This document shows positions 1 to 64,000 of a stretch of DNA of 64,000 bases, piece by piece. The notes under the pieces are model-generated. The model searched no databases, had not been told where the DNA came from, and saw only the letters and a program-made list of their open reading frames with translations. How positions within the stretch are numbered: position 1 is the first letter of the stretch; each line of letters starts with the position of its first letter. A program made the position numbers and the translations under genes. The DNA is from Guillardia theta CCMP2712 (lineage: Eukaryota > Protista > Cryptophyta). The stretch lies in contig NW_005434569.1 in NCBI RefSeq assembly GCF_000315625.1, positions 169,816 through 233,815 of the forward strand, written 5' to 3'.

Positions 1-3000
1 TTTGGATCTGCGATATAAAAAAGTCTTGTCTCGGTCACGTGATGTGTCACGTGACCGGTCAGGTGAGCCTGTCAGCCGGGTCACGGCCCCTGTCAGCCGG
101 CTGACATGTCACGGGCCTGCTGACACGGTCCGCTGACCGGTCACGGCCGCCCGGAGAGATCAGGCCCCCGGCCAATCTCCGGACACTTAGCCTCCTGGCG
201 GGCCTCCAGGGGGTCTGAGGCGGGGCTGAAGGCTGCAGTCGGTCTACTGACCGGCCCGGCCGGCAGGATCCGTCGAGAAGCAGGGGGGTCAAGGGAGGTT
301 TTCTTCCCCCTGGGAGAAATGTCCTATGGGTTTTTGGATCTGCGATATAAAAAAGTCTTGTCTCGGTCACGTGATGTGTCACGTGACCGGTCAGGTGAGC
401 CTGTCAGCCGGGTCACGGCCCCTGTCAGCCGGCTGACATGTCACGGGCCTGCTGACACGGTCCGCTGACCGGTCACGGCCGCCCGGAGAGATCAGGCCCC
501 CGGCCAATCTCCGGACACTTAGCCTCCTGGCGGGCCTCCAGGGGGTCTGAGGCGGGGCTGAAGGCTGCAGTCGGTCTACTGACCGGCCCGGCCGGCAGGA
601 TCCGTCGAGAAACAGGGGGGTCAAGGGAGGTTTTCTTCCCCCCGGGAGAAATGTCCGGTAGTATGGGTTTTTGGATCTGCGATATAAAAAAGTCTTGTCT
701 CGGTCACGTGATGTGTCACGTGACCGGTCAGGTGAGCCTGTCAGCCGGGTCACGGCCCCTGTCAGCCGGCTGACATGTCACGGGCCTGCTGACACGGTCC
801 GCTGACCGGTCACGGCCGCCCGGAGAGATCAGGCCCCCGGCCAATCTCCGGACACTTAGCCTCCTGGCGGGCCTCCAGGGGGTCTGAGGCGGGGCTGAAG
901 GCTGCAGTCGGTCTACTGACCGGCCCGGCCGGCAGGATCCGTCGAGAAACAGGGGGGTCAAGGGAGGTTTTCTTCCCCCCGGGAGAAATGTCCGGTAGTA
1001 TGGGTTTTTGGATCTGCGATATAAAAAAGTCTTGTCTCGGTCACGTGATGTGTCACGTGACCGGTCAGGTGAGCCTGTCAGCCGGGTCACGGCCCCTGTC
1101 AGCCGGCTGACATGTCACGGGCCTGCTGACACGGTCCGCTGACCGGTCACGGCCGCCCGGAGAGATCAGGCCCCCGGCCAATCTCCGGACACTTAGCCTC
1201 CTGGCGGGCCTCCAGGGGGTCTGAGGCGGGGCTGAAGGCTGCAGTCGGTCTACTGACCGGCCCGGCCGGCAGGATCCGTCGAGAAACAGGGGGGTCAAGG
1301 GAGGTTTTCTTCCCCCCGGGAGAAATGTCCGGTAGTATGGGTTTTTGGATCTGCGATATAAAAAGTCTTGTTCTCGGTCACGTGATGTGTCACGTGACCG
1401 GTCAGGTGAGCCTGTCAGCCGGGTCACGGCCCTGTCAGCCGGCTGACATGTCACGAGCCTGCTGACACGGTCCGCTGACCGGTCACGGCCGCCCGGAGAG
1501 ATCAGGCCCCGGCCAATCTCCGGACACTTAGCCTCCTGGCGGGCCTCCAGGGGGTCTGAGGCGGGGCTGAAGGCTGCAGTCGGTCTACTGACCGGCCCGG
1601 CCGGCAGGATCCGTCGAGAAACAGGGGGGTCAAGGGAGGTTTTCTTCCCCCTGGGAGAAATGTCCTATGGGTTTTTGGATCTGCGATATAAAAAAGTCTT
1701 GTCTCGGTCACGTGATGTGTCACGTGACCGGTCAGGTGAGCCTGTCAGCCGGGTCACGGCCCCTGTCAGCCGGCTGACATGTCACGGGCCTGCTGACACG
1801 GTCCGCTGACCGGTCACGGCCGCCCGGAGAGATCAGGCCCCCGGCCAATCTCCGGACACTTAGCCTCCTGGCGGGCCTCCAGGGGGGCTGAGGCGGGGCT
1901 GAAGGCTGCAGTCGGTCTACTGACGGGCCCGGCCGGCAGGATCCGTCGAGAAACAGGGGGGTCAAGGGAGGTTTTCTTCCCCCTGGGAGAAATGTCCTAT
2001 GGGTTTTTGGATCTGCGATATAAAAAAGTCTTGTCTCGGTCACGTGATGTGTCACGTGACCGGTCAGGTGAGCCTGTCAGCCGGGTCACGGCCCCTGTCA
2101 GCCGGCTGACATGTCACGGGCCTGCTGACACGGTCCGCTGACCGGTCACGGCCGCCCGGAGAGATCAGGCCCCCGGCCAATCTCCGGACACTTAGCCTCC
2201 TGGCGGGCCTCCAGGGGGTCTGAGGCGGGGCTGAAGGCTGCAGTCGGTCTACTGACGGGCCCGGCCGGCAGGATCCGTCGAGAAACAGGGGGGTCAAGGG
2301 AGGTTTTCTTCCCCCCGGGAGAAATGTCCGGTAGTATGGGTTTTTGGATCTGCGATATAAAAAAGTCTTGTCTCGGTCACGTGATGTGTCACGTGACCGG
2401 TCAGGTGAGCCTGTCAGCCGGGTCACGGCCCCTGTCAGCCGGCTGACATGTCACGGGCCTGCTGACACGGTCCGCTGACCGGTCACGGCCGCCCGGAGAG
2501 ATCAGGCCCCCGGCCAATCTCCGGACACTTAGCCTCCTGGCGGGCCTCCAGGGGGTCTGAGGCGGGGCTGAAGGCTGCAGTCGGTCTACTGACGGGCCCG
2601 GCCGGCAGGATCCGTCGAGAAACAGGGGGGTCAAGGGAGGTTTTCTTCCCCCCGGGAGAAATGTCCGGTAGTATGGGTTTTTGGATCTGCGATATAAAAA
2701 AGTCTTGTCTCGGTCACGTGATGTGTCACGTGACCGGTCAGGTGAGCCTGTCAGCCGGGTCACGGCCCCTGTCAGCCGGCTGACATGTCACGGGCCTGAT
2801 GACACGGTCCGCTGACCGGTCACGGCCGCCCGGAGAGATCAGGCCCCCGGCCAATCTCCGGACACTTAGCCTCCTGGCGGGCCTCCAGGGGGTCTGAGGC
2901 GGGGCTGAAGGCTGCAGTCGGTCTACTGACCGGCCCGGCCGGCAGGATCCGTCGAGAAACAGGGGGGTCAAGGGAGGTTTTCTTCCCCCCGGGAGAAATG

Positions 3001-3087
3001 TCCGGTAGTATGGGTTTTTGGATCTGCGATATAAAAAAGTCTTGTCTCGGTCACGTGATGTGTCACGTGACCGGTCAGGTGAGCCTG
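1..3087. repeat. Tandem array of a 332-337 bp GC-rich palindromic unit (~9.2 copies, probably continuing left of the window)
   Basis: TTTGGATCTGCGATATAAAAAAGTC recurs at about 1, 333, 670, 1007, 1344, 1674, 2006, 2343, 2680 and 3017. There are two variants (GTCCTATGGG and GTCCGGTAGTATGGG). The match ends abruptly after GGTGAGCCTG at 3087. Confidence 0.98.
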
Positions 3088-3304
3088 CCTCGACGTGCTC
3101 GCTGAGCTCCTCGTGATCTGGCTCTGCTCTCTCCACCATCTTGAGGATCGGCATTGCGGAGATCTCATCGAGCAGTGCTTCCGCCTCTGCCTCGAGATCC
3201 TCACCGAGCCCTGGCCCAAAGGTGGTGTTGGGATACACGATGCGGATGCCATCGTAGTCGAGGCTCAGGTTGGACGCGTGGTTTATTGCATCGGCAGGAT
3301 GCAT
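3088..3304 (-). CDS. Acidic hypothetical protein whose frame runs into the tandem array (truncated or fused)
   Basis: ATG at 3304 (MHPADAINH...) lies ~25 nt downstream of a minus-strand TATAAAAG. After ...EELSEHVEA the frame continues into repeat-derived sequence to 2738. Confidence 0.6.
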
Positions 3305-3375
3305 TTGTGAGCGTTGCAAAGACAAGGCTTTTATAGGTTAAGATTCTTTATTGCATGTTTAGGGCTCAGTGCAAT

Positions 3376-3690
3376 CTAGAAGACAACGTCCAAGGAGAGG
3401 TTGAGCAAGCGCCCGACGTAGTCGTGCGTCGAGCGCTTGAAGCGCGCCGCGTTGGTCTGCGTGTAGAGCTCGAGGTAGCGCAGCAGCCACATGTTCTCTG
3501 TCGCAATGTCAATGCACCTGCGACGGTCCTCACTGGACAGCCCGGTGACGCCCTCGTAGGTCGTCTTGATGTGACGCTCGAGGTTCTCAACAAACTGTGC
3601 AGTCTGTGAGGCAGTGGGGTGCCTGGCATCGATCAGCGTGCGGGCAAGCCTGCGGAGGTTGTTGTGAAAAAGCATGGGCTTAGAGTCCAT
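3376..3690 (-). CDS. Hypothetical protein (104 aa)
   Basis: ATG ORF with virus-like codon usage, TATATAAG ~40 nt upstream and AATAAA just downstream (~3347-3352). Confidence 0.7.
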   Translation of the reverse strand: MDSKPMLFHNNLRRLARTLIDARHPTASQTAQFVENLERHIKTTYEGVTGLSSEDRRRCIDIATENMWLLRYLELYTQTNAARFKRSTHDYVGRLLNLSLDVVF

Positions 3691-3814
3691 GGTCTGGTGG
3701 GTTGGGGGAGAGGGGAGGGGAGGGAGGGCTTATATAGACCCCAAGAGGGGGGGGGTCAGAGGGGGGATGGGGTCGATTACAAGTTTAATGCATCTTGTAT
3801 CAACGGTGTATCGC

Positions 3815-4129
3815 TCAGTGCTTCGTCTTCTTCTGCTTTCCTGGGGATGCGATTCGCATGAGATTCTGGTGGATCGCACGCACGTTTTGCTTATTCTCCC
3901 TGTCGGAGAGCGCGGAGATCAGATTCCTGCACTGCGAATGGCACGAATCGATGAGCTCCTTGGTGTTGGGTGCATGCTGTAGCTTGTCGCTCAACTTCTT
4001 TGCATTCCTCAGGTTCCTTGCCGTGATACCAGCGTTGATCAACTCGTCCTGATCACCATGCCTCGACACAATGTCGAGCTTCCTGGCGATATCTTCCAGT
4101 GTCTGCCTCATATCGATAGGTTCAGACAT
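3815..4129 (-). CDS. Hypothetical basic helical protein (104 aa)
   Basis: ATG ORF with TATTTAATA at ~4161-4169 on the minus strand and a basic C-terminus (KQKKTKH). Confidence 0.7.
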   Translation of the reverse strand: MSEPIDMRQTLEDIARKLDIVSRHGDQDELINAGITARNLRNAKKLSDKLQHAPNTKELIDSCHSQCRNLISALSDRENKQNVRAIHQNLMRIASPGKQKKTKH

Positions 4130-4247
4130 GATTCTGTAGTGCTTGTGTGTTGCTACGCGGTATTAAATACGATGCAGCGCCGAGTGATATAAGGGTGGAA
4201 GAGAACGGCTGGTGTGCGCGTTGGCTCTGACACTGTCTGTTTTGCAG

Positions 4248-6581
4248 ATTGGCACAACCAAGGGCACGGGCGGGGATTGCCTGATCTTGGAGGAGGCAGC
4301 CTACTGCGATTCGACCTTTTTCTATGAGACCGTCGCGCCAATCCTATCGATTGGCAGCACCTCCCTGCTCTGCATCTCCACGCTCACCTCCGAAATCAAT
4401 TTCTACACGAGGCTGATCAAGATGCGCGATCCCGACACTGGCCGCCCGCTCTTTGCCGTCAAGTGCATCGAGCTCGCTTGCCAGCAGTGCAAGGAAGACG
4501 GGAAGAGCCATGAGTGTGTGCACATGCTGCATCTCGTTCCGCAGTGGCAGAGCGGGGAGAGGCACAGGAGGCTGAAGGTGGTGATGCAAGACAGGCCCGA
4601 CCTCATCCAGTCGGAGCTGGCGGGGCTGGCGTTCGATTCTTTGCAGCAGGCGTTCAGGGTGAAGGACATCGAGGCCATGCTGTCGCAGCAGGCGCCCCCG
4701 TTTGTTAGCAACCAGAACATCTACCTGGTGGTGGACCCAGCGACGGGTGGCCCGCAGAGTGACTACGCGGTGGTGAGCATCGTGAGGCACAAGGGGTTGA
4801 TCACGGTAAGTGCAGGGATGTGTGCGTGTTTTATTCTTGCAAACACCAGTGGGATTTCCTTTGCGCGATTCCGCAGGGTTACCAAAGGATGTGTCTGAGG
4901 GTGTACTTTTCAAACACATATATCGTGAATCCGATACAGTGCTTCACAACGAAGGTGACAACCATCCAGGCAGCATCTTGGACCTTGCTCATTGTGCTCT
5001 TGCGCACGGGGATGTTGTTGGCCAGTGCGAGGAGCTTGATGAAATCACCGTACGTCGGATCCTGGACCATGTGCTCAGGCATGTACCTATGCTGTTGTTG
5101 CATGAGGTGCAGGGCATTGATGATGCACACTGGGACCTTGCCGTTTGACGGCATCGTGAAGGTGTTCAGCTCCGAGATAGTCTGGAAAACCTCAGGCTTC
5201 AGGTCAACTCCATGTCGATACATATCGAGATAGAGAAGGATTTCGTCGAGGTCCTTGCAGAGTTCCGAGCACTGGGCATCATCCTCGTGCTTCTTCAGTT
5301 CGAGCACCAACTCTTGCCATGTGCCCTGGTGTTTGATCATCGTTTCCCAGATCATGGTCTTCTCGGGGATGTTGAAGCTGGTGCAGGAAGCGACGATCAA
5401 CAGGACCACCTTAGTGTCGTGAATCAGTGGCTGAAGGTCAGCATTGCAGATACTCTCCCTGTTGTACTCCAGGTGGAGCACAACCTTGCAAATGTCACGT
5501 TCTGCATCGTCAATGGTGCTCGCAAGAAAGGACGTGAAGTCTTTCAGACCCGATATCATGGTTAACTGAATCGGGTCTGCAAGTTTAAATACCAGGCGTT
5601 GCCATGCTCATGAGCATTGATACATCTCCTGGATCTCCTGCTCGAAGGTGATGGTGGTCTTGAGTTCGTCTCGGAGGAAGTTTGGGATCACAGTGCTGTC
5701 GATCGCCTTGAAAAACACGGGGGCCTTGTATCCGCAGAGGGGTTGGAGGGTGACGTCGGCTTCCTCGATGACGTAGGGCTTTGTGAATGTCTCCTTGAGA
5801 CCCATGTCAACGTTGAGCAGCAAGATCAGCACACACCGCGCCATGTGCTCGTTCCTGCTGGCGATGTCGAGCAATTTGGAGGGGAGCGGGTCTTTCAATA
5901 TGTTGGCAAGCCTCTGTGCAGATTCCCGGCAGAGCTTCATTGTTGTCTTCATGTCGTTGTTGTAGAGGATATGGAAGAGGATGTCTCTCTGTGGCACTGA
6001 CATTCTTGCCGTTGCAGATTGTCGGGATGGACGTCCTCTCCGGATGCAAGGGTGAACGCTTCCTTTTGATGCATTTTTTAACCTCTTGCACTGCAGAGCC
6101 AGACAAGCAGTTCGATCTCCTCGCCGAGCACATGCAGCGCCTGAGGGATTGCAACACGGCCTTTGTGGTATCCGAGATCATTGTCATGGTGGAGCGGAAC
6201 CTTGGGTTCGAGGCGGAGTATCACCAGCGCCATTTCAACGGCATGAAGAATGTGAGATTCAGGGTTGACCACAAGGCCCAGCGCTACGGCGTCCTCACCA
6301 CGCATGAGATCAAGCATGCGATGTGCACGATGCTGAACTCACTGCTGAGGGAGGGGAGGGTGCATCTCTGGGAGAATTTCGTGAGCCGCGATCCGAGGGG
6401 CATGAAGCGTCGGCTTCGCGAGCAGCTGGAGATCTACTCCTACCAGTTCAAGAGCGCGGCCAGTGTGTTCAACAAGGATCAGATGGCGCTCAGTGGAAAG
6501 GTGGGAGGCATGAAGGATGACGTCTGCATCGCACTGCAGCTTGCGTGCTATTACAGCTCGAACCCAGAGTTTTACGCGTAG
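4248..6581 (+). CDS. DNA-packaging terminase large subunit, C-terminal ATPase part plus RNase H-like nuclease; exons 4248-4805, 6018-6051, 6097-6581; 5' exon(s) absent
   Basis: KGTGGDCLILEEAAY (Walker B), LLCIST (coupling motif), CxxC...CxH Zn site, IYLVVDPATGG (nuclease Asp), IVMVERN, and ALSGKVGGMKDDVCIAL like the herpes UL15 C-terminus. Donor ACG|GTAAGT at 4806 and acceptor CTGAC...TTGCAG|ATT at 6017 join in frame. Confidence 0.9.
4879..5559 (-). CDS. Intron-nested hypothetical protein (226 aa)
   Basis: Clean ATG ORF with strong codon bias, TATTTAAA at ~5584-5591 and AATAAA at 4830-4835 (minus strand). Confidence 0.85.
   Translation of the reverse strand: MISGLKDFTSFLASTIDDAERDICKVVLHLEYNRESICNADLQPLIHDTKVVLLIVASCTSFNIPEKTMIWETMIKHQGTWQELVLELKKHEDDAQCSELCKDLDEILLYLDMYRHGVDLKPEVFQTISELNTFTMPSNGKVPVCIINALHLMQQQHRYMPEHMVQDPTYGDFIKLLALANNIPVRKSTMSKVQDAAWMVVTFVVKHCIGFTIYVFEKYTLRHILW
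5608..6003 (-). CDS. Intron-nested hypothetical protein (131 aa)
   Basis: ATG ORF with virus-like codon usage; its first codons overlap the intron branch point. Confidence 0.75.
   Translation of the reverse strand: MSVPQRDILFHILYNNDMKTTMKLCRESAQRLANILKDPLPSKLLDIASRNEHMARCVLILLLNVDMGLKETFTKPYVIEEADVTLQPLCGYKAPVFFKAIDSTVIPNFLRDELKTTITFEQEIQEMYQCS
6052..6096 (+). other. Probable 45-nt in-frame micro-intron in the terminase
   Basis: G|GTGAAC...T-rich...TTTAAC...CTGCAG. The stretch is T-rich inside a GC-rich exon, and removing it gives CKEPDKQF. Confidence 0.6.
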
Positions 6582-6587
6582 ATTTAT

Positions 6588-7552
6588 TCAATTCGAGTTC
6601 AATATACTCCATGCCTTGAAGAATTCCATGCATTGGTGTGCGTCGAAGTGCTCCATGATCGCCTCCAGTATGAATGGTCTCAATATGTCCTGGTTGTTGT
6701 TGCAATTCTCGTAGATGCATTGCAGGAACCCGCCGATGGCATCCCGCAGGTGTATATCGTTCTGGATGCATGCCTTGCAGATCTTGACAAACACCATCGT
6801 CAGTGCGTAGAAGTCCGTGGCCTCCAGGTCGTGGTAGGTGAAGGCATTGGCCCTGCACACGATGGGATAATCCATGGTGTTCTTGGTCATGCAGGATATC
6901 TTGAGCTTGATGGATTCGGGGCAAAGGGTCGGATTGGGCAGGTGGGATATTGTCCCGTCCTTGTTGTAAGCCTTGGGGTGGAGCTTGGGGATGAAAGCAT
7001 TCCCCCAGTCGATGAGATAAGCAGAGCCATCCTCGTTGATGACGATGTTGTGGTTTCGGATGTCGTGTGATAGACCGAGAGGGAGTGCAGGCGGGCCAGT
7101 TGGCGGCAGATCCTCTGGAAGCTCTCTACTAGCTTCTCCCGCATGTGAGGTTGATAGAATGAGATGAAACGCGGTGTCGGCACCCCGAGGTAGGGGAGGA
7201 TGGCGTACATGATTCGGTTGTATTCCTTCTTTAACATCCCAAATCCCGACCAGGTGCCAATGTGGTCCCTCTCTCTGTAGTCAGAGAGTTGATCGAGAAG
7301 GTATCGGTTGATCTGGGTCTCTTCCATGAAGAGCGTTGGGCTTGAAAAGAGCTTGATCACCAAGGCATGCCCCTCCTGCTTGGCAAGGAAGCACTTCCCG
7401 GAGACCCCCTCCCCGAGGTAGAAGAAGCGGATGCCTCTGAGATCCCGCATCTGCCTGCTGTGGCGGACAACCTCGAGCAGTATGGTGTATGTCTTCTTGG
7501 TGTTGTGGAGCTCCGTGTGGCGTATGCGTGGGAGGGGGATGGATTCGGACAT
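6588..7552 (-). pseudogene. Ser/Thr protein kinase with a 1-nt frameshift at ~7066 (pseudogene or sequence error)
   Basis: LGEGVSGKC P-loop and VIK lysine. Adding one base after TAT CAC gives YHxDIRNHNIVINEDGSAYLIDWGNA and joins the 6588-6890 ORF (~321 aa total). Confidence 0.85.
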
Positions 7553-7583
7553 TCGATGGAAGCCCCCCACGTGCGGTCCCCTT

Positions 7584-10500
7584 TTAAAGGCCCCTCCCCT
7601 GTGGTTGACTAATTCTAATATCTAGTTTTAATCTATGTGTCATTATGACTGTCGCGATGATGAGCTTCAGTACCTCCCTCAGGAGGAATACCGGGAAGCT
7701 CACGAGGAGGCCTATGACGTAGAGGAGGAAGAATATGATGATGTAGATTGGTATGACCCGCCAGATATTCAGCGTGCCGCAAACCAATTGTGCGTTGATC
7801 ATGTCTTCTTGGTATGCATCGATGATGGCTGCCTTGACAGATATGTGCCGGTTGAGCGAGGTGAACTGAACCGCGGCCGGGAATCCAGCGATGGACGCCC
7901 CCAGAGACCTGCAGAGGTCGGTAGAGATGAAGCAAGTCCACCATGCGATCTCGGATTCCCACGTGTTGAATTCAAACGGCGCGTCGCTGCAAGGGATGAT
8001 GCATGCCTCCCTATTGACCACCGCCGGGTCGTTGAGGCACCCCGGTGAGGTCTGCAGGCTGTCGGGGAAGCGGAAGGACGAGGGGAAGAACACGTTGGCA
8101 ATATCCACAAAGTCCTGAATGAAGCACGTCGGGATCATCGGTGCGCAGAAGGGGGAGACACCAAAGGCGTAGTAGCTGGTGATGACTGGGTACGTGCCCC
8201 AGAGGAATGTGCTCACGTAGGGGATCTGGAAGGCAGTGATCACCGCAGTGGTCCCCGCGAGCAGTATCCCTACGACGATGCCGGAGACCAGCAGTGTGTA
8301 CTTGTGCTTGGAGCACAGCATCACGGCCGACCGGTCGCACCGGAGGAAGTCTTGCAGGAATCCAGGCGATGCCATGAGCGCATTGTAGAAGAACTGCCGA
8401 TTGAACGGCGTGTGCTCCAGCGCGGATACGACAGTGAAGACCATCGTCGAGATCCAATCCCCGTTGACGGGCCTCTGCAGCGGTGGCACAGTCTTGGTCT
8501 GCGGCAGGCCGCTTAGGGGCCAGCTGCCTGAAACCACCTTGCGGGGGCTGGCGGCGAGGAGGGAGCCCTGGGTGTAGAAGAGTGTGACGTTGCCAAAGGC
8601 GTTCCTCGTCAGCGTCAGTGTGTTGGACAGCAGCGCACACGACCCGAGGGTCTGCGGGATGTCGTAATTCACGGGCCATGCAAAGGGGCTGTCCACCCAG
8701 GCGTTGCTGGTCGCCGCCCCAACTGGCTCGACGATGCCGTCATTCAGGGAGGTGGAGGCGGTGAACCGCTTCACCTCGCTCCTCTGTGTCTGCCATGAGG
8801 TCTGCAGCAGGTGCCTGCCGATGGATGCGTTGGTGATGTTCTCGAGGAGGTGCATGGCAAAGGGCCCCTCGGCAGCGATGCTGAGGATGTGCTTCATCGC
8901 CAGCTGGTTCTGGATCGCCAGCGGGCCGTCTACCCCCGAGCGGTTGAAGTGGGAGGAGAGGCCGTGGAGGATGTTGAGGAGGAGGAGCGTCGTCTCGCTG
9001 ATGTTGTCACCGTGGATGTACATCCCGCCGTCGATATCTATGCGATAATGAAGGCTGTTGTTCCTCTTCGTGCCGTGGATTGCGATCTCGTAGTAGAGGT
9101 CGTGGAACACCCTCGTCCACACGTGGTAATAGCGGTGCAAGCGCTGGAAGATGCTGGTCTGCATGCCAAGCTCCAGCACGAGGGTGGGATTGTACAGCAG
9201 CAGCAGGAGGGCGGTGGGATCATTCCCTATGGTCTCCATCAGGTCGGTGAGGCTCACGAACATGTTGGGAGGGATGCGATCCTCGATGCCGTGCCGCCTT
9301 GCAACATCGTAGGTTGCAGCGAACCTGGTGATGCAAGAGACAAACACGCGGGTGGTGCGGTTGGAGAGGAGGTATTCGTCGTAGGCGTCCATGCAGGTGG
9401 CGTCGTGGCTGTAGAACTCTGGGGAGTCCAAACCGAGGAGGCGGCGGCCGTAAGGGCCCGAGGCGCCGGCGCCAGACATGCCGCTGATGCCAATGGAGAC
9501 GAGCATCGGTGCAAAGCTGAAGAACGAGCTGAACACGCTGTAGCAATACACCTGGTCGTAGTTGCTGTTGTAGCAAGGTGTGGCGAGGAGGTTGTTGTAG
9601 CTTATCGTGTAGGTTGCGCTGGAGGATGCCGAGAACCCACCCATGGAGGTGGTCACCTGCGCAAGGCAGAGGCCGGAGAGCTTCGGTGCCACCGCCTTGG
9701 TGACATCGCTGTTGGAGCAGCCCTGTGGGTCCACCCGCGTGAGGAAGCAAGAGCAAGAGCCGTAGGTCTTCCCGGGTTGCAGGATGCACATCGGCTGCGT
9801 TGTGCACTGTGCACACGGGATGTTTCCAAAGGTCGGCTGTATGTCGCTGTTCATGAAGACGCAGGTGGCATCGATCTGGTTGACACACTGCTCGTGCGTC
9901 ATGCACGGCGTCTCGTAGGTCTGCATCACGTTGCACATGCACTGTTTCCGTATGGGATCGCACCCGTACCTTGCCACCGTGCTGGTGGATCCGCCGTAGG
10001 GGCATGCGTCGCACACCATCGTGTCCGACCCGCTCGAGGCCGTGGCGCGAAGGCAGGTGTCCGAGGCGGAGCAGGAGAGGCGGGCCCCGTCGCTCACGCT
10101 GGTGATGTAGCTGGCCCAGCAGCGGGTGGGCGTCGGCAGGGTTCCATCTTCCGCCTGCGGTGGGAAGGCATTCCCAATGTCACATTTGAGGACATTCCTG
10201 GCATTGCAATCGATGGACTTGAGCTTGTTCCCGACATCCAGGTATATCTGGTAGACGATCCAGGTGAAGGGCTTGATCCCGATGATGCTGATGTCATGGA
10301 TTGTCTTGAGGGCATTCCCGATGCCCGTACACACGTCACCTACAAAGTGCAGGATGGGGCAGATGACAGGGAAGAAAAAATTGTTCAGGAACCAGTTGAT
10401 GATGGTGCAGATGATCTTGATGATCTTCATGAGCTGATCCCCAAAGGGAGCGGAGCGTATGAGCTCAAACACCATGTTCCCGATCTGCTCAAACAGCACC

Positions 10501-13500
10501 CTTGCCTCGTTGATGAACATGTTGAACCAATGCATCACCTGTGGCATGACCTGATCGGAGTTGATGCCTAGCAGCAGCTGCATGAAGTTGAACCCCATCA
10601 TCCCTGCGTAGAAGACGAGCTTGACAATGGTCTGAACGATCTGCCTCAGATCCCCAAACAGCTTGTAGATAGGGACAAGAAACTCTGCCGCGCACTGCTT
10701 CTTCATGTTGTTGTTCTGTGCGATCACCGCCTGAATCTCCTGTGTGGTGTAGACCGAGGAGCACGCCTCGCTGCTCACCGACTGGTAGAAGTCCAGCACC
10801 GTCTGCGTCACAAAGGCCTGGTTGGATATGCTGTAGGCCGACGGGTTGTAGAGGAAGCGTGATTCAACGCACACCCCCGCGGCCTTGCAGTTGGCAGCCT
10901 GTATCCTCTGCAGGAGGCTTGCGACGTGCGTTGAGAGGTTGTTCATCGTAGAGTCGAGCGTCCATATGCGTATGGGGATCATCGTGCTGGTGGTTGGGGC
11001 CGCGGACATGGCATCGCGGCACGCACCGAAGCGCTGCTTAGGGTCAAGCCAGGTCTCTTTCGGGATGGATCCGTAGCACTTCCTGTTGGAGTAGGGTTTG
11101 GAGTACCGGTCGCTGTCGGAGCAGAAGACCCATTCCCTGTCCCAGAACTTGCTGTCATTCACGGGATTGGGCGGCGCCGGGGTGGAGATGGAGGCGCTGC
11201 TTTGTATCTGGAAGAGCGAGGTGAAATCCTGCAGGTAGGCCTGCAGGAAGCTGTCGACGGTCCACTTGCTCGGGTCGATGGCGTTGTCGAGCAACGGGCA
11301 ATCGATGGAATTGCCACAGATCTGCCTTCGGAGGTCCTGTGCCATCGTGCGGGAGAGGGAGAGCCTCACGGGAACCCCAAAGCTTGTGAATTGTCTCATG
11401 CTGCTGGATACGGGGTTCCTGGCGTTGTCGGTTCTGTCGACGTAGGATCTGAGCTGTGGCGAGGGCTGGCACTCCTGGAATGTCCTCCTATGGTTGGCCT
11501 GGAATTGCGTGACAAAGTCCGTTGGGGATGGAACGTCGAGGGCGTGCAAGGAAGTGCTCGTCACTGGCTTCCCCGCGATGAGGGCTGTGGTGCTGCACTC
11601 GAGGTGTGAGAAGTTGTACCGGTGGCATCTCCCCCCGATGGGAACGGTGCTTGGGACGCGGACGAGGCGCCCTGTGTGGCATTCCCCTCCCGCGTCCAGG
11701 GTGGTGATGCCGGCATCCGCCGTGATGCTCACAGGGAGATACCTGAGCTGGAACTCCCTGAGACGATCGTGGACGGGGCAGTCTGTGTTCTGTGCCGCAC
11801 TCCCTAGGTCGGTGCCGTCGCGGAGGACGCCCTTGGTGTTGGGCCAGTCAAGGCTCCGCTTGCATCCCTGCGTTCCCGCGTAGCTCTGCTTGGTCTTCCA
11901 TTGGTTCCCCGTGAGGAGATCGACCGTCTGGTACAGCCCACAGCTGCTCGCCGTGTCGGTGGTGAGGAAGGAGCAGTCCGACTTCGAGGAGCAGCTGCAG
12001 ATCTCGCTCACGAAGAATGGGTCTGCGAGGTCTGGGATCGTGGTTCCAAAGGGCTGCATGGGGTTGGACATCCCGTTCCCTACCGTGCCGCCCATCTGGT
12101 TGGTCTCCGAGAACATCGTCGCTGCACGGGGCCCGTAGGGTGCCTTGGGGCGGAAGGACTGCGACGATCCTCCCCAGTAGTGCATCTCCCTCACAGGGCA
12201 GTCCCAGGATACCGCCCCGTTCTGCGATGCGCTGCCAAGCTCGGCCGCATTCAGATCGTAATCCGAGCGGGAATCGATGGCGTAGGTCTTAAGCCAATCG
12301 AGGTTGTTGGATGCGCATGGGTCGATCCCTGGGGTGCTCGGGGAGGTATCCGCATTGGTTGCATAGGCAAGGGGCAGGCATTTCGGCAGCAGGTTGTGCG
12401 TGACGCCGTCGGGCAGCGGGGCGAGGTCGGCGACGAGGAGCGACCCCCCGATGTCCATCTGCGACTGCTTCAGGATGCCAAACTGTGGCGAGCGGGCCTG
12501 GAATGCAGGGTTTGGATTCGAGCCAAAGATGCCCGAGTAAGGCATGGAGGTGGCCGGGCGTGTATAGAGATCCTCCATCGTCGTCCCGGACCCGCCGCCA
12601 AAGCTTCCCTGCTCGTGCAGGCAGGTTGTGTTGACGCGAATCCCGCGGTTGCAGAGATTGTTGCCTGCAGTGCTCAGGATGTCGATGCGGGATGGGGGCT
12701 GGTTGTTCTTTGTGATGCACTGGGCATAGACCAGGGAGTTGTACTCCGTGCAGGCGGAGATCCCGGTCTTGCAACCCCCGCTGATGACGGTGCTGAACTC
12801 ATTGGGGAGCACCACCGTGTCGCAGGCATCCCTGATGTTGAAGCCCCCGCCCAGCCATGGGTTGAGCGAGAGCACGTAGCCGTCGAAGGTCCTGTAGCAA
12901 ACGGCCTCGGATTGCAGCGTCTCCTCGCAGCGCATATCGCTCAGCACCCAATCGAGGTATTGATCTCGCGACGGCCTCGCAGCCTTGGCCCAGTGCAGGC
13001 TGTGCATCGAGGTCACCTGTGCAGCCGTGAGCTTGGTTAGCACGGATTGCTCGAGGTCAGCGACGCTTGCAGACTTCCGCTTGTACTGCGCAAGGCACGA
13101 CTTGAGGCTCTCCCTGTGTGACGCCGGTGTGCATTCGGTGGTCTTGACAATCTGGTTGATGCACTTGTCGAGGGGTTGGAGACGCATGGTCTCGGCCTGT
13201 GCCCTGTAGCTGTTCAGCTCGTAGAGGTTCAGCGTTGTGTCGGGATACTTGCTGTTGGTGTCCATGAATGAAAGGCTGAGGAAATCCGGCGTTATCCACA
13301 GCTGGTTGTACAGGTCGGAAGGGAGAAGGCCGTTGCCAGACGTGATCTGCCTTGACACAAGAAAGTGCATGAGCCGGAATGCATCCTTCTGTGTATACCC
13401 ATTGGCCGCTGAGCTCTGCCCTGTGAGGCCGATGTAGTTCCTGTCAGAGCTTGTGAAGCCAAGAACGGATTCGTCGATCCTCCTGTAGCGGTACAGGTGT

Positions 13501-16500
13501 TTTCCGATATACTTGAGCAACGGCACGCGGGCGCAGTCACTCTTGCAGATCCAGAGGTTGTTCATGATCTCTGCCAATACGCTCTGATTCACCGACCTCA
13601 GCGGGCACTTGGAGAGCGCGTCCGTCGCGCTGCTGGCACAGAAGATCTCCGTTGCATTCTGCAGATGCAGGGCAATGGCATGCACGAGGCTGTTGTCGCG
13701 GGCAACATTGCAGACCTTGCCAGGGCAGGGGCTCACCGATCCCAGGCTCGTAGAGCAAGAATCGGTGCTGCAGCGTGTAGAGACCCCAGTGGGTCTTGCC
13801 CCGTACCGGCTCCAGATGGCCTCGTTGGAGAGGACGGCGAAGTTGGGCTGCTGCCCCGTCCCGGCATACCATGAGTTCAGCGTGCTCTGCACCGAACCCA
13901 CCGTCTCCGCATCCCAGCCCGTCCATGACAGCAGGTGGCTCTTGTTCACCCCCGTGACATTGAAGCAGTCGACCCAGGCAGGGTACCATCTCGTGCTCGT
14001 CCTGGGGTATTCCACAGAGTAGAACTCGTCCGCATTGGGATCGCGGCTCCCCGCCGTCCCGTCGCGATAGAACACGTAGATGTCAACACCCCTGACGGAC
14101 TGCACAAGGTCGACGGGGGTAGAGAACCCGCCGAGCGACTGGCTGTCTCGCAGGCAGGTGGAGTCGGTGCGCAAGCAGATGTCGCCAGCTGGGTTGGTGA
14201 CGTCGAGATCAATGGTTGTGAACTGCACCGAGGCCAGCGATGGGTTGACGGCGCTTTGTATGTCCCGCACAAAGAGGAACTGCTTGCAATGCGTCTGCAT
14301 TGAGATGTTATTCCCACCATTCACCCCTGGGGCGTTGAGGTACGTGTTGGTGCACCTGTCATCCTGCGAAGCATGAAGCAAATCGCAGGACTGCCCCGTG
14401 CGTTGGTCGTAGGATGGGGTTGGATTGCAGACATTGATGGAACGGCAGTTCTGCGCAGAGTCACACAGTCGCACCTCGGGATCCTGATCCAGGTTCTTGG
14501 TGATCCCAGGCTCGTAACCGGGGAAGTTGCTGTACAGGCATGCGGTGGTTTGCAGCGTGTTGTCCCGTATGAGGCTCTGATACCTTCGGAACAGTGCACC
14601 GTTGTATTGCACGTCTCCGTAGGTAAAATCCTCCAGCGGCTCATCTTCACGCAGCACGGAGGACAGGATCGAGTCGAGCTCCGAGTCTAGGAATCGCCGG
14701 AAGATATTCGGGAAGTTGTACTGCAGGATGCCGCTGGTGGCATCGAAGTACTGCTTGTCTCGCGAGAGGAAGTCTGTCGCGAAATCCGCCCTCTGGAATG
14801 CCAGGTTTGCCCTCGCCGTGCGGTTCACCCCCGAGTTGGCAGCGGCGTATCCCAGGTTGATGTCACCGCTGAGGATGAAGTGCAGGACCTGGGTGAGCAG
14901 CGCTGGGATTCCGTCGTCGGCTGGGAGCCCGCCGTCGTCCTGATAGACAGGGTCCGTGTTGGTGATCTTGGTGCTGTCCGAGATGACATCGCTCGAGGTG
15001 GTGTATTGGTTGTACGCCCAATCGTGGTTGTAACGGCTCTGGAGCTTGCGCAGCTGCACGTAAGTCAGGTTGATGTACTCAGGGTGCGAGGAATAGCCCA
15101 TCGCTGCCGTGACGTCGGCCTGCGCCTGCAGCAGCTTCGAGTACAGCGTGTCGTAGATGCTGAGGGCAATCTGGTCTTGGTTCACCACCGCCCGCCTCGA
15201 TGATTGCAGGTACAGCGCATTGGCCATCATCAGGAATTGCCTCACCGTCGACGGTTGATAGCCCGCGGTGTGTGAGTTCTTCCAGCCCGCACAGGGCACT
15301 TGATCGATGTTGCCGGCGATCATGCCGTCGATGTTCACGTCGCCGTCTAGAATGACGCACTGCGCCCACCACTTCATCGGGATCTCCATCTGTGAGGCGT
15401 CATCATAAAAGTACAGCGTCATGTAGGGGTAGAAGTAGGTGGGTACCCCGGGCTCGAACTCGTATGCATACCACTGTGTTGCCTCGTTGGTTGATTCGGA
15501 CTGCGCGTAGAGCGACATCGTATTGTACACATTCGCGATGCACACTGCCTGCTGCTGGTACTCCTCCCAGGTGTTGAAACCTCGCTTGAAACCACGGAGC
15601 AGGATATCATTCAACGCGCTTGCCACCTTGTTCCGGTCTGCCAATGCATAGCTGTATTTGTAGTAGCGGCAGAGGGTGCCTACTGCCTGCTCGTTGATGT
15701 ACGAAGGATTGAACTGACAGGAGGCCTTGAGGACGTCGTAGTCCTCGCATAGCATGCGCGCGATGGGGTTTGTCAATGGGTCCATACGGCATGGGACCCC
15801 ATCCGTCAGGGTTGTGGAGGAGGTTGACAGATCCACAAGATATCCGGCACTGCCGCAATACAGTGCGTCCTGCAGGGTGTAGGCATCCCTCCTCGTCCCA
15901 AGATTCTGCAGGTTGAGCCTGTTGATCAATCTGCCCTGCATCTTGTATCCCATGACATAGAAGTCCTGCAAGAAGCAGATCTGCAGTTCGGAGCACATGG
16001 AGAGGGAGAGGGATATGTTCCCAAAGGAGTCCTCACGGTTGTACCCCTGGTAAGGGGCCAGGAATCCCGTCCTCTTCCTCTCCAGGCTGCCGAGCTTGCA
16101 GAGCTGCAGGGACCACTTGTTGTCACCCGACGAGACCCAGGTCCTGGTAGTCTCCCCCTGTGCCTCCACCGGCAAGGGGATCCCAAGGCTGTCAACAGTA
16201 GTGGATGGATTGCCGACACAGGATGGGAACTGGAACTGGTAGTCCATATCGCAGGTGTGAGGCTCCATCTGCAGGATCCCGCGGTCGAACATGTCGAGCC
16301 GTATCTGCGCGTCGGTGAGGTATGGGTCTGTGCTGGGCCATTGGATGTCATCGGGGATATTTGCCAGCGTCGCTGTTGCAGCACCCGCAACCCCGGAGCG
16401 GGCGATCAGCTGCTCGTACTCGAACCAGGAGCGGAAGCCGCAGAGCCCGTGCCGGGAGAGGAAGTCCTGCGAGTTCTGCCAGGGTGAATGACCGAGGGTC

Positions 16501-19500
16501 TCCGTGCCGCATGCCTCCGAATTGACATGCATCTCCACGGGCCACGGGGCGTAGTTCCGCAGCATGACGTGCGGGTCTACACAGGTTCCCATGCCGGTGC
16601 AGACCCTTCCGGCGGCACCGCAATGATAATTCTGGTAGCATTCCATTGCCAATGCATTCTGCACTACGCACACCCCGTCCATCTCCTTCCCCTCCGCGTC
16701 CGACCATGCCCTCAGGCACTTGAAACCCTCCCCATAGAGTGAGACGCAGTCCCCGTCCGCGGTGCAGGTAAAGAAGTCGGTCTGGCCGCAGTCCCCGTTC
16801 CATCCCACCGCCGTGTGATTGGGGAGGCGGTAGCGCTGCAAGTCGGTGCTTGACTGGGGCCAGGATACCGCTGGGAGCATGCCTGGCCACCAGCGGTAGA
16901 GCATGCCCGACGATGGGAAGGATTGGTCCGACTGCCGGCCGTTGCTTGGGACATCGCTCCAGCTCGTTGCAGCCGTGGACTGCACAAAGGTGCCAGAGGG
17001 GGCGGTGTCTGCCTTGATGGGCTGTGTGGGATCCATCCTCTGCCCGCTGGTCCATCGGCTTTGGAGCCTCACGTTGTTGGTCTCCCACATGGGCATGCCG
17101 TAGGATGCCGAGCTGCAGGTGGAGGCGGCACCAAAGTAATTGCGAAGCAGCGTCTCGTTCTGCAGTCTCCGCGTGTCGAGCACGAGGTAGCGCTCGTCGG
17201 TGGCAGTGTCATAGTCGACGGACATCCAGGTGTCGAACGCCCTGTATGCCGTCTCCGTGTGCCGGCAGCCGGTGGTGACATGGTAACCCGTCGGGTGGAT
17301 CCAGTGGCTTGGCCAGTAGTCGAGGAGGGCATCGGCGTGCTCGTTGCTCCCCAGCGCCGTCCCTGCTAGGAGGCCCTCCCCGAGCCTTCCACCGAGGATC
17401 GACACCGTCTGCAGGTTGCGCCTGTCGTTGAGAGTCATCTGGAAGGTGTCGATATACTGCTGCTCGTAGGTGTTGATGCTGGATGCGAGGGTCTGCATGT
17501 CCGAAGCGGATAGACCTGTGTTCTGCAGCTCCTCGCTCGGAACCACTGTTGGCACGGTCATGGTGGACAGGCGCATGTCGTCGTCGTCGAGGGTGCGCGG
17601 ATCGATGGGGAGCTGGCAGGTGCCGGTGGTGTCGGACCAGGTGTATCCCTTGCATGCCACACCCTGCAGGCTTGCACAGAGGCACGGGTCGTGGAAGACC
17701 CCGTCGCAGTACACAAGGCAGTCCGAGGTTGCGTAGGCATTGGTGCAGCTCACAGAATGAGAATAGGGGCACTTGGAGCTGTCAAAGGTGGCGGAGAGGC
17801 CGCCAGATGGCACAATGTCGTAGATCCCATGCAGATTGCAGAGCGAGACAAGCCGCACCTGTGTCACGCATCGCAGCCTCCAGAGATCCACCGTTGTCCT
17901 CTGTGATCCTATCTCTGGGTTCGGTGTGGTGGATTGATAGATGGCGTCTACGTGGAGCAGGGCCTCCAGCCGTGCCAGCTCCAGCACGAACCTTGAGCAG
18001 AACGCCTCGGTGGACGAGGAGTGAACCGTCCTCGCCATGGGCATCAGATGATCGCGGAAGTGTGCATCCACCCTTGCCAGGTCCTTGACGTAGTCCTTGA
18101 ACCCATTGCTGGAGTGATCGCTGTTGGTGTCATCGATGCAATCCTCGATGGCAGCACTGGTGTCGGTGTCTGCATTGTACAGTTTGTGCTTTCGGGACGA
18201 GGGATTGAGGAACTCCGGGTAGTTCTGCTGTAGGTAATCCATGTTGGCAAGCCTCAACCCAGATGTGCCATGCGTGAGGAGGTCCGCCCAGTCAAAGTCG
18301 TAACCCCCCAAGAGGGAGCCCTGCACTCCCACGGCCCACTTGTCCACCTTGGTATCGCTCACAATTCCCCATACATCCGACAGCTGCATATCCGTGCAGA
18401 CCCAGGTGGGCATCCACACGGCTTCCATCGTACGGTAAACCGCCAACCACTGCGAGAAGGTGGAATAGGACCCTGCAGAGCAGATCGAGTAGAATTCCTG
18501 TATTGTTGCGGCGTCCAGAGCGGTCCCCTGCAAAGACGCCGTCTGGCAAACACCCGTGGGAACAGAGCAGCTTGTGCCGTCTGTGGATTTCCAACCGCAG
18601 TAGCAGCGGGTGGTGAAAGAGGACAGGTTCAGCCCGTAGGCCCCGTACGATGCCGTCTGCATACCCGTGAGATGAGGGGGCATCGTGTAGGATGTCCCGC
18701 TGGCATCCAGGGTGATGCGGTTGCCCGAGGCCGAGGGGAGGATGTCATAGGCGACGGGCCTTACCGTGGATTGGGAGTCCCTGCATCGCTGGCTCTTGGA
18801 TGGCATGTACCTCACATCCCCTCCCCTGAATCCGTGATAGAACGGCGACTCTGCCTTGGCCTTGGAGAGCAGCGTCTGCACCGTCTCCTCGATGCCGTCA
18901 ACGTATCCCGAGGAGGGGGTCGCCGTGGCATCGTGCTGGTAGGCGCTGTAGATGGTGTCAAGTGCAAGCCCGTCCAGCGTGCTGTTGAGGGGGAGGACGG
19001 CAAAGGTCTGCGAGAGAACGTTGGTGCACACCTGCCAGAGGTTCTGCGACGATTTCGGGTCGAGTATGTCCTCCGTGTCGTACCGGAGGATGGGTTTCGA
19101 GGTGTCAAACAGGGACTCATCCTTGGCCTGCGTCTTCTGGCTCTCCGTGAGGTTGGAGGAGTATTCATTGAACATTGTCACATTGGTGTAGATGTCGATG
19201 ATGTGCTGGTTGATCTTCTCGTAGATGCCCGAGAGCACATCCTCCGTCTCTAGGATGTCAAAGTTGATGCCCTGGATGTCCTTCGAAGTCCAGAGGTCCG
19301 GCTCGTTGGCCTTGCAGCAACGGAGGTTGTTCGTTCCGTCTCCGCACTGGCAGCCAAACAGGAGGGTGTTTGTGAGGACATCGCGGAATTGCCTCAGCTT
19401 CGCCCTCACCCCATTCTGCACGGCCTGTCGGAGCAGGTTGTTGCTGCTATCGGTGTTGAATCTCTTCAGCGTCTGGATGAAGCTGTGGATGATTGCCATC

Positions 19501-22500
19501 CTTCCCGGCCCGCCGCAGGAGAAGGGGGAGACCTGCGGGCAGCATGCGTCTTGGGCGGGGTCGCAGCCTGCCGATGGAATCTGGAATGTGCGATCCAGGG
19601 TGGAGGATCGGTAGTACTGAAGGACCTGAAGCGAGCGCGATCCGCCCGACGGCCAGAGCTCGGCTGCGGAGAACGGCCCTAGGAAGTAACAGTCGAAGAG
19701 CTGGTGGATGACATCCCCCTCCATTGAGAAGAAGTTGAGGTCCAGCTCTGTGTTGGACCAGCCCAGCACCTCGGGTGTGAATAGCGCCCTGGCCTCCGCC
19801 GCCACCGCATCGTACTCGTCCTGAACGGACTGGTACAGGGCCTGCGATCCGGGCACGTAGCTCACCGCATGCAGCGAGGCGATCGGGACGCGGTTGCTCG
19901 TCCTCCCCGACCAGATGTATTGCGGGAGCTGGCACTGTGAGGAGAGCGAGGTGCTCAGGCACTGGCTGAACTCGTGGGCAATCGCCGGATTGGGGTTCTG
20001 TGCCGGACCCGTGAAGACCTCGCAGCCATCGATGTCTGCATAGTCCGCATTGTCGGAGGAGAAGCTTGCGATGCTATACAGGAAGTAATTCACACGGCTT
20101 GTGTTCATCAGGGTGAGGTAGCCGAGGAGGCAGGCATCCGTTCCGGTTCCCACGCGCACGGACTCGGAGAAGCAATTCAGCACCGATTGCTGGATGAATG
20201 AGGGGTTGTACACATTGTCGATGATGAATCCAAGGTTTTGCAGGTCTGGATAGAGCTTGTAGTTGGAGATGTAGGCAGCCCCCGTGTCCCACACCTTGTT
20301 GGCAAAGTTGGATCGGCAGCGCGTGAGCACCGTCCCTGCATCGATCCCCTGACGCTCTAACAAGGGGAGCGTTGGGCGGTAGGTGTCGCAGCTCCCAAAC
20401 CGCGTGGTGGTAGCCATGCAACGCAGGTAGGCATCCATCCCCTTGCCCGTCGATGGGTTGTATCGGCATGCGTCGACCAGCTCCTGGAACGTGTACGGGT
20501 TGAATATGAGGTATGGCTTGCCGTCGGACCTCAGGATCTGCATCACACCGGTGCACCAGAAGGCATGCTCCCGGATGCCCTCACCCCTCCTCGCGCTGTT
20601 GATGTGGTGAGCATAGTCCCCGCACGCACACTTTGCAATGGTCGTCGTTGTGATATCCGGCAGCTTGCAGTGCTTCTCGTCGATGGTCTGCAGCACATCC
20701 ATGAACCCGTAGACCACGCCTCGCATGTAGCTCAGCGTCGCATCCGCGGAGTGGTACAGCGGTGAGAGGTTCAGCGTAAACCCCAGGTCGATGAAGCGGC
20801 TGGCCACCTGCGAGGCCGCGTTGTTTAGTGTGGAGGAGCTGCCGCCAAGGGCAAACGATTGGACGTCCTGCCCAAACACCTGAGTGAGGCAGACGCCTGT
20901 CATGTCTGCCGTGGCCGATTGTATGTCGGCATTGCTGATGACCATCTGCATGTTGCCAAACAGATCGGTGTTCAGGATCCCCAGCACGCTGTTGGTTGTG
21001 CATACCATGATCTTTTGTGTCACGGTTGCTATGTAGATAGGCAGTATCAGTATCTGTGAGAACATGTTTGTGATGCTAGCCATAGACAGGGTCGAGCGCG
21101 CATTGAAGCTGGGGTCAAAGGGGACGAGGGAGACAGCCTGTGAGCTCAGGATCTGCTGCGCCTTCATCGTGATGCCGTTGATCAGCGAGGCGATCATCCC
21201 CACGGTGGTGACAATGATGTCCTTGGCCTCGCACATGGTGGAGGCGAAGACCTCGTCGGGCCACTCGATCCTCACCACACCGTTGAGCTGTCCCGTGCTT
21301 GCATCGACAAGGAGCTTCATGTTCTGTGAGAAGATCATGTAGATACTCTGTAGGATCGTGAGGATCTGTCTTGTGACCATCTCTGCCGACGCCCCGATGG
21401 CGCAGAGTGGGCGTTGGTAGTTCACCGTCGTCCCTATGCAGTTGGCAACCGCGCACTGCGATGCCGCATAGCAGAGCCTCTGCACAGTGGGGTATCCCAT
21501 GCATCCCGTGCAATCGTCAACGCTGCAGTTCTTCTTGAGCGTTGTCAGGATCTGGTAGGCAGTGCTGAATGCCCTCTGCCCCGCCCACACACCGGAGGCG
21601 ATATTCAGGCGGATGTCGGAGAGCCACGTTGTTGTCACCCTCTCGTTTGCAATCGCGAAGATGGTCATGGACGATTGCTGCGAGGGCCCGTTGTATCCAG
21701 AGAGGGAGTTCTGCGACATCTTCGGTGTCTGGCGTATGATCTGGTTGTCCTGTGTGATGGATATCTTGGGGTTCGCCACGGTGGCCAATCCCAGGGTTGT
21801 CGCAAGGTTGGAGCTCATCCCCGTGGGGTGGCAGGTGAGGACGTCCACGTTCCGATCACAAACCCTGACGCTGTAGCCATCCGTAATGGGGAACAGCGCT
21901 ATCCCACTGCAGGAGGGGTCCAGGCATGTCACATAGGGGGTGTCGATGGTCGAGAAGATGTTCTGATTGTCAGAGCACTGCTGGATTGTGTAGGCAGAGG
22001 TCTTCAGTGCTACGAGCTGCGCGAACTTCTTCGTGTCAAGATAGATGTGAATGCAGACCCATGCCGTGGAAGGGTTGCCATTGATGGTCTGTATGGTGGT
22101 TCCTTCTATGAAGATATCCGCAATGTCGTCGCTTGGGAAGACCACCATATCCTCGATGGTGTAGAGATCGGTGAGGAGTATCGGGTTCTGTGACGCTGGA
22201 ATGGTCTGCACAAGGGTGTAGCTCTGCCTCTGGTTGCTGATGAGGAAGACGCTGCTCACCGTGGCGGCCACCAGGATGTTGCTCTCACCGATGGAGTCAA
22301 TGAGATTGATGCTGGCATAGCTCAACCGCATCACCGACGACGACCACTCCTTGCTCTCCGCCACCGAGTAATCGATCGCCTTGTTGGCAAAGGACCCGTC
22401 GGTGACGACCGCACTCGTCCGGATCCCCGTCTTGAGGTTCGACGGCAGGCAATACGCCTTGGACACCAGATTCAGCCCGGTGTCAATCCCGGCGATCGCG

Positions 22501-25500
22501 ATGCACCGATCCGGCTGCTGCGGTGGGCCGGAGACGGATATGTCACCGTGGCAGATGCGGTTGCACCCCGAGATCTCAACCATGGTGATGATGTTGAATG
22601 GGAGCCTGTTGGTTCCGTAGTACTCGTCGTTGGAGCTGAAGAATCGGCTCTCTATGCTTGTCGTCTGGTTCATCTGGTACACCAGAGGCTTTCCCTGTGA
22701 GACCTGCCTCAGGGCCGTGTCGAATGCGTTGTACTCCTCCCCGCACGCCAGATTGCAGAGGTTTGTGTGTGCGCACATCTGGAAGTAATCCACCGGCTCG
22801 GGGAGGATCGCCATCACGTAGTCGGAGGTGTAGAAGTTGTCGCATATGCCACTCTTGGGATCGAACGCAATGAAGAGGTAATCAAAGACCGAGCCAATGC
22901 TGCTGATGCCACGGTAGAGCTCGGTGAATGTACTGTCGAACGCGGTGGTGATCTTGTCGTTTGTCAGGTTCACCATGAGGCTGCACATCGTGGTGCGGCT
23001 CCCTCCTGAGAGCTGCAGAAGATCGCTGATCACCGGTCGGAATGCAACGGGAGCCCAAGGGTAGCAAGAGTCCTTCACATACTGGCTGTAGTCCTTGCCC
23101 TGTGCATCTTTGCAGACGCAGGTGACCACAGGGAAGTACACGAAAAACACATTCACAAAATCAAACCCGTCCAGCATGGACGTTGCAAACATTCGGCAGA
23201 AATGCCTGAGGGCCGAGGCGGGCGGGTTGGAATAGCCGAGGATCATGCTGGCACCATCGCACATCTCGATGCTGGGCTGCAGGAGATACTGGCTGACGTC
23301 GTCGTGCAACCCTGTGAGGACATAGAAGATCCCGGCATCGATGGGCTGGCCGGCGGCTAGCTTCAGGACATACTCCATGATCAGCCTCTCCATGAGATGC
23401 AGGAAGAGGATGATGCTGTTGCTGCCAACCCTGACAAAGCTGCCAAATACTCGCACCCATGGGGGCATAGAGAATGTGAGCGTAGAGGTCAGTCTCTTAA
23501 GGGGTTTGTTAAAATCTACGGCCGTCAGCACAACGTCCATGAATTTCGGGGCACCGGAGGATTGGTAGGTCTTGATCACACTTGTCCCGATTACCATCTG
23601 CTTGATCGAGAGCAGCACCACGTTGTTCTTGCTGAGCTGCTGCCCGAATGTTGCGATCTTTACAAACGACATGTAATACAGAGAGGAGGCGCGCTGGAAC
23701 GAGCGGAATGCATTGTCCACATTGAGTATATCCTTCCCACATGCCAGCAGCAATGAATGCCCGAATGTTACAGAGGGGCATTCCGTGAATCTGTACCAGT
23801 CGCCGGCGCTGAAGACGGCAGGGAAGAGAACGATGATATTAATCGGCAGCCGCATGAATTCGAGCACCCCGGAGAAGCTCTCCGCCAGGCTGCTGCCAAT
23901 CTCCGGCATCCTTCTCATGCTAGGGCAGAGGAGCCCCTCGCTGAGCATGGATTGTGGGACGAGCTCCTGGAACATCTGCGTTGCCGGGCCCTCGTTTGTG
24001 GCGGGGTTCACAAAGTAGACGGCGTAGGCATACCCGCTGTAACCGGCCCTCGGCTGTCTAGTGACGGTATCGAAGCTTTGCATGCTGGACTGCAACACCG
24101 TCACGGCGACATTGTACTCGTTAATGTACTCCAGATGCACGACCGACATGTTGTAGAGCGCACCGCAATTGCTCACCGCCTGATTCCCGTTGAAGCCCTC
24201 GAACGTCCATGTCATCACCGCCGCCCCTGTCGTCTGCGATTGATCCAGGGAGAATGCATTGAACTTCCAAACCCTGATCATGCCGTAGCTGGAGTCTACG
24301 GTGATGGAGAAACCGGCGTTGAGGCCAGCGCAATAGTCCGAGAAGGCCTGGTAGACCTCTGGGTTCGGGTTGGTGGCGTACAGGATCGCCCATTCGCTGG
24401 TTGTCGACGGGTTGTAGATCTCGGGGTAGGCCTGGTAGGCATAGGGGATGCCAATCTCGTTGGGTTGCACGGTGCTAGAGCAAGACTTGCTCCCTAGGCA
24501 TATGTCGTGTGCCGGGATCAGGCCCGGAAGGTCAACAAGCCTGTAGGTGTAGTCGTCCTGCCCGAAGATCCTCGATACCTTCACATTCCACTGCGCCAGG
24601 CCGTCTTGGTATGCCGTCAAGACCACATCGCCTGCAAAGACAAAGGGTTGGTAGGTCTCGCGGATCGTCGGTGTGCTGACGTCCTGCGGGAACTGGTAGG
24701 CGGGGGTGACATTCAGATCCATCCTCGATGCCACATCCTTGCTGTTCACACAGGTCTGTGTAGCAGGGTCCCAGCTCATCTGCGAGGCGGCATCGGACAC
24801 CACGCCGTTGACAATCTGGAACCTTGCCTTGGCGGTGGAGGACAGCGAGGATATCAGCGCACCCGCCGAGGAGGTAGCAACGCCGCAGTCTCTCAGGATA
24901 TACTGCACGGAGTCCCTCCAGTCATTGGCGCCGTAGAGCACGATCCCCTGGTTCACACTCCCCGTCAGGTGGATCCCGATGCAATACGGGTAGCAGGAGA
25001 ACCCGGTGAAACCAGGGATGCAGGCCGGATCGGGGACACCCGAGAAGGAGCAGTGCGGCATCACGTAGATGGCGGCGTCCGCCTGATTCTGAGCGTTGAG
25101 AAGGGAGCTGTCCACCTGTGTCGCACCTTTGATCTGATTCCAGGAGTTGGCAGACACCGTGCTTGCAGAGACCCTGCTCGCGGGCCAGCGCAAAGACTGC
25201 ACCTCGATCTTCAGCCTCTTGCAGGTGACATACTGGCTGGAGCTCGGAATGGCGAAGCTGACGGGGATCTTCTGCGTTGCATTGGTGGAATTCGCAGCCA
25301 TCGTCTGGTACTTGTCTCCGTTGACATAGCTCTGCAGGACCTCCTGCATCATCCCGGCGGTGAACTGCACATTGGCACGGGAGAGGTAGGGGACGATGGC
25401 ACAGGTGATCCTCACCCCCTCCCCGGCAATATCCAGGCACTCGCACCCCAGCATGCCGGTGGAGAAGTGCCCAGCATCGTCTCCCTCGGGGAGCTCCCCG

Positions 25501-26789
25501 TATTTCACAGCCGCGATGCCGTACGCTGTCTCCACCGGGAACGGCCAGTTGTTGTACGCCACCTCCCTCTGCACCTGCTTGTAGAATATGTTGTACTCCG
25601 TCGACCTGCCGTCCGTCACCGCATACATCCCCGGTGTCAGGCCCACGAGCGTGCGGGGGTTGGATCCAAAGAGCGCGGCGCTGTCCGCATCCGTGTAGCT
25701 CAGCTGTATCGGGACGGGATCACAAGTAGGTGCAGAGCCGGTGAAGAGCGCCTGCAGGATCACGAGAACGATATCAAGCCAGTTGTCAACGACCTTCCCC
25801 ATGTATCTCAACCCGGCGGTCATCAGCCCCACCGATGGCCGGATGTCGGGGGCACAGAGGATATGCTGCTGCACTGTGGCCATCGGGAGGCTCTTCCCGT
25901 ACACGCATCGGTGTGCGGTGATGTAGGGCATCTGCACAAAGAGGTTCAGCAAGGAATTCACGATGCAGTGTATCCCCTTGTAGAGGTTCATGTCACTGAG
26001 AGGGAAGCTCAGGATGTCGATCACGGCATTGGCTGCCGAGCAACCGAACCTGATGAACCGCACCATGTAGAGGACCATATCCCGCAGGTCTGCGGCGGGT
26101 GTGATCAGGTCGAGGTTCACCATCCCGGGCTCGAAGCACTCCAGCGAGCCCGTGACGTTGGCGATCAGAGGGCTTGCCGCGGGCCCTGCCTGCAGCCCTG
26201 CCTTTGGGTTGCTGGCACAGCCCACGACGTTGATGAGATAGTTGCTGATGGAGATCATGATCTGGGTGCAGAAATTAAAGAAGGCCGTGCCGAACCTCGC
26301 CAGGTTCCCAAGGTTGGCCATGTCGGCGATGACGGTGGGGAGGAAGATCTGGCTGACGACACCATTTACAATCCACGTGAGGCAGTTGTAGATCGCGAGG
26401 ATATGCCCGAAGAACATCTCCAGCATCTCCAAGGGTATGACAAACACGAAATGCAGGTACTCCCCAACCCCCGAGTTGTAGACGTCGACAAACGATACCG
26501 CGACCCCCGGTGCGAATTCCAGCAGGATCGAGAGGAACGCCATGAGGAGCACCAGGATGCCAAACCAGACCAGGTTCCTCGCGATGTATCCCAGCGACTG
26601 CGCAGCGATGTCCGTGTAGAACCCAACAAACGAGAAGACGTTGTCAACAAACGTCCCGAGCACCGACATCGATGCAAGCCTCTTGGTGGGCTGCATCGAC
26701 CGGTCGGAGAACAGCGTGATCCCCGCATGCACAACGCGCTCGAGCAGCACGAAGCCCAGCACGCATGCGAAGAAGATCAGAAAGTACAT
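7584..26789 (-). CDS. Giant (~6400 aa) Cys-rich multi-pass membrane or surface protein
   Basis: Uninterrupted 19.2-kb ORF. Probable start MYFLIFF at 26789, hydrophobic helices at both termini and internally, very many Cys and NxS/T sequons, RRLL and RHLL motifs. Confidence 0.92.
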   Translation of the reverse strand: MYFLIFFACVLGFVLLERVVHAGITLFSDRSMQPTKRLASMSVLGTFVDNVFSFVGFYTDIAAQSLGYIARNLVWFGILVLLMAFLSILLEFAPGVAVSFVDVYNSGVGEYLHFVFVIPLEMLEMFFGHILAIYNCLTWIVNGVVSQIFLPTVIADMANLGNLARFGTAFFNFCTQIMISISNYLINVVGCASNPKAGLQAGPAASPLIANVTGSLECFEPGMVNLDLITPAADLRDMVLYMVRFIRFGCSAANAVIDILSFPLSDMNLYKGIHCIVNSLLNLFVQMPYITAHRCVYGKSLPMATVQQHILCAPDIRPSVGLMTAGLRYMGKVVDNWLDIVLVILQALFTGSAPTCDPVPIQLSYTDADSAALFGSNPRTLVGLTPGMYAVTDGRSTEYNIFYKQVQREVAYNNWPFPVETAYGIAAVKYGELPEGDDAGHFSTGMLGCECLDIAGEGVRITCAIVPYLSRANVQFTAGMMQEVLQSYVNGDKYQTMAANSTNATQKIPVSFAIPSSSQYVTCKRLKIEVQSLRWPASRVSASTVSANSWNQIKGATQVDSSLLNAQNQADAAIYVMPHCSFSGVPDPACIPGFTGFSCYPYCIGIHLTGSVNQGIVLYGANDWRDSVQYILRDCGVATSSAGALISSLSSTAKARFQIVNGVVSDAASQMSWDPATQTCVNSKDVASRMDLNVTPAYQFPQDVSTPTIRETYQPFVFAGDVVLTAYQDGLAQWNVKVSRIFGQDDYTYRLVDLPGLIPAHDICLGSKSCSSTVQPNEIGIPYAYQAYPEIYNPSTTSEWAILYATNPNPEVYQAFSDYCAGLNAGFSITVDSSYGMIRVWKFNAFSLDQSQTTGAAVMTWTFEGFNGNQAVSNCGALYNMSVVHLEYINEYNVAVTVLQSSMQSFDTVTRQPRAGYSGYAYAVYFVNPATNEGPATQMFQELVPQSMLSEGLLCPSMRRMPEIGSSLAESFSGVLEFMRLPINIIVLFPAVFSAGDWYRFTECPSVTFGHSLLLACGKDILNVDNAFRSFQRASSLYYMSFVKIATFGQQLSKNNVVLLSIKQMVIGTSVIKTYQSSGAPKFMDVVLTAVDFNKPLKRLTSTLTFSMPPWVRVFGSFVRVGSNSIILFLHLMERLIMEYVLKLAAGQPIDAGIFYVLTGLHDDVSQYLLQPSIEMCDGASMILGYSNPPASALRHFCRMFATSMLDGFDFVNVFFVYFPVVTCVCKDAQGKDYSQYVKDSCYPWAPVAFRPVISDLLQLSGGSRTTMCSLMVNLTNDKITTAFDSTFTELYRGISSIGSVFDYLFIAFDPKSGICDNFYTSDYVMAILPEPVDYFQMCAHTNLCNLACGEEYNAFDTALRQVSQGKPLVYQMNQTTSIESRFFSSNDEYYGTNRLPFNIITMVEISGCNRICHGDISVSGPPQQPDRCIAIAGIDTGLNLVSKAYCLPSNLKTGIRTSAVVTDGSFANKAIDYSVAESKEWSSSVMRLSYASINLIDSIGESNILVAATVSSVFLISNQRQSYTLVQTIPASQNPILLTDLYTIEDMVVFPSDDIADIFIEGTTIQTINGNPSTAWVCIHIYLDTKKFAQLVALKTSAYTIQQCSDNQNIFSTIDTPYVTCLDPSCSGIALFPITDGYSVRVCDRNVDVLTCHPTGMSSNLATTLGLATVANPKISITQDNQIIRQTPKMSQNSLSGYNGPSQQSSMTIFAIANERVTTTWLSDIRLNIASGVWAGQRAFSTAYQILTTLKKNCSVDDCTGCMGYPTVQRLCYAASQCAVANCIGTTVNYQRPLCAIGASAEMVTRQILTILQSIYMIFSQNMKLLVDASTGQLNGVVRIEWPDEVFASTMCEAKDIIVTTVGMIASLINGITMKAQQILSSQAVSLVPFDPSFNARSTLSMASITNMFSQILILPIYIATVTQKIMVCTTNSVLGILNTDLFGNMQMVISNADIQSATADMTGVCLTQVFGQDVQSFALGGSSSTLNNAASQVASRFIDLGFTLNLSPLYHSADATLSYMRGVVYGFMDVLQTIDEKHCKLPDITTTTIAKCACGDYAHHINSARRGEGIREHAFWCTGVMQILRSDGKPYLIFNPYTFQELVDACRYNPSTGKGMDAYLRCMATTTRFGSCDTYRPTLPLLERQGIDAGTVLTRCRSNFANKVWDTGAAYISNYKLYPDLQNLGFIIDNVYNPSFIQQSVLNCFSESVRVGTGTDACLLGYLTLMNTSRVNYFLYSIASFSSDNADYADIDGCEVFTGPAQNPNPAIAHEFSQCLSTSLSSQCQLPQYIWSGRTSNRVPIASLHAVSYVPGSQALYQSVQDEYDAVAAEARALFTPEVLGWSNTELDLNFFSMEGDVIHQLFDCYFLGPFSAAELWPSGGSRSLQVLQYYRSSTLDRTFQIPSAGCDPAQDACCPQVSPFSCGGPGRMAIIHSFIQTLKRFNTDSSNNLLRQAVQNGVRAKLRQFRDVLTNTLLFGCQCGDGTNNLRCCKANEPDLWTSKDIQGINFDILETEDVLSGIYEKINQHIIDIYTNVTMFNEYSSNLTESQKTQAKDESLFDTSKPILRYDTEDILDPKSSQNLWQVCTNVLSQTFAVLPLNSTLDGLALDTIYSAYQHDATATPSSGYVDGIEETVQTLLSKAKAESPFYHGFRGGDVRYMPSKSQRCRDSQSTVRPVAYDILPSASGNRITLDASGTSYTMPPHLTGMQTASYGAYGLNLSSFTTRCYCGWKSTDGTSCSVPTGVCQTASLQGTALDAATIQEFYSICSAGSYSTFSQWLAVYRTMEAVWMPTWVCTDMQLSDVWGIVSDTKVDKWAVGVQGSLLGGYDFDWADLLTHGTSGLRLANMDYLQQNYPEFLNPSSRKHKLYNADTDTSAAIEDCIDDTNSDHSSNGFKDYVKDLARVDAHFRDHLMPMARTVHSSSTEAFCSRFVLELARLEALLHVDAIYQSTTPNPEIGSQRTTVDLWRLRCVTQVRLVSLCNLHGIYDIVPSGGLSATFDSSKCPYSHSVSCTNAYATSDCLVYCDGVFHDPCLCASLQGVACKGYTWSDTTGTCQLPIDPRTLDDDDMRLSTMTVPTVVPSEELQNTGLSASDMQTLASSINTYEQQYIDTFQMTLNDRRNLQTVSILGGRLGEGLLAGTALGSNEHADALLDYWPSHWIHPTGYHVTTGCRHTETAYRAFDTWMSVDYDTATDERYLVLDTRRLQNETLLRNYFGAASTCSSASYGMPMWETNNVRLQSRWTSGQRMDPTQPIKADTAPSGTFVQSTAATSWSDVPSNGRQSDQSFPSSGMLYRWWPGMLPAVSWPQSSTDLQRYRLPNHTAVGWNGDCGQTDFFTCTADGDCVSLYGEGFKCLRAWSDAEGKEMDGVCVVQNALAMECYQNYHCGAAGRVCTGMGTCVDPHVMLRNYAPWPVEMHVNSEACGTETLGHSPWQNSQDFLSRHGLCGFRSWFEYEQLIARSGVAGAATATLANIPDDIQWPSTDPYLTDAQIRLDMFDRGILQMEPHTCDMDYQFQFPSCVGNPSTTVDSLGIPLPVEAQGETTRTWVSSGDNKWSLQLCKLGSLERKRTGFLAPYQGYNREDSFGNISLSLSMCSELQICFLQDFYVMGYKMQGRLINRLNLQNLGTRRDAYTLQDALYCGSAGYLVDLSTSSTTLTDGVPCRMDPLTNPIARMLCEDYDVLKASCQFNPSYINEQAVGTLCRYYKYSYALADRNKVASALNDILLRGFKRGFNTWEEYQQQAVCIANVYNTMSLYAQSESTNEATQWYAYEFEPGVPTYFYPYMTLYFYDDASQMEIPMKWWAQCVILDGDVNIDGMIAGNIDQVPCAGWKNSHTAGYQPSTVRQFLMMANALYLQSSRRAVVNQDQIALSIYDTLYSKLLQAQADVTAAMGYSSHPEYINLTYVQLRKLQSRYNHDWAYNQYTTSSDVISDSTKITNTDPVYQDDGGLPADDGIPALLTQVLHFILSGDINLGYAAANSGVNRTARANLAFQRADFATDFLSRDKQYFDATSGILQYNFPNIFRRFLDSELDSILSSVLREDEPLEDFTYGDVQYNGALFRRYQSLIRDNTLQTTACLYSNFPGYEPGITKNLDQDPEVRLCDSAQNCRSINVCNPTPSYDQRTGQSCDLLHASQDDRCTNTYLNAPGVNGGNNISMQTHCKQFLFVRDIQSAVNPSLASVQFTTIDLDVTNPAGDICLRTDSTCLRDSQSLGGFSTPVDLVQSVRGVDIYVFYRDGTAGSRDPNADEFYSVEYPRTSTRWYPAWVDCFNVTGVNKSHLLSWTGWDAETVGSVQSTLNSWYAGTGQQPNFAVLSNEAIWSRYGARPTGVSTRCSTDSCSTSLGSVSPCPGKVCNVARDNSLVHAIALHLQNATEIFCASSATDALSKCPLRSVNQSVLAEIMNNLWICKSDCARVPLLKYIGKHLYRYRRIDESVLGFTSSDRNYIGLTGQSSAANGYTQKDAFRLMHFLVSRQITSGNGLLPSDLYNQLWITPDFLSLSFMDTNSKYPDTTLNLYELNSYRAQAETMRLQPLDKCINQIVKTTECTPASHRESLKSCLAQYKRKSASVADLEQSVLTKLTAAQVTSMHSLHWAKAARPSRDQYLDWVLSDMRCEETLQSEAVCYRTFDGYVLSLNPWLGGGFNIRDACDTVVLPNEFSTVISGGCKTGISACTEYNSLVYAQCITKNNQPPSRIDILSTAGNNLCNRGIRVNTTCLHEQGSFGGGSGTTMEDLYTRPATSMPYSGIFGSNPNPAFQARSPQFGILKQSQMDIGGSLLVADLAPLPDGVTHNLLPKCLPLAYATNADTSPSTPGIDPCASNNLDWLKTYAIDSRSDYDLNAAELGSASQNGAVSWDCPVREMHYWGGSSQSFRPKAPYGPRAATMFSETNQMGGTVGNGMSNPMQPFGTTIPDLADPFFVSEICSCSSKSDCSFLTTDTASSCGLYQTVDLLTGNQWKTKQSYAGTQGCKRSLDWPNTKGVLRDGTDLGSAAQNTDCPVHDRLREFQLRYLPVSITADAGITTLDAGGECHTGRLVRVPSTVPIGGRCHRYNFSHLECSTTALIAGKPVTSTSLHALDVPSPTDFVTQFQANHRRTFQECQPSPQLRSYVDRTDNARNPVSSSMRQFTSFGVPVRLSLSRTMAQDLRRQICGNSIDCPLLDNAIDPSKWTVDSFLQAYLQDFTSLFQIQSSASISTPAPPNPVNDSKFWDREWVFCSDSDRYSKPYSNRKCYGSIPKETWLDPKQRFGACRDAMSAAPTTSTMIPIRIWTLDSTMNNLSTHVASLLQRIQAANCKAAGVCVESRFLYNPSAYSISNQAFVTQTVLDFYQSVSSEACSSVYTTQEIQAVIAQNNNMKKQCAAEFLVPIYKLFGDLRQIVQTIVKLVFYAGMMGFNFMQLLLGINSDQVMPQVMHWFNMFINEARVLFEQIGNMVFELIRSAPFGDQLMKIIKIICTIINWFLNNFFFPVICPILHFVGDVCTGIGNALKTIHDISIIGIKPFTWIVYQIYLDVGNKLKSIDCNARNVLKCDIGNAFPPQAEDGTLPTPTRCWASYITSVSDGARLSCSASDTCLRATASSGSDTMVCDACPYGGSTSTVARYGCDPIRKQCMCNVMQTYETPCMTHEQCVNQIDATCVFMNSDIQPTFGNIPCAQCTTQPMCILQPGKTYGSCSCFLTRVDPQGCSNSDVTKAVAPKLSGLCLAQVTTSMGGFSASSSATYTISYNNLLATPCYNSNYDQVYCYSVFSSFFSFAPMLVSIGISGMSGAGASGPYGRRLLGLDSPEFYSHDATCMDAYDEYLLSNRTTRVFVSCITRFAATYDVARRHGIEDRIPPNMFVSLTDLMETIGNDPTALLLLLYNPTLVLELGMQTSIFQRLHRYYHVWTRVFHDLYYEIAIHGTKRNNSLHYRIDIDGGMYIHGDNISETTLLLLNILHGLSSHFNRSGVDGPLAIQNQLAMKHILSIAAEGPFAMHLLENITNASIGRHLLQTSWQTQRSEVKRFTASTSLNDGIVEPVGAATSNAWVDSPFAWPVNYDIPQTLGSCALLSNTLTLTRNAFGNVTLFYTQGSLLAASPRKVVSGSWPLSGLPQTKTVPPLQRPVNGDWISTMVFTVVSALEHTPFNRQFFYNALMASPGFLQDFLRCDRSAVMLCSKHKYTLLVSGIVVGILLAGTTAVITAFQIPYVSTFLWGTYPVITSYYAFGVSPFCAPMIPTCFIQDFVDIANVFFPSSFRFPDSLQTSPGCLNDPAVVNREACIIPCSDAPFEFNTWESEIAWWTCFISTDLCRSLGASIAGFPAAVQFTSLNRHISVKAAIIDAYQEDMINAQLVCGTLNIWRVIPIYIIIFFLLYVIGLLVSFPVFLLREVLKLIIATVIMTHRLKLDIRISQPQGRGL

Positions 26790-26925
26790 CCGGCGGCAAC
26801 GCGCCGGCAATCACCCCGCCCTTGTGCAAATAGTCCTAAATAGGGGAGGGTGGCCGTCTGATTGAAAATAAAGGGTCTGTCTTCTGCGGTGCGGGGGCAA
26901 AAGAGGGAACGCCCACGGCGCCCCA

Positions 26926-27839
26926 TGCCGTTCAAGCACGTGCATCTCGCCCTTGTCGCTTCGGTCATGGCCATCGCGGCCTACCTCACGAGCTTCCAGA
27001 CCGAGATCCTCTACGCCAGCCGCTATCACATCCCCAAGCAATGCCACGGCGTGGGGAGGAAGCAGGGGAGCGGCCGCTACGCCGTTCTCACGCTGCTGTC
27101 AAGCCCGAAGCAAGTGGATCAGGCGGTGGTTCTCGGCAAGTCCATCACTCTTTATTCGCGGGTAGAGTGCAGGGTGGACAGGATCGCCCTCCTCATAGAG
27201 CCAGAGCCATCCACCGTTCACAAGCTGCAGAATGCAAAGTGGAGCATCAGGCCCTTTGCAAAGGACATCGAGGCGATGCAAACCAATCGCACGCGGCAGT
27301 CCAGCTGCCTCCCCATGCTCACCAAACTGCAGCTCCTGAACATGACGGAATACGACGCGGTGCTCTTCCTCGATTCCAACACTGTTGTGCTCGGAAACAT
27401 CATGGTGCTCTTCACCTACCATGCCCCGATGATGCGGAGGCTCTCCGCGCACGTCGGCTGGGTGAGGGAGCAGAGGCTGACTCTGCATTACAACCCCGGC
27501 GTGCTCCTCGTCATCCCCGACGGATTCATCTTTGAGAGATCGGTCAAGGCGCTTGCCTCGCAACAGGGCTGTAATGAGGGCGGGGTTCTCAACTCCCTCT
27601 GGCGTGACGAGACCTTTGAACTAGACCAGATCTACAACGCGATGACGGCCATGGCAGTGCAGAATGTGTCCTTCTTCGACACCATCCGCAATGACGTCAG
27701 GGTGTTCCACTCGACCTTCTTCAAGCCCACCTACCTCTTCTTCATGGTTCGGTGCTACTGGCACGGGACCTACGACCTGTGCAGGGCGTGGGCTGAGATC
27801 GAGAGAATGCAGACCACAAAGCTTCCCCCCTCCCCCTGA
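26926..27839 (+). CDS. Glycosyltransferase family 8 (glycogenin-like), type II membrane protein, degenerate DxD
   Basis: N-terminal TM, RYAVLTLL, TKLQLLNMTEYDAVLFLDSN, YNPGVLLVIPD, YN, VFH. Confidence 0.85.
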
Positions 27840-27904
27840 TTCCCCTTTTTATTGTGTACGAATGAATCCAGAGGTTAAAACCTAATTACCACGTCACTCC
27901 AACC

Positions 27905-28852
27905 ATGATCATGAGTCCATTGCACCACGCCCTTGTGATCGTCTTCATTCTCGGTGCGGTGTGCACGTATGACACTATCTCGCTGTCCGAGAGCATCTAC
28001 CAACGACGCAGGCACGTGCCAAAGCAGTGCAATTTCTACGCCAGGGAGCATGGCGCAGCAAGGTACGCGGTGGTGACACTGCTCACAACGAGCGATTATG
28101 TGAGGCTGGCAAGCACTCTGGGGAAATCCCTCCTGCTCTATTCGCAACTCCCCTGTAGCATCGACAGGATTGCCCTCATCACCGCTGAATCGAAGATCAC
28201 GGGGAGCAAGATCACCGAACTCTCCGATGCTGGTTGGGAGGTCCGGACGATTCAGACGATCCTCTCTCCCGAGCACATCAACTGGAACACTGTCAACACC
28301 GCTCGGTACATCCCTCTCCTCACCAAACTCCACATCTTCAACATGACGCAGTACGAAGCCGTGCTGTTTCTCGACTCCGACATGATCGCACTCGGGAATA
28401 TCCACGTTCTCTTCACCGATGTCCTGCCCGAGATGAAATACAGGAAGATGCACATGGGATGGGTGAGGGACCAAGGCGGGACCTTCGCCAGGACTTTCAA
28501 CACCGGTCTGCTCCTTGTCCTGCCTTCCACGGCCCTCTTCACCGACCTTATGCGATTCGTGAGAAGGGGCAAGTACGACACACTGTTCGCCGATCAGGGC
28601 GTGCTGAACTCCTACTTTGGCCTTACCCAGTACGACATCGACGGAAGGTTCAACGTGATGACCAACATCCCACAGGACAATGCGACGCTGTACGATTCCA
28701 TCCGTGACGATGTCAGGATATTCCACTCGACGCTGAAGCCAACAGATCCATTCTACATATCGCAGTGCATCTGGATGAGGGCACACGATCTCTGCCGTGC
28801 ATGGAAGGACCTAGATAGCCTAGATATCAAGTTTAGACGGGCAATAAACTGA
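27905..28852 (+). CDS. Glycosyltransferase family 8 (glycogenin-like), paralog with intact motifs
   Basis: TKLHIFNMTQYEAVLFLDSD, FNTGLLLVLPS, ADQGVLNSYF, IFHSTLKP. Confidence 0.9.
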   Translation: MIMSPLHHALVIVFILGAVCTYDTISLSESIYQRRRHVPKQCNFYAREHGAARYAVVTLLTTSDYVRLASTLGKSLLLYSQLPCSIDRIALITAESKITGSKITELSDAGWEVRTIQTILSPEHINWNTVNTARYIPLLTKLHIFNMTQYEAVLFLDSDMIALGNIHVLFTDVLPEMKYRKMHMGWVRDQGGTFARTFNTGLLLVLPSTALFTDLMRFVRRGKYDTLFADQGVLNSYFGLTQYDIDGRFNVMTNIPQDNATLYDSIRDDVRIFHSTLKPTDPFYISQCIWMRAHDLCRAWKDLDSLDIKFRRAIN

Positions 28853-28918
28853 TGTGTTTCACCCTGGACGCCACACAGGGAGATAAAGCCATGCTCCAAC
28901 CCCCAGACGATCGAATTC

Positions 28919-30223
28919 ATGACTGAGGTGGTCACCATCGAGGATGCCTGCCTCGAGGCGGACGAGGAGCTCGACAAGGCTATCACAGAGACCCTCCAGC
29001 ACATACAGCCGGAGAGGTTCGACAACACGATCCCGTTTTACTCGCTACGCGCTGTGCAATCTATCTGCTTCATCGTCATCCTCGTCTTTCACACCTGTCT
29101 TGTTTTCAACGGCGAGGGATCCAACACCCGCTACCTGTTGCAACCGCTGGAGAGCATGATGATCGATGCCGTGACGATCCTCTTCGTGACAACGGGTTGC
29201 ATCGACAGCTACATCCATCATGGCGTCGCACTGGACAAGAGTTACATCATCACCAATGCCTACGGCGTGAATCACGTTCTATATGTACACATGGCTGTGG
29301 CAGGGATCATCTGGTTCTTCCTGGGCATGACCATCTACGGGCAGTGGTCGAATGCCATGTCTTGGGTGATCAATCTACTAGGAATGGCTTACCTGTCACC
29401 ATTCCTAGAGTACAACCAGCAGAGCCCCTGGATGCTCTTCAACCAGCCCACAAGCCTGCTGATGACCTGGCTCACCTGCAGGACGCTCTACCCCCTGGCC
29501 CGCAAGGCGCTCGACACCGCGATACACATCACCCCGGGTCACCACGAGATCGTCAACATCCTCATATCCGTGGTGCAGACGAGCGTCTCCTCGATCATCA
29601 CCTCGCTGCACATGCGGGATAACAACCTCTACTTCTCCTTCCGGTTCATCCTCCCGAGGTTCTCGGAATACACCCTCGGCTGCGCAATCTTCACGTACCT
29701 CTTCGATGCCAACTTCGAGAAGGACTCCAGGTACATCCGCCGAGCATCGGTGCTGCTGACGCGCGGGGCGATGCCGTTGGTAATCGCACACGCATGCATA
29801 TGGATCGCACAGATCGGTGATCCCGGCAGCCCTAGCGATCAGATCTGCACGAGGATCGCACACGGCGCTCCCTGCATGAGCAGGTTCGACAGCGTCATGT
29901 CAAGGGCGGTGCTGGCCTCGCTGCTCATCATCGCGACCTGCAAATCCAACTCCGGGATGACGATCCTTACCAACTGGCTGTGCGACAACCTTCAATGCCT
30001 GCAGACACAGGCCGTTTACCAGACACTCCTCTGCATCCCCGCCGCCGCCATCGTCACGGCCCTCGGCCTCTCCGGGCACGCCTCGCTGTTTGCATTCCTG
30101 TGCCTGCCCGTCATTTACGCCTGGTCGAGAGTTGCAGGGTTTTGGCTTACACCGGTCCTTACTGCCGGGCTGGAGAGGGTGCTGGACAGGATGGGGCCGC
30201 ATCTCCATAGGGTCCTGGGATAG
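28919..30223 (+). CDS. Multi-pass membrane protein, divergent acyltransferase-3 (OafA-like)
   Basis: About 10 hydrophobic segments. SLRA...VILVFH, AVTILFVTTG and PRFSEYTLG resemble the AT3 motifs (LR...V..H, AV..FF.LSG, RL.EF..G). Confidence 0.6.
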   Translation: MTEVVTIEDACLEADEELDKAITETLQHIQPERFDNTIPFYSLRAVQSICFIVILVFHTCLVFNGEGSNTRYLLQPLESMMIDAVTILFVTTGCIDSYIHHGVALDKSYIITNAYGVNHVLYVHMAVAGIIWFFLGMTIYGQWSNAMSWVINLLGMAYLSPFLEYNQQSPWMLFNQPTSLLMTWLTCRTLYPLARKALDTAIHITPGHHEIVNILISVVQTSVSSIITSLHMRDNNLYFSFRFILPRFSEYTLGCAIFTYLFDANFEKDSRYIRRASVLLTRGAMPLVIAHACIWIAQIGDPGSPSDQICTRIAHGAPCMSRFDSVMSRAVLASLLIIATCKSNSGMTILTNWLCDNLQCLQTQAVYQTLLCIPAAAIVTALGLSGHASLFAFLCLPVIYAWSRVAGFWLTPVLTAGLERVLDRMGPHLHRVLG

Positions 30224-30317
30224 GACCTAGCCTATGTACCCGGGAGATTGCAGGGAGATACACTCGGAGGGTTTAAAAGGAAGCGCCTTTTGCCCCCTCT
30301 CTCCATCCCACGCCTGC

Positions 30318-30521
30318 ATGCCACGCTTAGCAGAGGTAGAATTCGAGGTTGACCTCTGGTGCTACGAGGTCATGCCCACCGAGGAGGAGATCAAGGCGTG
30401 GGCCTTGGAGAATCCACCCTTGGAAGAGCCGGAGATGGAAATTACGTCGACGCTCTATGACTGTGACGACGAGGATGTAGGTTTCAGCGATTTTTACGTA
30501 TCCCTCACACCGAACAAATAA
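30318..30521 (+). CDS. Small acidic protein
   Basis: ATG follows TTTAAAAG (~30272); AATAAA overlaps the stop. Confidence 0.55.
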   Translation: MPRLAEVEFEVDLWCYEVMPTEEEIKAWALENPPLEEPEMEITSTLYDCDDEDVGFSDFYVSLTPNK

Positions 30522-30599
30522 AAAAAAACGTATCTTGAAGCACCATTGATCGTCTGACATGCCACATGCTCACTTGCACAAGAAACCATACTGCGTCAC

Positions 30600-31523
30600 T
30601 TGCAAAAGGCTGTGCAAATGGGCCAGTTAAACTACGAATGGCACACATTCGGCTTCGAGATCCTCATGCAGGTCAACCCGAGAGAGTTCAACCTAGAGGG
30701 GAAGCGCATGATCCTCAGACACAACGCGAAGCACGTGTTCCAGCGCGAGATACAGTCGGGGAAGTGCATGATGAACCTCCTCCGTGAGCTCGAGAACGAG
30801 GGGAAGCAGAAGGGAAACAAGCACATATGCGGGTTCCGGTGGGTGGCAGAGAGGACCAAGATCGAGGAGGATTTCACGGTCAAGTCTTTTGTCGAGGACA
30901 ACCTCGCCAGGCTCCTTCTCAACATGTCCAGGGTGATCCAGGAACAGGTGGAGACCCACATCCTTGCACACCCCAGGCTTCATCCCACGAACACAGACAT
31001 CGAGATGCTCGATGCCCCAAGGCCGCAAGAACTCCCTATCGTGAAGGGTAATACCTCCGCAACACACTGGCCGCTGATACTGCATTCCTCCCCTGATCGG
31101 AACATCGATGGTGGCCAGGAGTGGATGCAGTTCCTCCGCATGTGCCAGGAGATTGCCAGCACCCTCGGGGTCAGCCACCAGGAGGCTGTCTACCACAATT
31201 GCATCAAGATCGAGATGACAAGGCATCAAATCCCTCATATCTCACACTATCACTGCATGCAGAAGATGCCGGGTGGGAACCTCACCAAGATTGGTGAATG
31301 CGATCTGTTCGTCGAGCTCCGGTCGGGGGCGTTCCTCGTAGAACTCAAGGTGTGCGCAAGCTGGAGGAGATTCGAGAACCAGGTCAAGAAGTACATCAAC
31401 GCATGCTACTCCGTCAATCAGAGGCTGCAGGGGGCTGCCATACTGAATTTCCACCCCAAGGGTTACATCGAGTGCATCATGTTCGATGTAAACTGCAGGC
31501 ACACCCCCTCCGGGTCGTCCTGA
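30600..31523 (+). CDS. Protein with C-terminal GxxExxY-type PD-(D/E)XK nuclease domain (start uncertain; first ATG 30618)
   Basis: LGVSHQEAVYHNC...CDLFV...LVELK...QVKKY...GAAILNF. Confidence 0.8.
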   Translation: MQKAVQMGQLNYEWHTFGFEILMQVNPREFNLEGKRMILRHNAKHVFQREIQSGKCMMNLLRELENEGKQKGNKHICGFRWVAERTKIEEDFTVKSFVEDNLARLLLNMSRVIQEQVETHILAHPRLHPTNTDIEMLDAPRPQELPIVKGNTSATHWPLILHSSPDRNIDGGQEWMQFLRMCQEIASTLGVSHQEAVYHNCIKIEMTRHQIPHISHYHCMQKMPGGNLTKIGECDLFVELRSGAFLVELKVCASWRRFENQVKKYINACYSVNQRLQGAAILNFHPKGYIECIMFDVNCRHTPSGSS

Positions 31524-31589
31524 ATCGGATTCATTTCATGTCGTCAATCATATTTAAGAAATACCACTCAGCTGCCTGCAACTCGAAGA

Positions 31590-32594
31590 ATGTCTTCTCG
31601 ACTATCCTCAGAGGATCTCGCAAACATGGAATCCATGCAACCAGAGAATTTCCAGATTTTCTCGCTGAACGACGAACGCAAAACCGTCGGAGGAAAATCC
31701 CTCACTGCCCTTGCTGACATGGCTTTGAGTCACAACAACTCGGCTGACGCTGCGAGTCTCCATGCCCAGTTCCCGGATGACGCCCTCAGCAACGAGTTTC
31801 ACAACAACTCGCCCTCTCCAACCGGTGAACCGGTGCCGGAGCCTGTGGACCCCAACCTGCCTGAGCATCTCAGGCCGTCAGTTCCCCCAGCCCCGGTCCA
31901 ACCCCCCAAGACAAACTATGTGCAAGTCGCAAGGGGTTTGAGGGCGGCTTCGGAAGCCCCCCAGGCTACCCCCAACCAGGAGCAGCTGCAATTCATCTTG
32001 CAGCAATCAGAGTGGTTCCAGCAGATGGTTGCCATGGCAGCAAACCAACAGTTGGCCCAGACCATGTCTGGACTGAGCAACATCCCAGGCAACAACATGT
32101 TTGTCGCACCACAACCACTTCGCGCTTTCGCGCAAGTTGTCCCGGCGACAGACGTTCCTACCACCTCGGTCGAAGCATCATCGTCTACCTCCAAGACGAA
32201 CAAGAAGAGGGCCCCTGAAGCTGCAGATCAGAAGCAGGACAACAAGAAGCAACGTGTTGCCAACCCCCACCCTGAGCTGAAGCTTAGCTTCCGCATCGTT
32301 TGGAGCCGATTTGATTTCAACATCGTCAAGCTTCGTGATTGGATTCAAAAGCATGCCAACAACTCCGCCAAGACCGCCGAAAAGAAGGCTGAGACTCTTG
32401 AGAACAAGAAGGAACAACTGGAGACACTCAAGAGGGAGATCGAAATCCTTGAGGAATCGACCAACGCTGCCATCAAGAAGGCTGAGAGCCTGAACAACGA
32501 CTTGGAAGAGACGAACAGCATCATCAACCGTCTTCCCGGCAAGAGGGACTCCGCCAAGTCAGGCCAGGCTTCCAAGGCTTCCAAGAAGAAGTAG
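31590..32594 (+). CDS. Low-complexity Pro/Gln-rich protein with basic NLS-like patches and a C-terminal coiled coil
   Basis: 334-aa ORF with KKRAP and KKQR, a heptad-rich C-terminus and TATTTAAG upstream. Confidence 0.75.
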   Translation: MSSRLSSEDLANMESMQPENFQIFSLNDERKTVGGKSLTALADMALSHNNSADAASLHAQFPDDALSNEFHNNSPSPTGEPVPEPVDPNLPEHLRPSVPPAPVQPPKTNYVQVARGLRAASEAPQATPNQEQLQFILQQSEWFQQMVAMAANQQLAQTMSGLSNIPGNNMFVAPQPLRAFAQVVPATDVPTTSVEASSSTSKTNKKRAPEAADQKQDNKKQRVANPHPELKLSFRIVWSRFDFNIVKLRDWIQKHANNSAKTAEKKAETLENKKEQLETLKREIEILEESTNAAIKKAESLNNDLEETNSIINRLPGKRDSAKSGQASKASKKK

Positions 32595-32744
32595 ATCGCT
32601 TTGCGATCTTCTGCCAGTTTCTTTGGAACAAGGGCGAGGCAATTACTCTGGTTTACTGAGATTTGCAAGAATCATAAACCGTTAATCTAACTTTACACAA
32701 CGTGTCCATGTGTGATTCAAACAGTTTATTGTGAGAAAAGACAA

Positions 32745-33950
32745 CTACGAGATAGGCATGATGTCATGCTTGCAGAGCGAGGGGAAGTGAGCCTTGCATT
32801 TAGCCACAGTGGGTTCGAGCTTGTCGTACGCCATGGAGAGCTGCACAGACTCGAAATGGCGCTCTCCAGCGTCTGGGTCCAGGAGGCGTGGGAGGTAGTC
32901 GAGGATGGGTGTGTACTCCTCGTTGCATGGGATGAGAGCAAACGCTGGGATCTTGTAGTCCCTCTCTTGTTCTCGCGCGAGCCTGTGCTCCTCTGCCAAT
33001 GCCTCGAGGCGGTTCTCCTTGGGCCAGGAAAAGAACGGCTTCTTGCCGGTGATGATCTCCATGATGACACATCCGATGCTCCATGGGATCTCGTTGGAGT
33101 TGTCAGACTCGATGCCTGCAATTTGATCCTCAGCAGCCGCCGGATCGATGTAATCCAGATCGTTGTGTTCACAGGAGGGGAGGAGGTCGTGGAGCTTGAA
33201 CTCCAGCGGGACGAGGCCGTTGTACCTTCCCCAGACCTGCACGACAAACATCTTCGGCAGGTAATACGTGGAGTACTTGGGGAAGCCGCTCTCGGCTCGC
33301 TCCAAGATGGAGTGCACCGCATCCCAGAATGCGTAGGCGTGCATCCAGAGGAAGTCAAACTGGTCCTCGTGCCACTTGCCATTGTCGAGGAGCTGCTTGA
33401 AGTTGAAGCCATCCTCAAACTCCGAGCACAGATGCACGCAGAGCGGGCTGATAGCCCAGCTGTGCAGCGTTGGGATCGCAGGGCTGATCGCAGTCTCAAA
33501 CGCCTTGAGCTCGATCTTGCGCACCCTCTCGTACTGCAGGTCGTAATCCTTCTTGTACGACCGGATGACAAACACGCGCGTCTCCGGCATCTCCTGGCGC
33601 TCCTTCTCCATCTCGTCGTCCGTGTCGTCACGAATGAGATACCGGAAGATGGCACAGGCGGTGTAGTTGTGCGACGTCTTGATCTTCCCCGCAGCACGCT
33701 CCTCCTTGCTGATCGGGAGCCAGCGCTCGGTGTCGAAGCCGTTCCTCTCGTTCTTGCGCAGGCGAACGACACGGATCGTGCTGCGAGCATCGTCGTGCAC
33801 GAGCTGCGGGGTTTCCAGCGGCATGCTATCCTGATCGAACTCAAAGGGCAGCAGGCCGGAGTAGCACTCCTTGTAGAGCTCGAGCTCGGCATCCGTGAGC
33901 TGAGCACCCCTGTCCTTGACGAGGGGTTCGATGTAGGAGAATGGGAGCAT
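32745..33950 (-). CDS. Divergent protein kinase-like protein (probable pseudokinase)
   Basis: YIDP...WSIGCVIMEIITGKKPFF and RLLDPDAGER match subdomains VIII-XI; no recognisable HRD or DFG. Confidence 0.7.
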   Translation of the reverse strand: MLPFSYIEPLVKDRGAQLTDAELELYKECYSGLLPFEFDQDSMPLETPQLVHDDARSTIRVVRLRKNERNGFDTERWLPISKEERAAGKIKTSHNYTACAIFRYLIRDDTDDEMEKERQEMPETRVFVIRSYKKDYDLQYERVRKIELKAFETAISPAIPTLHSWAISPLCVHLCSEFEDGFNFKQLLDNGKWHEDQFDFLWMHAYAFWDAVHSILERAESGFPKYSTYYLPKMFVVQVWGRYNGLVPLEFKLHDLLPSCEHNDLDYIDPAAAEDQIAGIESDNSNEIPWSIGCVIMEIITGKKPFFSWPKENRLEALAEEHRLAREQERDYKIPAFALIPCNEEYTPILDYLPRLLDPDAGERHFESVQLSMAYDKLEPTVAKCKAHFPSLCKHDIMPIS

Positions 33951-34016
33951 GGGTTTTGGGAGGGCCCCGGGACCCCCTCTCCTTTTAAACCCCCCTCCCC
34001 TGCCGTTACGGGGCGG

Positions 34017-35141
34017 TTACATGACCCTCCCCGTGAGGTCGAGTCGGATCACTGTTCGCTGCCTCCAGCGCAGCAGGTGTGGCTGCCAGGCGTCGAGCAG
34101 GTCGACGAGCGGCGGTCGCCTGGGCGTCACCAAGCCGATCTCGTTCCAACACCGGGCGAGCGCCCCACCACCGGAAGGCCATGGGTGTAGCATGAAGAGC
34201 CCGGAATCTATCATGTACCTTGCCAGGTACGCATCCCATTGCAGATGCTGCAACCCGTTCTTCTTGAGCGCCTGGAACCGCTGGAAAACCGTCAGGTCTT
34301 GGATCTCGAATTCATCAACCGCGGTGGGATCGAACTGTGCGTCCTCCTCCGTGGTGCGGGCCATCCATCTGCGGAAGGCCTTCCAGTGCTTGGGTATGGG
34401 AGCGAGTGCCTGCAGCGTTGGCATCTTGTACTTGACCGCGTTGGCGGTGACGGGAACGCTGGAGGAAACATCACCCAGCCCCAGATAATCGATCCCGCGC
34501 TCCGTGGGCCTCACAAGCGAGATCCCGAAGATCGTCGCGTCGGATCTGAAGTGAGGCAACGCGACCAGGATCCAACGGAGGTAGAAGCGGCTGACCTCGA
34601 TGTCATCCTCGAGTATCAGGAAGTAGTCGGTGGAGGAAAGCGGGGTGTACGAGCGTTGCCACATCTGCAATCTCCCCCTCGGTTCGGTCTCCTGCACGTG
34701 CTCGAGTGTCCCATGCAGCCAGCGCAGCCTGTGCAGAAGGCGTGATGTCTCCGCGCACAGCACACCGCTGCTTGGCATGTCCTGTCTCACGATCAGGTCT
34801 ATCCTCTCCCCGGGGCTGTACGTTGCCGAGGTGAGAGAGACAAGCAGCCTCTCCAGGCTCTTCGGGCGATCGCTGGTGAGAACCACAATGGTCAGTGCCG
34901 TGGGCCTTGTGCTGGGCGGATTGGATCGCGGCGCCTCCTCAGCGTCCACCTCCTCCCTCATCCTCCAACCTGGGGGCTTCCCCTGCGGCTTGGCCTGCTG
35001 CAGGAAGCTGTTGAAGTGCGCGATGAAGAAAAGGGTGCTCACAATCATCAGGCCCACTGCGAACATGACGTGATTCCTCGCATACATCCTCATCCTCACC
35101 TCCCATGCTGCGTTCATCCTACCAGTGAAAGCAAGCGCCAT
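34017..35141 (-). CDS. GT-A fold glycosyltransferase (GT2-like) with N-terminal TM
   Basis: LTIVVLTSDRPKSLERLLVSL...LILEDDIEVSRFY...GISL. Confidence 0.8.
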   Translation of the reverse strand: MALAFTGRMNAAWEVRMRMYARNHVMFAVGLMIVSTLFFIAHFNSFLQQAKPQGKPPGWRMREEVDAEEAPRSNPPSTRPTALTIVVLTSDRPKSLERLLVSLTSATYSPGERIDLIVRQDMPSSGVLCAETSRLLHRLRWLHGTLEHVQETEPRGRLQMWQRSYTPLSSTDYFLILEDDIEVSRFYLRWILVALPHFRSDATIFGISLVRPTERGIDYLGLGDVSSSVPVTANAVKYKMPTLQALAPIPKHWKAFRRWMARTTEEDAQFDPTAVDEFEIQDLTVFQRFQALKKNGLQHLQWDAYLARYMIDSGLFMLHPWPSGGGALARCWNEIGLVTPRRPPLVDLLDAWQPHLLRWRQRTVIRLDLTGRVM

Positions 35142-35265
35142 TTATGTGCTGTCGCAGCGCTGTGCATCGAATCCCCAACGCGAGGATTGGATGGAGAACT
35201 CCGAGGCGGGCCGGGAGGGGAGAAGGGCATATAAACCAGGGGAAGGGCCCGATTCCCCCCAGACC

Positions 35266-35490
35266 ATGAGCCACGCCACGAAACCCTACACTCCCTCCGA
35301 CCTCGAGCACGACGAGGAATTCTGGGAGTGCCTGAAGTGCTGCCTTGACACCGAAGAGAGCAGGCGGCAGATCCAGCTCATCCGGAATATGGCTCGATAC
35401 TGCATCGAGCACAGCGACCTCGTAGAAGTGCGAGATGAAGACGAGGATGATGCACCCATCGGTGCAAAGCGAAAGCGAGATAACCAGTGA
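35266..35490 (+). CDS. Small acidic protein with C-terminal KRKR
   Basis: TATAAA at ~35230, ATG at 35266, AATAAA right after the stop. Confidence 0.6.
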   Translation: MSHATKPYTPSDLEHDEEFWECLKCCLDTEESRRQIQLIRNMARYCIEHSDLVEVRDEDEDDAPIGAKRKRDNQ

Positions 35491-35546
35491 ATGCTTGTAA
35501 TAAAACCGCGATTTAAACATGCAACGTTGTGTGATCACACAGGCCT

Positions 35547-36922
35547 ATGCAGGAGGATGAGAGCACCTTCGCCCTCCGCTGCCCCGACACGATGCAGCTC
35601 AACCTCCGCAACCACTTGCACAGGCTCAGGCCCTGGGCTATGCCAGCCTTCCTAGATGTCAACTCGACCAAGAATTACTTCAAAGTGGCTGCGGCAGAAT
35701 GGGACGAGTTCCTCGCTGTCATGCAGCGCACGGCAATCGACGGGGCGCTGTTCCGCAAGTGCATCAAGGGATGGATCACGCAGCAATCCACACCTGGGAG
35801 ATTCATCTGTGTGGTCTGTGGCAGGCCCTCCATCGTCGACCTCTCCGCGATGCAGGTTGAAACAGAGGGGAACGGATGCGGGGTCTGCATCTGCTGCATC
35901 AACATGGGTGGCCTTACCCCGCCGGGCTTCACCGACCACGCTGTGAATAACATGTTCTTCATCCAGGCGCAGAAGGAGCTTGCCGCTCTGTATCCCAACA
36001 TGAACATATCGCTGCAGATCGACTCACAGGTGCAGGGTGCGGAGGTGGGCCACCTCTCCCGGCCTGACGCGACGCTGTTCTTCGAGTACAACTCACAGGC
36101 CACCGTGGTCTACGTCGAGTGCGACCCCGGCATGAAGCAGATCCGGCAGCAGGCCATCCGTGACAAGGATCTCCTCAAAATCCAGCAGCTCTACAAGCCC
36201 ACCACGACCACCACCCTGACGGTCATGATCCGGTACGATCCAAAGATCGACAGCAGGATCAATCACAGCAGCAACCTGTTCCGCTCTCTCTGGGAGATCA
36301 TCCACAGCATTGCAGACACCGCGTTCAACGGGCACAACTCATCGGTCGTTCGGAAGACCGGCCGCGTGTTCCTCAACTATGACTTTGGCACCTTCAATAA
36401 GTTCGGTTACCGCATGCAGGGCCTGGATGACTGCTTGTCGAATATCCTCTCACCTCTGCAACAGAACGGATACGCAGAGGCTGTCTGCAACCCCATACCG
36501 CAGTATGACGTAAAAGATATCGACCCCTGCAGCAACATCGATTTCTACAAGCACAAGCAGGTCTGGCTGCAGGTTGCCACCGACGTGCACATGAATCCGT
36601 TCTTCATCGCCTTTGCAGGATCCAACATGAGGATCGGGAGGGTGAATGGGAATTCCACACCGCCTGCAATTCACCCAATGCCACAGTGCCCGTGCGATAC
36701 CTGCACGGATTCAACTCTCTGCAGAACACCGTGCAGCTCGACCCTTTCACCATCCGGATGGGAAAAGGGCTGCTGGTGCAGGCACTCCTCGTCCAGAGGC
36801 ACGGCATACTGTCGACATACGACGCAAGGCACCTGCTCCCCACCCGCGCCAACGGGCCCAGGAAGAGGGGGGCAAGATCGAAGAGAGTCAGGAACGTTGA
36901 TGATGAAGAAGACGACGTTTAA
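35547..36922 (+). CDS. Zn-finger plus restriction-like (PD-(D/E)XK) endonuclease; probable frameshift near 36655
   Basis: CVVC...CGVCICC and RPD...VYVECD. After ~36655 the codon bias moves to the frame reading PNATVPVRYLHG...DDEEDDV*, which ends just before the convergent gene. Confidence 0.55.
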
Positions 36923-36929
36923 TTCACGT

Positions 36930-37199
36930 TCAAACGAACTGAATCTGCAAGGCATGGCAGAGTCCGATGTACATCATACTGCGTTCGTAGACGGCGAGAA
37001 ACTCCATTGGATCGTACTCGGTGTTCAGAGTGTAAAACTCGAGCAACATCCTGTTGTACTTCAAGCACTCGGCACGGATGCGGAGCCTCTCCAGGATCCT
37101 GTCGTTCTCCGGTAGGATCACATGAACCTGCAGGTACCTTGCAATCTTGTATTGGATCGCCTGGAAGCGATTGAGGTCATAGAGCATAAAGCGAAACAT
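36930..37199 (-). CDS. Hypothetical protein (89 aa)
   Basis: ATG ORF with TATTTAAG ~30 nt upstream. Confidence 0.6.
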   Translation of the reverse strand: MFRFMLYDLNRFQAIQYKIARYLQVHVILPENDRILERLRIRAECLKYNRMLLEFYTLNTEYDPMEFLAVYERSMMYIGLCHALQIQFV

Positions 37200-37341
37200 T
37201 GCACTTGCGTGGCCCCCACCGAGGTGGGCTTAAATATCACCCATTTGACTGATGAGATGCGGCCCTATAGAGTTCCCGCCAAGCCCGTCCCTCTCGAATT
37301 GAATAAATCCCACGGCCACGGGCCTCGCGGAAAAAGAACGC

Positions 37342-38178
37342 ATGGCCACCACGGCGATCGACCAATGCACGCAATCCAAGGAGCGCGTGATGAACTTCAT
37401 GCAGATGGAGAACGTCGACCATTCCATGCTGCTCCTCGCGTTGGTTCCCCAGAGCAAGCTGCAGATCTGTCCTCTGTTCGGCTTCAGCATCGAGGGCAAG
37501 ACGTATGGCATGCGCATGCATCCACTGTTCCCGGTCCTGCTGCTGGATCAGTTTGACGAAGGCATGGTCGACAAGACTTCCCGCATGGTCAAGAAGGAGT
37601 ACCACCCTATGATCCGTGAGCTGTTTGCTGAGGCCTGCAAGGAGTCGCCGCTGGTCAACTGCTGGTTCCCCTGCCCGCCCCCGATCTCGGTGTACGGCGA
37701 GGATATCCGATGCCTGTGCGTCAAGTTCTCCACCAACATCACAGACAAGGACCTCATTCAAAGACTCATGCACATGCTGATCAATGTTCTAAGCTCCTTC
37801 AAGACACCCCTCCCTCCCGCTATCTTTGTGAGGACCATGGAACTGTGTGGCAACGTAACCCTGCACACAAGCCTGCTGATGAGACAATCACAGTGCGAGG
37901 AGGTGCACAACATGCTAGTCAACCATGCTTTCAAACAGAGGGATGGCGAAACACTGAGCATATGCATGAACCCCTACATACCTTTCATCCGCACCGGCGG
38001 CAAGACGACAAGGGTCACGGACTATCTCCTGCAAACGTCATGCCAGGAGGGAGTGTCACCTGAGTGTCTTCGCAGCTTCGACTACGAGCAAGAGCGATTC
38101 CAAGACGCGGAATACATCATGCAGCTGCCTGTGGATGCGTCAGCCATGGCTCCGTACCTGAACTTCCTGCAGTTCTGA
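37342..38178 (+). CDS. Hypothetical protein (278 aa)
   Basis: Long ATG ORF with virus-like codon usage and AATAAA downstream. Confidence 0.8.
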   Translation: MATTAIDQCTQSKERVMNFMQMENVDHSMLLLALVPQSKLQICPLFGFSIEGKTYGMRMHPLFPVLLLDQFDEGMVDKTSRMVKKEYHPMIRELFAEACKESPLVNCWFPCPPPISVYGEDIRCLCVKFSTNITDKDLIQRLMHMLINVLSSFKTPLPPAIFVRTMELCGNVTLHTSLLMRQSQCEEVHNMLVNHAFKQRDGETLSICMNPYIPFIRTGGKTTRVTDYLLQTSCQEGVSPECLRSFDYEQERFQDAEYIMQLPVDASAMAPYLNFLQF

Positions 38179-38279
38179 CTTGCATTGCATCTTAAATACA
38201 CGAATAAACCGCTGATCCGATACTGTGCCCACGCGTGATCCCTCGCATAAAAACACCCCGACATCAACCGTGCAAAACC

Positions 38280-38753
38280 ATGCTCATCAGCGGCATCGCC
38301 AACCCTGCCGGGGAGACCGAGGGATACAACGGGCTGCACCTCAAGGACGGGGAGATCGACGAGATCATCAGCGGCAGGCAGATGATCGGCATCCCCGTCA
38401 AGATCGAGCACAAGGGCGTCGGTGTCGGCACCGTGGTCTCGGCATTCAAGGATGAACAGGGCAGGCTGAACTGCATACTGGACATCACCGACGATGAGAT
38501 CGAGGGCGCGATCGCACAGCAGTGGGTGCGGGACAACACGGCCAGCGAGCTCTCGCTGGGTTACACCGTCGACATCAACCAGTCCGAGCCGCAGGGCAGG
38601 CTCTCCGCGGGGAGGAAGAAGGTGCTCGAGGTCAGCCTCGTCAGGAAGGGTGCGAGGAAGGGCTGCCACATCTACAGCCACCCAGGGAAGCACCCGCCTG
38701 GCGACCCCGGGTTGATCAAAGACTGGCGCGAGGCTTTCGGCCACCCCTTCTGA
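38280..38753 (+). CDS. Capsid maturation (prohead) protease, assemblin/HK97 type
   Basis: IPVKIEH..VGVGTV (catalytic His), ELSLGY (catalytic Ser) and EVSLVRKGARKGC (cf. herpes HVALC..GRR). Confidence 0.88.
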   Translation: MLISGIANPAGETEGYNGLHLKDGEIDEIISGRQMIGIPVKIEHKGVGVGTVVSAFKDEQGRLNCILDITDDEIEGAIAQQWVRDNTASELSLGYTVDINQSEPQGRLSAGRKKVLEVSLVRKGARKGCHIYSHPGKHPPGDPGLIKDWREAFGHPF

Positions 38754-38821
38754 GGGTGCATAAAAGCAAAACCTCGCCCGGTCCCGCGCGCCCCCCATCC
38801 CCCACGCCCAGGGTCCCACGC

Positions 38822-39484
38822 ATGTCGAAATACATCGAGAGCGAGCCAGAGGAGGACGACGAGGATGACTGTCACGATTCCGAGAACGAGGAGGACAGGG
38901 CATTCATCAATGACGACGCCGAGGATGACAACGACATGTCGGTATACCGCGAGCACCAGAGCGATTGCGACGAGGACAGCACAGTGGAGCTGCGCAAGAT
39001 CACCAGCAGGATGATCCGCGGGCACCAACCCATGGAGGACGACTGGATCTCCGACGAGGAGGACGAGCCCGATGGCTACATCTACGACTTTGGGATCAAG
39101 AACCAGAAAAGCACCAAGCAGCGCGAGGATCTCCTCAGGCAGGCCGTCAAGGAGGATGAACGCGCCCTCTTCGTGAAAAGCACAAAGGAAACCACACACT
39201 CTTTCCAGAGGCCCGTGATCGAGAGGGTATCGAAACCGCTGCCTGCCAAGCCCACTGAGACAGAGCTCAAGCCCCGACAGTTCAGCTTTATCCAGGACTT
39301 AGAGGAGAGCGAGAGGAAGAAGAGACTCAAAGACAACGCGGCAAGCCTCGCAAAGACCCTCAGCAAGGAGAGGGAGAAGGTCCACCGCAGGCTCACCGCA
39401 CCGCCACGCAAGGCAGTCGTCAAGAAGCCCCTTGTCGCTGAGAAGGGGGATAAGAGCATTAAGGAGTTCTTCACTAAAATTTAA
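38822..39484 (+). CDS. Disordered protein with acidic N-terminus and basic C-terminus
   Basis: ATG after CATAAAAG; D/E tracts; ends in SIKEFF, a PIP-box-like motif. Confidence 0.7.
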   Translation: MSKYIESEPEEDDEDDCHDSENEEDRAFINDDAEDDNDMSVYREHQSDCDEDSTVELRKITSRMIRGHQPMEDDWISDEEDEPDGYIYDFGIKNQKSTKQREDLLRQAVKEDERALFVKSTKETTHSFQRPVIERVSKPLPAKPTETELKPRQFSFIQDLEESERKKRLKDNAASLAKTLSKEREKVHRRLTAPPRKAVVKKPLVAEKGDKSIKEFFTKI

Positions 39485-40439
39485 TCGGAAGCCGACCACC
39501 CACCCTGACTCCAAAGCGATGTATACGTATGTTGCTTGAGATAATCGCCCCCGCTATTTCCACACAGATCCGAAAGTCCATGTCATCCCGGATATCCCGC
39601 AGAGTCTGCAACGCATGCTGTACCACATCATCATTCAAGTCATCGCAAGATTCTAACCTGTCCAAGAGTTCACGGGGCTGAAACCCAGCATATTGTTCCA
39701 GGTTATGTCGCAATCTCTGCATCAGTACATTCTTGTGTGCTATCAGCTGTCTCTCTGTCAGGGTATTGTCGAACATGGTTTGAGCCATTTGGACGAATCT
39801 CTGGATGTTGATATACACAATCCTGCTGAATATCTTCATGCTCTGGATGACCAGAGGCTTGTTGCTCTGTACTAGGATAGAGGCCTGTCGATTGTAATCG
39901 TCGAGCAGTTCAGAGTTATAATCATGGACATATCTAAGGTTGTCTCGAGTAGACCTGAAGTGATCAGATACGCCGCTTGCATCGGATTCATCGTACAACC
40001 TCTGTAACTCATCCCTCATGCTGTGAAGACTATTATCTTGTCGATCCATGTTGACAATAACACTCATCAAGGTCACCGGAATGTATCCGATCAACATCAT
40101 AAACTGGCGGTTGCTGTGAATGATTCTTGACACACTTCGAAGCACAGAGGACATCCTCCCCCCTTCCCGTTGTTCCTCATCATGCTTGAATCTGGTCAAA
40201 ACAGAGATCACATGCGGGTCCGTGTATTCCGACGTCAAGAAAAGATGCATGCAAAAATCCGTGCTCAGATAAGGCAAACTATTTTTCTGTCGCACATCGT
40301 ACAAGCGACCGAAAAACCTTGACTTGAGGGTGTGGTATAGGCGCAACACTTCATTGCGATCGTCCTCACTCATGGCATCGAAACCATCGAACCGCTCTTC
40401 GGGTTGGGGCTCTATCACAACCTCGGCCATTTTGGCCAT
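39474..40439 (-). CDS. Hypothetical helical protein, lower GC
   Basis: Long ORF; likely start MAKMAE at 40439, downstream of TATTTAATA. Confidence 0.7.
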   Translation of the reverse strand: MAKMAEVVIEPQPEERFDGFDAMSEDDRNEVLRLYHTLKSRFFGRLYDVRQKNSLPYLSTDFCMHLFLTSEYTDPHVISVLTRFKHDEEQREGGRMSSVLRSVSRIIHSNRQFMMLIGYIPVTLMSVIVNMDRQDNSLHSMRDELQRLYDESDASGVSDHFRSTRDNLRYVHDYNSELLDDYNRQASILVQSNKPLVIQSMKIFSRIVYINIQRFVQMAQTMFDNTLTERQLIAHKNVLMQRLRHNLEQYAGFQPRELLDRLESCDDLNDDVVQHALQTLRDIRDDMDFRICVEIAGAIISSNIRIHRFGVRVGGRLPIKF

Positions 40440-40465
40440 GCCATCCTCCCTGTGTATTAAATAGG

Positions 40466-40798
40466 TTACATCTCTCGCAATCGGCTCCGCAACAAATACA
40501 GAACCTCTCCAAACCGATACTGCCTGTACGCCAACCATCTCACATACGTTATCTCTCGATCTATATCAACATTGGGTTGCTGCATGTGATCATGCGATGA
40601 TTGTATCAAAAATTTACAATTGTTCAAGAAATGTTGGGTCCTGGGGATCTCCGCCTCAATCTGTTGACGAGTGGCATTTTCAAGGAAATTCATCGCAATC
40701 GCCGTACCATCGTTCTTTGCTGCGGTTTCAATGTCTATCAATGGTCCCCCAGGGACCCTGATTGGCCAATCACTGTATCGAATCGCCATTGTGCTCAA
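40466..40798 (-). CDS. Hypothetical protein (110 aa), lower GC
   Basis: Open frame with an upstream AT box; start codon uncertain. Confidence 0.5.
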   Translation of the reverse strand: MSTMAIRYSDWPIRVPGGPLIDIETAAKNDGTAIAMNFLENATRQQIEAEIPRTQHFLNNCKFLIQSSHDHMQQPNVDIDREITYVRWLAYRQYRFGEVLYLLRSRLREM

Positions 40799-40855
40799 AA
40801 ATGATCATCTTTATCTTTAAATATTTCATTACAAGGGTAATTCTACAAGCTTTAA

Positions 40856-41287
40856 TCAATGAATCATTTCAAAGGGATCATAATTAAAGTTGAGCTTTAG
40901 AGCCTCTAGCTGTGTCTCGTACCTCTTGACCAAGAAAGGGACGATCTTCGTCTCGAGCTCCTCCACCTCATGCCTGATGTCCTCATGCCTTATAGACATA
41001 CCTATGTCTCCTTCGTGCTCGTACAACGGAGGGCTGTATTTTGTGTTTGGTGGTGGGAAGAAGGGCCTACCATCTGGATAGATCTCCCGTGTCACATTCT
41101 CGCGCTCCTGAAGATCTGCAACTCCCTTCTTGCGCTGCAAGGCGTGCTCAATCTTGGCGTTGACCCTGCTCTCGTGCTCCTGCCACATGTCAAAGTAGGT
41201 GATGGCATAGATGATGCGGTCTCGGATGTAAGTGAGATAGACTCTCTTCTCACTCGATGGCATATAGGGGTAAGCTGTACAGAACAT
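40856..41287 (-). CDS. Hypothetical protein (143 aa)
   Basis: ATG ORF with TATAAAT ~40 nt upstream. Confidence 0.7.
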   Translation of the reverse strand: MFCTAYPYMPSSEKRVYLTYIRDRIIYAITYFDMWQEHESRVNAKIEHALQRKKGVADLQERENVTREIYPDGRPFFPPPNTKYSPPLYEHEGDIGMSIRHEDIRHEVEELETKIVPFLVKRYETQLEALKLNFNYDPFEMIH

Positions 41288-41413
41288 TGCGTGCCGGGCA
41301 GGAGACAGGAAGCGGGGCTGGAAATTTATAGACTACCTCAGGGAAAAAGGCAACGTTTCGAATTGTTGCGCTCTCGGCAAGAGTTCGTGGGATGGGAACT
41401 TAGCTGCAAACCC

Positions 41414-42610
41414 TTAGACCTCCCTCGCGGCAACCCGCATGACGAACCGCAGCACACAGCCGGTCTGCCGCAGGATGCAGACGAGAAGCGCCATGGTGCT
41501 GAAGACAAGTCCCGACACCAGCGGCTTCATCATTAGCTCGTCGGACCGATGCAGGTGCACCTGCTTGCAGAAGAGGATGAATGCCAGGATGCTGGCCGAC
41601 TCGACCCGCCGCCCCTGCATGCAAGAGCTGATGAGGGTGATGGTGGCGCAGCCCTTGAACAGCGGGTTGAGGAGGAAGACAATGATCTGCTTCGGCGTGG
41701 TGCCGGTGGTGCTGGAGAGGTTACCCCAGCCCACCAACAAGGTGATCACCCAGGCTACACAGCAGGCAAACGGCGCCGACTTGTAAAGCACCATGCGATC
41801 GATGCGAGTCTCCGTCGAGTCCATCACAGGCAGTGTCGCCCCCATCGGTGCAAGCATCCCGAACATGACATCGACCCTTGGCATCTTCAGCCCGGTGCAG
41901 AACTCCATGTCCAGCGGGGCGGAGTTGTTCGAGCATGCCGACAGGAAGAATGAGACTATGGAGGCAACAAGGCAGATATAGGCAAACAGCGTGAAGCAGC
42001 CGTTCACGGCCGAGGTCACATCCCGCCTGCGCTGACGGAAGAGCTCGAAGACGTGGCAGAACTCGAGGATGACAATGCCTATGATCAGGAACATCCCACA
42101 CATGGCATTCCTCAGGTCCGTCGCGTAAAACACGATGAAGATCGTGCATCCCATCCCATATACAGAGCGATACAGGATGTAGATCTCCTCGTACTCTGTC
42201 ATGACCATGACGCGCGGCCTGTCCTGATGATCGATGGACTTTGGCATGTGACTCCAATCCTCCGCTGCAGGCTCTAGATCGACAGTGACCCGCTCTGCCT
42301 GCTGCATCTTGTTGGTCTCCTGAGACGCAGGGTCGAAATCCTCCAGGTCTCCGACGCTCTCGTCCCTCTGCTCAATGTCATCCATGTTGTTGTAGCTGAT
42401 CTGCCTCTCACGGTTCATTGCCTTGTTCACGAGGAATTCAAGAAGCTTGATGGCGGCAAAGTAACCGCAAGCAAGTAGCAGCGCGACGCTGGAATCCGTG
42501 ATCTGTTGTGTGGTTTGCACGGACGCGCTGTCTGTTGTGCCCATCGCAATCAGCACGGCGCTGACAAAAATTATGCTCCTTACAAGAATCCCCATCACAG
42601 AACTATGCAA
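41414..42610 (-). CDS. Multi-pass membrane protein (start uncertain)
   Basis: About 9-11 hydrophobic segments with an acidic loop. Confidence 0.75.
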   Translation of the reverse strand: MHSSVMGILVRSIIFVSAVLIAMGTTDSASVQTTQQITDSSVALLLACGYFAAIKLLEFLVNKAMNRERQISYNNMDDIEQRDESVGDLEDFDPASQETNKMQQAERVTVDLEPAAEDWSHMPKSIDHQDRPRVMVMTEYEEIYILYRSVYGMGCTIFIVFYATDLRNAMCGMFLIIGIVILEFCHVFELFRQRRRDVTSAVNGCFTLFAYICLVASIVSFFLSACSNNSAPLDMEFCTGLKMPRVDVMFGMLAPMGATLPVMDSTETRIDRMVLYKSAPFACCVAWVITLLVGWGNLSSTTGTTPKQIIVFLLNPLFKGCATITLISSCMQGRRVESASILAFILFCKQVHLHRSDELMMKPLVSGLVFSTMALLVCILRQTGCVLRFVMRVAAREV

Positions 42611-42741
42611 GTGTCACAGTGTGTGTTTTGTTATATGCTCTGCGAGTAGAGGATCCAGAACCATGCTTCGAATAATTTTTAGTCAACCCCTCCCCTCCCT
42701 GGGGTTATAAATTTCAAGGCCCCCCACCCCAATCCCCATCC

Positions 42742-43812
42742 ATGAACCCCACGGTCCAAAGGACCCACACTCCCCTCTTCAATTTCTGGAAGAGGAACAA
42801 GACCTTCCAGAAGAGCTTTGCAAACATCGTGAAATTCAAGGATGACGAGATCAACATGTCCGACTCCTCGGTGGTGCTCTACCACTTTCACCAGCAGTTG
42901 CTCACCTCCACCATCGATTTCCGCCTGCAGCCGGGGGAGAGCGAGGAAGAGCGATGCGAGCGCGTGAAGCTGGCTGTCAAGCAACTGACAAGATTCACGC
43001 ATCGGTTCTTTGCATTCGTCAATTCGCTGTACCTCCTGTACGATCCCAGCACACCGGTGCTGCGTTACAGCAAGAAGATCGACAAATTGCTGCAAACCAA
43101 ACTGCAAGTGGCGCGGCAGGCAGAGGAGATGCTGCATCTCACCGATGACATGCACCGCATGGATCTAAGGGACTGCTACCACAATTGCAACGGTAGCGTG
43201 AGGTACCATGCGATGAACGTGGATTACATGCGCAAACTGCTCAACATGGTGAAATTCCCAAACCTATCGCTGTTCTTCATCTATGGGTTGCCAAACATGG
43301 TCCACCCTCTCTACGACCAGCTCAGCTACAACAGCTACACCTTGCGGTTTCAGCCACAGGGTGTGATACCCGATATCGTCACGGCACAGAACATCCTCGT
43401 CAACATGCAGGAGCTGGTCTGTTCGATGACCGATTACAGCTCCTATTACAGCAACCTCGCGCGCTTCATCGAATTGCGCGATCGGTTGTTCGAGGACGCC
43501 AGACAAAGCAAGGTCATTGCCAAGATCGAGCAGATGATCAGATCTACGGTGAGTCCCGCAGGGTTCGGCCCTGGAACCTTCCGCTTCATCATTGTGCTCC
43601 CCATCTTCCCAAAGATTGTGCAGAACATCAACATGATGGGGTTCCCCAACCGCGGAACCAAGGCAGAAATCCACGCGCTCTTCCGAGAGCGTCGCAGGCT
43701 GTACAGGAAGTGGAAGATCCCCTTTGAGATCCAGGTGATGCTGCATCGGAACATCGAGCGGGGATTCCCCATTGTCTACCAGAAGGTTTATTCTCTCTCT
43801 GTAGCGAAATAA
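42742..43812 (+). CDS. Hypothetical protein (356 aa)
   Basis: TATAAA at ~42706; AATAAA overlaps the stop. Confidence 0.85.
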   Translation: MNPTVQRTHTPLFNFWKRNKTFQKSFANIVKFKDDEINMSDSSVVLYHFHQQLLTSTIDFRLQPGESEEERCERVKLAVKQLTRFTHRFFAFVNSLYLLYDPSTPVLRYSKKIDKLLQTKLQVARQAEEMLHLTDDMHRMDLRDCYHNCNGSVRYHAMNVDYMRKLLNMVKFPNLSLFFIYGLPNMVHPLYDQLSYNSYTLRFQPQGVIPDIVTAQNILVNMQELVCSMTDYSSYYSNLARFIELRDRLFEDARQSKVIAKIEQMIRSTVSPAGFGPGTFRFIIVLPIFPKIVQNINMMGFPNRGTKAEIHALFRERRRLYRKWKIPFEIQVMLHRNIERGFPIVYQKVYSLSVAK

Positions 43813-43824
43813 AGAAGGAAACCC

Positions 43825-44021
43825 TCAAAAGCTCTGGCAACAAGCCCCCGCGTGATCGCAGCAGAAGAAGGATGCATTGAGGCAATCGCCAATGCACATC
43901 GGTGTCGTGCAGTTGTAGTAGAGGCAGCACACCTTCTCTAGGCAGGAGGGCTCGATGTACCTTGTCCTGTGAATTTCATTATAGGAGGAATCCGATTGAT
44001 AGCCGTCACGGTAGTCATCCA
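43825..44021 (-). CDS. Small protein with Cys-rich C-terminal tail (CYSTM-like)
   Basis: MDDYRDG...CLEKVCCLYYNC...CC...CCQSF, followed by AATAAA. Confidence 0.5.
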
Positions 44022-44116
44022 TACGCAACTGATTCTGCGGGTAGCGCAAAACCACCATCCATAGGCAACGCAGTTCTGCACAACTTTAATAACCCCCCTG
44101 ATCTGTCTCGGATGGC

Positions 44117-45289
44117 ATGCCACGGTATAAAGAGCGGGGCGAGATAAACACGGGAGGCATGGATGCGGCAGAGTTGGACGTTGACATCCACGAGCGCATC
44201 AACCGAGCATTCGAGCTCTACCCGCTGAGCCGCGATGAGCTCGACACATGCCGCGCGCTGCTGAAACCGAGCCGTCACACATCCATCATGGTGATGCCCA
44301 CACACAGGATCAACGAGGTCGGCGAGTTCCAGGGATTCCGCTTCAACGCCGGATCGCAGATCAATGCCGACATCCTCCCAATATCGCGGAAGATGTTCTT
44401 CGGCATCACCATGACCGAATGCCTCAGCAGCCAGAGGGAGGATACACGCGGAGTCAACAGCAAGGCTATCGACCTGCTGAACAACCTCGATGCATGCAAA
44501 CAAAAGATGCAAAACATCCTGCAGAATATTCAGAAGGCATCGCTGCACGAGAAGGCGAGCTTCCAGTGCATGCCAGTGAACGCATACGGCATGCACGAGG
44601 AGGGGGATGCCTACCTCTCCGACTACCGCCGCTACACCGACTCCAAGTTCTGGAATCCAGAGCCCCCCGAGTTCATCGGAATATACCATGGTTTCACGCG
44701 TGGATTTATCAACGATATACGCGAGCACAAGCTCTACATCGCCTGCTCTGGAGGGCTGAACTACGCTTCGCACGACTTCTACAACATGATCCTCGACATG
44801 GGAGACCAGGTGACGACGGCAAAGCTCTGCGAGAGCGAGGAGGTGCACTGGCTTAGGAAGGCATCGCAACGCGCGAGGTGCAAGATCATCAAGATGGTGG
44901 CAGACGAGTTCGGCTTGGATATCCCCATCGAGCTCGACACGCACGAGTTCTCAACCAACGGGTGCTACATCGCCACCCCCACAACGGAGACCATCTATCA
45001 CGACATCCAGAAGACAAGCTCGGATGTCATCTCTGTGTACAACCATGCATGCAACACCGAGCTCAGCGACAACGGCATCCTCTGCCCGATGCACCCCTCC
45101 GAGGGCATATGGCTCGTCCAGTCCAAGATCATCATGGGCTTTCCCAATCTCCTCGTGACCTACGGTGCCGTGGGGGAGGGCTCCGAGGGTCTCAGCCGCT
45201 GCCCGATCCAGCAGGGCATCGGTGCCTTTGTCGGTCTGAAGCACCACTGCAAGATCGACAGCGAGTGTGCATGGAAAACAGTTTTTTGA
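44117..45289 (+). CDS. Hypothetical protein, possibly degenerate RtcB-like; C-terminus crosses the composition boundary
   Basis: Long ORF, likely starting at the ATG near 44159 after TATAAAGAG. The last codons lie in AT-rich DNA. Confidence 0.7.
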   Translation: MPRYKERGEINTGGMDAAELDVDIHERINRAFELYPLSRDELDTCRALLKPSRHTSIMVMPTHRINEVGEFQGFRFNAGSQINADILPISRKMFFGITMTECLSSQREDTRGVNSKAIDLLNNLDACKQKMQNILQNIQKASLHEKASFQCMPVNAYGMHEEGDAYLSDYRRYTDSKFWNPEPPEFIGIYHGFTRGFINDIREHKLYIACSGGLNYASHDFYNMILDMGDQVTTAKLCESEEVHWLRKASQRARCKIIKMVADEFGLDIPIELDTHEFSTNGCYIATPTTETIYHDIQKTSSDVISVYNHACNTELSDNGILCPMHPSEGIWLVQSKIIMGFPNLLVTYGAVGEGSEGLSRCPIQQGIGAFVGLKHHCKIDSECAWKTVF

Positions 45290-45794
45290 TACACAGTATG
45301 GGAAAGAACTGAATAAGGTCAAACAGTTTCTTGATACAGAGTATGAGGAAAAACTCAAGAAGGTTGAAGAGAGTCATGAGAAAGAACTCGTTAAGCTCAG
45401 GGCAGAACAAGCGATTCGCCGCGTCGAGTATTTGGCAGAGCTCCGCAAATTGCAGCGAAAGCATGCTGCAGAATTCATCAAGTTGAAAGATGATACAGAG
45501 CATGCGATAGAACTTGTTAAGGGATTGCAGCATGTTGAGGAACAAAATGGTGGTGAATGTGATATGGGTGAGAGATTAGAGTGCGTGGTGTGTTTTGGAA
45601 ATGTCCGAAGCCATGCTTTTGTACCCTGTGGTCATCTAACAATTTGTCAAGATTGCAAAGATAGGTACTATCCAGTGCACAGAAGGGTACGAGACAGAGG
45701 GAATGTAGCACCTAGAGAATACCTAGCACCAGATGCAACATGCCCAGTGTGTAGACAGAAAGCAACTGCATGTATCCCGATATACAAGGCATGA
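45267..45794 (+). CDS. Coiled coil plus C3HC4 RING (IAP/Giraffe-type) E3 ligase, apparently 5'-truncated
   Basis: CVVC...FVPCGHLTICQDC...CPVCRQ; no ATG start before the coiled coil. Confidence 0.75.
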   Translation: MHGKQFFDTQYGKELNKVKQFLDTEYEEKLKKVEESHEKELVKLRAEQAIRRVEYLAELRKLQRKHAAEFIKLKDDTEHAIELVKGLQHVEEQNGGECDMGERLECVVCFGNVRSHAFVPCGHLTICQDCKDRYYPVHRRVRDRGNVAPREYLAPDATCPVCRQKATACIPIYKA

Positions 45795-45980
45795 AGTTTT
45801 TGTTTTCGGGCTGCAGGGATGCGGGAGAAGTTGTTGCCGGGAGTCTTTGGATCGTGGAGATTTTTTACTTATGATGTGTTAACCGTTGACGTTCACTTGG
45901 AAATTGCCAGTGGGACATTGAATGTCCCACTTCCGGGAAATTTTGCAATATGAGATGATTACGCGGAGTTGTGATACGTG

Positions 45981-47009
45981 TTATTGAGTAAACCTTGTGA
46001 TATGCGTCTGGAACATCTCAGGTTTAGCTTTGAACTCTTTTTCAGTCTGTTCAATCGCCATCTGCATCAAATCAGAGTCTTTTTTCTGATACACGTTGAC
46101 AGAGAAGAGTTTGCCATCACATCTCCTTTGTTCCTTTTCTGGATCATGACCGTATTTGGTTCTGTAGAGATCAGCTAGAATCTTCCCAGCACGCTTGAGC
46201 ATCTCAGGGGTGAACTTGGTTTTCTTCGACTCCAAGACTTTGTCTTGCAAACCAATTGTTTCAAACATGTCGGTCTGAAGTTCCGTGTGGGGAGTGGGAG
46301 TTTGATCTGAGGCAATGCCATTGTTGCTCATCAACTTCTGTCGCTTGTGAAGGAACTTGTTGAAAGTGTAGTCTTGGAGTGAGTTTGCAATTGATGGTGG
46401 TAGCACTCCGTTTACTTTCATGGCTTCCTTGAAGAACTCCAGTTCATCTTTGAATAGCTCGAATTTGTCTCTTGATAGCTGAAATTCATCCCTAGAGCTT
46501 TGATTCTGAATTTTGAGTCGTCTCTCTTCAATATCGAGCTTTCTGTTTTCAATCTCCAACTCAAGCAACCTTGGATCGATGTCATTGTTCCTCTGCAAAT
46601 TGGAACTAGTCGCTTGAGCACTCTGTTCCATTGCCGCCACTCCTTGCGCTTGAGGATAATGTTCATTGCAGAAACTCTTCAATATCTTGATTATTTCCTC
46701 TCGATCATTCTGCACTGATCGTTCTGGGAGATGTTGCAGAATCATCTGGATTGTATCAAAATCGGCCACTGGAATATCACGTTGTCCACGTCCCCGAAAT
46801 TTGAAGTCAAGTATCTTTGACTGAATATCAGGATAATTCAGAAGGATGTTCTGAAGGATTTTTGCCGAATTCTGATTGTTCTTGTTCGTGATATGTCTTA
46901 TCGTATCAATCACAGACATCATAGGAGGAGATCCAGGTTTCACACGGATTGAAGCTTGAGGACTGATACACGGCAAGGGAATCATCTCATTCATCCCGAT
47001 TTGACTCAC
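45981..47009 (-). CDS. Bro-N/KilA-N-like DNA-binding protein of the type common in large DNA viruses
   Basis: MSVIDTI...FKFRGRGQRDIPVAD N-terminal domain, a coiled coil, and C-terminal GKILADLYRTKYG..P.K...DG....VNVY; no introns. Confidence 0.65.
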   Translation of the reverse strand: MSQIGMNEMIPLPCISPQASIRVKPGSPPMMSVIDTIRHITNKNNQNSAKILQNILLNYPDIQSKILDFKFRGRGQRDIPVADFDTIQMILQHLPERSVQNDREEIIKILKSFCNEHYPQAQGVAAMEQSAQATSSNLQRNNDIDPRLLELEIENRKLDIEERRLKIQNQSSRDEFQLSRDKFELFKDELEFFKEAMKVNGVLPPSIANSLQDYTFNKFLHKRQKLMSNNGIASDQTPTPHTELQTDMFETIGLQDKVLESKKTKFTPEMLKRAGKILADLYRTKYGHDPEKEQRRCDGKLFSVNVYQKKDSDLMQMAIEQTEKEFKAKPEMFQTHITRFTQ

Positions 47010-47095
47010 ACCAGTTGAATCACGATCGATATTAGTCTGTTTTTGGTTTTTTTTTCCTGAAATTCTGAGTCGTCTCTTTCGTTTTATGAAAGAGC

Positions 47096-47651
47096 CTCAT
47101 TCAATATACACCCAACTTCATCTATACATGTACCGTTCGGTACAGATGTTGAATAAACTTCATTCAATATACACCCAACTTCATCTATACATGTACCGTT
47201 CGGTACAGATATTGAATAAACTTCATTCAATATACACCCAACTTCATCTATACATGTACCGTTCGGTACAGATATTGAATAAACTTCATTCAATATACAC
47301 CCAACTTCATCTATACATGTACCGTTCGGTACAGATATTGAATAAACTTCATTCAATATACACCCAACTTCATCTATACATGTACCGTTCGGTACAGATG
47401 TTGAATAAACTTCATTCAATATACACCCAACTTCATCTATACATGTACCGTTCGGTACAGATGTTGAATAAACTTCATTCAATATACACCCAACTTCATC
47501 TATACATGTACCGTTCGGTACAGATGTTGAATAAACTTCATTCAATATACACCCAACTTCATCTATACATGTACCGTTCGGTACAGATATTGAATAAACT
47601 TCATTCAATATACACCCAACTTCATCTATACATGTACCGTTCGGTACAGAT
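47096..47651. repeat. 63-bp minisatellite, ~9 near-identical copies with an internal hairpin
   Basis: Unit CTTCATTCAATATACACCCAACTTCATCTATACATGTACCGTTCGGTACAGATRTTGAATAAA. Confidence 0.97.
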
Positions 47652-48160
47652 TAATGTTTTTCGTTGATATGTTTCAACAAACAACTATTTCCATCTTGTT
47701 TGTTGCAAAATACTTTCAGCTCTCCAGTAATATTTGTACACTCCACGCAAACCATCCGGGCCAATTTGTCGCAAACACAGCACCTCTTCCTTTTAATGAC
47801 CTGGTTCTCAAGCAACCTCAACGGCTTGTACTGTAGACGCATCCTGTCTACTCTCATGTCTGAATTAGAGTGCAGTAGCCACATTTTGCTGTTGTACTTG
47901 TCCTTGAACCGTGTTTCTTCTGCCATGTCCATATAACCTCCCCTTGGAGACAAAAGAAAATCTCTTGCCTCTTTCAACTCCTCTGCTGTCTCTATTACAC
48001 CTTGATGTTCACGTTGTATCCCCTTGTCGGGATGGAGTTTGAGGACCCTGCGACGAAAAGCCTCCTTGATTTCTAACGCAGAATGCTGTCCTGGGTATTC
48101 CAGTTGTAGTAGAAGGTGGTAATATGCAGACTTGTACTCAAACTTGACATTGTATGTCAT
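47651..48160 (-). CDS. J-domain protein with a C-terminal Cys/His Zn-binding domain
   Basis: EIKEAFRRRVLKLHPDKG (HPD motif) and CCVC...CVEC...C...C...H. Confidence 0.8.
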   Translation of the reverse strand: MTYNVKFEYKSAYYHLLLQLEYPGQHSALEIKEAFRRRVLKLHPDKGIQREHQGVIETAEELKEARDFLLSPRGGYMDMAEETRFKDKYNSKMWLLHSNSDMRVDRMRLQYKPLRLLENQVIKRKRCCVCDKLARMVCVECTNITGELKVFCNKQDGNSCLLKHINEKH

Positions 48161-48329
48161 TTGAGATGCCGGGTGTTTTTAAAAAATGACTATGACAGAA
48201 TCTCTTGATACACTGAACTATATCTAAAAAAACTACCCCTATCTTTCGGAAACTGGGGAATCCTTTTGTCGTATAAAGGATCAACATAAAAAGACTGTAT
48301 CCTGTTACTGAGTTTTTTTAAGAGGAACA

Positions 48330-48872
48330 ATGCTGTCACCTTGGTATGTGTCCAAACCTCCAACGATGCAATACAACGGAAAACCACCTGCACCAACGAG
48401 GCTGATACAAGATCCTTCAAGGAATAGGGGAAAAGCAGAGAGTTCTGCAAACACACGGCAGAGATTGCAGTTGCTTGCGGCTATGATCAGTCCTTTTCTT
48501 GTTGCAAGTATAGAGAAGATCAAGCAATGGTTGCATCGTTTCAGGCGTAAGACGATGACACTGGAGGAACTGCAGCAAGGGGTTCATGGCATGATGACGG
48601 AAGTACGATCTTTGATGGATTCTGTTCCGTTTTACATCGAGTCGCTGCAAGACAATATAATCCCACAGCTGAAGACGGTTGAATACCGTTTGATGGCTCT
48701 TGAAGATAATATTTCTGTTCATCGCCAGACTCGGAGGATTGCTGGGGGGATCATGCGGCCATTGAATGAGATGAACTCTGAGGAGTTTGATTATGTACAG
48801 AGGAAAGATATGGAGGATCGTCTTAACTTTCTAATTGAGTCATTGAATATGATCAAGTACACAATCAGGTGA
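48330..48872 (+). CDS. Hypothetical helical protein
   Basis: 180-aa ATG ORF. Confidence 0.5.
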   Translation: MLSPWYVSKPPTMQYNGKPPAPTRLIQDPSRNRGKAESSANTRQRLQLLAAMISPFLVASIEKIKQWLHRFRRKTMTLEELQQGVHGMMTEVRSLMDSVPFYIESLQDNIIPQLKTVEYRLMALEDNISVHRQTRRIAGGIMRPLNEMNSEEFDYVQRKDMEDRLNFLIESLNMIKYTIR

Positions 48873-49049
48873 TGCGATGATTCTAGCTTTTGTCAGTGTG
48901 TTTTATTGATTTCGAATACTTTACAGGGGGGATCTGAACCAGTATATCGCGGTCATTCATCCGGGGAAGGATGGACAAATGGGAGTTGGCATTCCCTCTG
49001 TTGGCTACAGCAAGGCTGCGGCTGCTTATGTCATGCCAGTTCTGGGCGT

Positions 49050-49466
49050 GGTACCGTCAGTGATATGTCCGGGCCCGGTATTCTACTCTCCGAGTACCGG
49101 GGGGTACCGTCACTGAGATGTCCGGGCCCGGTATTTTACTCTCCGAGTGACGCCGGGTGGTACTGAGATGTCCGGGCCCGGTATTCTACTCTCCGAGTAC
49201 CGGGTGGTACTGAGATGTCCGGGCCCGGTACCCTACCCTCCGAGTACCGGGTGGTACTGAGATGTCCGGGCCCGGTACCCTACCCTCCGAGTACCGGGTG
49301 GTACTGAGATGTCCGGGCCTGGTACCCTACCCTCCGAGTGACCGGGTGGTACTGAGATGTCCGGGCCTGGTACCCTACCCTCCGAGTGACCGGGGTGGTA
49401 CTGAGATGTCCGGGCCTGGTACCCTACCCTCCGAGTGACCGGGTGGTACTGAGATGTCCGGGCCTG
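49050..49466 (+). repeat. 47-53 bp GC-rich tandem repeat, ~9 copies
   Basis: Unit GTACTGAGATGTCCGGGCCCGGTACCCTACCCTCCGAGT(G)ACCGGGTG. Confidence 0.95.
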
Positions 49467-49670
49467 TAGTACCGGGTCCGAATACCCACGAACCCGGAGG
49501 ACGGGTACTACACCTCTTCATTCCACGTGTGGGGTCCAATTACCATATATCCCATGGGTGGGTACAAAATGTACCGGTACTGTCTCATACAATTGACTCT
49601 AATAATAGGGTGGGTGGTCTCCCACATCAATTCCAGGGGGTGGGGTCATTGGGTTATCGCTTCCCTATCC

Positions 49671-51940
49671 ATGGCAGACGAGCCATGTCCCAAGCGTCAA
49701 TGCGGAGGCTTGTGCGATGCATCCTCCTCTGCCTCAGGTGAGACAATGCCTCCTGTTGAATTTTTGACATTTCCTGTTCAAGATACAAGATCCGGGGGTC
49801 AAGATCATGAGGATTCATCTCAACTTCGCGTCAACAATGTTTTCGATTGTTTGCCGAATGATGTTGGTCGTGTGACGAGGTCTCGTAATCGGGTCTCAGC
49901 TGAGGGTAATGATCCTGTATCTCAAGCTTCTTCATGTGTCGACGACTTTCCGACGCCTTCTAGTTTGAGAGAAAGCGCGCATTTGCTAACAGAAATACAA
50001 CAGGGAGTCGATCTGCTTCGACAGCGGCTGCAACATAATCCACTGGCGACTGCTGCTCGGAGCTCAACTTCGCAAGGGTCTGAGAGATCTATTTCCCGAT
50101 CTGTTGTTGGGGACTCAGCTGCTAATGGTGCAATCTCCCGACCTGTTGGTGGGACTTCAACTAGCAATGGCCCAATCTCCCGACCTGTTGGTGGGACTTC
50201 AACTGCTAATGTCCCAAGCTCCCGACCTGTTTCTGGGACTTCAACCGCTAATGGCCCAAGCTCCCGACCTGTTTCTGGGACTTCAACCGCTAATGGCCCA
50301 AGCTCCCGACCTGTTTCTGGGACTTCAACTACCAATGTCCCAAGCTCCCGATCTGTTTCTGGGACTTCAACTAGCAATATCCCAAGCTCCCGACCTGTTT
50401 CCGAGACTTCAACTGCTAATGACCAAAGTTCCCGACGAGTTGCTAGGACGTCAACTGCTAATATCCCAAGCTCCCGACCTGTTGCTGGGACGTCATCGAT
50501 TGCTCTTCAGAAAAAGTCAGACGAGTTCAGGGGTAGGGATTCAGAGATTTGTGAGCTGAAAAATGAGAATGAGGCGCTGCAAGGAGATCTCAAGAAAAAG
50601 GAGACAGAGCTTGGTCGGCTCAGAGATGAGATCAGAACTCTGCAATTTCATTATGACAGGTTGCAAGAGAAATATGATCAATCCCAGGACAATTTGGACA
50701 AGCTGCAACGTGATTTAGACAACCTGCAACGTGACTATGAAGATTTGGAGGATGAAATGGAAGATGTTCGTGCTGTTAATCTGGATTACCAGGATACGAG
50801 AGCAAATACAGAAAATGTCCTCAAGGAACTTCGCGTGCAGAAAGCCAAGCTTGAGAGGGAAAAGCAAGAGCTTAGGACTGAAAGAGACACTTTGTTCCAA
50901 AACCAGATGCAACAATCCGAGATCCAAATGATCGGCAACAACAAGATCAAAGAGCTTAAAGGGGAGAATGAATCGCTTAAAAGAAAAGTCGAAGAGATCG
51001 AAAATGAAGTAGAGGACAATGAGACATGTGTAATCTGCAAACGCAAGGTGAGCAGCTTGTATCTGGCGGCTGTATGTATCACAAAGTACAAAAGTATCTT
51101 CTGAAATGACATTTCCTCTGATAGGTTGCAAAACATGTCTTCATGACTTGTGGACACGCTGCGACTTGCCTGTAATTATCATCCATGTATTTTGTTCAAC
51201 ATGACCTGTTTGACACTGTATTGCAGTGACGAAGAATGCAACAAAGAGTTTGAACAATGCCCAGTGTGCAGGAGTGAAGTCCAAAAGTTGCAAAGGTATT
51301 CATCATATTCTATGGATTGAACTCCTTGTAAACAAATTTTCAGGGTCTACATTACCGGAAACAGGAATGAAAACTCTGCACTGATCAAAAAACTCACTGC
51401 AGACCTCTTGGCTGCTCAAGGACTCGAACAAGATCTTGCCAGAGCTCAGGAGGATATCAAGCAGAAGGAATTGAAGATCAATGATCTTGAACAAAAACTT
51501 GCCAGTGCTCAAGTGGGTATTCAACAGATTGAAAAGTGTGCACAGAAAGTCATGAGCTCCCCTGGACAAAGATCTGGAGCTGGATCTGGAGCAGGATCTG
51601 GAGTTGGATCTAAAGCTAGAGCTGGAGCTGGAGCTGGAGCAGACTTTCACGTCCAGGATTCTAACTGCATGCTACTTTCACAGTACTTGCAAGAAGCCAA
51701 AACCTCATGGAAGCCAAAAATTGGTGCAAAGCTTCAAAGGTGGTGCAAAATATGCAAATCATCGGGTGCTTCCTACGTTTGTTTGATGTGCTCTCCTTTG
51801 GATTCTGATTCAATCCCAATCTGTTTTTGTCATGGAGGTACAGCATATTATACATGAACCCAAAGATCAAAACTGACGATTTTTTTGTCACAGGCACAAA
51901 GCAGTGTATGCAACAACACATCAAGTCAGATCATCCCTGA
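49671..51940 (+). CDS. Spliced gene: 14-aa Ser/Thr repeats, coiled coil, RING finger and C-terminal Zn domain
   Basis: Removing GT-AG introns 51048-51124, 51172-51226, 51296-51343 and 51838-51893 restores CVICKRK-VAKHVFMTCGHAATCLDEEC...CPVC and joins the 51408 ORF through CKIC..CLMC..C..CMQQH. Confidence 0.8.
50092..50495 (+). repeat. Coding 42-bp tandem repeat (SSRPVSGTSTANGP), ~10 copies
   Basis: Visible in both DNA and translation. Confidence 0.9.
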
Positions 51941-51983
51941 TCATTTTTGCTTTTCGCTTGCATTGAAATAAAAGTATCTTCAA

Positions 51984-52032
51984 TCTCTCTCTCTCTATCT
52001 CTCTCTCTCTCTATCTCTCTCTCTCTCTCTCT
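51984..52032. repeat. (CT)n microsatellite
   Basis: Direct reading. Confidence 0.9.
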
Positions 52033-52495
52033 ATACGTGCATCATTTCCTGATCATTGGCATTGTCTTGATTCTTTTGGCAATACTTCTTTTGATTCATC
52101 ACAAGATCAAGCACTCTATATTAGGCGAGGATTACATCCCCGACCCCCATAGGCAGTGGTTCCAACCGGAAGATGTATGCAATACACACTGCGCACATGA
52201 GAAATGGGTAGTTTTGTTTATCGTCGTCGGATGCTGTTTGATTGTATTGGAAACTACCCAACTCTACTAGAAATCCGAGTCTTCTCAAATTTTGCGACAA
52301 ATCGCACAACCAGGAAACTGTCAAAGTAACACAAAATGTGAGAAGGCATCACATGGACTAAGGCAGCAATGAATCACCTTGTTTTTGCATACATCACAGA
52401 TGTGATACCTGTGATCACATCGCCCATTGTCATCGACACAAGGCTGATTCATCTGAAAAGTAAAATTAGAGAGATCAACAGATAAGTCAGATATG

Positions 52496-53929
52496 TCAAA
52501 GACTCGCCTTCAGACAATAATGACATGCTTTGTCATACATGAGAAAACGTTGGAGCTCAAGTCGAAGATGAATCAATGCATTGTTCAAAATGGTGCTTCT
52601 TTCGCGTTCCAGTCGGGATGTCTGTTCGCATTCAACCTGGTATTTGACGAGCTTTTCATTCTCCATAGCTGCATTGACCCTGAAATCACGGAACTCACCC
52701 CTTGTCTGCATGAACTTGTCTTTCCACTTTGCAATCTCCTGCTGTGACTTGGCTCTCTCAGACAAAAGGCTTTTTTCAACAGCTTCGATGTCACGCTGGG
52801 ACTGTTCAAGTGCCTTTCTAAGCTGCTGGGTCTCTTTAGCACTCTGCATTGCCTCAATCTTGGCGTTTTGGACTTGCAACTGTAAGCGTTTGACAGAATC
52901 CTCTTCCTGTAAAAGTTTCCTCCGTATTTGTTCGAGTTGGGTCTCGTGAACATGCTGCTGGATGCTTGCAAGGGGTTCGAAATGCTGTATCCCTGTCATC
53001 CCTGTCTCTCTACCACTCCTACCCCACTGTCTAGCTGCAGTCATAGAATAAAAGCCTCCAAGCTCTGGGTCATCAGTAGGCATCGAGAGTGCATCCTTGC
53101 GAAGGAGCTTTGGACGCTTCAATACAGCATCCAATGTCGGCGAAGAACAAGTGGTGGGATTACGATTCAAAGCCAAAGCCGTAGTAGCACGATTGAAGAA
53201 ACGCTCTCCAAGCTTGAATTGGGCAGTATCAATGTCGTAACCTCGCTTGAAATACCGAATCTCCTTCCTGTTATCAATGCTTTTGAAGACAAGTGAATAG
53301 CTCTCAACAATCCAATCCAATAGCCTCTTCAATTGATCACTACAAACAAAGCTCATGGCTCGGGGATTGAACCAATAGTCACCACCTTCACATGTGCCGT
53401 CAACAACAATCTGCAGTTTCTTCAATTGATCGTCAGGCGTCAAAATGAGATCCGAAGAAACAAGTTTTCGCTTCCGGTTTCTATCGACAAGACAAATACC
53501 ACTTGATGTCAAAAGAGAATCATGCACATCCAGGACAAAATCCAAAACTCGGTCCTTGCATCTCACAACATTGTCAGAAGGGATTCGCAGGGTCTGCATC
53601 CTCACAACATCCTTGATTCTCCCATTCTGCACAAGCTCAGCATCCACATTGATGTCCAAGAAAGAAGATGATAGAAGACTCGTTATAGAAACAACAGCAG
53701 TGCCCTCATATTTCAATCTCGTATCGTTGATCTCAAACTTCTTCGAACCATTGCCGTGCTTCCCTCTCATCGAGCTCAATGGAATGTCGTCATTCAAAAC
53801 TTCTTTGGGGTCAAAAACAATCAAAGGAACACTCAAGCCTGAATCATAAGAATCATTACTATGATCCTCGTTGCAAATGTTCTCATCGTCCGAGTCAACA
53901 ATGACAATAACCTCAGAATCCTTCGACAT
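52496..53929 (-). CDS. Hypothetical protein with a long C-terminal coiled coil ending in CxxC (possibly a spliced Zn finger)
   Basis: ~477-aa ORF from MSKDSE; ends ACHYC. Confidence 0.7.
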   Translation of the reverse strand: MSKDSEVIVIVDSDDENICNEDHSNDSYDSGLSVPLIVFDPKEVLNDDIPLSSMRGKHGNGSKKFEINDTRLKYEGTAVVSITSLLSSSFLDINVDAELVQNGRIKDVVRMQTLRIPSDNVVRCKDRVLDFVLDVHDSLLTSSGICLVDRNRKRKLVSSDLILTPDDQLKKLQIVVDGTCEGGDYWFNPRAMSFVCSDQLKRLLDWIVESYSLVFKSIDNRKEIRYFKRGYDIDTAQFKLGERFFNRATTALALNRNPTTCSSPTLDAVLKRPKLLRKDALSMPTDDPELGGFYSMTAARQWGRSGRETGMTGIQHFEPLASIQQHVHETQLEQIRRKLLQEEDSVKRLQLQVQNAKIEAMQSAKETQQLRKALEQSQRDIEAVEKSLLSERAKSQQEIAKWKDKFMQTRGEFRDFRVNAAMENEKLVKYQVECEQTSRLERERSTILNNALIHLRLELQRFLMYDKACHYCLKASL

Positions 53930-54383
53930 GGCCAGCAAATACGAAAAATCTATAGAATGGTCGAAAATTTCTCTGAAAAAAACACTTCAAACTAGTCAGA
54001 AACAACAAAAAACATTCATCGCGATCATAACCTTTCCCTATGCGCGTCGAAAATCAGCTGCAGCTATCACTCCCGCGGCTCCCCCTCCTTCCCCTGCCAC
54101 AAATGCGATCGCATCGTCCTAGCTCGGGATATCACCCCACCCACCCATGCACACTCATATTACTACCCCCACCCCCTAATCGCAGCCTAACCCACAACAC
54201 CCCTGTAGTGTGTCTCCAGCTACTACCCTACCCTACACCGAGATATATGACCCCACCCACTCATGCACTCTCATATTACTACCCCCACCCCCTAATCCCC
54301 ACTCTAACACACCACTCTTACTACTCTCCAGTTACCACCCTACCCCCACATCACAGAACAGACCGCAATCCACCAGAGCCGGT

Positions 54384-54479
54384 CGGTACCGTGCCGGGCC
54401 CGGACTTCTCAGTACCACCCGGTCACTCGGAGGGTAGGGTACCGGGCCCGGACATCTCAGTACCACCCGGTCACTCGGA
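54384..54479 (-). repeat. Two inverted copies of the 49050-49466 repeat unit
   Basis: CCGGGCCCGGACATCTCAGTACCACCCGGTCACTCGGA is the reverse complement of the unit. Confidence 0.93.
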
Positions 54480-54803
54480 TCATTTGCCTCTAAAACTGAA
54501 GGTCAAAGTACTAAATATCAGTCAATTTTTAGGTTCTTTCTACCCTGCTTTCAAGCTATCTTGCATCCTTTCATGACAGCATTTCTCCTAAAACGGACAT
54601 TGGATTCAAACCAGCACCAAGGTCAAGGTCAAGGTTAGGTCAACCCATAAAGCCCCCTATTGAAGACTGCGATCTCGCCATACCGATTTGAATCGATTTG
54701 GTAATATTAAGATTCTTGGGGGATTAGAACAAACGCCTAAAGTCCCCGGACCCGGGAAAGGGGTCAAGGTTGGAGTAGAGAGATCTATTTTTGAAAAGCA
54801 AGA

Positions 54804-55661
54804 ATGAATTCTAATCATCTATGTATGGCTTTGCTTATGTGCGGTTTGATAGCTTTGTTATCCAGATTGGAATCTCTTCCACAGCATGATGCGCGCTTGT
54901 TGACAAATTTTCGATTCCCAAAGTTTTCGAACATATCTACCTCCATTGCAAACCCATGCTTCCACGAAAATGATGTTTTCAATTTCTCTACCATGAGTGT
55001 TGAGGGAATTCGGAAAATCTATGTTATTCACTGGAGTAAACTTGCGAATCGCAGGAAGTCTATGAGAGATCGTTTAAGTACAGTTTTGCCAGCGGGATGG
55101 GAGCAAAAAAATTTTGTTGCCTTCATTACGCAGTATGACAGCGATAGGGTTACTCATCAAGACGTTCTCTGTCATGCAGGCTCATATGCTAACCAACAAA
55201 AGAAGGGACAGTTTTCTGTAACAATGAAACACCATGTGGCATATTATGATGTATGCTTTCATCAATATGGTATCGTGCTAATCGTTGAAGATGATGTCCA
55301 GTTTGCCCCAGATTTTGTGCAAAAAGTGTCTTTTGTACTGAAGGCATTGCCTGCTGAATGGTCGAACTGTTTTGTTTCGGCCTGTATGCCTGTACATTGC
55401 ACGAAGTTGGCATGTTTACAGCACAGGGGCTCTGGGTCTAACTGTGCATATGGATATTTGATGTCATTGACGGGTAGCAGATTAATGCTGCATCATATGC
55501 CAATTTTTACCACACCTGATTTCCAGATGAATCACGTATCCAACATGACCAGCCTTTTTCATAGCTATAATTCGGTTTTTCATCGTTTGATTGTCGAGCA
55601 GCCGGACGGAACAGATGGTATATGGAAACGAGATGGACAAGAGCTTCACATTCTTTCTTAA
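54804..55661 (+). CDS. Glycosyltransferase family 25-like, with signal anchor
   Basis: KIYVIHW...RRKSM, H..AY, LIVEDDVQF, YLMS..G...L. Confidence 0.8.
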   Translation: MNSNHLCMALLMCGLIALLSRLESLPQHDARLLTNFRFPKFSNISTSIANPCFHENDVFNFSTMSVEGIRKIYVIHWSKLANRRKSMRDRLSTVLPAGWEQKNFVAFITQYDSDRVTHQDVLCHAGSYANQQKKGQFSVTMKHHVAYYDVCFHQYGIVLIVEDDVQFAPDFVQKVSFVLKALPAEWSNCFVSACMPVHCTKLACLQHRGSGSNCAYGYLMSLTGSRLMLHHMPIFTTPDFQMNHVSNMTSLFHSYNSVFHRLIVEQPDGTDGIWKRDGQELHILS

Positions 55662-55703
55662 AAATTGTTTTTTTAAGCAAGTAATTTTCGTGATGTTTGA
55701 AAG

Positions 55704-56077
55704 GGGTATGAATGAAATGAGAAAAGTGTTTGGGGGCTCAGGACGAGGGAATTTTGGGGCCAGGACGAGGGAGTCAAGGGGAGGGATTTTCAGGACAGAG
55801 TCGTCCGTTGATTTGTCTTTGCGAGCAAGTTTACTTAAGTACGCCAAAGCCTGAGAGACTGTGCCCGATCTGAGTGTCTGAAATCTGCACTGGATCAGGG
55901 TATGAATGAAATGAGAAAAGTGTTTGGGGGCTCAGGACGAGGGAATTTTGGGGTCAGGACGAGGGAGTCAAGGGGAGGGATTTTTTTCAGGACAGAGTCG
56001 TCCGTTGATTTGTCTTTGCGAGCAAGTTTACTTAAGTACGCCAAAGCCTGAGAGACTGTGCCCGATCTGAGTGTCTG
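55704..56077. repeat. Tandem duplication of ~177 bp (55704-55880 and 55898-56077)
   Basis: Near-identical copies running GGGTATGAATGAAATGAG...CTGAGTGTCTG. Confidence 0.93.
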
Positions 56078-56889
56078 GGGGCACTTTGTCCCACACTCTT
56101 TATTATTCCTCGCAAGATAATCGTGGGAAGCCACAGTCTGGGCCGATCGATGCCCATGTTCCAGCCTCTTAAGGACATGTTGTGGAATATCTCCGCAAGG
56201 CACTTGGAATAGTGGTTTCGTCGGTTTCGCCATGGTTTCTGCGGCTTCAGGGTCTAGCTGACAATTGCGATTTGTACCAGATCAAGGCGTTTTCCAGTAC
56301 AAAATTGTGTGAGTAAAAAATACAAGAATTTGAAGGTTTGAAATTCCATTTCCACGCTTCTGTGTGCCATGTCCTTTCCCATCCCGCTGGAATTTCAAAC
56401 TCTGAAACCACGATAATGAGTTGACAAGTACTGTATTTCTCAGTTTGAATGTGAGAGGACAGATGATTCATGGAATGCAACTAATTGTTTAACTTTATGG
56501 ATACGAATAGTATGGCATAGGCAAATGACTGTCATTTTACTTCTCAATGATACATCGATCCACACGATCACATCTGTCTGATGCACTCCTCTTGCTGAAT
56601 AGTAAGAAAAAATGGCTGAACTATGCACCGATGGATTGAATTTCACATGTAATCATACCTGGCAACAAGTCACTGTATCGCTCTTTGAAATGGGACTCAC
56701 CAACAAGATGTCATCTTCGATGATGCACACCTTCATGGTGACTGTGGTCTAGAACTGCTTCAAAGTTGACATGGGAATATGTAGCGGCCTAGGTGATGTT
56801 TTCAAGGTACTTCAATAAAACAAGCCAAGTTGCCGCAACAACGACATCATCATGTTGAATCGCAGTCTGCAAGTTGCACGCGCGGGGCC

Positions 56890-57085
56890 CGCAGCTCTCG
56901 ATTGAGCCTAAGTCTTTGTAGGTTCCGACAGGACAGGGAGAGCAGGCCTGCCCATTCCTGCCGAAGTGACCGTGGGTGCAGCGGCATCCTGTGATATTCC
57001 CTGTATGATTATCACTGGTTGTGTTATCGGGACACTTCTGGCAGTCGCTCACTGCTACAGCTGTCAGATCCTCCGAGTACGTTCT
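56890..57085 (-). pseudogene. Fragment of a Cys-rich GCC2/GCC3 (ephrin-receptor-like) repeat gene
   Basis: CQKCPDNTTS...ITGCRC..G.FG.NG.ACSPCPVGTYK; cut off upstream by the hairpin repeat at 57086. Confidence 0.7.
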
Positions 57086-57516
57086 CGGGCCCTGCGGGCC
57101 CGCCTCAGTATATATATGAGTCGGATGACACAAGAAGGTATCAGATCAGTCTAGATGGTGCCAGGAAATTCATTTTATCTCTAGGATTAAATTCATCTTT
57201 AGGTTGCTCCCATATTTTTACATTGTACTTTTTCTGAATGTATTCCTTATCTTGGTCGTTATTGTAGATATCTTTCATATCTCTAATAAAGTATTCCAGG
57301 TCATATTCAAAATTATTTCCGTTACGCTTATAAGTTTCAGGAGTTTTGTTGTCGAATAAAACTAATGCAATCCAGAGCATGACATTGGCAACGTGTTTCA
57401 ACAATACCATTTTCGACGTAATCTCAGATCGAATTGTAAGGTATTCTGTCTCTTTGGGATCGTCTTCCTTTTCGCTCAACTCTGCAATCTCATTTTTCAA
57501 GGTATAGAAATCCCTT

Positions 57517-58137
57517 TCAACATAGCTCAATTTTTTCGTCATTTAGAAGGTTGCCTTTCTTTACATAAGATTCCAATTTATCTTTGAGCGTTGCACTCTC
57601 TTGGTCGCGTATTGAGGTTTCGATCGTGTTCGGCAGTACTTTCAAATTCTTTAACATCCTGATAGAACCCCGATTTTTCCACGGTTCTCCCGCGGCCGCC
57701 CCCTCCCCTGGCGCACCAATCTCAGGGATGAATGCATCTCGGTTCTCTGCCATGCCATCCCCGTCCTCTGCCAAACCATCCCCGGTCCCCTCCTCGAAAT
57801 AATTATTGAACTCATACTGGATGTCCTCGTCATAGTATGCCTCGTCCCACAGCCCGTCGTCCTGGATCCCCGCGGCGCGGAGGACGCTGGGGGGGAAGCG
57901 GAGGACGCCGTCGTCGCGGTCTGCGAGCTCGCCCCACTCGGCGAGCTGCTCGAGGGACTCGTGGAGGAGGTCCATGGTCTCCTGCTCGATCTCTCCTTTG
58001 GACGGTGTCGGCGTTTCATCGGAATGGCAGTCGTTGTTGGGAATAGAAGCCGAGTGGAACACCACCTGGACTCCATCGTAATCGATGGCTTCTTCGGGGT
58101 GAGATCCAGACGGCAGGTGGTTTACTGCGCCGTGCAT
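57517..58137 (-). CDS. Acidic hypothetical protein; GC-rich 5' part fused to AT-rich sequence
   Basis: ATG ~25 nt after TATAAAAGAG; composition changes near 57690. Confidence 0.5.
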   Translation of the reverse strand: MHGAVNHLPSGSHPEEAIDYDGVQVVFHSASIPNNDCHSDETPTPSKGEIEQETMDLLHESLEQLAEWGELADRDDGVLRFPPSVLRAAGIQDDGLWDEAYYDEDIQYEFNNYFEEGTGDGLAEDGDGMAENRDAFIPEIGAPGEGAAAGEPWKNRGSIRMLKNLKVLPNTIETSIRDQESATLKDKLESYVKKGNLLNDEKIELC

Positions 58138-58350
58138 CCTGCCCCTCCAGGCATCGCGGGCTCTTTTATACGGGGGAACCGTGCGGATAACCGTGTATTT
58201 AAGTTCGTGTGGCGGAGGGACAGATACGCTGGTCTGGAGGCAAGCTCGGAGGAGGAATGGAAACCCCCTGTCAAGATGTCCAGGGCGAGCGCGAGGAAGT
58301 AGATGCGCGTCCCGTGTGTGTGTTTGGTATTAAATTACGTAATTTACTCG

Positions 58351-58826
58351 TTAGGTACCGCTCATTGAGCCTACTTCTCCGAGATGCTTTCCATGAGCCA
58401 CGCGACCTCCGGAGTCCTGGTCGGTCCTTTCGGTGTAGGAGAGGAATAGGTAATCATCGTCTGTGTTGTACTTGCGGATGTAGTGGAAAAATTTGTCAGA
58501 ATCCCAGTCATAGTAGACGTCGGCCACAAAGGTGAACCCGTGCTTGTTGAACACGGGTGCATGTCGGTAGTGGGTCTGGCGAACATAGTACGGGTACCAA
58601 TGCACCGCCTGGACCGCCATGCTGTGAAGACACTCGATTGCTTCTTCAGAGGGGACGAAGACCTTGTCCGCGGCCTTCGCCTTCTCGAGCGCGACTTCGA
58701 GCTTCTTGATGGTCGAGGAGATGCTGATCTTCTTCTCTTTGGTGGTTGTGGCATCGAGTTTTTCTTTCAACTCGGCGATCTTCGAGAGTGCGAAGGTCTC
58801 GAACCTCTCGTTGCAGAGGGTGATGG
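58351..58826 (-). pseudogene. 5'-truncated fragment of a hypothetical gene
   Basis: Codon-biased frame that begins directly at the repeat junction. Confidence 0.45.
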
Positions 58827-60622
58827 TGTAAGGCGGGCCCTGCGGGCCCGCCTCAGTATATATATGAGTCGGATGACACAAGGAGGTATCAGATCAGTCT
58901 AGATGGAGGCCAATGAGCCTCTCCATGACCTCAGATGGAATGTGGGAGGGGATCTGGGGGTATGTTTGCGGTGGGGCTCCCGACGTTATGAGTGTTTTGT
59001 AAGGCGGGCCCCGCGGGCCCGCCTCAGTATATGGAGTCCAATGAGCCTCTCCATGACCTCAGATGGAAGGTGGGAGGGGATCTGGGGGTATGTTTGCAGT
59101 GGGGCTCCCGACGTTATGAGGTTGTTGCGTCTGTATTCTATTATACTGAATTTATTTGTGCCACGAAAAATGAAGGATTTATATCGTCTACTTGTTCGAA
59201 TCAATAGAATGAAACGCTTTTTCAGTGAAATACAATCACCATATACTGTCACAAGTGATATGTTGAAGCTTCATGCTAAAAACCTCAAGCATGCAAGTCC
59301 ATCTTTGAAAGATGATAGTGTTGTCAAAGTGAAAACCTGAAAAAGTTACAATGTGATAAAGATACAATTCAATTTGTGTCTGACAATTTGAAAGATGATT
59401 CTGATGTTGTCATATAAACTGATGTCCCTTTGCAAGTAAAGTATCGTTGCTGTGTGGTACGCCTCTCCCAAATCATCTCATCCTCTAGCTCTCAAATTCT
59501 ACTCCACAGAGATGTATTTAAATGTCGATAGGATGAACCTTGTAAGCAAGATGCCTTTCATCCAGAGTATCTTTGACTCAGAACAGATCAAACACCAAGA
59601 CCCTGCTTTGCCAGAGGGCCCCCGCGTAAGTCAGAGGGTGGGGGACGCGGATACACAACTGTCCCGCAATGTGCGCCGTCGGACGGAGTCTGAGGCGGAG
59701 TTCATCCACGGCCTGGATTGTAACTGTCGAGTGAATATGGAACATTTCTGGTTACAGGGCCACCATCACTGTTACCAACCGGTAGCAGCTCCGCAACAAG
59801 ATGAACCTCCTGACGGAGTCTAACGACACATGCGGGATATCTGTGCTCCATGTTAACGGCATGCGTTTGAGTTGGCCGCGTATTACAAGATCCTGGGGAT
59901 GAAGCGATCAGCGGGTGAAGCAGGACTTCAGAGAGCAGTGGTCGGATGGAGGCGATATACGCTGCACGAGCCAAGGCTGTGTCGTTGGCCCATCCTGGCG
60001 TCTTTCTTGACGCCCCGAACTTCCCTTACCTCAGAGAACATGCCAAGCAGGAGCTGGACCCCGCCAAATACGATGAAAAATACATACGATGAAAAATACA
60101 TAACTTGCACGGTTTCTGACTTAGCGCAAGTACGAGGAGGGTGACAAAATCCAAACTTGGCTGGGAGAGGTCGGAAACAAGCCTAGATAAAGGGCCTGAC
60201 ATGGGAATGGTCGCGTGAGCAACTTCATATCACCCTGAGGCGGGCCTGATTGCATAGACCTGCTGTGTTTCCGGACCAACCACTTCCACCAGTAAAGTCA
60301 ACATTCGCTCCACCAGTTGTATCCACATGTCCTGCGATTATCTTTTACCAACCTCCATGAAGGTAAAGCAAATTCAGCACCATATGTCCAGCCATGTTCA
60401 GCACCCAGTCCCACGAGCATTTCACGTGCGGCGGTCGAAAAATCTCTGTTGTTTGTACTCTTCAGGTAACAAAGTACATATGTGGAATACAAAAGCATCA
60501 CTAGTCCCTTGGATACACGAGAATTTAATGCGAATTGTGCTACCTTCACTTCCGCGTTTTACGTGAGTGAAGATAACTTTGTCAGTTACAGTTACATTCA
60601 TCAGTGAGTGAAGATAACTTTG

Positions 60623-61888
60623 TCAGTTACATTCATCAATGTAAGCTATTTCATCCCTGAGAAACAAGCCAATTTGTGCTGCAACTGCCCCAAATCCTGA
60701 TGGAGATAGTATCACAGCATCACTCAGAGCTAACAACATCGTATCAACCCATGAACCTAGGCTCCCAGACACGGAATTGGACCTTCCTCTATCTGTGTGG
60801 TATGGAGGGTACTTCGAGACGTAGGACATGTTTGGAAACTGTGATTGGAATAGTTGTTTCAGAGCATTACTGTCTGATACGAGGACAGTAACGAACTGTT
60901 GAAATTTCAACTTGCGTGCCAAGTAAGACGCACATACCATGACACGGCGTCCTATGTCTGCCAAGGTACCTTTCACCCGATGATCACTTCCAACACCCAT
61001 TGCAATGTCTCCTATCCGAATATGACATGCGATAATCGACCTTGATTGCTTTAGGGTGTTGAGTGAACGAACTTCACCCAAGACTGCGTTCGTGAGTTCA
61101 TCATTGAGAGAAAACAGGTGCCAGAAAGTACATCCAACCATATGATAAGTTCCTCCATAGACATGATAGCCGTTAGTTATTGGAGCAGATGAATCTTCAA
61201 AGTACAGAGCACTAGTCAGGTTGGTTTCATTCGTTCCACAATCCATTTGTAGAGCATCCATGTTTGAGTACAAGCGAATGTTGTCAAATTGTTTCCAGTT
61301 GAGCCCCAAAGGCTTTCTACTATCCATTATGTGAACATCAGCTGCCCTCATCTGTGAACCCGGCTTAGCAAGCCATGATACACTTGGACGTTGTACGAAG
61401 AATCGACTGATGGGAACTGGGTGTGTCCAATCCAACAACAAATCGTATCCCATACAAAGAGAAAGATACATTGCATGAGCAAGCCCACGAAGTCTGTCAC
61501 CATTGCCTCCGCAAAACGATTTGCATGCCCAAATCAGATTCCGTCCATTGCTCCATCTGGACCTGTGCTTCTGGAATATATCATGCCACCGACGGAAATG
61601 GCATTTGTTTGAAATGTTTTGCATTCGAATTTTGACCGTTTGTGGTAGAATTCTCCACAATTGCATTGCCAAAATAGGTGATCCTCCGACCAAAGGTATT
61701 GCGCTCTGTGGAAACTTGACCACATTTTGCTTAATCGACACAGATAAGTTGTAATTGATCAAACAATCGTGCAGAGAGGTCAACTTCAAGTTATAGTCAG
61801 TGAAATTATACCGAGCATCTTTTAACCAAGGAAAGATAATAACGGAAATAGCAATCCATGCAACAAAGCAATGTTGAGACTGTCGCAT
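60623..61888 (-). CDS. Fucosyltransferase-like GT-B enzyme (GT23/NodZ/GT11 motifs), type II membrane protein
   Basis: GGNGDRLRG, ACHIRIGD (motif I), LVSDS (motif II), VDTMLLALSD...SGFG (motif III). Confidence 0.82.
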   Translation of the reverse strand: MRQSQHCFVAWIAISVIIFPWLKDARYNFTDYNLKLTSLHDCLINYNLSVSIKQNVVKFPQSAIPLVGGSPILAMQLWRILPQTVKIRMQNISNKCHFRRWHDIFQKHRSRWSNGRNLIWACKSFCGGNGDRLRGLAHAMYLSLCMGYDLLLDWTHPVPISRFFVQRPSVSWLAKPGSQMRAADVHIMDSRKPLGLNWKQFDNIRLYSNMDALQMDCGTNETNLTSALYFEDSSAPITNGYHVYGGTYHMVGCTFWHLFSLNDELTNAVLGEVRSLNTLKQSRSIIACHIRIGDIAMGVGSDHRVKGTLADIGRRVMVCASYLARKLKFQQFVTVLVSDSNALKQLFQSQFPNMSYVSKYPPYHTDRGRSNSVSGSLGSWVDTMLLALSDAVILSPSGFGAVAAQIGLFLRDEIAYIDECN

Positions 61889-64000
61889 AGTTCATCCAAT
61901 CATAGTTTTGTCTTGCCCCAGTGGGTATAGAAAAGCAGGGAAGAACAAACTGCGACGATTAATGAAATCTGGGTTGGATTCTACGATTGGGATGTTTTGA
62001 GATTTTCAAAAAGGTACAGGAGCAAAGGGGAAAAAAAACAAGGGCGACATTTAGGGGCAGGGTTGACAGCCTTTACTCAATTCTAACCCGCTCCCGGTAC
62101 CCCCCCCCGTACAGATCGGTACCGGGTGCCTTGCGGCCCGTCCGTTGCGACTTGTCCCACTTTCAAACCCGCCCCGCATGCCCCATGGCGGCGACGCCCG
62201 CCGCCTCCCCCCCCCACCGTGACAGCCGCCGGTTGCATCCCCTGCCCCATCCCGGCTGCCATGCTCCTCTCCCCCATGATGGACTCACCATGCAGTGTCT
62301 CACTCAAGGGTCGTCTTCAAGCGTGCGGTCTCTCTGAGTCACGGAGGCTTGACGGTTGCCTTCCCATGATCATCCCGGATCAGGCCCAACCTCGTGGCAG
62401 TGAGACACCGACGCTTCTGGACCATGCGATGCTTTTCGACGCTTTTCGACAACATCTACTTCGACTGACACATTGTAAACTATACTACTATGTATAAAGA
62501 GACACCCGGGAATCCTTCAGTGCCCCATATCATGCCACAACTTGATCCGTCTATGTCTTGATGTCAACATTCGGCATCAAACCTCTCACCCGCCTCCTCC
62601 CGCCACATGTGACGCATGGCCTGAGACGTGCGTCCCAGTCTTCCATCCCACCTGGGAGCGTTGTTCCCATTCACCGTGTCATTGGCTTGCCATCCTGGCA
62701 AGCATTGTCTCGGAAGTTGAACGGTCACCTACCATTCATAACATAGCGTTGTCGCTCTCAACTGACCCCTCTGGTTTCCAATAGTTTTCTGTGGGGGTAT
62801 CCTTCCACACATGTGAATAGCAAATGGCAGTTGGGGTCTGGGGTGGGTCAGACGGCTTGGAGCTGATTCAAATTGGTTGGGACCTGTTTAAGGGGGTAGG
62901 GTACTTCCTGGTAGCAAATAATTGTACCAACAGTACCAATTTTATGGTACATATTCGAGTACTGTTAGGAAAACTTGTACCAAAATAGTTTATGTGGTAC
63001 CTCCCCTGTTCAAACTATGATGCTTTGGACCCACCTGTTTCCCAGTGAAAGTCCCTTCTCCGATGGGGTCAAGTTTTGGACCCTACCCTGCCTCCGACCA
63101 ACATAGACCACCCTTGTAGATCAGAGGGAGCTCTCAAGCCTTGCCCCTTCCCTTCCCTGGTTGCATATCCAAGGTTAGCAAGTGAATGTTACGCAGACGT
63201 GACTCATCTGCAGCAGGAGAGCTCAGACCAGGACAAGCAGATTCAATCCCTGCAGAATCTGGTGTGAGCGCAGCAGTCTGAAAACATCTCTGTGATTGCA
63301 AACACATGTAAAGAGGGTTGATCATCATAGATTTTAGCAGCTTGAATAAGGAGTACTCCGCACGGACCGTCCGCTAGTGGCGCTGTACGATGGATGACAT
63401 TGACTCTCATGAGCAATAAGTAGGAAGTCATGAAGCATGTCACGGAGACAGCATGATCTATACTTATTTCATAGGAATCTGCTGCAAAGAGTCGGGCTTG
63501 AGGGCGGTCTGAGCAAGATGCAAGAGTATTGCCAAGGCATGTAAAGAGTTTCAAGGAATACCAGTGCATTCATCAAATGGCAGTGATGAGGTACCACATG
63601 AAGGCATGACTTGCAAATTGATTGCATGTCGTGTTCTATTTCATGACTTACAATCAAGACGCTTTGAGCGACAAAACGATACCCCTTATAGCATTGTAAA
63701 TCATATTTCATTTCCTTCACCTCGAGTCGAAGCAAGAAATTTTCAAGGTGCTGATATCTTTGTTGTGACTAGACTGACATGGTATCAGGAGCAATTAATT
63801 GATGTTGGATCCGATTGAATCATGCAGACGAAAATGGACATACCCTTTTGAATAAATCTTTCTTCTCGAGTCTCATACCAGAGCTTTCTTGCCTCTTTCT
63901 TTGTAACCTAACATGTACAAAGCATTGGCATTTTCTTACACAAAGTAAACTGAGCCTGACCAGCTTCTATTCGCTGCATTCTCGCCCTTCCATCATCCTG

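Follow-up and report, generated by a model that had tools for sequence, protein, structure and literature searches.

A 42-kb mirusvirus fragment, likely captured recently in repeat-rich cryptophyte DNA

How did a compact block of virus-like genes come to lie between a tandem repeat array and RING-finger genes in cryptophyte DNA, and could it still make virus? We consider it probable that the block is a 42-kb mirusvirus fragment, likely Styxvirales- or Okeanovirales-like, which was likely captured recently in repeat-rich DNA of a cryptophyte and is likely unable to make virus alone. Mirusvirus DNA has been reported from cryptophyte genomes before (clade E03), which limits the surprise.

Extent and surroundings of the viral block

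The block occupies positions 3088 to ~45270 (~42 kb) of the window, by which we mean the whole 64-kb stretch of DNA analysed. On the left it begins where a 337-bp tandem array stops at 3087. On the right, a Markov change-point, with training data from outside the tested stretch, placed the edge at 45274, within 10 nt of the 45266 given by the first-pass annotation, which had also set the left boundary at 3087. The block is as compact as that annotation described, with a coding share of 95% compared to 51% in the right flank, which is gene-poor eukaryotic-type DNA. GC3 is 0.51-0.90 in 24 block ORFs and 0.38-0.49 in eight of ten flank ORFs. The eukaryotic expression signals reported earlier were also noted by eye, as apparent TATA-like and AATAAA-like words around many block genes.

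Both edges fall within genes. At the left junction the array breaks a viral-type reading frame in mid-unit. At the right, the profile match of the last gene stops at position 312 of 443, a truncation call based on relatives of only 27-29% identity. No repeat pair joins the two ends, and the block showed neither an integrase nor terminal repeats nor a target duplication.

Each unit of the left array contains two TCACGTGA palindromes. No Rfam match was found anywhere in the window, and the 24-nt pattern of the array is absent from viral contigs. By 4-mer make-up it resembles the block more than the flank (+33 per kb), the array being simply GC-rich. It may be a host satellite or a viral repeat. 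In the right flank, a 45-bp doublet at 45276 lies beside the edge, and GT-AG introns of 77, 55 and 48 nt yield a single open RING-finger gene. This is the only flank gene in which introns were modelled, the remaining long ORFs being single open frames. The earlier description of neighbouring DNA with short GT-AG introns thus holds for this gene but not for the left side, where the neighbour is the array rather than intron-bearing genes. Nor is the right flank clean host DNA, as its ORFs mostly lack introns, it carries RING genes and it includes a block-like patch at 57.5-58.8 kb. RING is a mirusvirus core function (PMC12768974). Block and flank proteins alike are recorded in NCBI and EukProt on a contig of 259,815 nt. 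In a small set of exact-match look-ups, eight proteins each were asked for from flank and block; of the three flank proteins found, two have MMETSP transcriptome records, compared to none of the five block proteins found.

Features of the window, with positions, strand and basis
Feature	Positions	Strand	Basis or remark
337-bp tandem array, 9.2 copies, 98% matches	1..3087		units 330-337 nt; extends beyond the window's left edge
Viral-type ORF, frame entering the array after ~72 codons (left junction)	3088..3304	-	ORF reading
104-aa ORF, 93% identical to a protein of an 84.6-kb Guillardia theta scaffold	3376..3690	-	sequence comparison
Terminase C-terminal half, exon 1, starting at a splice acceptor just 5' of the Walker B motif	4248..4805	+	likely trans-splice acceptor
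GT-AG intron, 1,212 nt, within the nuclease region and with two antisense genes inside	4806..6017	+	splice model
226-aa intron-nested ORF, two clear relatives (46-48%), outside known families	4879..5559	-	sequence comparison
131-aa intron-nested ORF, MING-1 candidate	5608..6003	-	likeness to the ORF nested in L081
Terminase nuclease exons 6018-6051 and 6097-6581	6018..6581	+	45-nt GT-AG intron 6052-6096; same place in L081
Kinase-like gene, frameshift near 7065	6588..7552	-	weak Pfam match only (APH, E 0.016)
6,401-aa Cys-rich protein, hydrophobic segments at both ends	7584..26789	-	open throughout
Two tandem GT8-type glycosyltransferase genes, 39% mutual identity	26925..28852	+	family match
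PD-(D/E)XK nuclease-domain gene	30618..31523	+	E 5.4e-9
Kinase-like ORF	32745..33950	-	weak, E 0.0047
Six genes in common with environmental contig L001	34017..42595		four of six in the same order and orientation
Unnamed viral gene, frameshift between 36476 and 36662; end approximate	35547..36920	+	frame change at this point in the L001 relative
Capsid maturation protease (assemblin / HK97 prohead protease fold)	38280..38753	+	structure-model matches
Conserved mirusvirus gene without a name, likely truncated at the right junction	44117..45273	+	relatives in 10 of 80 protease loci
Coiled-coil and C3HC4 RING frame without start; first flank feature	45273..45734	+	E 2.7e-9
RING-finger gene, introns 51048-51124, 51172-51226, 51296-51343	49671..51857	+	hand-built splice model

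Marker genes and their relatives

The terminase named by the first-pass annotation is present, but only as its C-terminal, Walker-B-plus-nuclease half, encoded by three exons that join into 358 codons with no internal stop. A close relative (P0153) shares 65% and 52% identity with the two long exons, and its model matched herpesvirus pUL15/UL89 best (E 3.7e-8), with phage terminases next. The Walker A (ATPase) half is absent from the 64-kb window, in which only ~1.1 kb of viral DNA lies upstream of exon 1. The same acceptor-type Gln precedes the IGTTK-like motif in 20 of the 53 longer terminase relatives, and in three of these 53 the Walker A half is joined directly at that point. Judged from sequence, the ATPase and nuclease halves are likely encoded apart, in a trans-splicing layout. 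Alternatively, truncation may have removed the upstream part of a long cis intron.

The site of the 1,212-nt intron is common to L081 and L082, each with an antisense ORF inside, and to 27-28 of the 53 relatives. The shorter nested ORF resembles the one inside the corresponding L081 intron (E 0.002, z 4.7, 1 of 1000 shuffles) and shows no similarity to that of L082. With three profiles of the relatives' read-through tails, the 131-aa ORF region came out top for one (E 0.022), second for another (E 1.1) and unranked for the third; in pairwise comparison with the tails, the intron scored no higher than 10 control stretches did. For this ORF and for the gene at the right junction, the ESM Atlas yielded no usable match. 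A search of solved-structure sequences with that gene, the terminase and the protease also returned nothing.

The protease is a stand-alone protein of 157 aa. Its model matched herpesvirus assemblins in the PDB (best E 1.2e-5) and phage prohead proteases in BFVD (16-22% identity), in line with the assemblin-type protease proposed earlier. In Pfam it matched alloherpesvirus ORF28 alone, weakly and below the cut-off (E 0.0049). The first-pass annotation had asked whether the markers cluster with bacteriophages; neither the terminase nor the protease matched any of 50,697 phage records at E 0.1. The herpes-type folds of both markers, with no phage match, uphold the Mirusviricota origin.

The protease has 165 relatives, of which the 120 listed share 43-68% identity with it (self excluded). 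In a tree with long branches, no outgroup and no published reference genomes, all five named cryptophyte copies, from Guillardia and Hanusia, fell on the window protease's side of a 100/99 branch (21 of 61 rows). The protease phylogeny called for earlier thus supports a cryptophyte host better than the first-pass annotation had. Two named Guillardia-labelled proteases are 67% identical to that of the window, so that Guillardia-labelled and window sequences include three distinct protease types. The earlier suggestion of a cryptophyte-like host stands on these sequence relatives but not on the intron style from which it was drawn: the viral terminase has its own 45-nt intron, which rules out short introns as a marker of host DNA.

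The 6,401-aa protein has no internal repeat and no family match, and three full-length environmental relatives were found. As in the first-pass annotation, no capsid, portal or polymerase gene was recognised: Pfam, PHROGs and NCBIfam gave no match to HK97-type capsid, portal, triplex or polymerase among the scanned window ORFs, with profiles that are not mirusvirus-specific (the terminase itself also escapes Pfam) and with most block ORFs unnamed. DNA polymerase, RNA polymerase and nucleotide synthesis genes were likewise not found in the 42 kb, about one sixth of the 265-kb mean genome of Styxvirales / Okeanovirales. Polymerase absence is normal for both orders (PMC12768974), and we dropped the idea that a missing PolB marks a gap. 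Protein and DNA scans of viral contigs gave no match.

State of the copy and its origin

The block has the traits of an endogenous element: a composition step, intron-bearing and transcribed flank genes, and two frameshifts in ~40 kb of coding DNA. Under assumed disabling fractions, these frameshifts suggest a divergence of roughly 0.0004-0.0006 changes per site. Of the earlier reading as an integrated or latent virus, integration is likely, with linkage as assembled. Latency is not supported: the copy looks non-functional, with genes truncated at either end, frameshifts in two genes and no ATPase half in the window. On these grounds, and because no repeat pair links its ends, it is not an intact provirus. 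The intact 19-kb ORF had been taken as a sign of recent or functional integration. Recency stands, but we dropped function, because at the block's disruption rate such an ORF would be intact 38% of the time by chance and its survival is no sign of selection.

The same figure weakens the proposal that the insert is domesticated, with selection in the host maintaining the giant membrane protein and the glycosyltransferases. Both GT8 genes are also intact, with both frameshifts elsewhere, but capsid genes are just as intact and transcriptome records exist for none of the five block proteins, making domestication very improbable. The joins and both frameshifts could be assembly errors, and free or episomal mirusvirus DNA in the algal culture might have been merged with host repeats. 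Episomal mirusviruses have been published for protist cultures (PMC10827195), the block is nearly intact, and repeats, typical assembler misjoin sites, abut both edges (the 337-bp array and the 45-bp doublet). Such a chimera is unlikely, however, since the junctions lie inside genes rather than at long shared repeats, two frameshifts are present, and the three protease types together with the 93% relative of another gene fit several inserts better than one episome.

We regard it as quite unlikely that a larger, possibly complete provirus extends leftward, of which the block would be one arm and the array an internal or terminal repeat. Tandem terminal repeats occur in some herpesviruses, the array is as GC-rich as the block and holds TATA-like and paired palindromic motifs, and the window covers only 64 kb of a 260-kb contig. 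Against this, the array interrupts a frame in mid-unit, its unit is unmatched in 80 mirusvirus loci and in viral contigs, and the right end is cut regardless. A bacteriophage or a contaminating bacterium as the source of the markers is scarcely credible. The best BFVD matches of the protease are phage proteins and two terminase relatives sit in contigs filed under bacterial MAGs, but those contigs look mis-binned and, like the block, have spliceosomal GT-AG introns in the terminase. These introns, the protease tree, in which the nearest named relatives are cryptophytes, and the lack of any phage sequence match contradict a phage source.

For the preferred reading, a captured fragment, the absence of integrase, terminal repeat and target duplication leads us to infer that, while the virus replicated its DNA in the host nucleus, non-homologous repair joined some of this DNA to a broken chromosome, or that rearrangement trimmed it later. 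In a live virus, host RNA polymerase and spliceosome would express the block genes (from PMC12768974). Trans-splicing would join the terminase half to an ATPase half from another locus, and capsid maturation would fall to the protease. Together with the glycosyltransferases next to it, the 6,401-aa protein would likely form a sugar-coated membrane surface protein. We also put forward, as tentative and unlikely, that the cultured cryptophyte carries a recently integrated polymerase-less nuclear mirusvirus elsewhere, in pieces or whole, with the 337-bp array as a viral repeat. If so, the culture would be the first in which terminase trans-splicing, the MING-1 intron and an undescribed family of ~6,000-aa membrane proteins could be studied in the laboratory, and it might be possible to induce the virus.

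Comparison with known mirusviruses and herpesviruses

Herpesvirus pUL15/UL89 and assemblin are the best solved-structure matches of the two marker models, and the pUL15/UL89 gene is also split near Walker B. Identity to the block markers is however only 12-18%, and the block protease, at 157 aa and with a likely algal host, lacks the scaffold part of herpesvirus assemblin.

Clade E03 comprises mirusvirus genes on cryptophyte scaffolds, including Guillardia theta, read as giant endogenous viral elements (Zhao et al., PMC10827195). It is defined by the capsid protein, of which none was recognised in the window. The parts of that survey drawn on here leave junctions and terminase splicing undescribed. 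Because the survey dropped proteins >4,000 aa, the 6,401-aa gene was beyond its reach; a conserved viral membrane protein of ~6,000 aa, kept out by this size filter, is now recorded.

With Styxvirales and Okeanovirales the block shares a terminase split near Walker B, likely in a trans-splicing layout, and short spliceosomal introns (Medvedeva et al., PMC12768974); its gene-carrying intron in the nuclease region may correspond to their MING-1 intron, which occupies a fixed nuclease site. The block differs in having two antisense genes in the intron and putatively eukaryotic repeats as flanks. Those orders are environmental genomes with no named host, cryptophytes are unmentioned in the main text of that study, and the sole chromosomal integrant it lists belongs to Soporavirales. 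Lake Biwa mirusvirus subclade 3 lies inside E03, with Cryptophyceae as proposed hosts, and consists of free-virus MAGs (Zhang et al., PMC11465185). Of the MAGs from the same study, four have since been assigned to Styxvirales.

Those mirusvirus orders that depend on the nucleus and are most abundant are known from metagenomes, their host unnamed. A segment with their terminase layout in a cryptophyte assembly unites two published hints, E03 and Lake Biwa subclade 3. It would link nucleus-dependent viruses, mostly known from water samples, to an algal host, and makes cryptophyte cultures candidate places for isolating such viruses and testing trans-splicing.

The viral block and the state of its copy

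The window fell into three parts: a tandem array, a coding-dense block and a sparser right flank. The block (3088 to approximately 45270) was 95% coding, with GC3 of 0.51-0.90 across 24 ORFs, while in the right flank 51% was coding and 8 of 10 ORFs had a GC3 of 0.38-0.49. The viral segment described in the first-pass annotation is real and mostly as described, and its coordinates hold because the array ends at 3087 and a Markov change-point model, trained on data from outside the tested stretch, placed the right edge at 45274. Three block ORFs of lower GC3 had flank-like 4-mer scores and are perhaps later gains of the virus.

Features of the window (positions counted within the window)
Feature	Position (strand)	Details
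Tandem array, 337-bp unit	1-3087	9.2 copies, 98% matches
Terminase exons	4248-4805, 6018-6051, 6097-6581	358 codons, open
Kinase-like gene	6588-7552 (-)	
6,401-aa protein	7584-26789 (-)	
GT8 gene pair	26925-28852 (+)	
35547 gene	35547-36920 (+)	
Capsid protease ORF	38280-38753	165 relatives among 205 candidates
Lower-GC3 ORFs	39474-41287	three ORFs, GC3 0.51-0.64
44117 gene	44117-45273 (+)	
Intronless 337-aa ORF	45981-46994	
63-bp tandem array	47086-47667	8.8 copies, 99%; open throughout as a 193-codon frame
Unit between inverted arrays	49050-54479	5.4 kb
Glycosyltransferase-like ORF	54804-55661	intronless; weak GT25 match
Patch within 73-bp direct repeat	57086-58906	repeat 99%; two ORFs, GC3 0.66 and 0.72
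Glycosyltransferase-like ORF	60623-61888	intronless

Six genes of the stretch 34017-42595 were also found on the environmental contig L001, four of them with order and orientation kept, and 10 of the 80 protease loci contained a relative of the 44117 gene. Judged from its genes, the block is one virus. The 6,401-aa protein had three full-length relatives (5,916-6,249 aa, 21-28% identity over most of the length) and a fourth, represented by its start only, near the protease of contig L004. It matched nothing in Pfam. The protein and its relatives contain approximately 3% cysteine and hydrophobic segments near both termini; this topology, together with the two adjacent GT8 genes, suggests a glycosylated surface protein.

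At the left junction as assembled, an ORF is broken by the array in mid-unit. Similarity of the 44117 gene stops about 130 profile positions short of its relatives' end, and the assembled sequence contains frame changes in the kinase-like and 35547 genes. Two disruptions in approximately 40 kb indicate very little decay, and at that rate 19 kb would stay open with a 38% chance. The integration had been proposed to be recent or functional: its recency is supported, but function is not, given the interrupted ORF, the apparently shortened 44117 gene and the frame changes, and the intact 19-kb ORF is no sign of selection. The copy looks recent and defective. No repeat pair linking the two block ends was found; the viral DNA may have been captured in the nucleus through break repair.

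Capsid protease and split terminase

In 40 aligned protease rows, His44 was invariant and Ser92 nearly so, both presumably catalytic by comparison with herpesvirus assemblin. The predicted structure (pLDDT 88.5) matched herpesvirus proteases in PDB and phage prohead proteases in BFVD, so the fold alone cannot tell a eukaryotic virus from a phage. By contrast, the sequence had zero matches among 50,697 phage records and on this comparison does set the protease apart from phage. Upstream of the L001 protease lies a 1-kb AT-rich, partly palindromic spacer (L001:3393-4369) of origin-like appearance, with no counterpart at the matching window position. Three distinct mirusvirus proteases (P0006, P0011, P0064) carry the label Hanusia phi; assuming that these records come from a transcriptome, mirusvirus late genes would be transcribed in that culture.

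HSV pUL15 and HCMV UL89 outranked phage terminases as matches to the folded terminase, a contiguous relative (P0153) standing in for the window's own protein. A pyrimidine-rich acceptor directly precedes the first terminase exon, and the Walker A half had no match within the 64-kb window. The same first-exon boundary was present in 20 of 53 longer relatives, three of the 53 having the Walker A half joined there. Medvedeva et al. (PMC12768974) describe such a layout as trans-splicing and report it for most mirusviruses, Demutovirales and Soporavirales excepted. Upstream of the first exon the viral DNA extends for only 1.1 kb, so this exon may instead follow a long cis intron that was truncated.

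The 1,212-nt terminase intron (4806-6017) contains two antisense ORFs of 131 aa (5608-6003) and 226 aa (4879-5559). A script counted a break at its site in 28 of 53 relatives, wrongly including P0165, which reads straight through. Two contigs, L081 and L082, have an intron at the same site with an antisense ORF within and a short intron just downstream. The 131-aa ORF resembled the nested ORF of L081 (E 0.002; 1 of 1000 shuffles equally high) and not that of L082; for the 226-aa ORF, which resembled neither, a search of 1.84 billion representatives yielded two clear relatives. By analogy, the intron fits the published description of MING-1 and is a candidate for that class. The start of the 131-aa gene is 14 nt away from the terminase acceptor, and its promoter must therefore extend over the following exon and the 45-nt intron, which are read from the other strand (6003-6096). 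The contigs with the intron-rich mirusvirus terminases L081:4926-8803 and L082:10001-12404 have been assigned to bacterial MAGs, a placement that looks like mis-binning. Another terminase intron of L081 contains one more antisense ORF, of 372 aa, and the L082 terminase adjoins an ORF that by eye is ribonucleotide reductase small-subunit-like.

The right flank

The first flank feature was a RING frame without a start, and one flank gene required three introns (77, 55 and 48 nt). Among the proteins found by look-up, two of three from the flank had MMETSP transcriptome records, versus none of five from the block. Both glycosyltransferase-like ORFs, an assignment we presume for 60623-61888, have exact transcriptome records. 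The 337-aa ORF gave no family match in scans; its N-terminus resembles DNA-binding domains of a kind that large DNA viruses often encode. The 63-bp array adjoins a DnaJ-domain ORF. The unit whose two ends are arrays of a 47-bp repeat in inverted orientation (complementarity up to 100%) holds this three-intron gene, a RING gene, together with a 477-aa ORF, and looks like a foldback-type mobile element with gene cargo. The repeat-flanked patch has block-like GC3, and one of its ORFs is weakly similar to the ORF that the array breaks at the left junction (pairwise E 5e-4); it is possibly a second small viral scrap. Because intronless ORFs and repeats fill much of the flank and RING genes are also listed as a mirusvirus core function in passages of PMC12768974, some of this DNA may be older viral debris.

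Host and published relatives

An unrooted protease tree with long branches was built from 61 of the first 128 relative records. One branch, supported at 100/99 and holding 21 rows, united the window's protease with two proteins of Guillardia theta and three of Hanusia phi. A second block protein shared 93% identity with one from G. theta. These two results back the initial guess of a cryptophyte-like host. Block and flank proteins are recorded on a 259,815-nt contig (NCBI, EukProt). On this sequence evidence, the host is likely a cryptophyte of the Guillardia/Hanusia group.

A literature search covering few subscription papers gave no account of a cryptophyte-embedded segment with this split terminase layout, nor of the 6,401-aa protein, and supplements may list the locus. 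Mirusviruses were never mentioned in the cryptophyte genome papers searched, and the preprint passages searched did not extend the host link. Passages of Medvedeva et al. (PMC12768974) list one chromosomal integrant, in Soporavirales. Cryptophyte hosts are proposed for related lake viruses in passages of Zhang et al. (PMC11465185), and those of Zhao et al. (PMC10827195) place 18 capsid genes of clade E03 in three cryptophyte assemblies. Mirusvirus DNA in cryptophyte assemblies is already known from clade E03, and this segment is a further case of such DNA.

Follow-up and report, generated by a model that had tools for sequence, protein, structure and literature searches.

A mirusvirus-type terminase half-gene that opens at an orphan splice acceptor and is very probably completed by trans-splicing

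Within the 64-kb stretch of DNA analysed here (the window), a plus-strand gene of three exons was found to open directly at a splice acceptor (Table 1). The original prediction had described this opening as a CTGAC element and an acceptor followed by ATT at 4248, preceded by a TATAA and an in-frame stop and by no in-frame ATG, and every one of these letters was confirmed by direct reading. The 20 codons between the TGA stop and the acceptor hold no ATG, with the first in-frame ATG located at 4422, past the Walker B region. Exon 1 terminates at a GT donor at 4806 and shows 60-66% identity to the intron-free C-terminal halves (C-halves) P0011 and P0019. The region upstream was found to carry only antisense genes (three ORFs) and a repeat array, as had been predicted. 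No match to the array was detected in the fetched loci or elsewhere in the window. A TATA-like box is present in each of its units, and a similar short motif lies within the ORF 57517-58137. Within 1-3304, the array appears to cut an antisense gene and may mark a genome end, an origin or a rearrangement.

Table 1. Features of the terminase half-gene and of the region upstream of it (window coordinates).
Feature	Position	Strand	Basis
337-bp tandem array, 9.2 copies seen, running off the window	1..3087		
Antisense ORF running into the array	starts at 3304	-	
Antisense ORF	3376-3690	-	
Divergent neighbour, 104 aa, own TATA-like box, not part of the terminase	3815..4129	-	
In-frame TGA stop	4185-4187	+	Read from sequence
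TATAA, likely promoter of the 3' half-transcript	4188..4192	+	Sequence; promoter function putative
Orphan (putative trans) 3' splice site: branch point CTGAC, short pyrimidine tract, CAG acceptor, phase 0	4227..4247	+	Sequence and comparison of loci
Branch-type CTGAC	4227-4231	+	Read from sequence
Acceptor stretch TTTTGCAG	last base 4247; ATT then opens at 4248	+	Read from sequence
C-half exon 1, 186 codons: Walker B region, Cys/His motif, start of nuclease domain	4248..4805	+	
GT-AG cis intron, 1212 nt, two antisense genes inside	4806..6017	+	Flanking exons contiguous in P0011 and P0019
Intron-harboured gene, 226 aa, no family found	4879..5559	-	
Intron-harboured gene, 131 aa, likely MING-1	5608..6003	-	Profile of 22 intronic ORFs from other loci
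C-half exon 2, 34 nt	6018..6051	+	Comparison with intron-free homologues
GT-AG intron, 45 nt, frame-keeping	6052..6096	+	Exact match to a 15-residue insertion relative to P0011 and P0019
C-half exon 3, remaining nuclease domain, stop TAG at 6579-6581	6097..6581	+	About 50% identity to intron-free homologues

Downstream of the half-gene, a kinase-like gene (6588-7552) is apparently carried in two overlapping frames (6588-7280 and 6887-7552) with weak kinase matches, and the split appears to be due to a frameshift, an intron or an assembly error. It is followed by a minus-strand open frame of 6408 codons (7584-26810) which is cysteine-rich with hydrophobic ends. Between 45300 and 64000 the GC content drops from approximately 0.57 to 0.40-0.50 in most intervals, ORFs become sparser and arrays of 63, 47, 42 and 197 bp are present; this part could belong to the host, to a second element or to a variable arm of the virus.

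The exons of the window alone gave no Pfam hits and only weak PHROG terminase hits, and the C-half alone gave no terminase match in PDB or Pfam. A C-half profile search returned 3724 relatives at E<=0.001, and from the best 150 of these, 27 long ones with an N-terminal extension were taken. These 27 (among the best 150 of 3724) carry a PRRxGK Walker A motif and match terminase families. A full-length profile of 29 rows (25 full-length proteins, two N-terminal halves, one C-half and the window exon) matched UL15 of HSV-1 (E 5e-19), UL89 of HCMV and gp17 of T4, and because of these matches the half-gene opening at 4248 is identified, by profile comparison, as the Walker B and nuclease part of a large terminase. 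Its product is the back part of the DNA-packaging enzyme in a large virus that is related to herpesviruses and whose hosts are likely single-celled eukaryotes. The break maps 14 residues ahead of the Walker B acidic pair, and the exon boundary of UL15, which we take to lie at residue 343/344, is presumably about two codons from the aligned break.

Related loci were collected by a metagenome scan in which 142 stretches were confirmed and the best 80 kept; three scans of viral_contigs (with the window exon, the C-half alignment and the N-terminal half) returned no relatives. An AG stands directly ahead of the same codon in 75 of these 80 loci (best 80 of 142), and in the other five the match begins later in the protein, near the start of the contig. 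The triplet at the acceptor is CAG in 74 of 76 cases, the window included. Exclusion of loci with less than 130 nt upstream (72 left) and of near-copies resulted in 45 distinct loci, 38 of which have a branch-type motif, while an in-frame ATG upstream of the acceptor occurs in 11 of the 45 at scattered positions. The neighbours upstream of the C-half vary from locus to locus. A sister locus (L047) has the same layout as the window with no array in its 3.4 kb upstream. From this comparison, opening at the orphan acceptor is judged to be the inherited normal state of the clade and not damage. The original prediction had offered loss of the 5' exon by integration as one explanation; since the orphan acceptor is common to 75 of the best 80 of 142 relatives with different neighbours, the array-less sister locus among them, this found no support.

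The acceptor site of the 1212-nt intron is also common, being present in 28 of the 45 distinct loci (27 besides the window). A profile built from 22 intronic ORFs of other loci had the 131-aa gene as its sole match in the window (E 2.6e-7), and one protein family is found inside introns at this nuclease-region site. The gene is likely MING-1, a name assigned on the basis of the site described by Medvedeva et al. (2025; PMC12768974). A single-sequence model of the 131-aa protein reached a pLDDT of 49 with no fold match, and no match was found in the Atlas. The ATG of this gene overlaps the branch motif of its host intron (5997-6003), an overlap visible in several loci.

The half of the terminase with the Walker A motif (the N-half) was searched for with two N-half profiles across 2023 stop-to-stop frames of the 64 kb and was absent (best E 2.4 and 1.0), which bears out the original prediction on this point. 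With held-out N-half pieces at E<0.01, the same profile recovered 14 of 17 pieces of 15 aa, 11 of 12 of 20 aa and 9 of 20 of 12 aa, so that sensitivity is good for exons of 15 aa or more. The best hits of 86 N-half queries against the window by tblastn (E 6e-4 and 0.002) showed gaps or a stop and left the Walker A motif uncovered.

Among the 80 loci (best 80 of 142), an N-half was found in one alone (L041). Its C-half runs from 6553 to 9016 and its Walker A exon starts at 17496 on the same strand, 8.5 kb past the C-half stop. The Walker A exon begins at a CAG acceptor of its own, and the gap back to the C-half stop is taken up by an antisense ORF of some 8.4 kb (L041:9016-17741). The first 90 or so codons of the N-half were detected neither in this locus nor in the 9 kb upstream of the C-half in a sibling locus (L039). 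The Walker A exon of L041 was used as a query and returned 943 proteins, of which the best 120 were examined. Among these best 120 of 943, 14 start at the site of the second acceptor of L041, and this acceptor may represent a second non-colinear junction.

The same set of N-halves showed where the front half ends. The motif closing it, [ST]YPS[KRN], is present in 103 of the best 120 of 943 hits and is followed by Val in 101 of the 103, which fits a GT donor (GTN), and none of the 120 runs on into the C-half motif. The N-halves of the relatives thereby end at the codon matching the acceptor: in the unsplit homologues P0071 and P0079 the sequence is uninterrupted across the junction, from which it follows that donor and acceptor are both in phase 0 and compatible. 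The donor was seen as DNA in one locus (G002) and is otherwise deduced from the following Val (101 of 103 among the best 120 of 943). In G002 the N-half ends in GTATGT with an AATAAA 173 nt later, and no C-half lies on the same 23-kb contig. The sole C-half is on another contig; the GC contents of the two halves differ (52% and 60%), and they may come from two viruses. Intron-bearing terminase genes of the same family were found in two genomes filed as bacterial MAGs (L081 in G001 and L082 in G002), where viral contigs have most likely been mis-binned. In the source records, two of the N-half hits carry the names of cryptophyte proteins, from Guillardia theta and Hanusia phi, a hint as to the hosts of the clade, though not as to the host of the window.

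The TATAA of the window sits 39 nt ahead of the branch motif, with the same spacing in the sister locus L047. A lone TATAA in a single window would be a weak indication of a promoter, and the support comes from comparison. Of the 45 distinct loci, 18 lack a TATA-like box in the 40-130 nt ahead of the acceptor and 27 carry one, against a mean of 6.4 and a maximum of 13 in 500 dinucleotide shuffles. Where 300 nt of upstream sequence exist (40 loci), three successive 90-nt intervals held 23, 3 and 2 such boxes. The internal acceptor of the gene-carrying intron has a TATA-like box in 0 of 28 cases, a control which is unmatched because its DNA is antisense coding. Where both signals are present (25 loci), the branch motif lies 30-41 nt after the TATA in 15, compared to 4.0 with a maximum of 11 under random placement (5000), with this range having been picked after the data were seen and 8 of the 15 loci in it belonging to one clade. 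The genes of the window carry a TATA-like box 31-46 nt before the ATG in 12 of 22 cases (using a slightly wider motif set), and the branch point therefore occupies the usual place of the start codon. Eight of nine loci with an upstream ORF in the same direction have the box; five of these are homology-verified, all from one clade.

Divergent promoters and kinship are partial confounders of the TATA signal: among 37 classified loci, 22 have a divergent neighbour to which the box could belong. In the window itself, the antisense gene at 4129 already possesses another TATA-like box, on the minus strand 40 nt ahead of its ATG, which speaks for a dedicated C-half promoter. The opposite strand is nearly as rich in TATA-like boxes (20 of 40 versus 23 of 40) because TATATA is palindromic, while the counts of the asymmetric TATAA and TTATA are 17 versus 9. 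A scan for sigma-70 sites was negative, which is in line with a virus of eukaryotes. On balance, a dedicated promoter probably drives the C-half transcript, and the comparison suggests that this promoter leaves an outron as short as about 30-35 nt. The possibility of a short cis exon at the 5' side, placed between TATA and acceptor, was considered as well and ruled out, as it would bring no ATG.

From the sequence and its relatives, the gene is the Walker B and nuclease half of a mirusvirus-type terminase, and it is considered very probable that it would be transcribed independently and trans-spliced to a Walker A half encoded outside of the window. Transcription from the TATAA at 4188 would start a capped pre-mRNA a few bases ahead of the branch point, leaving the outron of about 30-35 nt, and a separate N-half pre-mRNA would close with a short tail behind a free GT donor. 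The host spliceosome would then join both halves and cut out the 1212-nt and 45-nt cis introns, and the resulting single mRNA would encode a full terminase of roughly 570-590 aa. The choice of partner probably takes place without a long RNA duplex, the outron being too short for one. A search for complementarity between donor and acceptor had been proposed in the original prediction. None was seen in the one pair tested, in which the G002 donor-outron duplex came to -44.2 kcal/mol, while shuffles gave -46.9, with 223 of 300 reaching as low a value, and random windows gave -54.0, with 263 of 300 doing so. This test is weak because the contigs may belong to two viruses. A more specific scheme is put forward tentatively, in which mirusvirus terminase C-halves would be expressed from a TATA promoter of their own lying 30-41 nt ahead of the branch point, the acceptor RNA would be little beyond a cap, a branch point and an AG, the partner would be chosen via the donor RNA or protein factors and not by RNA pairing, and the Walker A half of L041, at a second orphan acceptor, would become part of a trans-spliced mRNA of three pieces.

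A very large intron had been predicted as another way to complete the gene, and the window alone, which shows just 4.2 kb upstream, is compatible with it. A same-strand N-half to the left of the array would be joined by long-range cis-splicing as in UL15, the intron of which also contains genes, over an intron of more than 4.2 kb spanning the array and the three antisense genes, and it is in keeping with this that the same gene already holds an intron with antisense genes (4806-6017) and that herpesvirus terminase exons are approximately 3.5 kb of intron apart (PMC13595911). However, an N-half is absent in each of the 14 loci (10 distinct) for which 9 kb or more of upstream sequence could be examined, the upstream neighbours change between loci, and an extra plus-strand TATA lies at promoter spacing. 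The N-half of L041 is moreover downstream of the C-half, an order that is unusable by colinear cis-splicing and further disfavours the large intron, which is regarded as improbable. Trans-splicing from a separate transcript is the best supported of the three options originally predicted, and is also the published state of most mirusvirus terminases (PMC12768974).

The half-gene could also be a relic left after integration or rearrangement of the virus at the array, in which case the N-half would have disappeared and the C-half would have ceased to function. The array does resemble a junction, as the antisense ORF that begins at 3304 meets it after 73 codons whereas its relative in L047 has 372 aa. 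Set against this, the three exons are all open with every splice site intact, and loss is unnecessary as an explanation given that opening at an orphan acceptor is normal in the clade; a relic is accordingly thought very improbable. The least probable of the alternatives is that the halves are not joined in trans at all, either because translation of the C-half starts at the ATG at 4422 and gives a free nuclease that works together with a separate N-half protein, or because back-splicing takes place in one long transcript. The ATG exists, UL15.5 of HSV-1 likewise begins within exon 2 (PMC12451640), and the order of the halves in L041 would be compatible with back-splicing. The 58 codons ahead of the ATG, Walker B among them, are however conserved and must for that reason be translated, and back-splicing is impossible for the published cases in which the halves are on opposite strands (PMC12768974).

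Trans-splicing is already published for this same gene. Mirusvirus terminases were described as mostly trans-spliced, with joining at the RNA level and including opposite-strand cases (Medvedeva et al., 2025; PMC12768974), in Okeanovirales, Styxvirales and other Mirusviricota (for example Mirus_G_0318). As in the window, the break in these terminases is just ahead of Walker B with the C-half comprising Walker B and the nuclease, the splice sites are canonical, cis introns are present in the C-half and a gene-carrying intron occupies one conserved site in the nuclease region. Joining was demonstrated there by metatranscriptome reads and is predicted from DNA for the window. The putative membership of the virus in Mirusviricota rests on the terminase and its intron layout. 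No HK97-type major capsid protein, portal or triplexes were recognised among the window ORFs scanned. A 157-aa ORF (38280-38753) has a weak match to Pfam Herpes_ORF28 (E 0.005, below cut-off) and is possibly a capsid maturation protease.

The UL15/UL89 terminases of herpesviruses are homologous to that of the window (E 5e-19 to UL15 chains) and are also split between the ATPase motifs, although in orthoherpesviruses the exons are colinear and cis-spliced (PMC13595911). The terminase of alloherpesviruses, which infect fish and amphibians, resembles that of the window, by description, in being multi-exon with genes within a long intron (EsHV-1, PMC12567609); it has three exons, and trans-splicing has been hypothesised for some (PMC12768974). 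A mechanistic analogy is offered by mod(mdg4) of Drosophila, in which 3' exons with outrons are expressed from independent promoters and no complementarity between donor and acceptor is needed (PMC12692577, PMC13490949), but this is a cellular gene with many alternative 3' exons and no homology to the terminase.

The main text of PMC12768974 does not use the word promoter, mentions TATA solely in TATA-binding protein and makes no statement on a TATA at this site. Nothing on this promoter was found in the literature on mirusvirus trans-splicing, terminase promoters and transcription start, as searched mostly outside of subscription journals. New leads are limited to the TATA box with its short outron and to a possible third piece in L041. 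As regards the split, the virus is one further entry in a published list, with one supplementary table holding at least 656 matches to 'trans-splic' (PMC12768974). The mechanism could matter for how two viral pre-mRNAs meet. A conserved promoter with an outron of about 30-35 nt would, if true, provide a sharp prediction for 5'-end mapping, and an outron this short would represent a minimal natural substrate for gene-specific trans-splicing.

Follow-up and report, generated by a model that had tools for sequence, protein, structure and literature searches.

The window, that is the whole 64-kb stretch of DNA analysed here, was found to carry close to its first letter what appears to be the rear half of a terminase gene, interrupted by two introns, the larger of which accommodates two genes on the opposite strand. 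The features are as follows.

1-3087, no strand: tandem array of a 337-bp unit (9.2 copies, 98% alike), with its junction as present in this copy
3088-4129, minus strand: three ORFs taken from the ORF list, two of 104 aa each and a third that the repeat array interrupts
4227-4247, plus strand: branch site and 3' splice site before the first exon seen, from the sequence and from the AG in relatives
4248-4805, plus strand: terminase exon of 186 codons, from homologues and the synonymous bias of variants
4806-6017, plus strand: phase-0 GT-AG intron of 1212 nt at a MING-1-type site, from splice signals and relatives
4830-4835, minus strand: AATAAA, likely poly(A) signal of the nested genes, from the sequence only
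4879-5559, minus strand: 226-aa passenger gene, lineage-restricted and fast-evolving, from one homologue
5585-5591, minus strand: TATTTAA, a TATA-like element 32 nt before the start of the 226-aa gene, from the sequence
5608-6003, minus strand: conserved 131-aa gene, likely MING-1, from a family found in all complete introns
6018-6051, plus strand: terminase micro-exon of 34 nt, from alignment with intronless homologues and from related loci
6052-6096, plus strand: phase-1 GT-AG intron of 45 nt, seen as a 15-aa insertion relative to intronless homologues
6097-6581, plus strand: last terminase exon, ending at TAG, from alignment with intronless homologues

This architecture is held with high confidence. 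The exon 4248-4805 contains near its start LILEE, which we take to be a Walker B-like motif, and near its end VVDP, presumably the first acidic motif of the nuclease; the exon 6097-6581 carries VERNLG and KDD, which we assume to be acidic motifs as well, and the acidic residues of the nuclease part of the terminase are presumably those of an RNase H-like domain. The first exon had 53 longer homologues with identities of up to 75%. In 15 of these the distance from the DP..GGP motif to ERNLG is 65-67 residues, and they were therefore regarded as devoid of the large intron. Five intronless homologues align continuously across 4805/6018, as expected for the joined protein proposed in the earlier note, and two of the four that were scanned matched the PHROG terminase large subunit (E 6e-5 and 9e-5), the remaining two giving weak matches to terminase families. 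A Pfam scan gave no match for either terminase block, searches of PDB sequences with terminase profiles matched no solved structure, and scans of IMG/VR with the terminase exons and two alignments found nothing. For folding, intronless homologues were used in place of the spliced terminase of the window. The sequences support a terminase of the herpesvirus/mirusvirus type, represented by its rear half; assignment to a mirusvirus is likely, given the architecture of the terminase and the accessible part of Medvedeva et al. (PMC12768974), and the label of protist virus would be one drawn from the literature.

The large intron has a GTAAGT donor at 4806, CTGAC at 5997-6001 and a CAG ending at 6017, and its flanks are in frame, which bears out the in-frame joining of two blocks described in the earlier note. 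The first of these blocks stands as it was, while the second consists of two exons, 6018-6051 and 6097-6581, split by the 45-nt intron, the length of which preserves the reading frame by chance. The large intron lies 23 codons past the aspartate of VVDP, within the nuclease-coding region.

A metagenome scan confirmed 539 stretches, the best 80 loci of which (L001 onward; 57 distinct exon translations, exon identity to the window 63-76%) were used for the counts. Comparison of intron positions among these relatives disclosed a complete GT-AG intron at the 4805/6018 boundary in 66 of the 80 loci, exact in 65 and one codon off in L055, so that one insertion site is common to divergent viruses. 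The intron is shorter in the relatives (355-764 nt, median 445.5). It is missing from five loci, L007, L062, L066, L067 and L070, of which L062 had been scored as truncated by the script and proved intronless on closer inspection; nine loci were too short to score. The small intron occupies the second site in 64 of the 67 loci that reach the last exon, measures 52-383 nt, and is in phase 1 in 59 cases and in phase 0 in five; in 42 of the 64 its length is not a multiple of three. Both intron sites are conserved among the relatives. Expansion of the second intron, to 228-383 nt in some loci, was noted in L072, L074, L078, L064 and L082; the last has additional long introns with ORFs and may hold more passengers. 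Terminase loci of this kind also occur inside two bacterial MAGs of GTDB (L081 and L082), likely misbinned viral contigs.

One of the five loci without the large intron, L007, is 99.8% identical to L001/L002, is without exactly their 408-nt intron and retains a 74-nt small intron, and its sequence departs from theirs exactly at the upstream acceptor; it looks like partly spliced RNA. Its first 37 nt differ from the end of the ATPase exon and include an in-frame stop. This piece (L007:1-37) meets the terminase sequence precisely at the upstream acceptor and may represent a further exon or a spliced leader of the host; it was not found in the other loci, nor was a 24-nt pattern from the 5' end of L007 found in IMG/VR. 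In an exon tree of 68 sequences, which omitted L007, L013, L038, L067, L070, L076, P0049 and near-duplicates, the intronless terminases formed two supported clades (12 and 5 rows) among the intron-bearing ones. As the root of the tree is only the midpoint, loss or gain of the large intron is not settled by it.

The two complete minus-strand ORFs first described within the intron, 226 aa at 4879-5559 and 131 aa at 5608-6003, differ sharply in their conservation. With a profile grown from the 131-aa protein, an antisense family member was detected in all 66 complete introns, as well as at the further locus L082, and all 74 family matches at related loci are antisense. A homologue at 92% identity was found, the contig of which equals in length that of the 226-aa homologue described below, and a library of 50% clusters, which has no taxonomy attached, gave 86 family matches at E<=0.001, mostly of 110-230 aa. 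The start codon of the 131-aa gene overlaps the branch site of the large intron, and its promoter must therefore be located over the downstream terminase exons. The nested genes do not each have a TATA box and an AATAAA, as had been stated earlier: the TATA-like element precedes the 226-aa gene and the AATAAA follows it, and the 131-aa gene has no TATA-like element of its own within the intron. That the small intron supplies a TATA box for the nested gene was also considered and found unsupported, with 6 cases in 44 as opposed to a mean of 7.1 after shuffling. Behind the family gene, AATAAA or ATTAAA was seen at no more than 9 of 71 loci.

Structure prediction, proposed in the earlier note for both nested proteins, was of use for the 131-aa protein, which gave a confident model (pLDDT 93.6, pTM 0.87) with a helical domain and a short hairpin, and not for the 226-aa protein (pLDDT 39). 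No clear match to the 131-aa model was obtained by Foldseek (best E 2.8 in PDB and 1.1 in BFVD), and the best hit of VIA-align (Z 5.1, rmsd 5.2, 88 aligned) was a designed protein. The family showed no consistent match in Pfam (56 members), PHROG or PDB, none of the 56 members had an HNH, GIY-YIG, VSR-like or PD-(D/E)XK domain in the Pfam scan, and the ESM Atlas gave no usable match for either nested protein. D66 is the single invariant residue. The charge is neutral to acidic (median net -1, 32 of 56 members negative), which makes the family a poor fit to an RNA-binding maturase. A complex predicted for a family member with both terminase halves, run without alignments, scored 0.00, a value of no weight either way.

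Family members were also found outside introns. In the intronless L062 the gene starts 4 nt beyond the terminase stop (E 1.5e-21), and in the intronless L066 it lies 1.1 kb beyond it (E 1.4e-20). These free-standing copies come from two viruses of one clade; L067 and L070, of the L066 lineage, end too early, and the second intronless clade consists of sequences without genomic context.

The 226-aa protein had one homologue, 46% identical over the full length, and in a related sequence with both nested genes the middle of the larger gene has diverged, so that the gene seems to be real and fast-changing. It had no tblastn match in the 80 loci, and it matched no Pfam or PHROG family, nucleases included, two sequences in all being available. 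The possibility that it is a paralogue of the 131-aa gene was ruled out (hhalign probability 0.7%). The AATAAA at 4835-4830 comes after the stop codon of this gene, no other AATAAA being noted in the intron, and the element TATTTAA found upstream of it occurs again 40 nt before the ORF starting at 4129. A different passenger, of 80 aa, with a TATA-like element at the same place, is present in the intron of L055. In L057 and L059, where gaps of 282 and 261 nt pointed to a possible passenger, the scan gave no complete ORF above 15 aa, and hence only L055 was counted as a second case.

The terminase reading frame does not begin at 4248, as had been assumed, for there is no start codon at this position and it is preceded by an acceptor, CTGAC...TTTTGCAG, the AG of which is found at the same position in 78 of the 80 loci. 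This junction is located 14 codons before the acidic pair of Walker B. No Walker A motif or ATPase exon was detected within the 64-kb window, and the 4247 acceptor likely receives an ATPase exon from outside it. In eight related loci such an exon lies on the same strand 1232-3511 nt upstream of the acceptor, contains STPRRFGKT (W for the second R in one of them) and ends with YPSK/GT; among the 16 loci with 10 kb of upstream sequence it was present in 5 and absent from 11. In L033, L035, L039, L040, L045, L047, L063 and L069, which form a subclade, the ATPase exon is in cis, and an intron of 1.2-3.5 kb with other ORFs occupies the herpes-like position.

In the window, the tandem array starts 1.16 kb upstream of the acceptor. 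Its unit contains a donor-like CAG/GTGAGC and a TATA-like run, and the array interrupts the ORF that starts at 3304. A contig of run X4 has other DNA in place of the array at the 3088 junction, and on account of both the array and this other DNA, joining in cis and in trans cannot be told apart for this copy. The three ORFs at 3088-4129 had no homologue in the 80 loci and would be nested in an intron if the ATPase exon were in cis.

The stretch was found in DNA or untyped runs from two studies with one species label, in small part also in a freshwater metagenome, and in a ChIP-seq run of a third study that covers 4100-6700 evenly at about 26-fold. The DNA runs with this species label date from 2011, 2021 and 2026 and contain several variants; since some variant sites are near 50% and others near 20%, several copies or alleles are indicated. 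Of 40 variants listed, the 36 situated within 4248-6581 were classed, three of them as non-coding. Synonymous sites made up 11 of 13 in the exon 4248-4805 and 6 of 7 in the exon 6097-6581, hence 17 of 20 over the terminase exons against 21-23% by chance; the 131-aa gene had 6 of 8 and the 226-aa gene only 2 of 5. Selection acts on the terminase exons and on the 131-aa frame. The element has probably integrated or persists, and this part of it shows no visible decay. None of the datasets listed as containing the stretch is of RNA, and a contig run labelled as RNA had nothing matching it. Reads joining 4805 to 6018, the direct sign of splicing named at the outset, were not among the five reads (90-95% identity) from an RNA run with the same species label, which need not have carried the virus. 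Even depth, several variants and recurrence in three studies suggest that a laboratory system for these introns may already exist.

The layout found here has in essence been published, and is not a new principle. In the accessible part of Medvedeva et al. (PMC12768974), MING-1 (Mirusvirus Intron Gene 1; MNGF-1 in the source tables) comprises 271 genes of unknown function, each of which sits in a terminase intron, at a single site within the nuclease region, and lacks a nuclease active site. The 60 of the 271 rows available to us include 57 antisense genes and three without a strand, with lengths of 129-271 aa, and two introns above 1.1 kb. No report on MING-1 besides PMC12768974 was among the literature matches listed. 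As in that description, a spliceosomal intron interrupts the nuclease-coding part of the terminase at a single conserved site, the intron carries an antisense gene whose length falls within about 130-270 aa and which lacks a nuclease signature as well as any match in Pfam, PHROGs or PDB, and the terminase is split before Walker B. The window intron thus fits MING-1 in site class, strand and size, by description and not by sequence, and the 131-aa gene is likely MING-1. Unlike the 60 available rows, which have one gene each, the window intron, at 1212 nt, holds a second gene of 226 aa, and unlike the published account, as far as it is accessible, family members occur here also as free-standing genes beside intronless terminases. 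The new elements are this 226-aa passenger, the free-standing gene of the 131-aa family in two intronless viruses, and the recurrence of the stretch in DNA runs with one species label from three studies.

The upstream junction has parallels as well. According to the accessible part of PMC12768974, the mirusvirus terminase is trans-spliced near Walker B in most lineages, and the window resembles the trans-spliced terminases of mirusviruses and alloherpesviruses, as far as described in the available parts of PMC12768974 and PMC13595911, in its bare acceptor just before Walker B and in that its 64 kb contain no ATPase half. It is set apart from them by the eight related loci with the ATPase exon in cis 1.2-3.5 kb upstream and by its own repeat junction 1.16 kb upstream.

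The reading we consider probable is that of a rear-half terminase gene with an intron that houses the 131-aa gene and a 226-aa passenger, that is spliced by the host and that is held in place by the conserved gene. The host spliceosome would likely remove the large intron and the 45-nt intron, leaving about 358 codons of terminase, which would be joined at 4248 to an ATPase exon outside the window, either by trans-splicing or across a long intron. Transcription of the nested genes would proceed along the opposite strand and yield ordinary mRNAs, with the AATAAA at 4835 marking their end. The 131-aa product may be a useful viral protein that does not act on its own intron; a late packaging or assembly accessory is a tentative guess from position, and a packaging role as such is put forward with little confidence. 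Since exact loss of the intron would delete the 131-aa gene, the conserved gene would anchor the intron, which could be expected to persist unless the gene had moved first, as in L062 and L066; for this anchoring the balance of the evidence is slightly favourable. An intron so maintained might tolerate the arrival of more genes, and the 226-aa gene, which has a TATA-like element of its own, may have settled behind the conserved one. The accessible part of PMC12768974 leaves open why one gene-carrying intron stays at one site across divergent mirusviruses, and the free-standing copies speak for a needed gene that holds the intron rather than for a maturase or homing role, with which the free copies, the strand and the charge are harder to reconcile. 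A broader proposition, that MING-1 is a core mirusvirus gene, perhaps for a packaging accessory, pinning an ancient terminase intron as a landing pad for new genes and that an intact MING-1 mirusvirus persists in a sequenced and cultured eukaryote, is speculative and more doubtful than the anchoring. If it were true, a persistent mirusvirus in a cultured eukaryote would offer the first laboratory handle on these introns, laboratory cultures being the key missing tool according to the accessible part of PMC12768974.

The alternative that survives best, though unlikely, is the one proposed by Medvedeva et al. in the accessible part of PMC12768974, namely that MING-1 is an RNA chaperone or a targeting factor; the 131-aa protein would then serve its own intron, and the intron would be semi-selfish. 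The fixed single site agrees with this proposal, as does the fact that in most loci the gene spans the intron from branch site to donor. Against it stand retention of the gene beside intronless terminases, its antisense orientation, owing to which the protein is not produced from the intron RNA, and a family that is not basic; moreover, the reviewers of that paper, in the portion of their reports available, saw no functional evidence for a chaperone.

The anchored intron also accounts better for the locus than a herpesvirus layout, in which the nested proteins would be UL16/UL17-like tegument or capsid-vertex proteins, a very improbable reading. UL16 and UL17 are much longer than both nested proteins. 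The likeness, as far as PMC3079670 is accessible, is that in both cases a GT-AG intron which contains antisense genes divides the terminase gene, UL16 and UL17 lying antisense in the intron of UL15. By our reading of exon II of duck enteritis virus in the accessible part of the same source, the UL15 junction and the 4247 acceptor, the latter situated just before Walker B, are about two codons apart; eight relatives have the ATPase exon in cis with other ORFs in between. The junction at the herpes position is therefore 4247, whereas the 1212-nt intron is a second intron, 186 codons downstream in the nuclease region and not between the ATPase exon and Walker B; the earlier statement that the two sites differ was right. 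Neither nested protein matched a herpes family in Pfam, and no UL16 or UL17 chain was among the fold matches listed for the 131-aa model. The same nested layout, as the earlier note had it, is not supported, and the comparison with UL16/UL17 would be an analogy only; the subclade with the ATPase exon in cis (L033 and others) appears to be the closer parallel to UL15/UL16/UL17. The related idea of an independent herpes-like gain in this virus is likewise not supported, since the intron and its 131-aa gene are common to most relatives and match MING-1.

Similarly improbable is that the intron is a shintron, a spliceosomal homing intron of mirusviruses, and that the 226-aa protein, as a diverged homing endonuclease, invaded the MING-1 intron. 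Like shintrons, the intron is of the GT-AG type, carries genes and interrupts a gene of virion morphogenesis; GIY-YIG (37) and HNH (21) cases in mirusvirus terminase introns are given in the part of the literature available, and the rarity and fast evolution of the 226-aa gene are those of a recent invader. Unlike in shintrons, neither nested protein, the 226-aa one with two sequences to go by, matched an HNH, GIY-YIG, VSR-like or PD-(D/E)XK nuclease in Pfam or PHROG, in agreement with the earlier note's remark on homing-endonuclease motifs, and homing into intron-less sites would be needless when most relatives already have the intron. That no splicing takes place, the blocks being fragments that each have a start of their own, or a decaying endogenous copy into which unrelated DNA has moved, is hardly credible. 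In its favour, the RNA runs examined gave no support for splicing, and the copy may be endogenous and adjoins a tandem array. Against it, conservation of the splice signals and phases extends over 57 distinct exon translations, retention of the small intron would disrupt the reading frame in 42 of 64 cases, the copies show a synonymous bias and L007 is without exactly the 408-nt intron.

Elsewhere in the window, a kinase-like gene at 6588-7552 on the minus strand is made up of two overlapping frames with weak APH/Pkinase matches, and has a frameshift or an unrecognised intron near 7060-7100. It is followed at 7584-26789, also on the minus strand, by an ORF of 6401 aa that has numerous cysteines and, close to either end, hydrophobic segments. 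Further on there are two GT8 glycosyltransferase-like genes (26925-28852), a PD-(D/E)XK nuclease (30618-31523), a weak Herpes_ORF28 match (38280-38753), a DnaJ domain (47651-48160) and a GT25-like gene (54804-55661). The part from 46000 to 64000 has a GC content of 40-51% and many short tandem repeats, compared with 54-64% GC in the first 30 kb.
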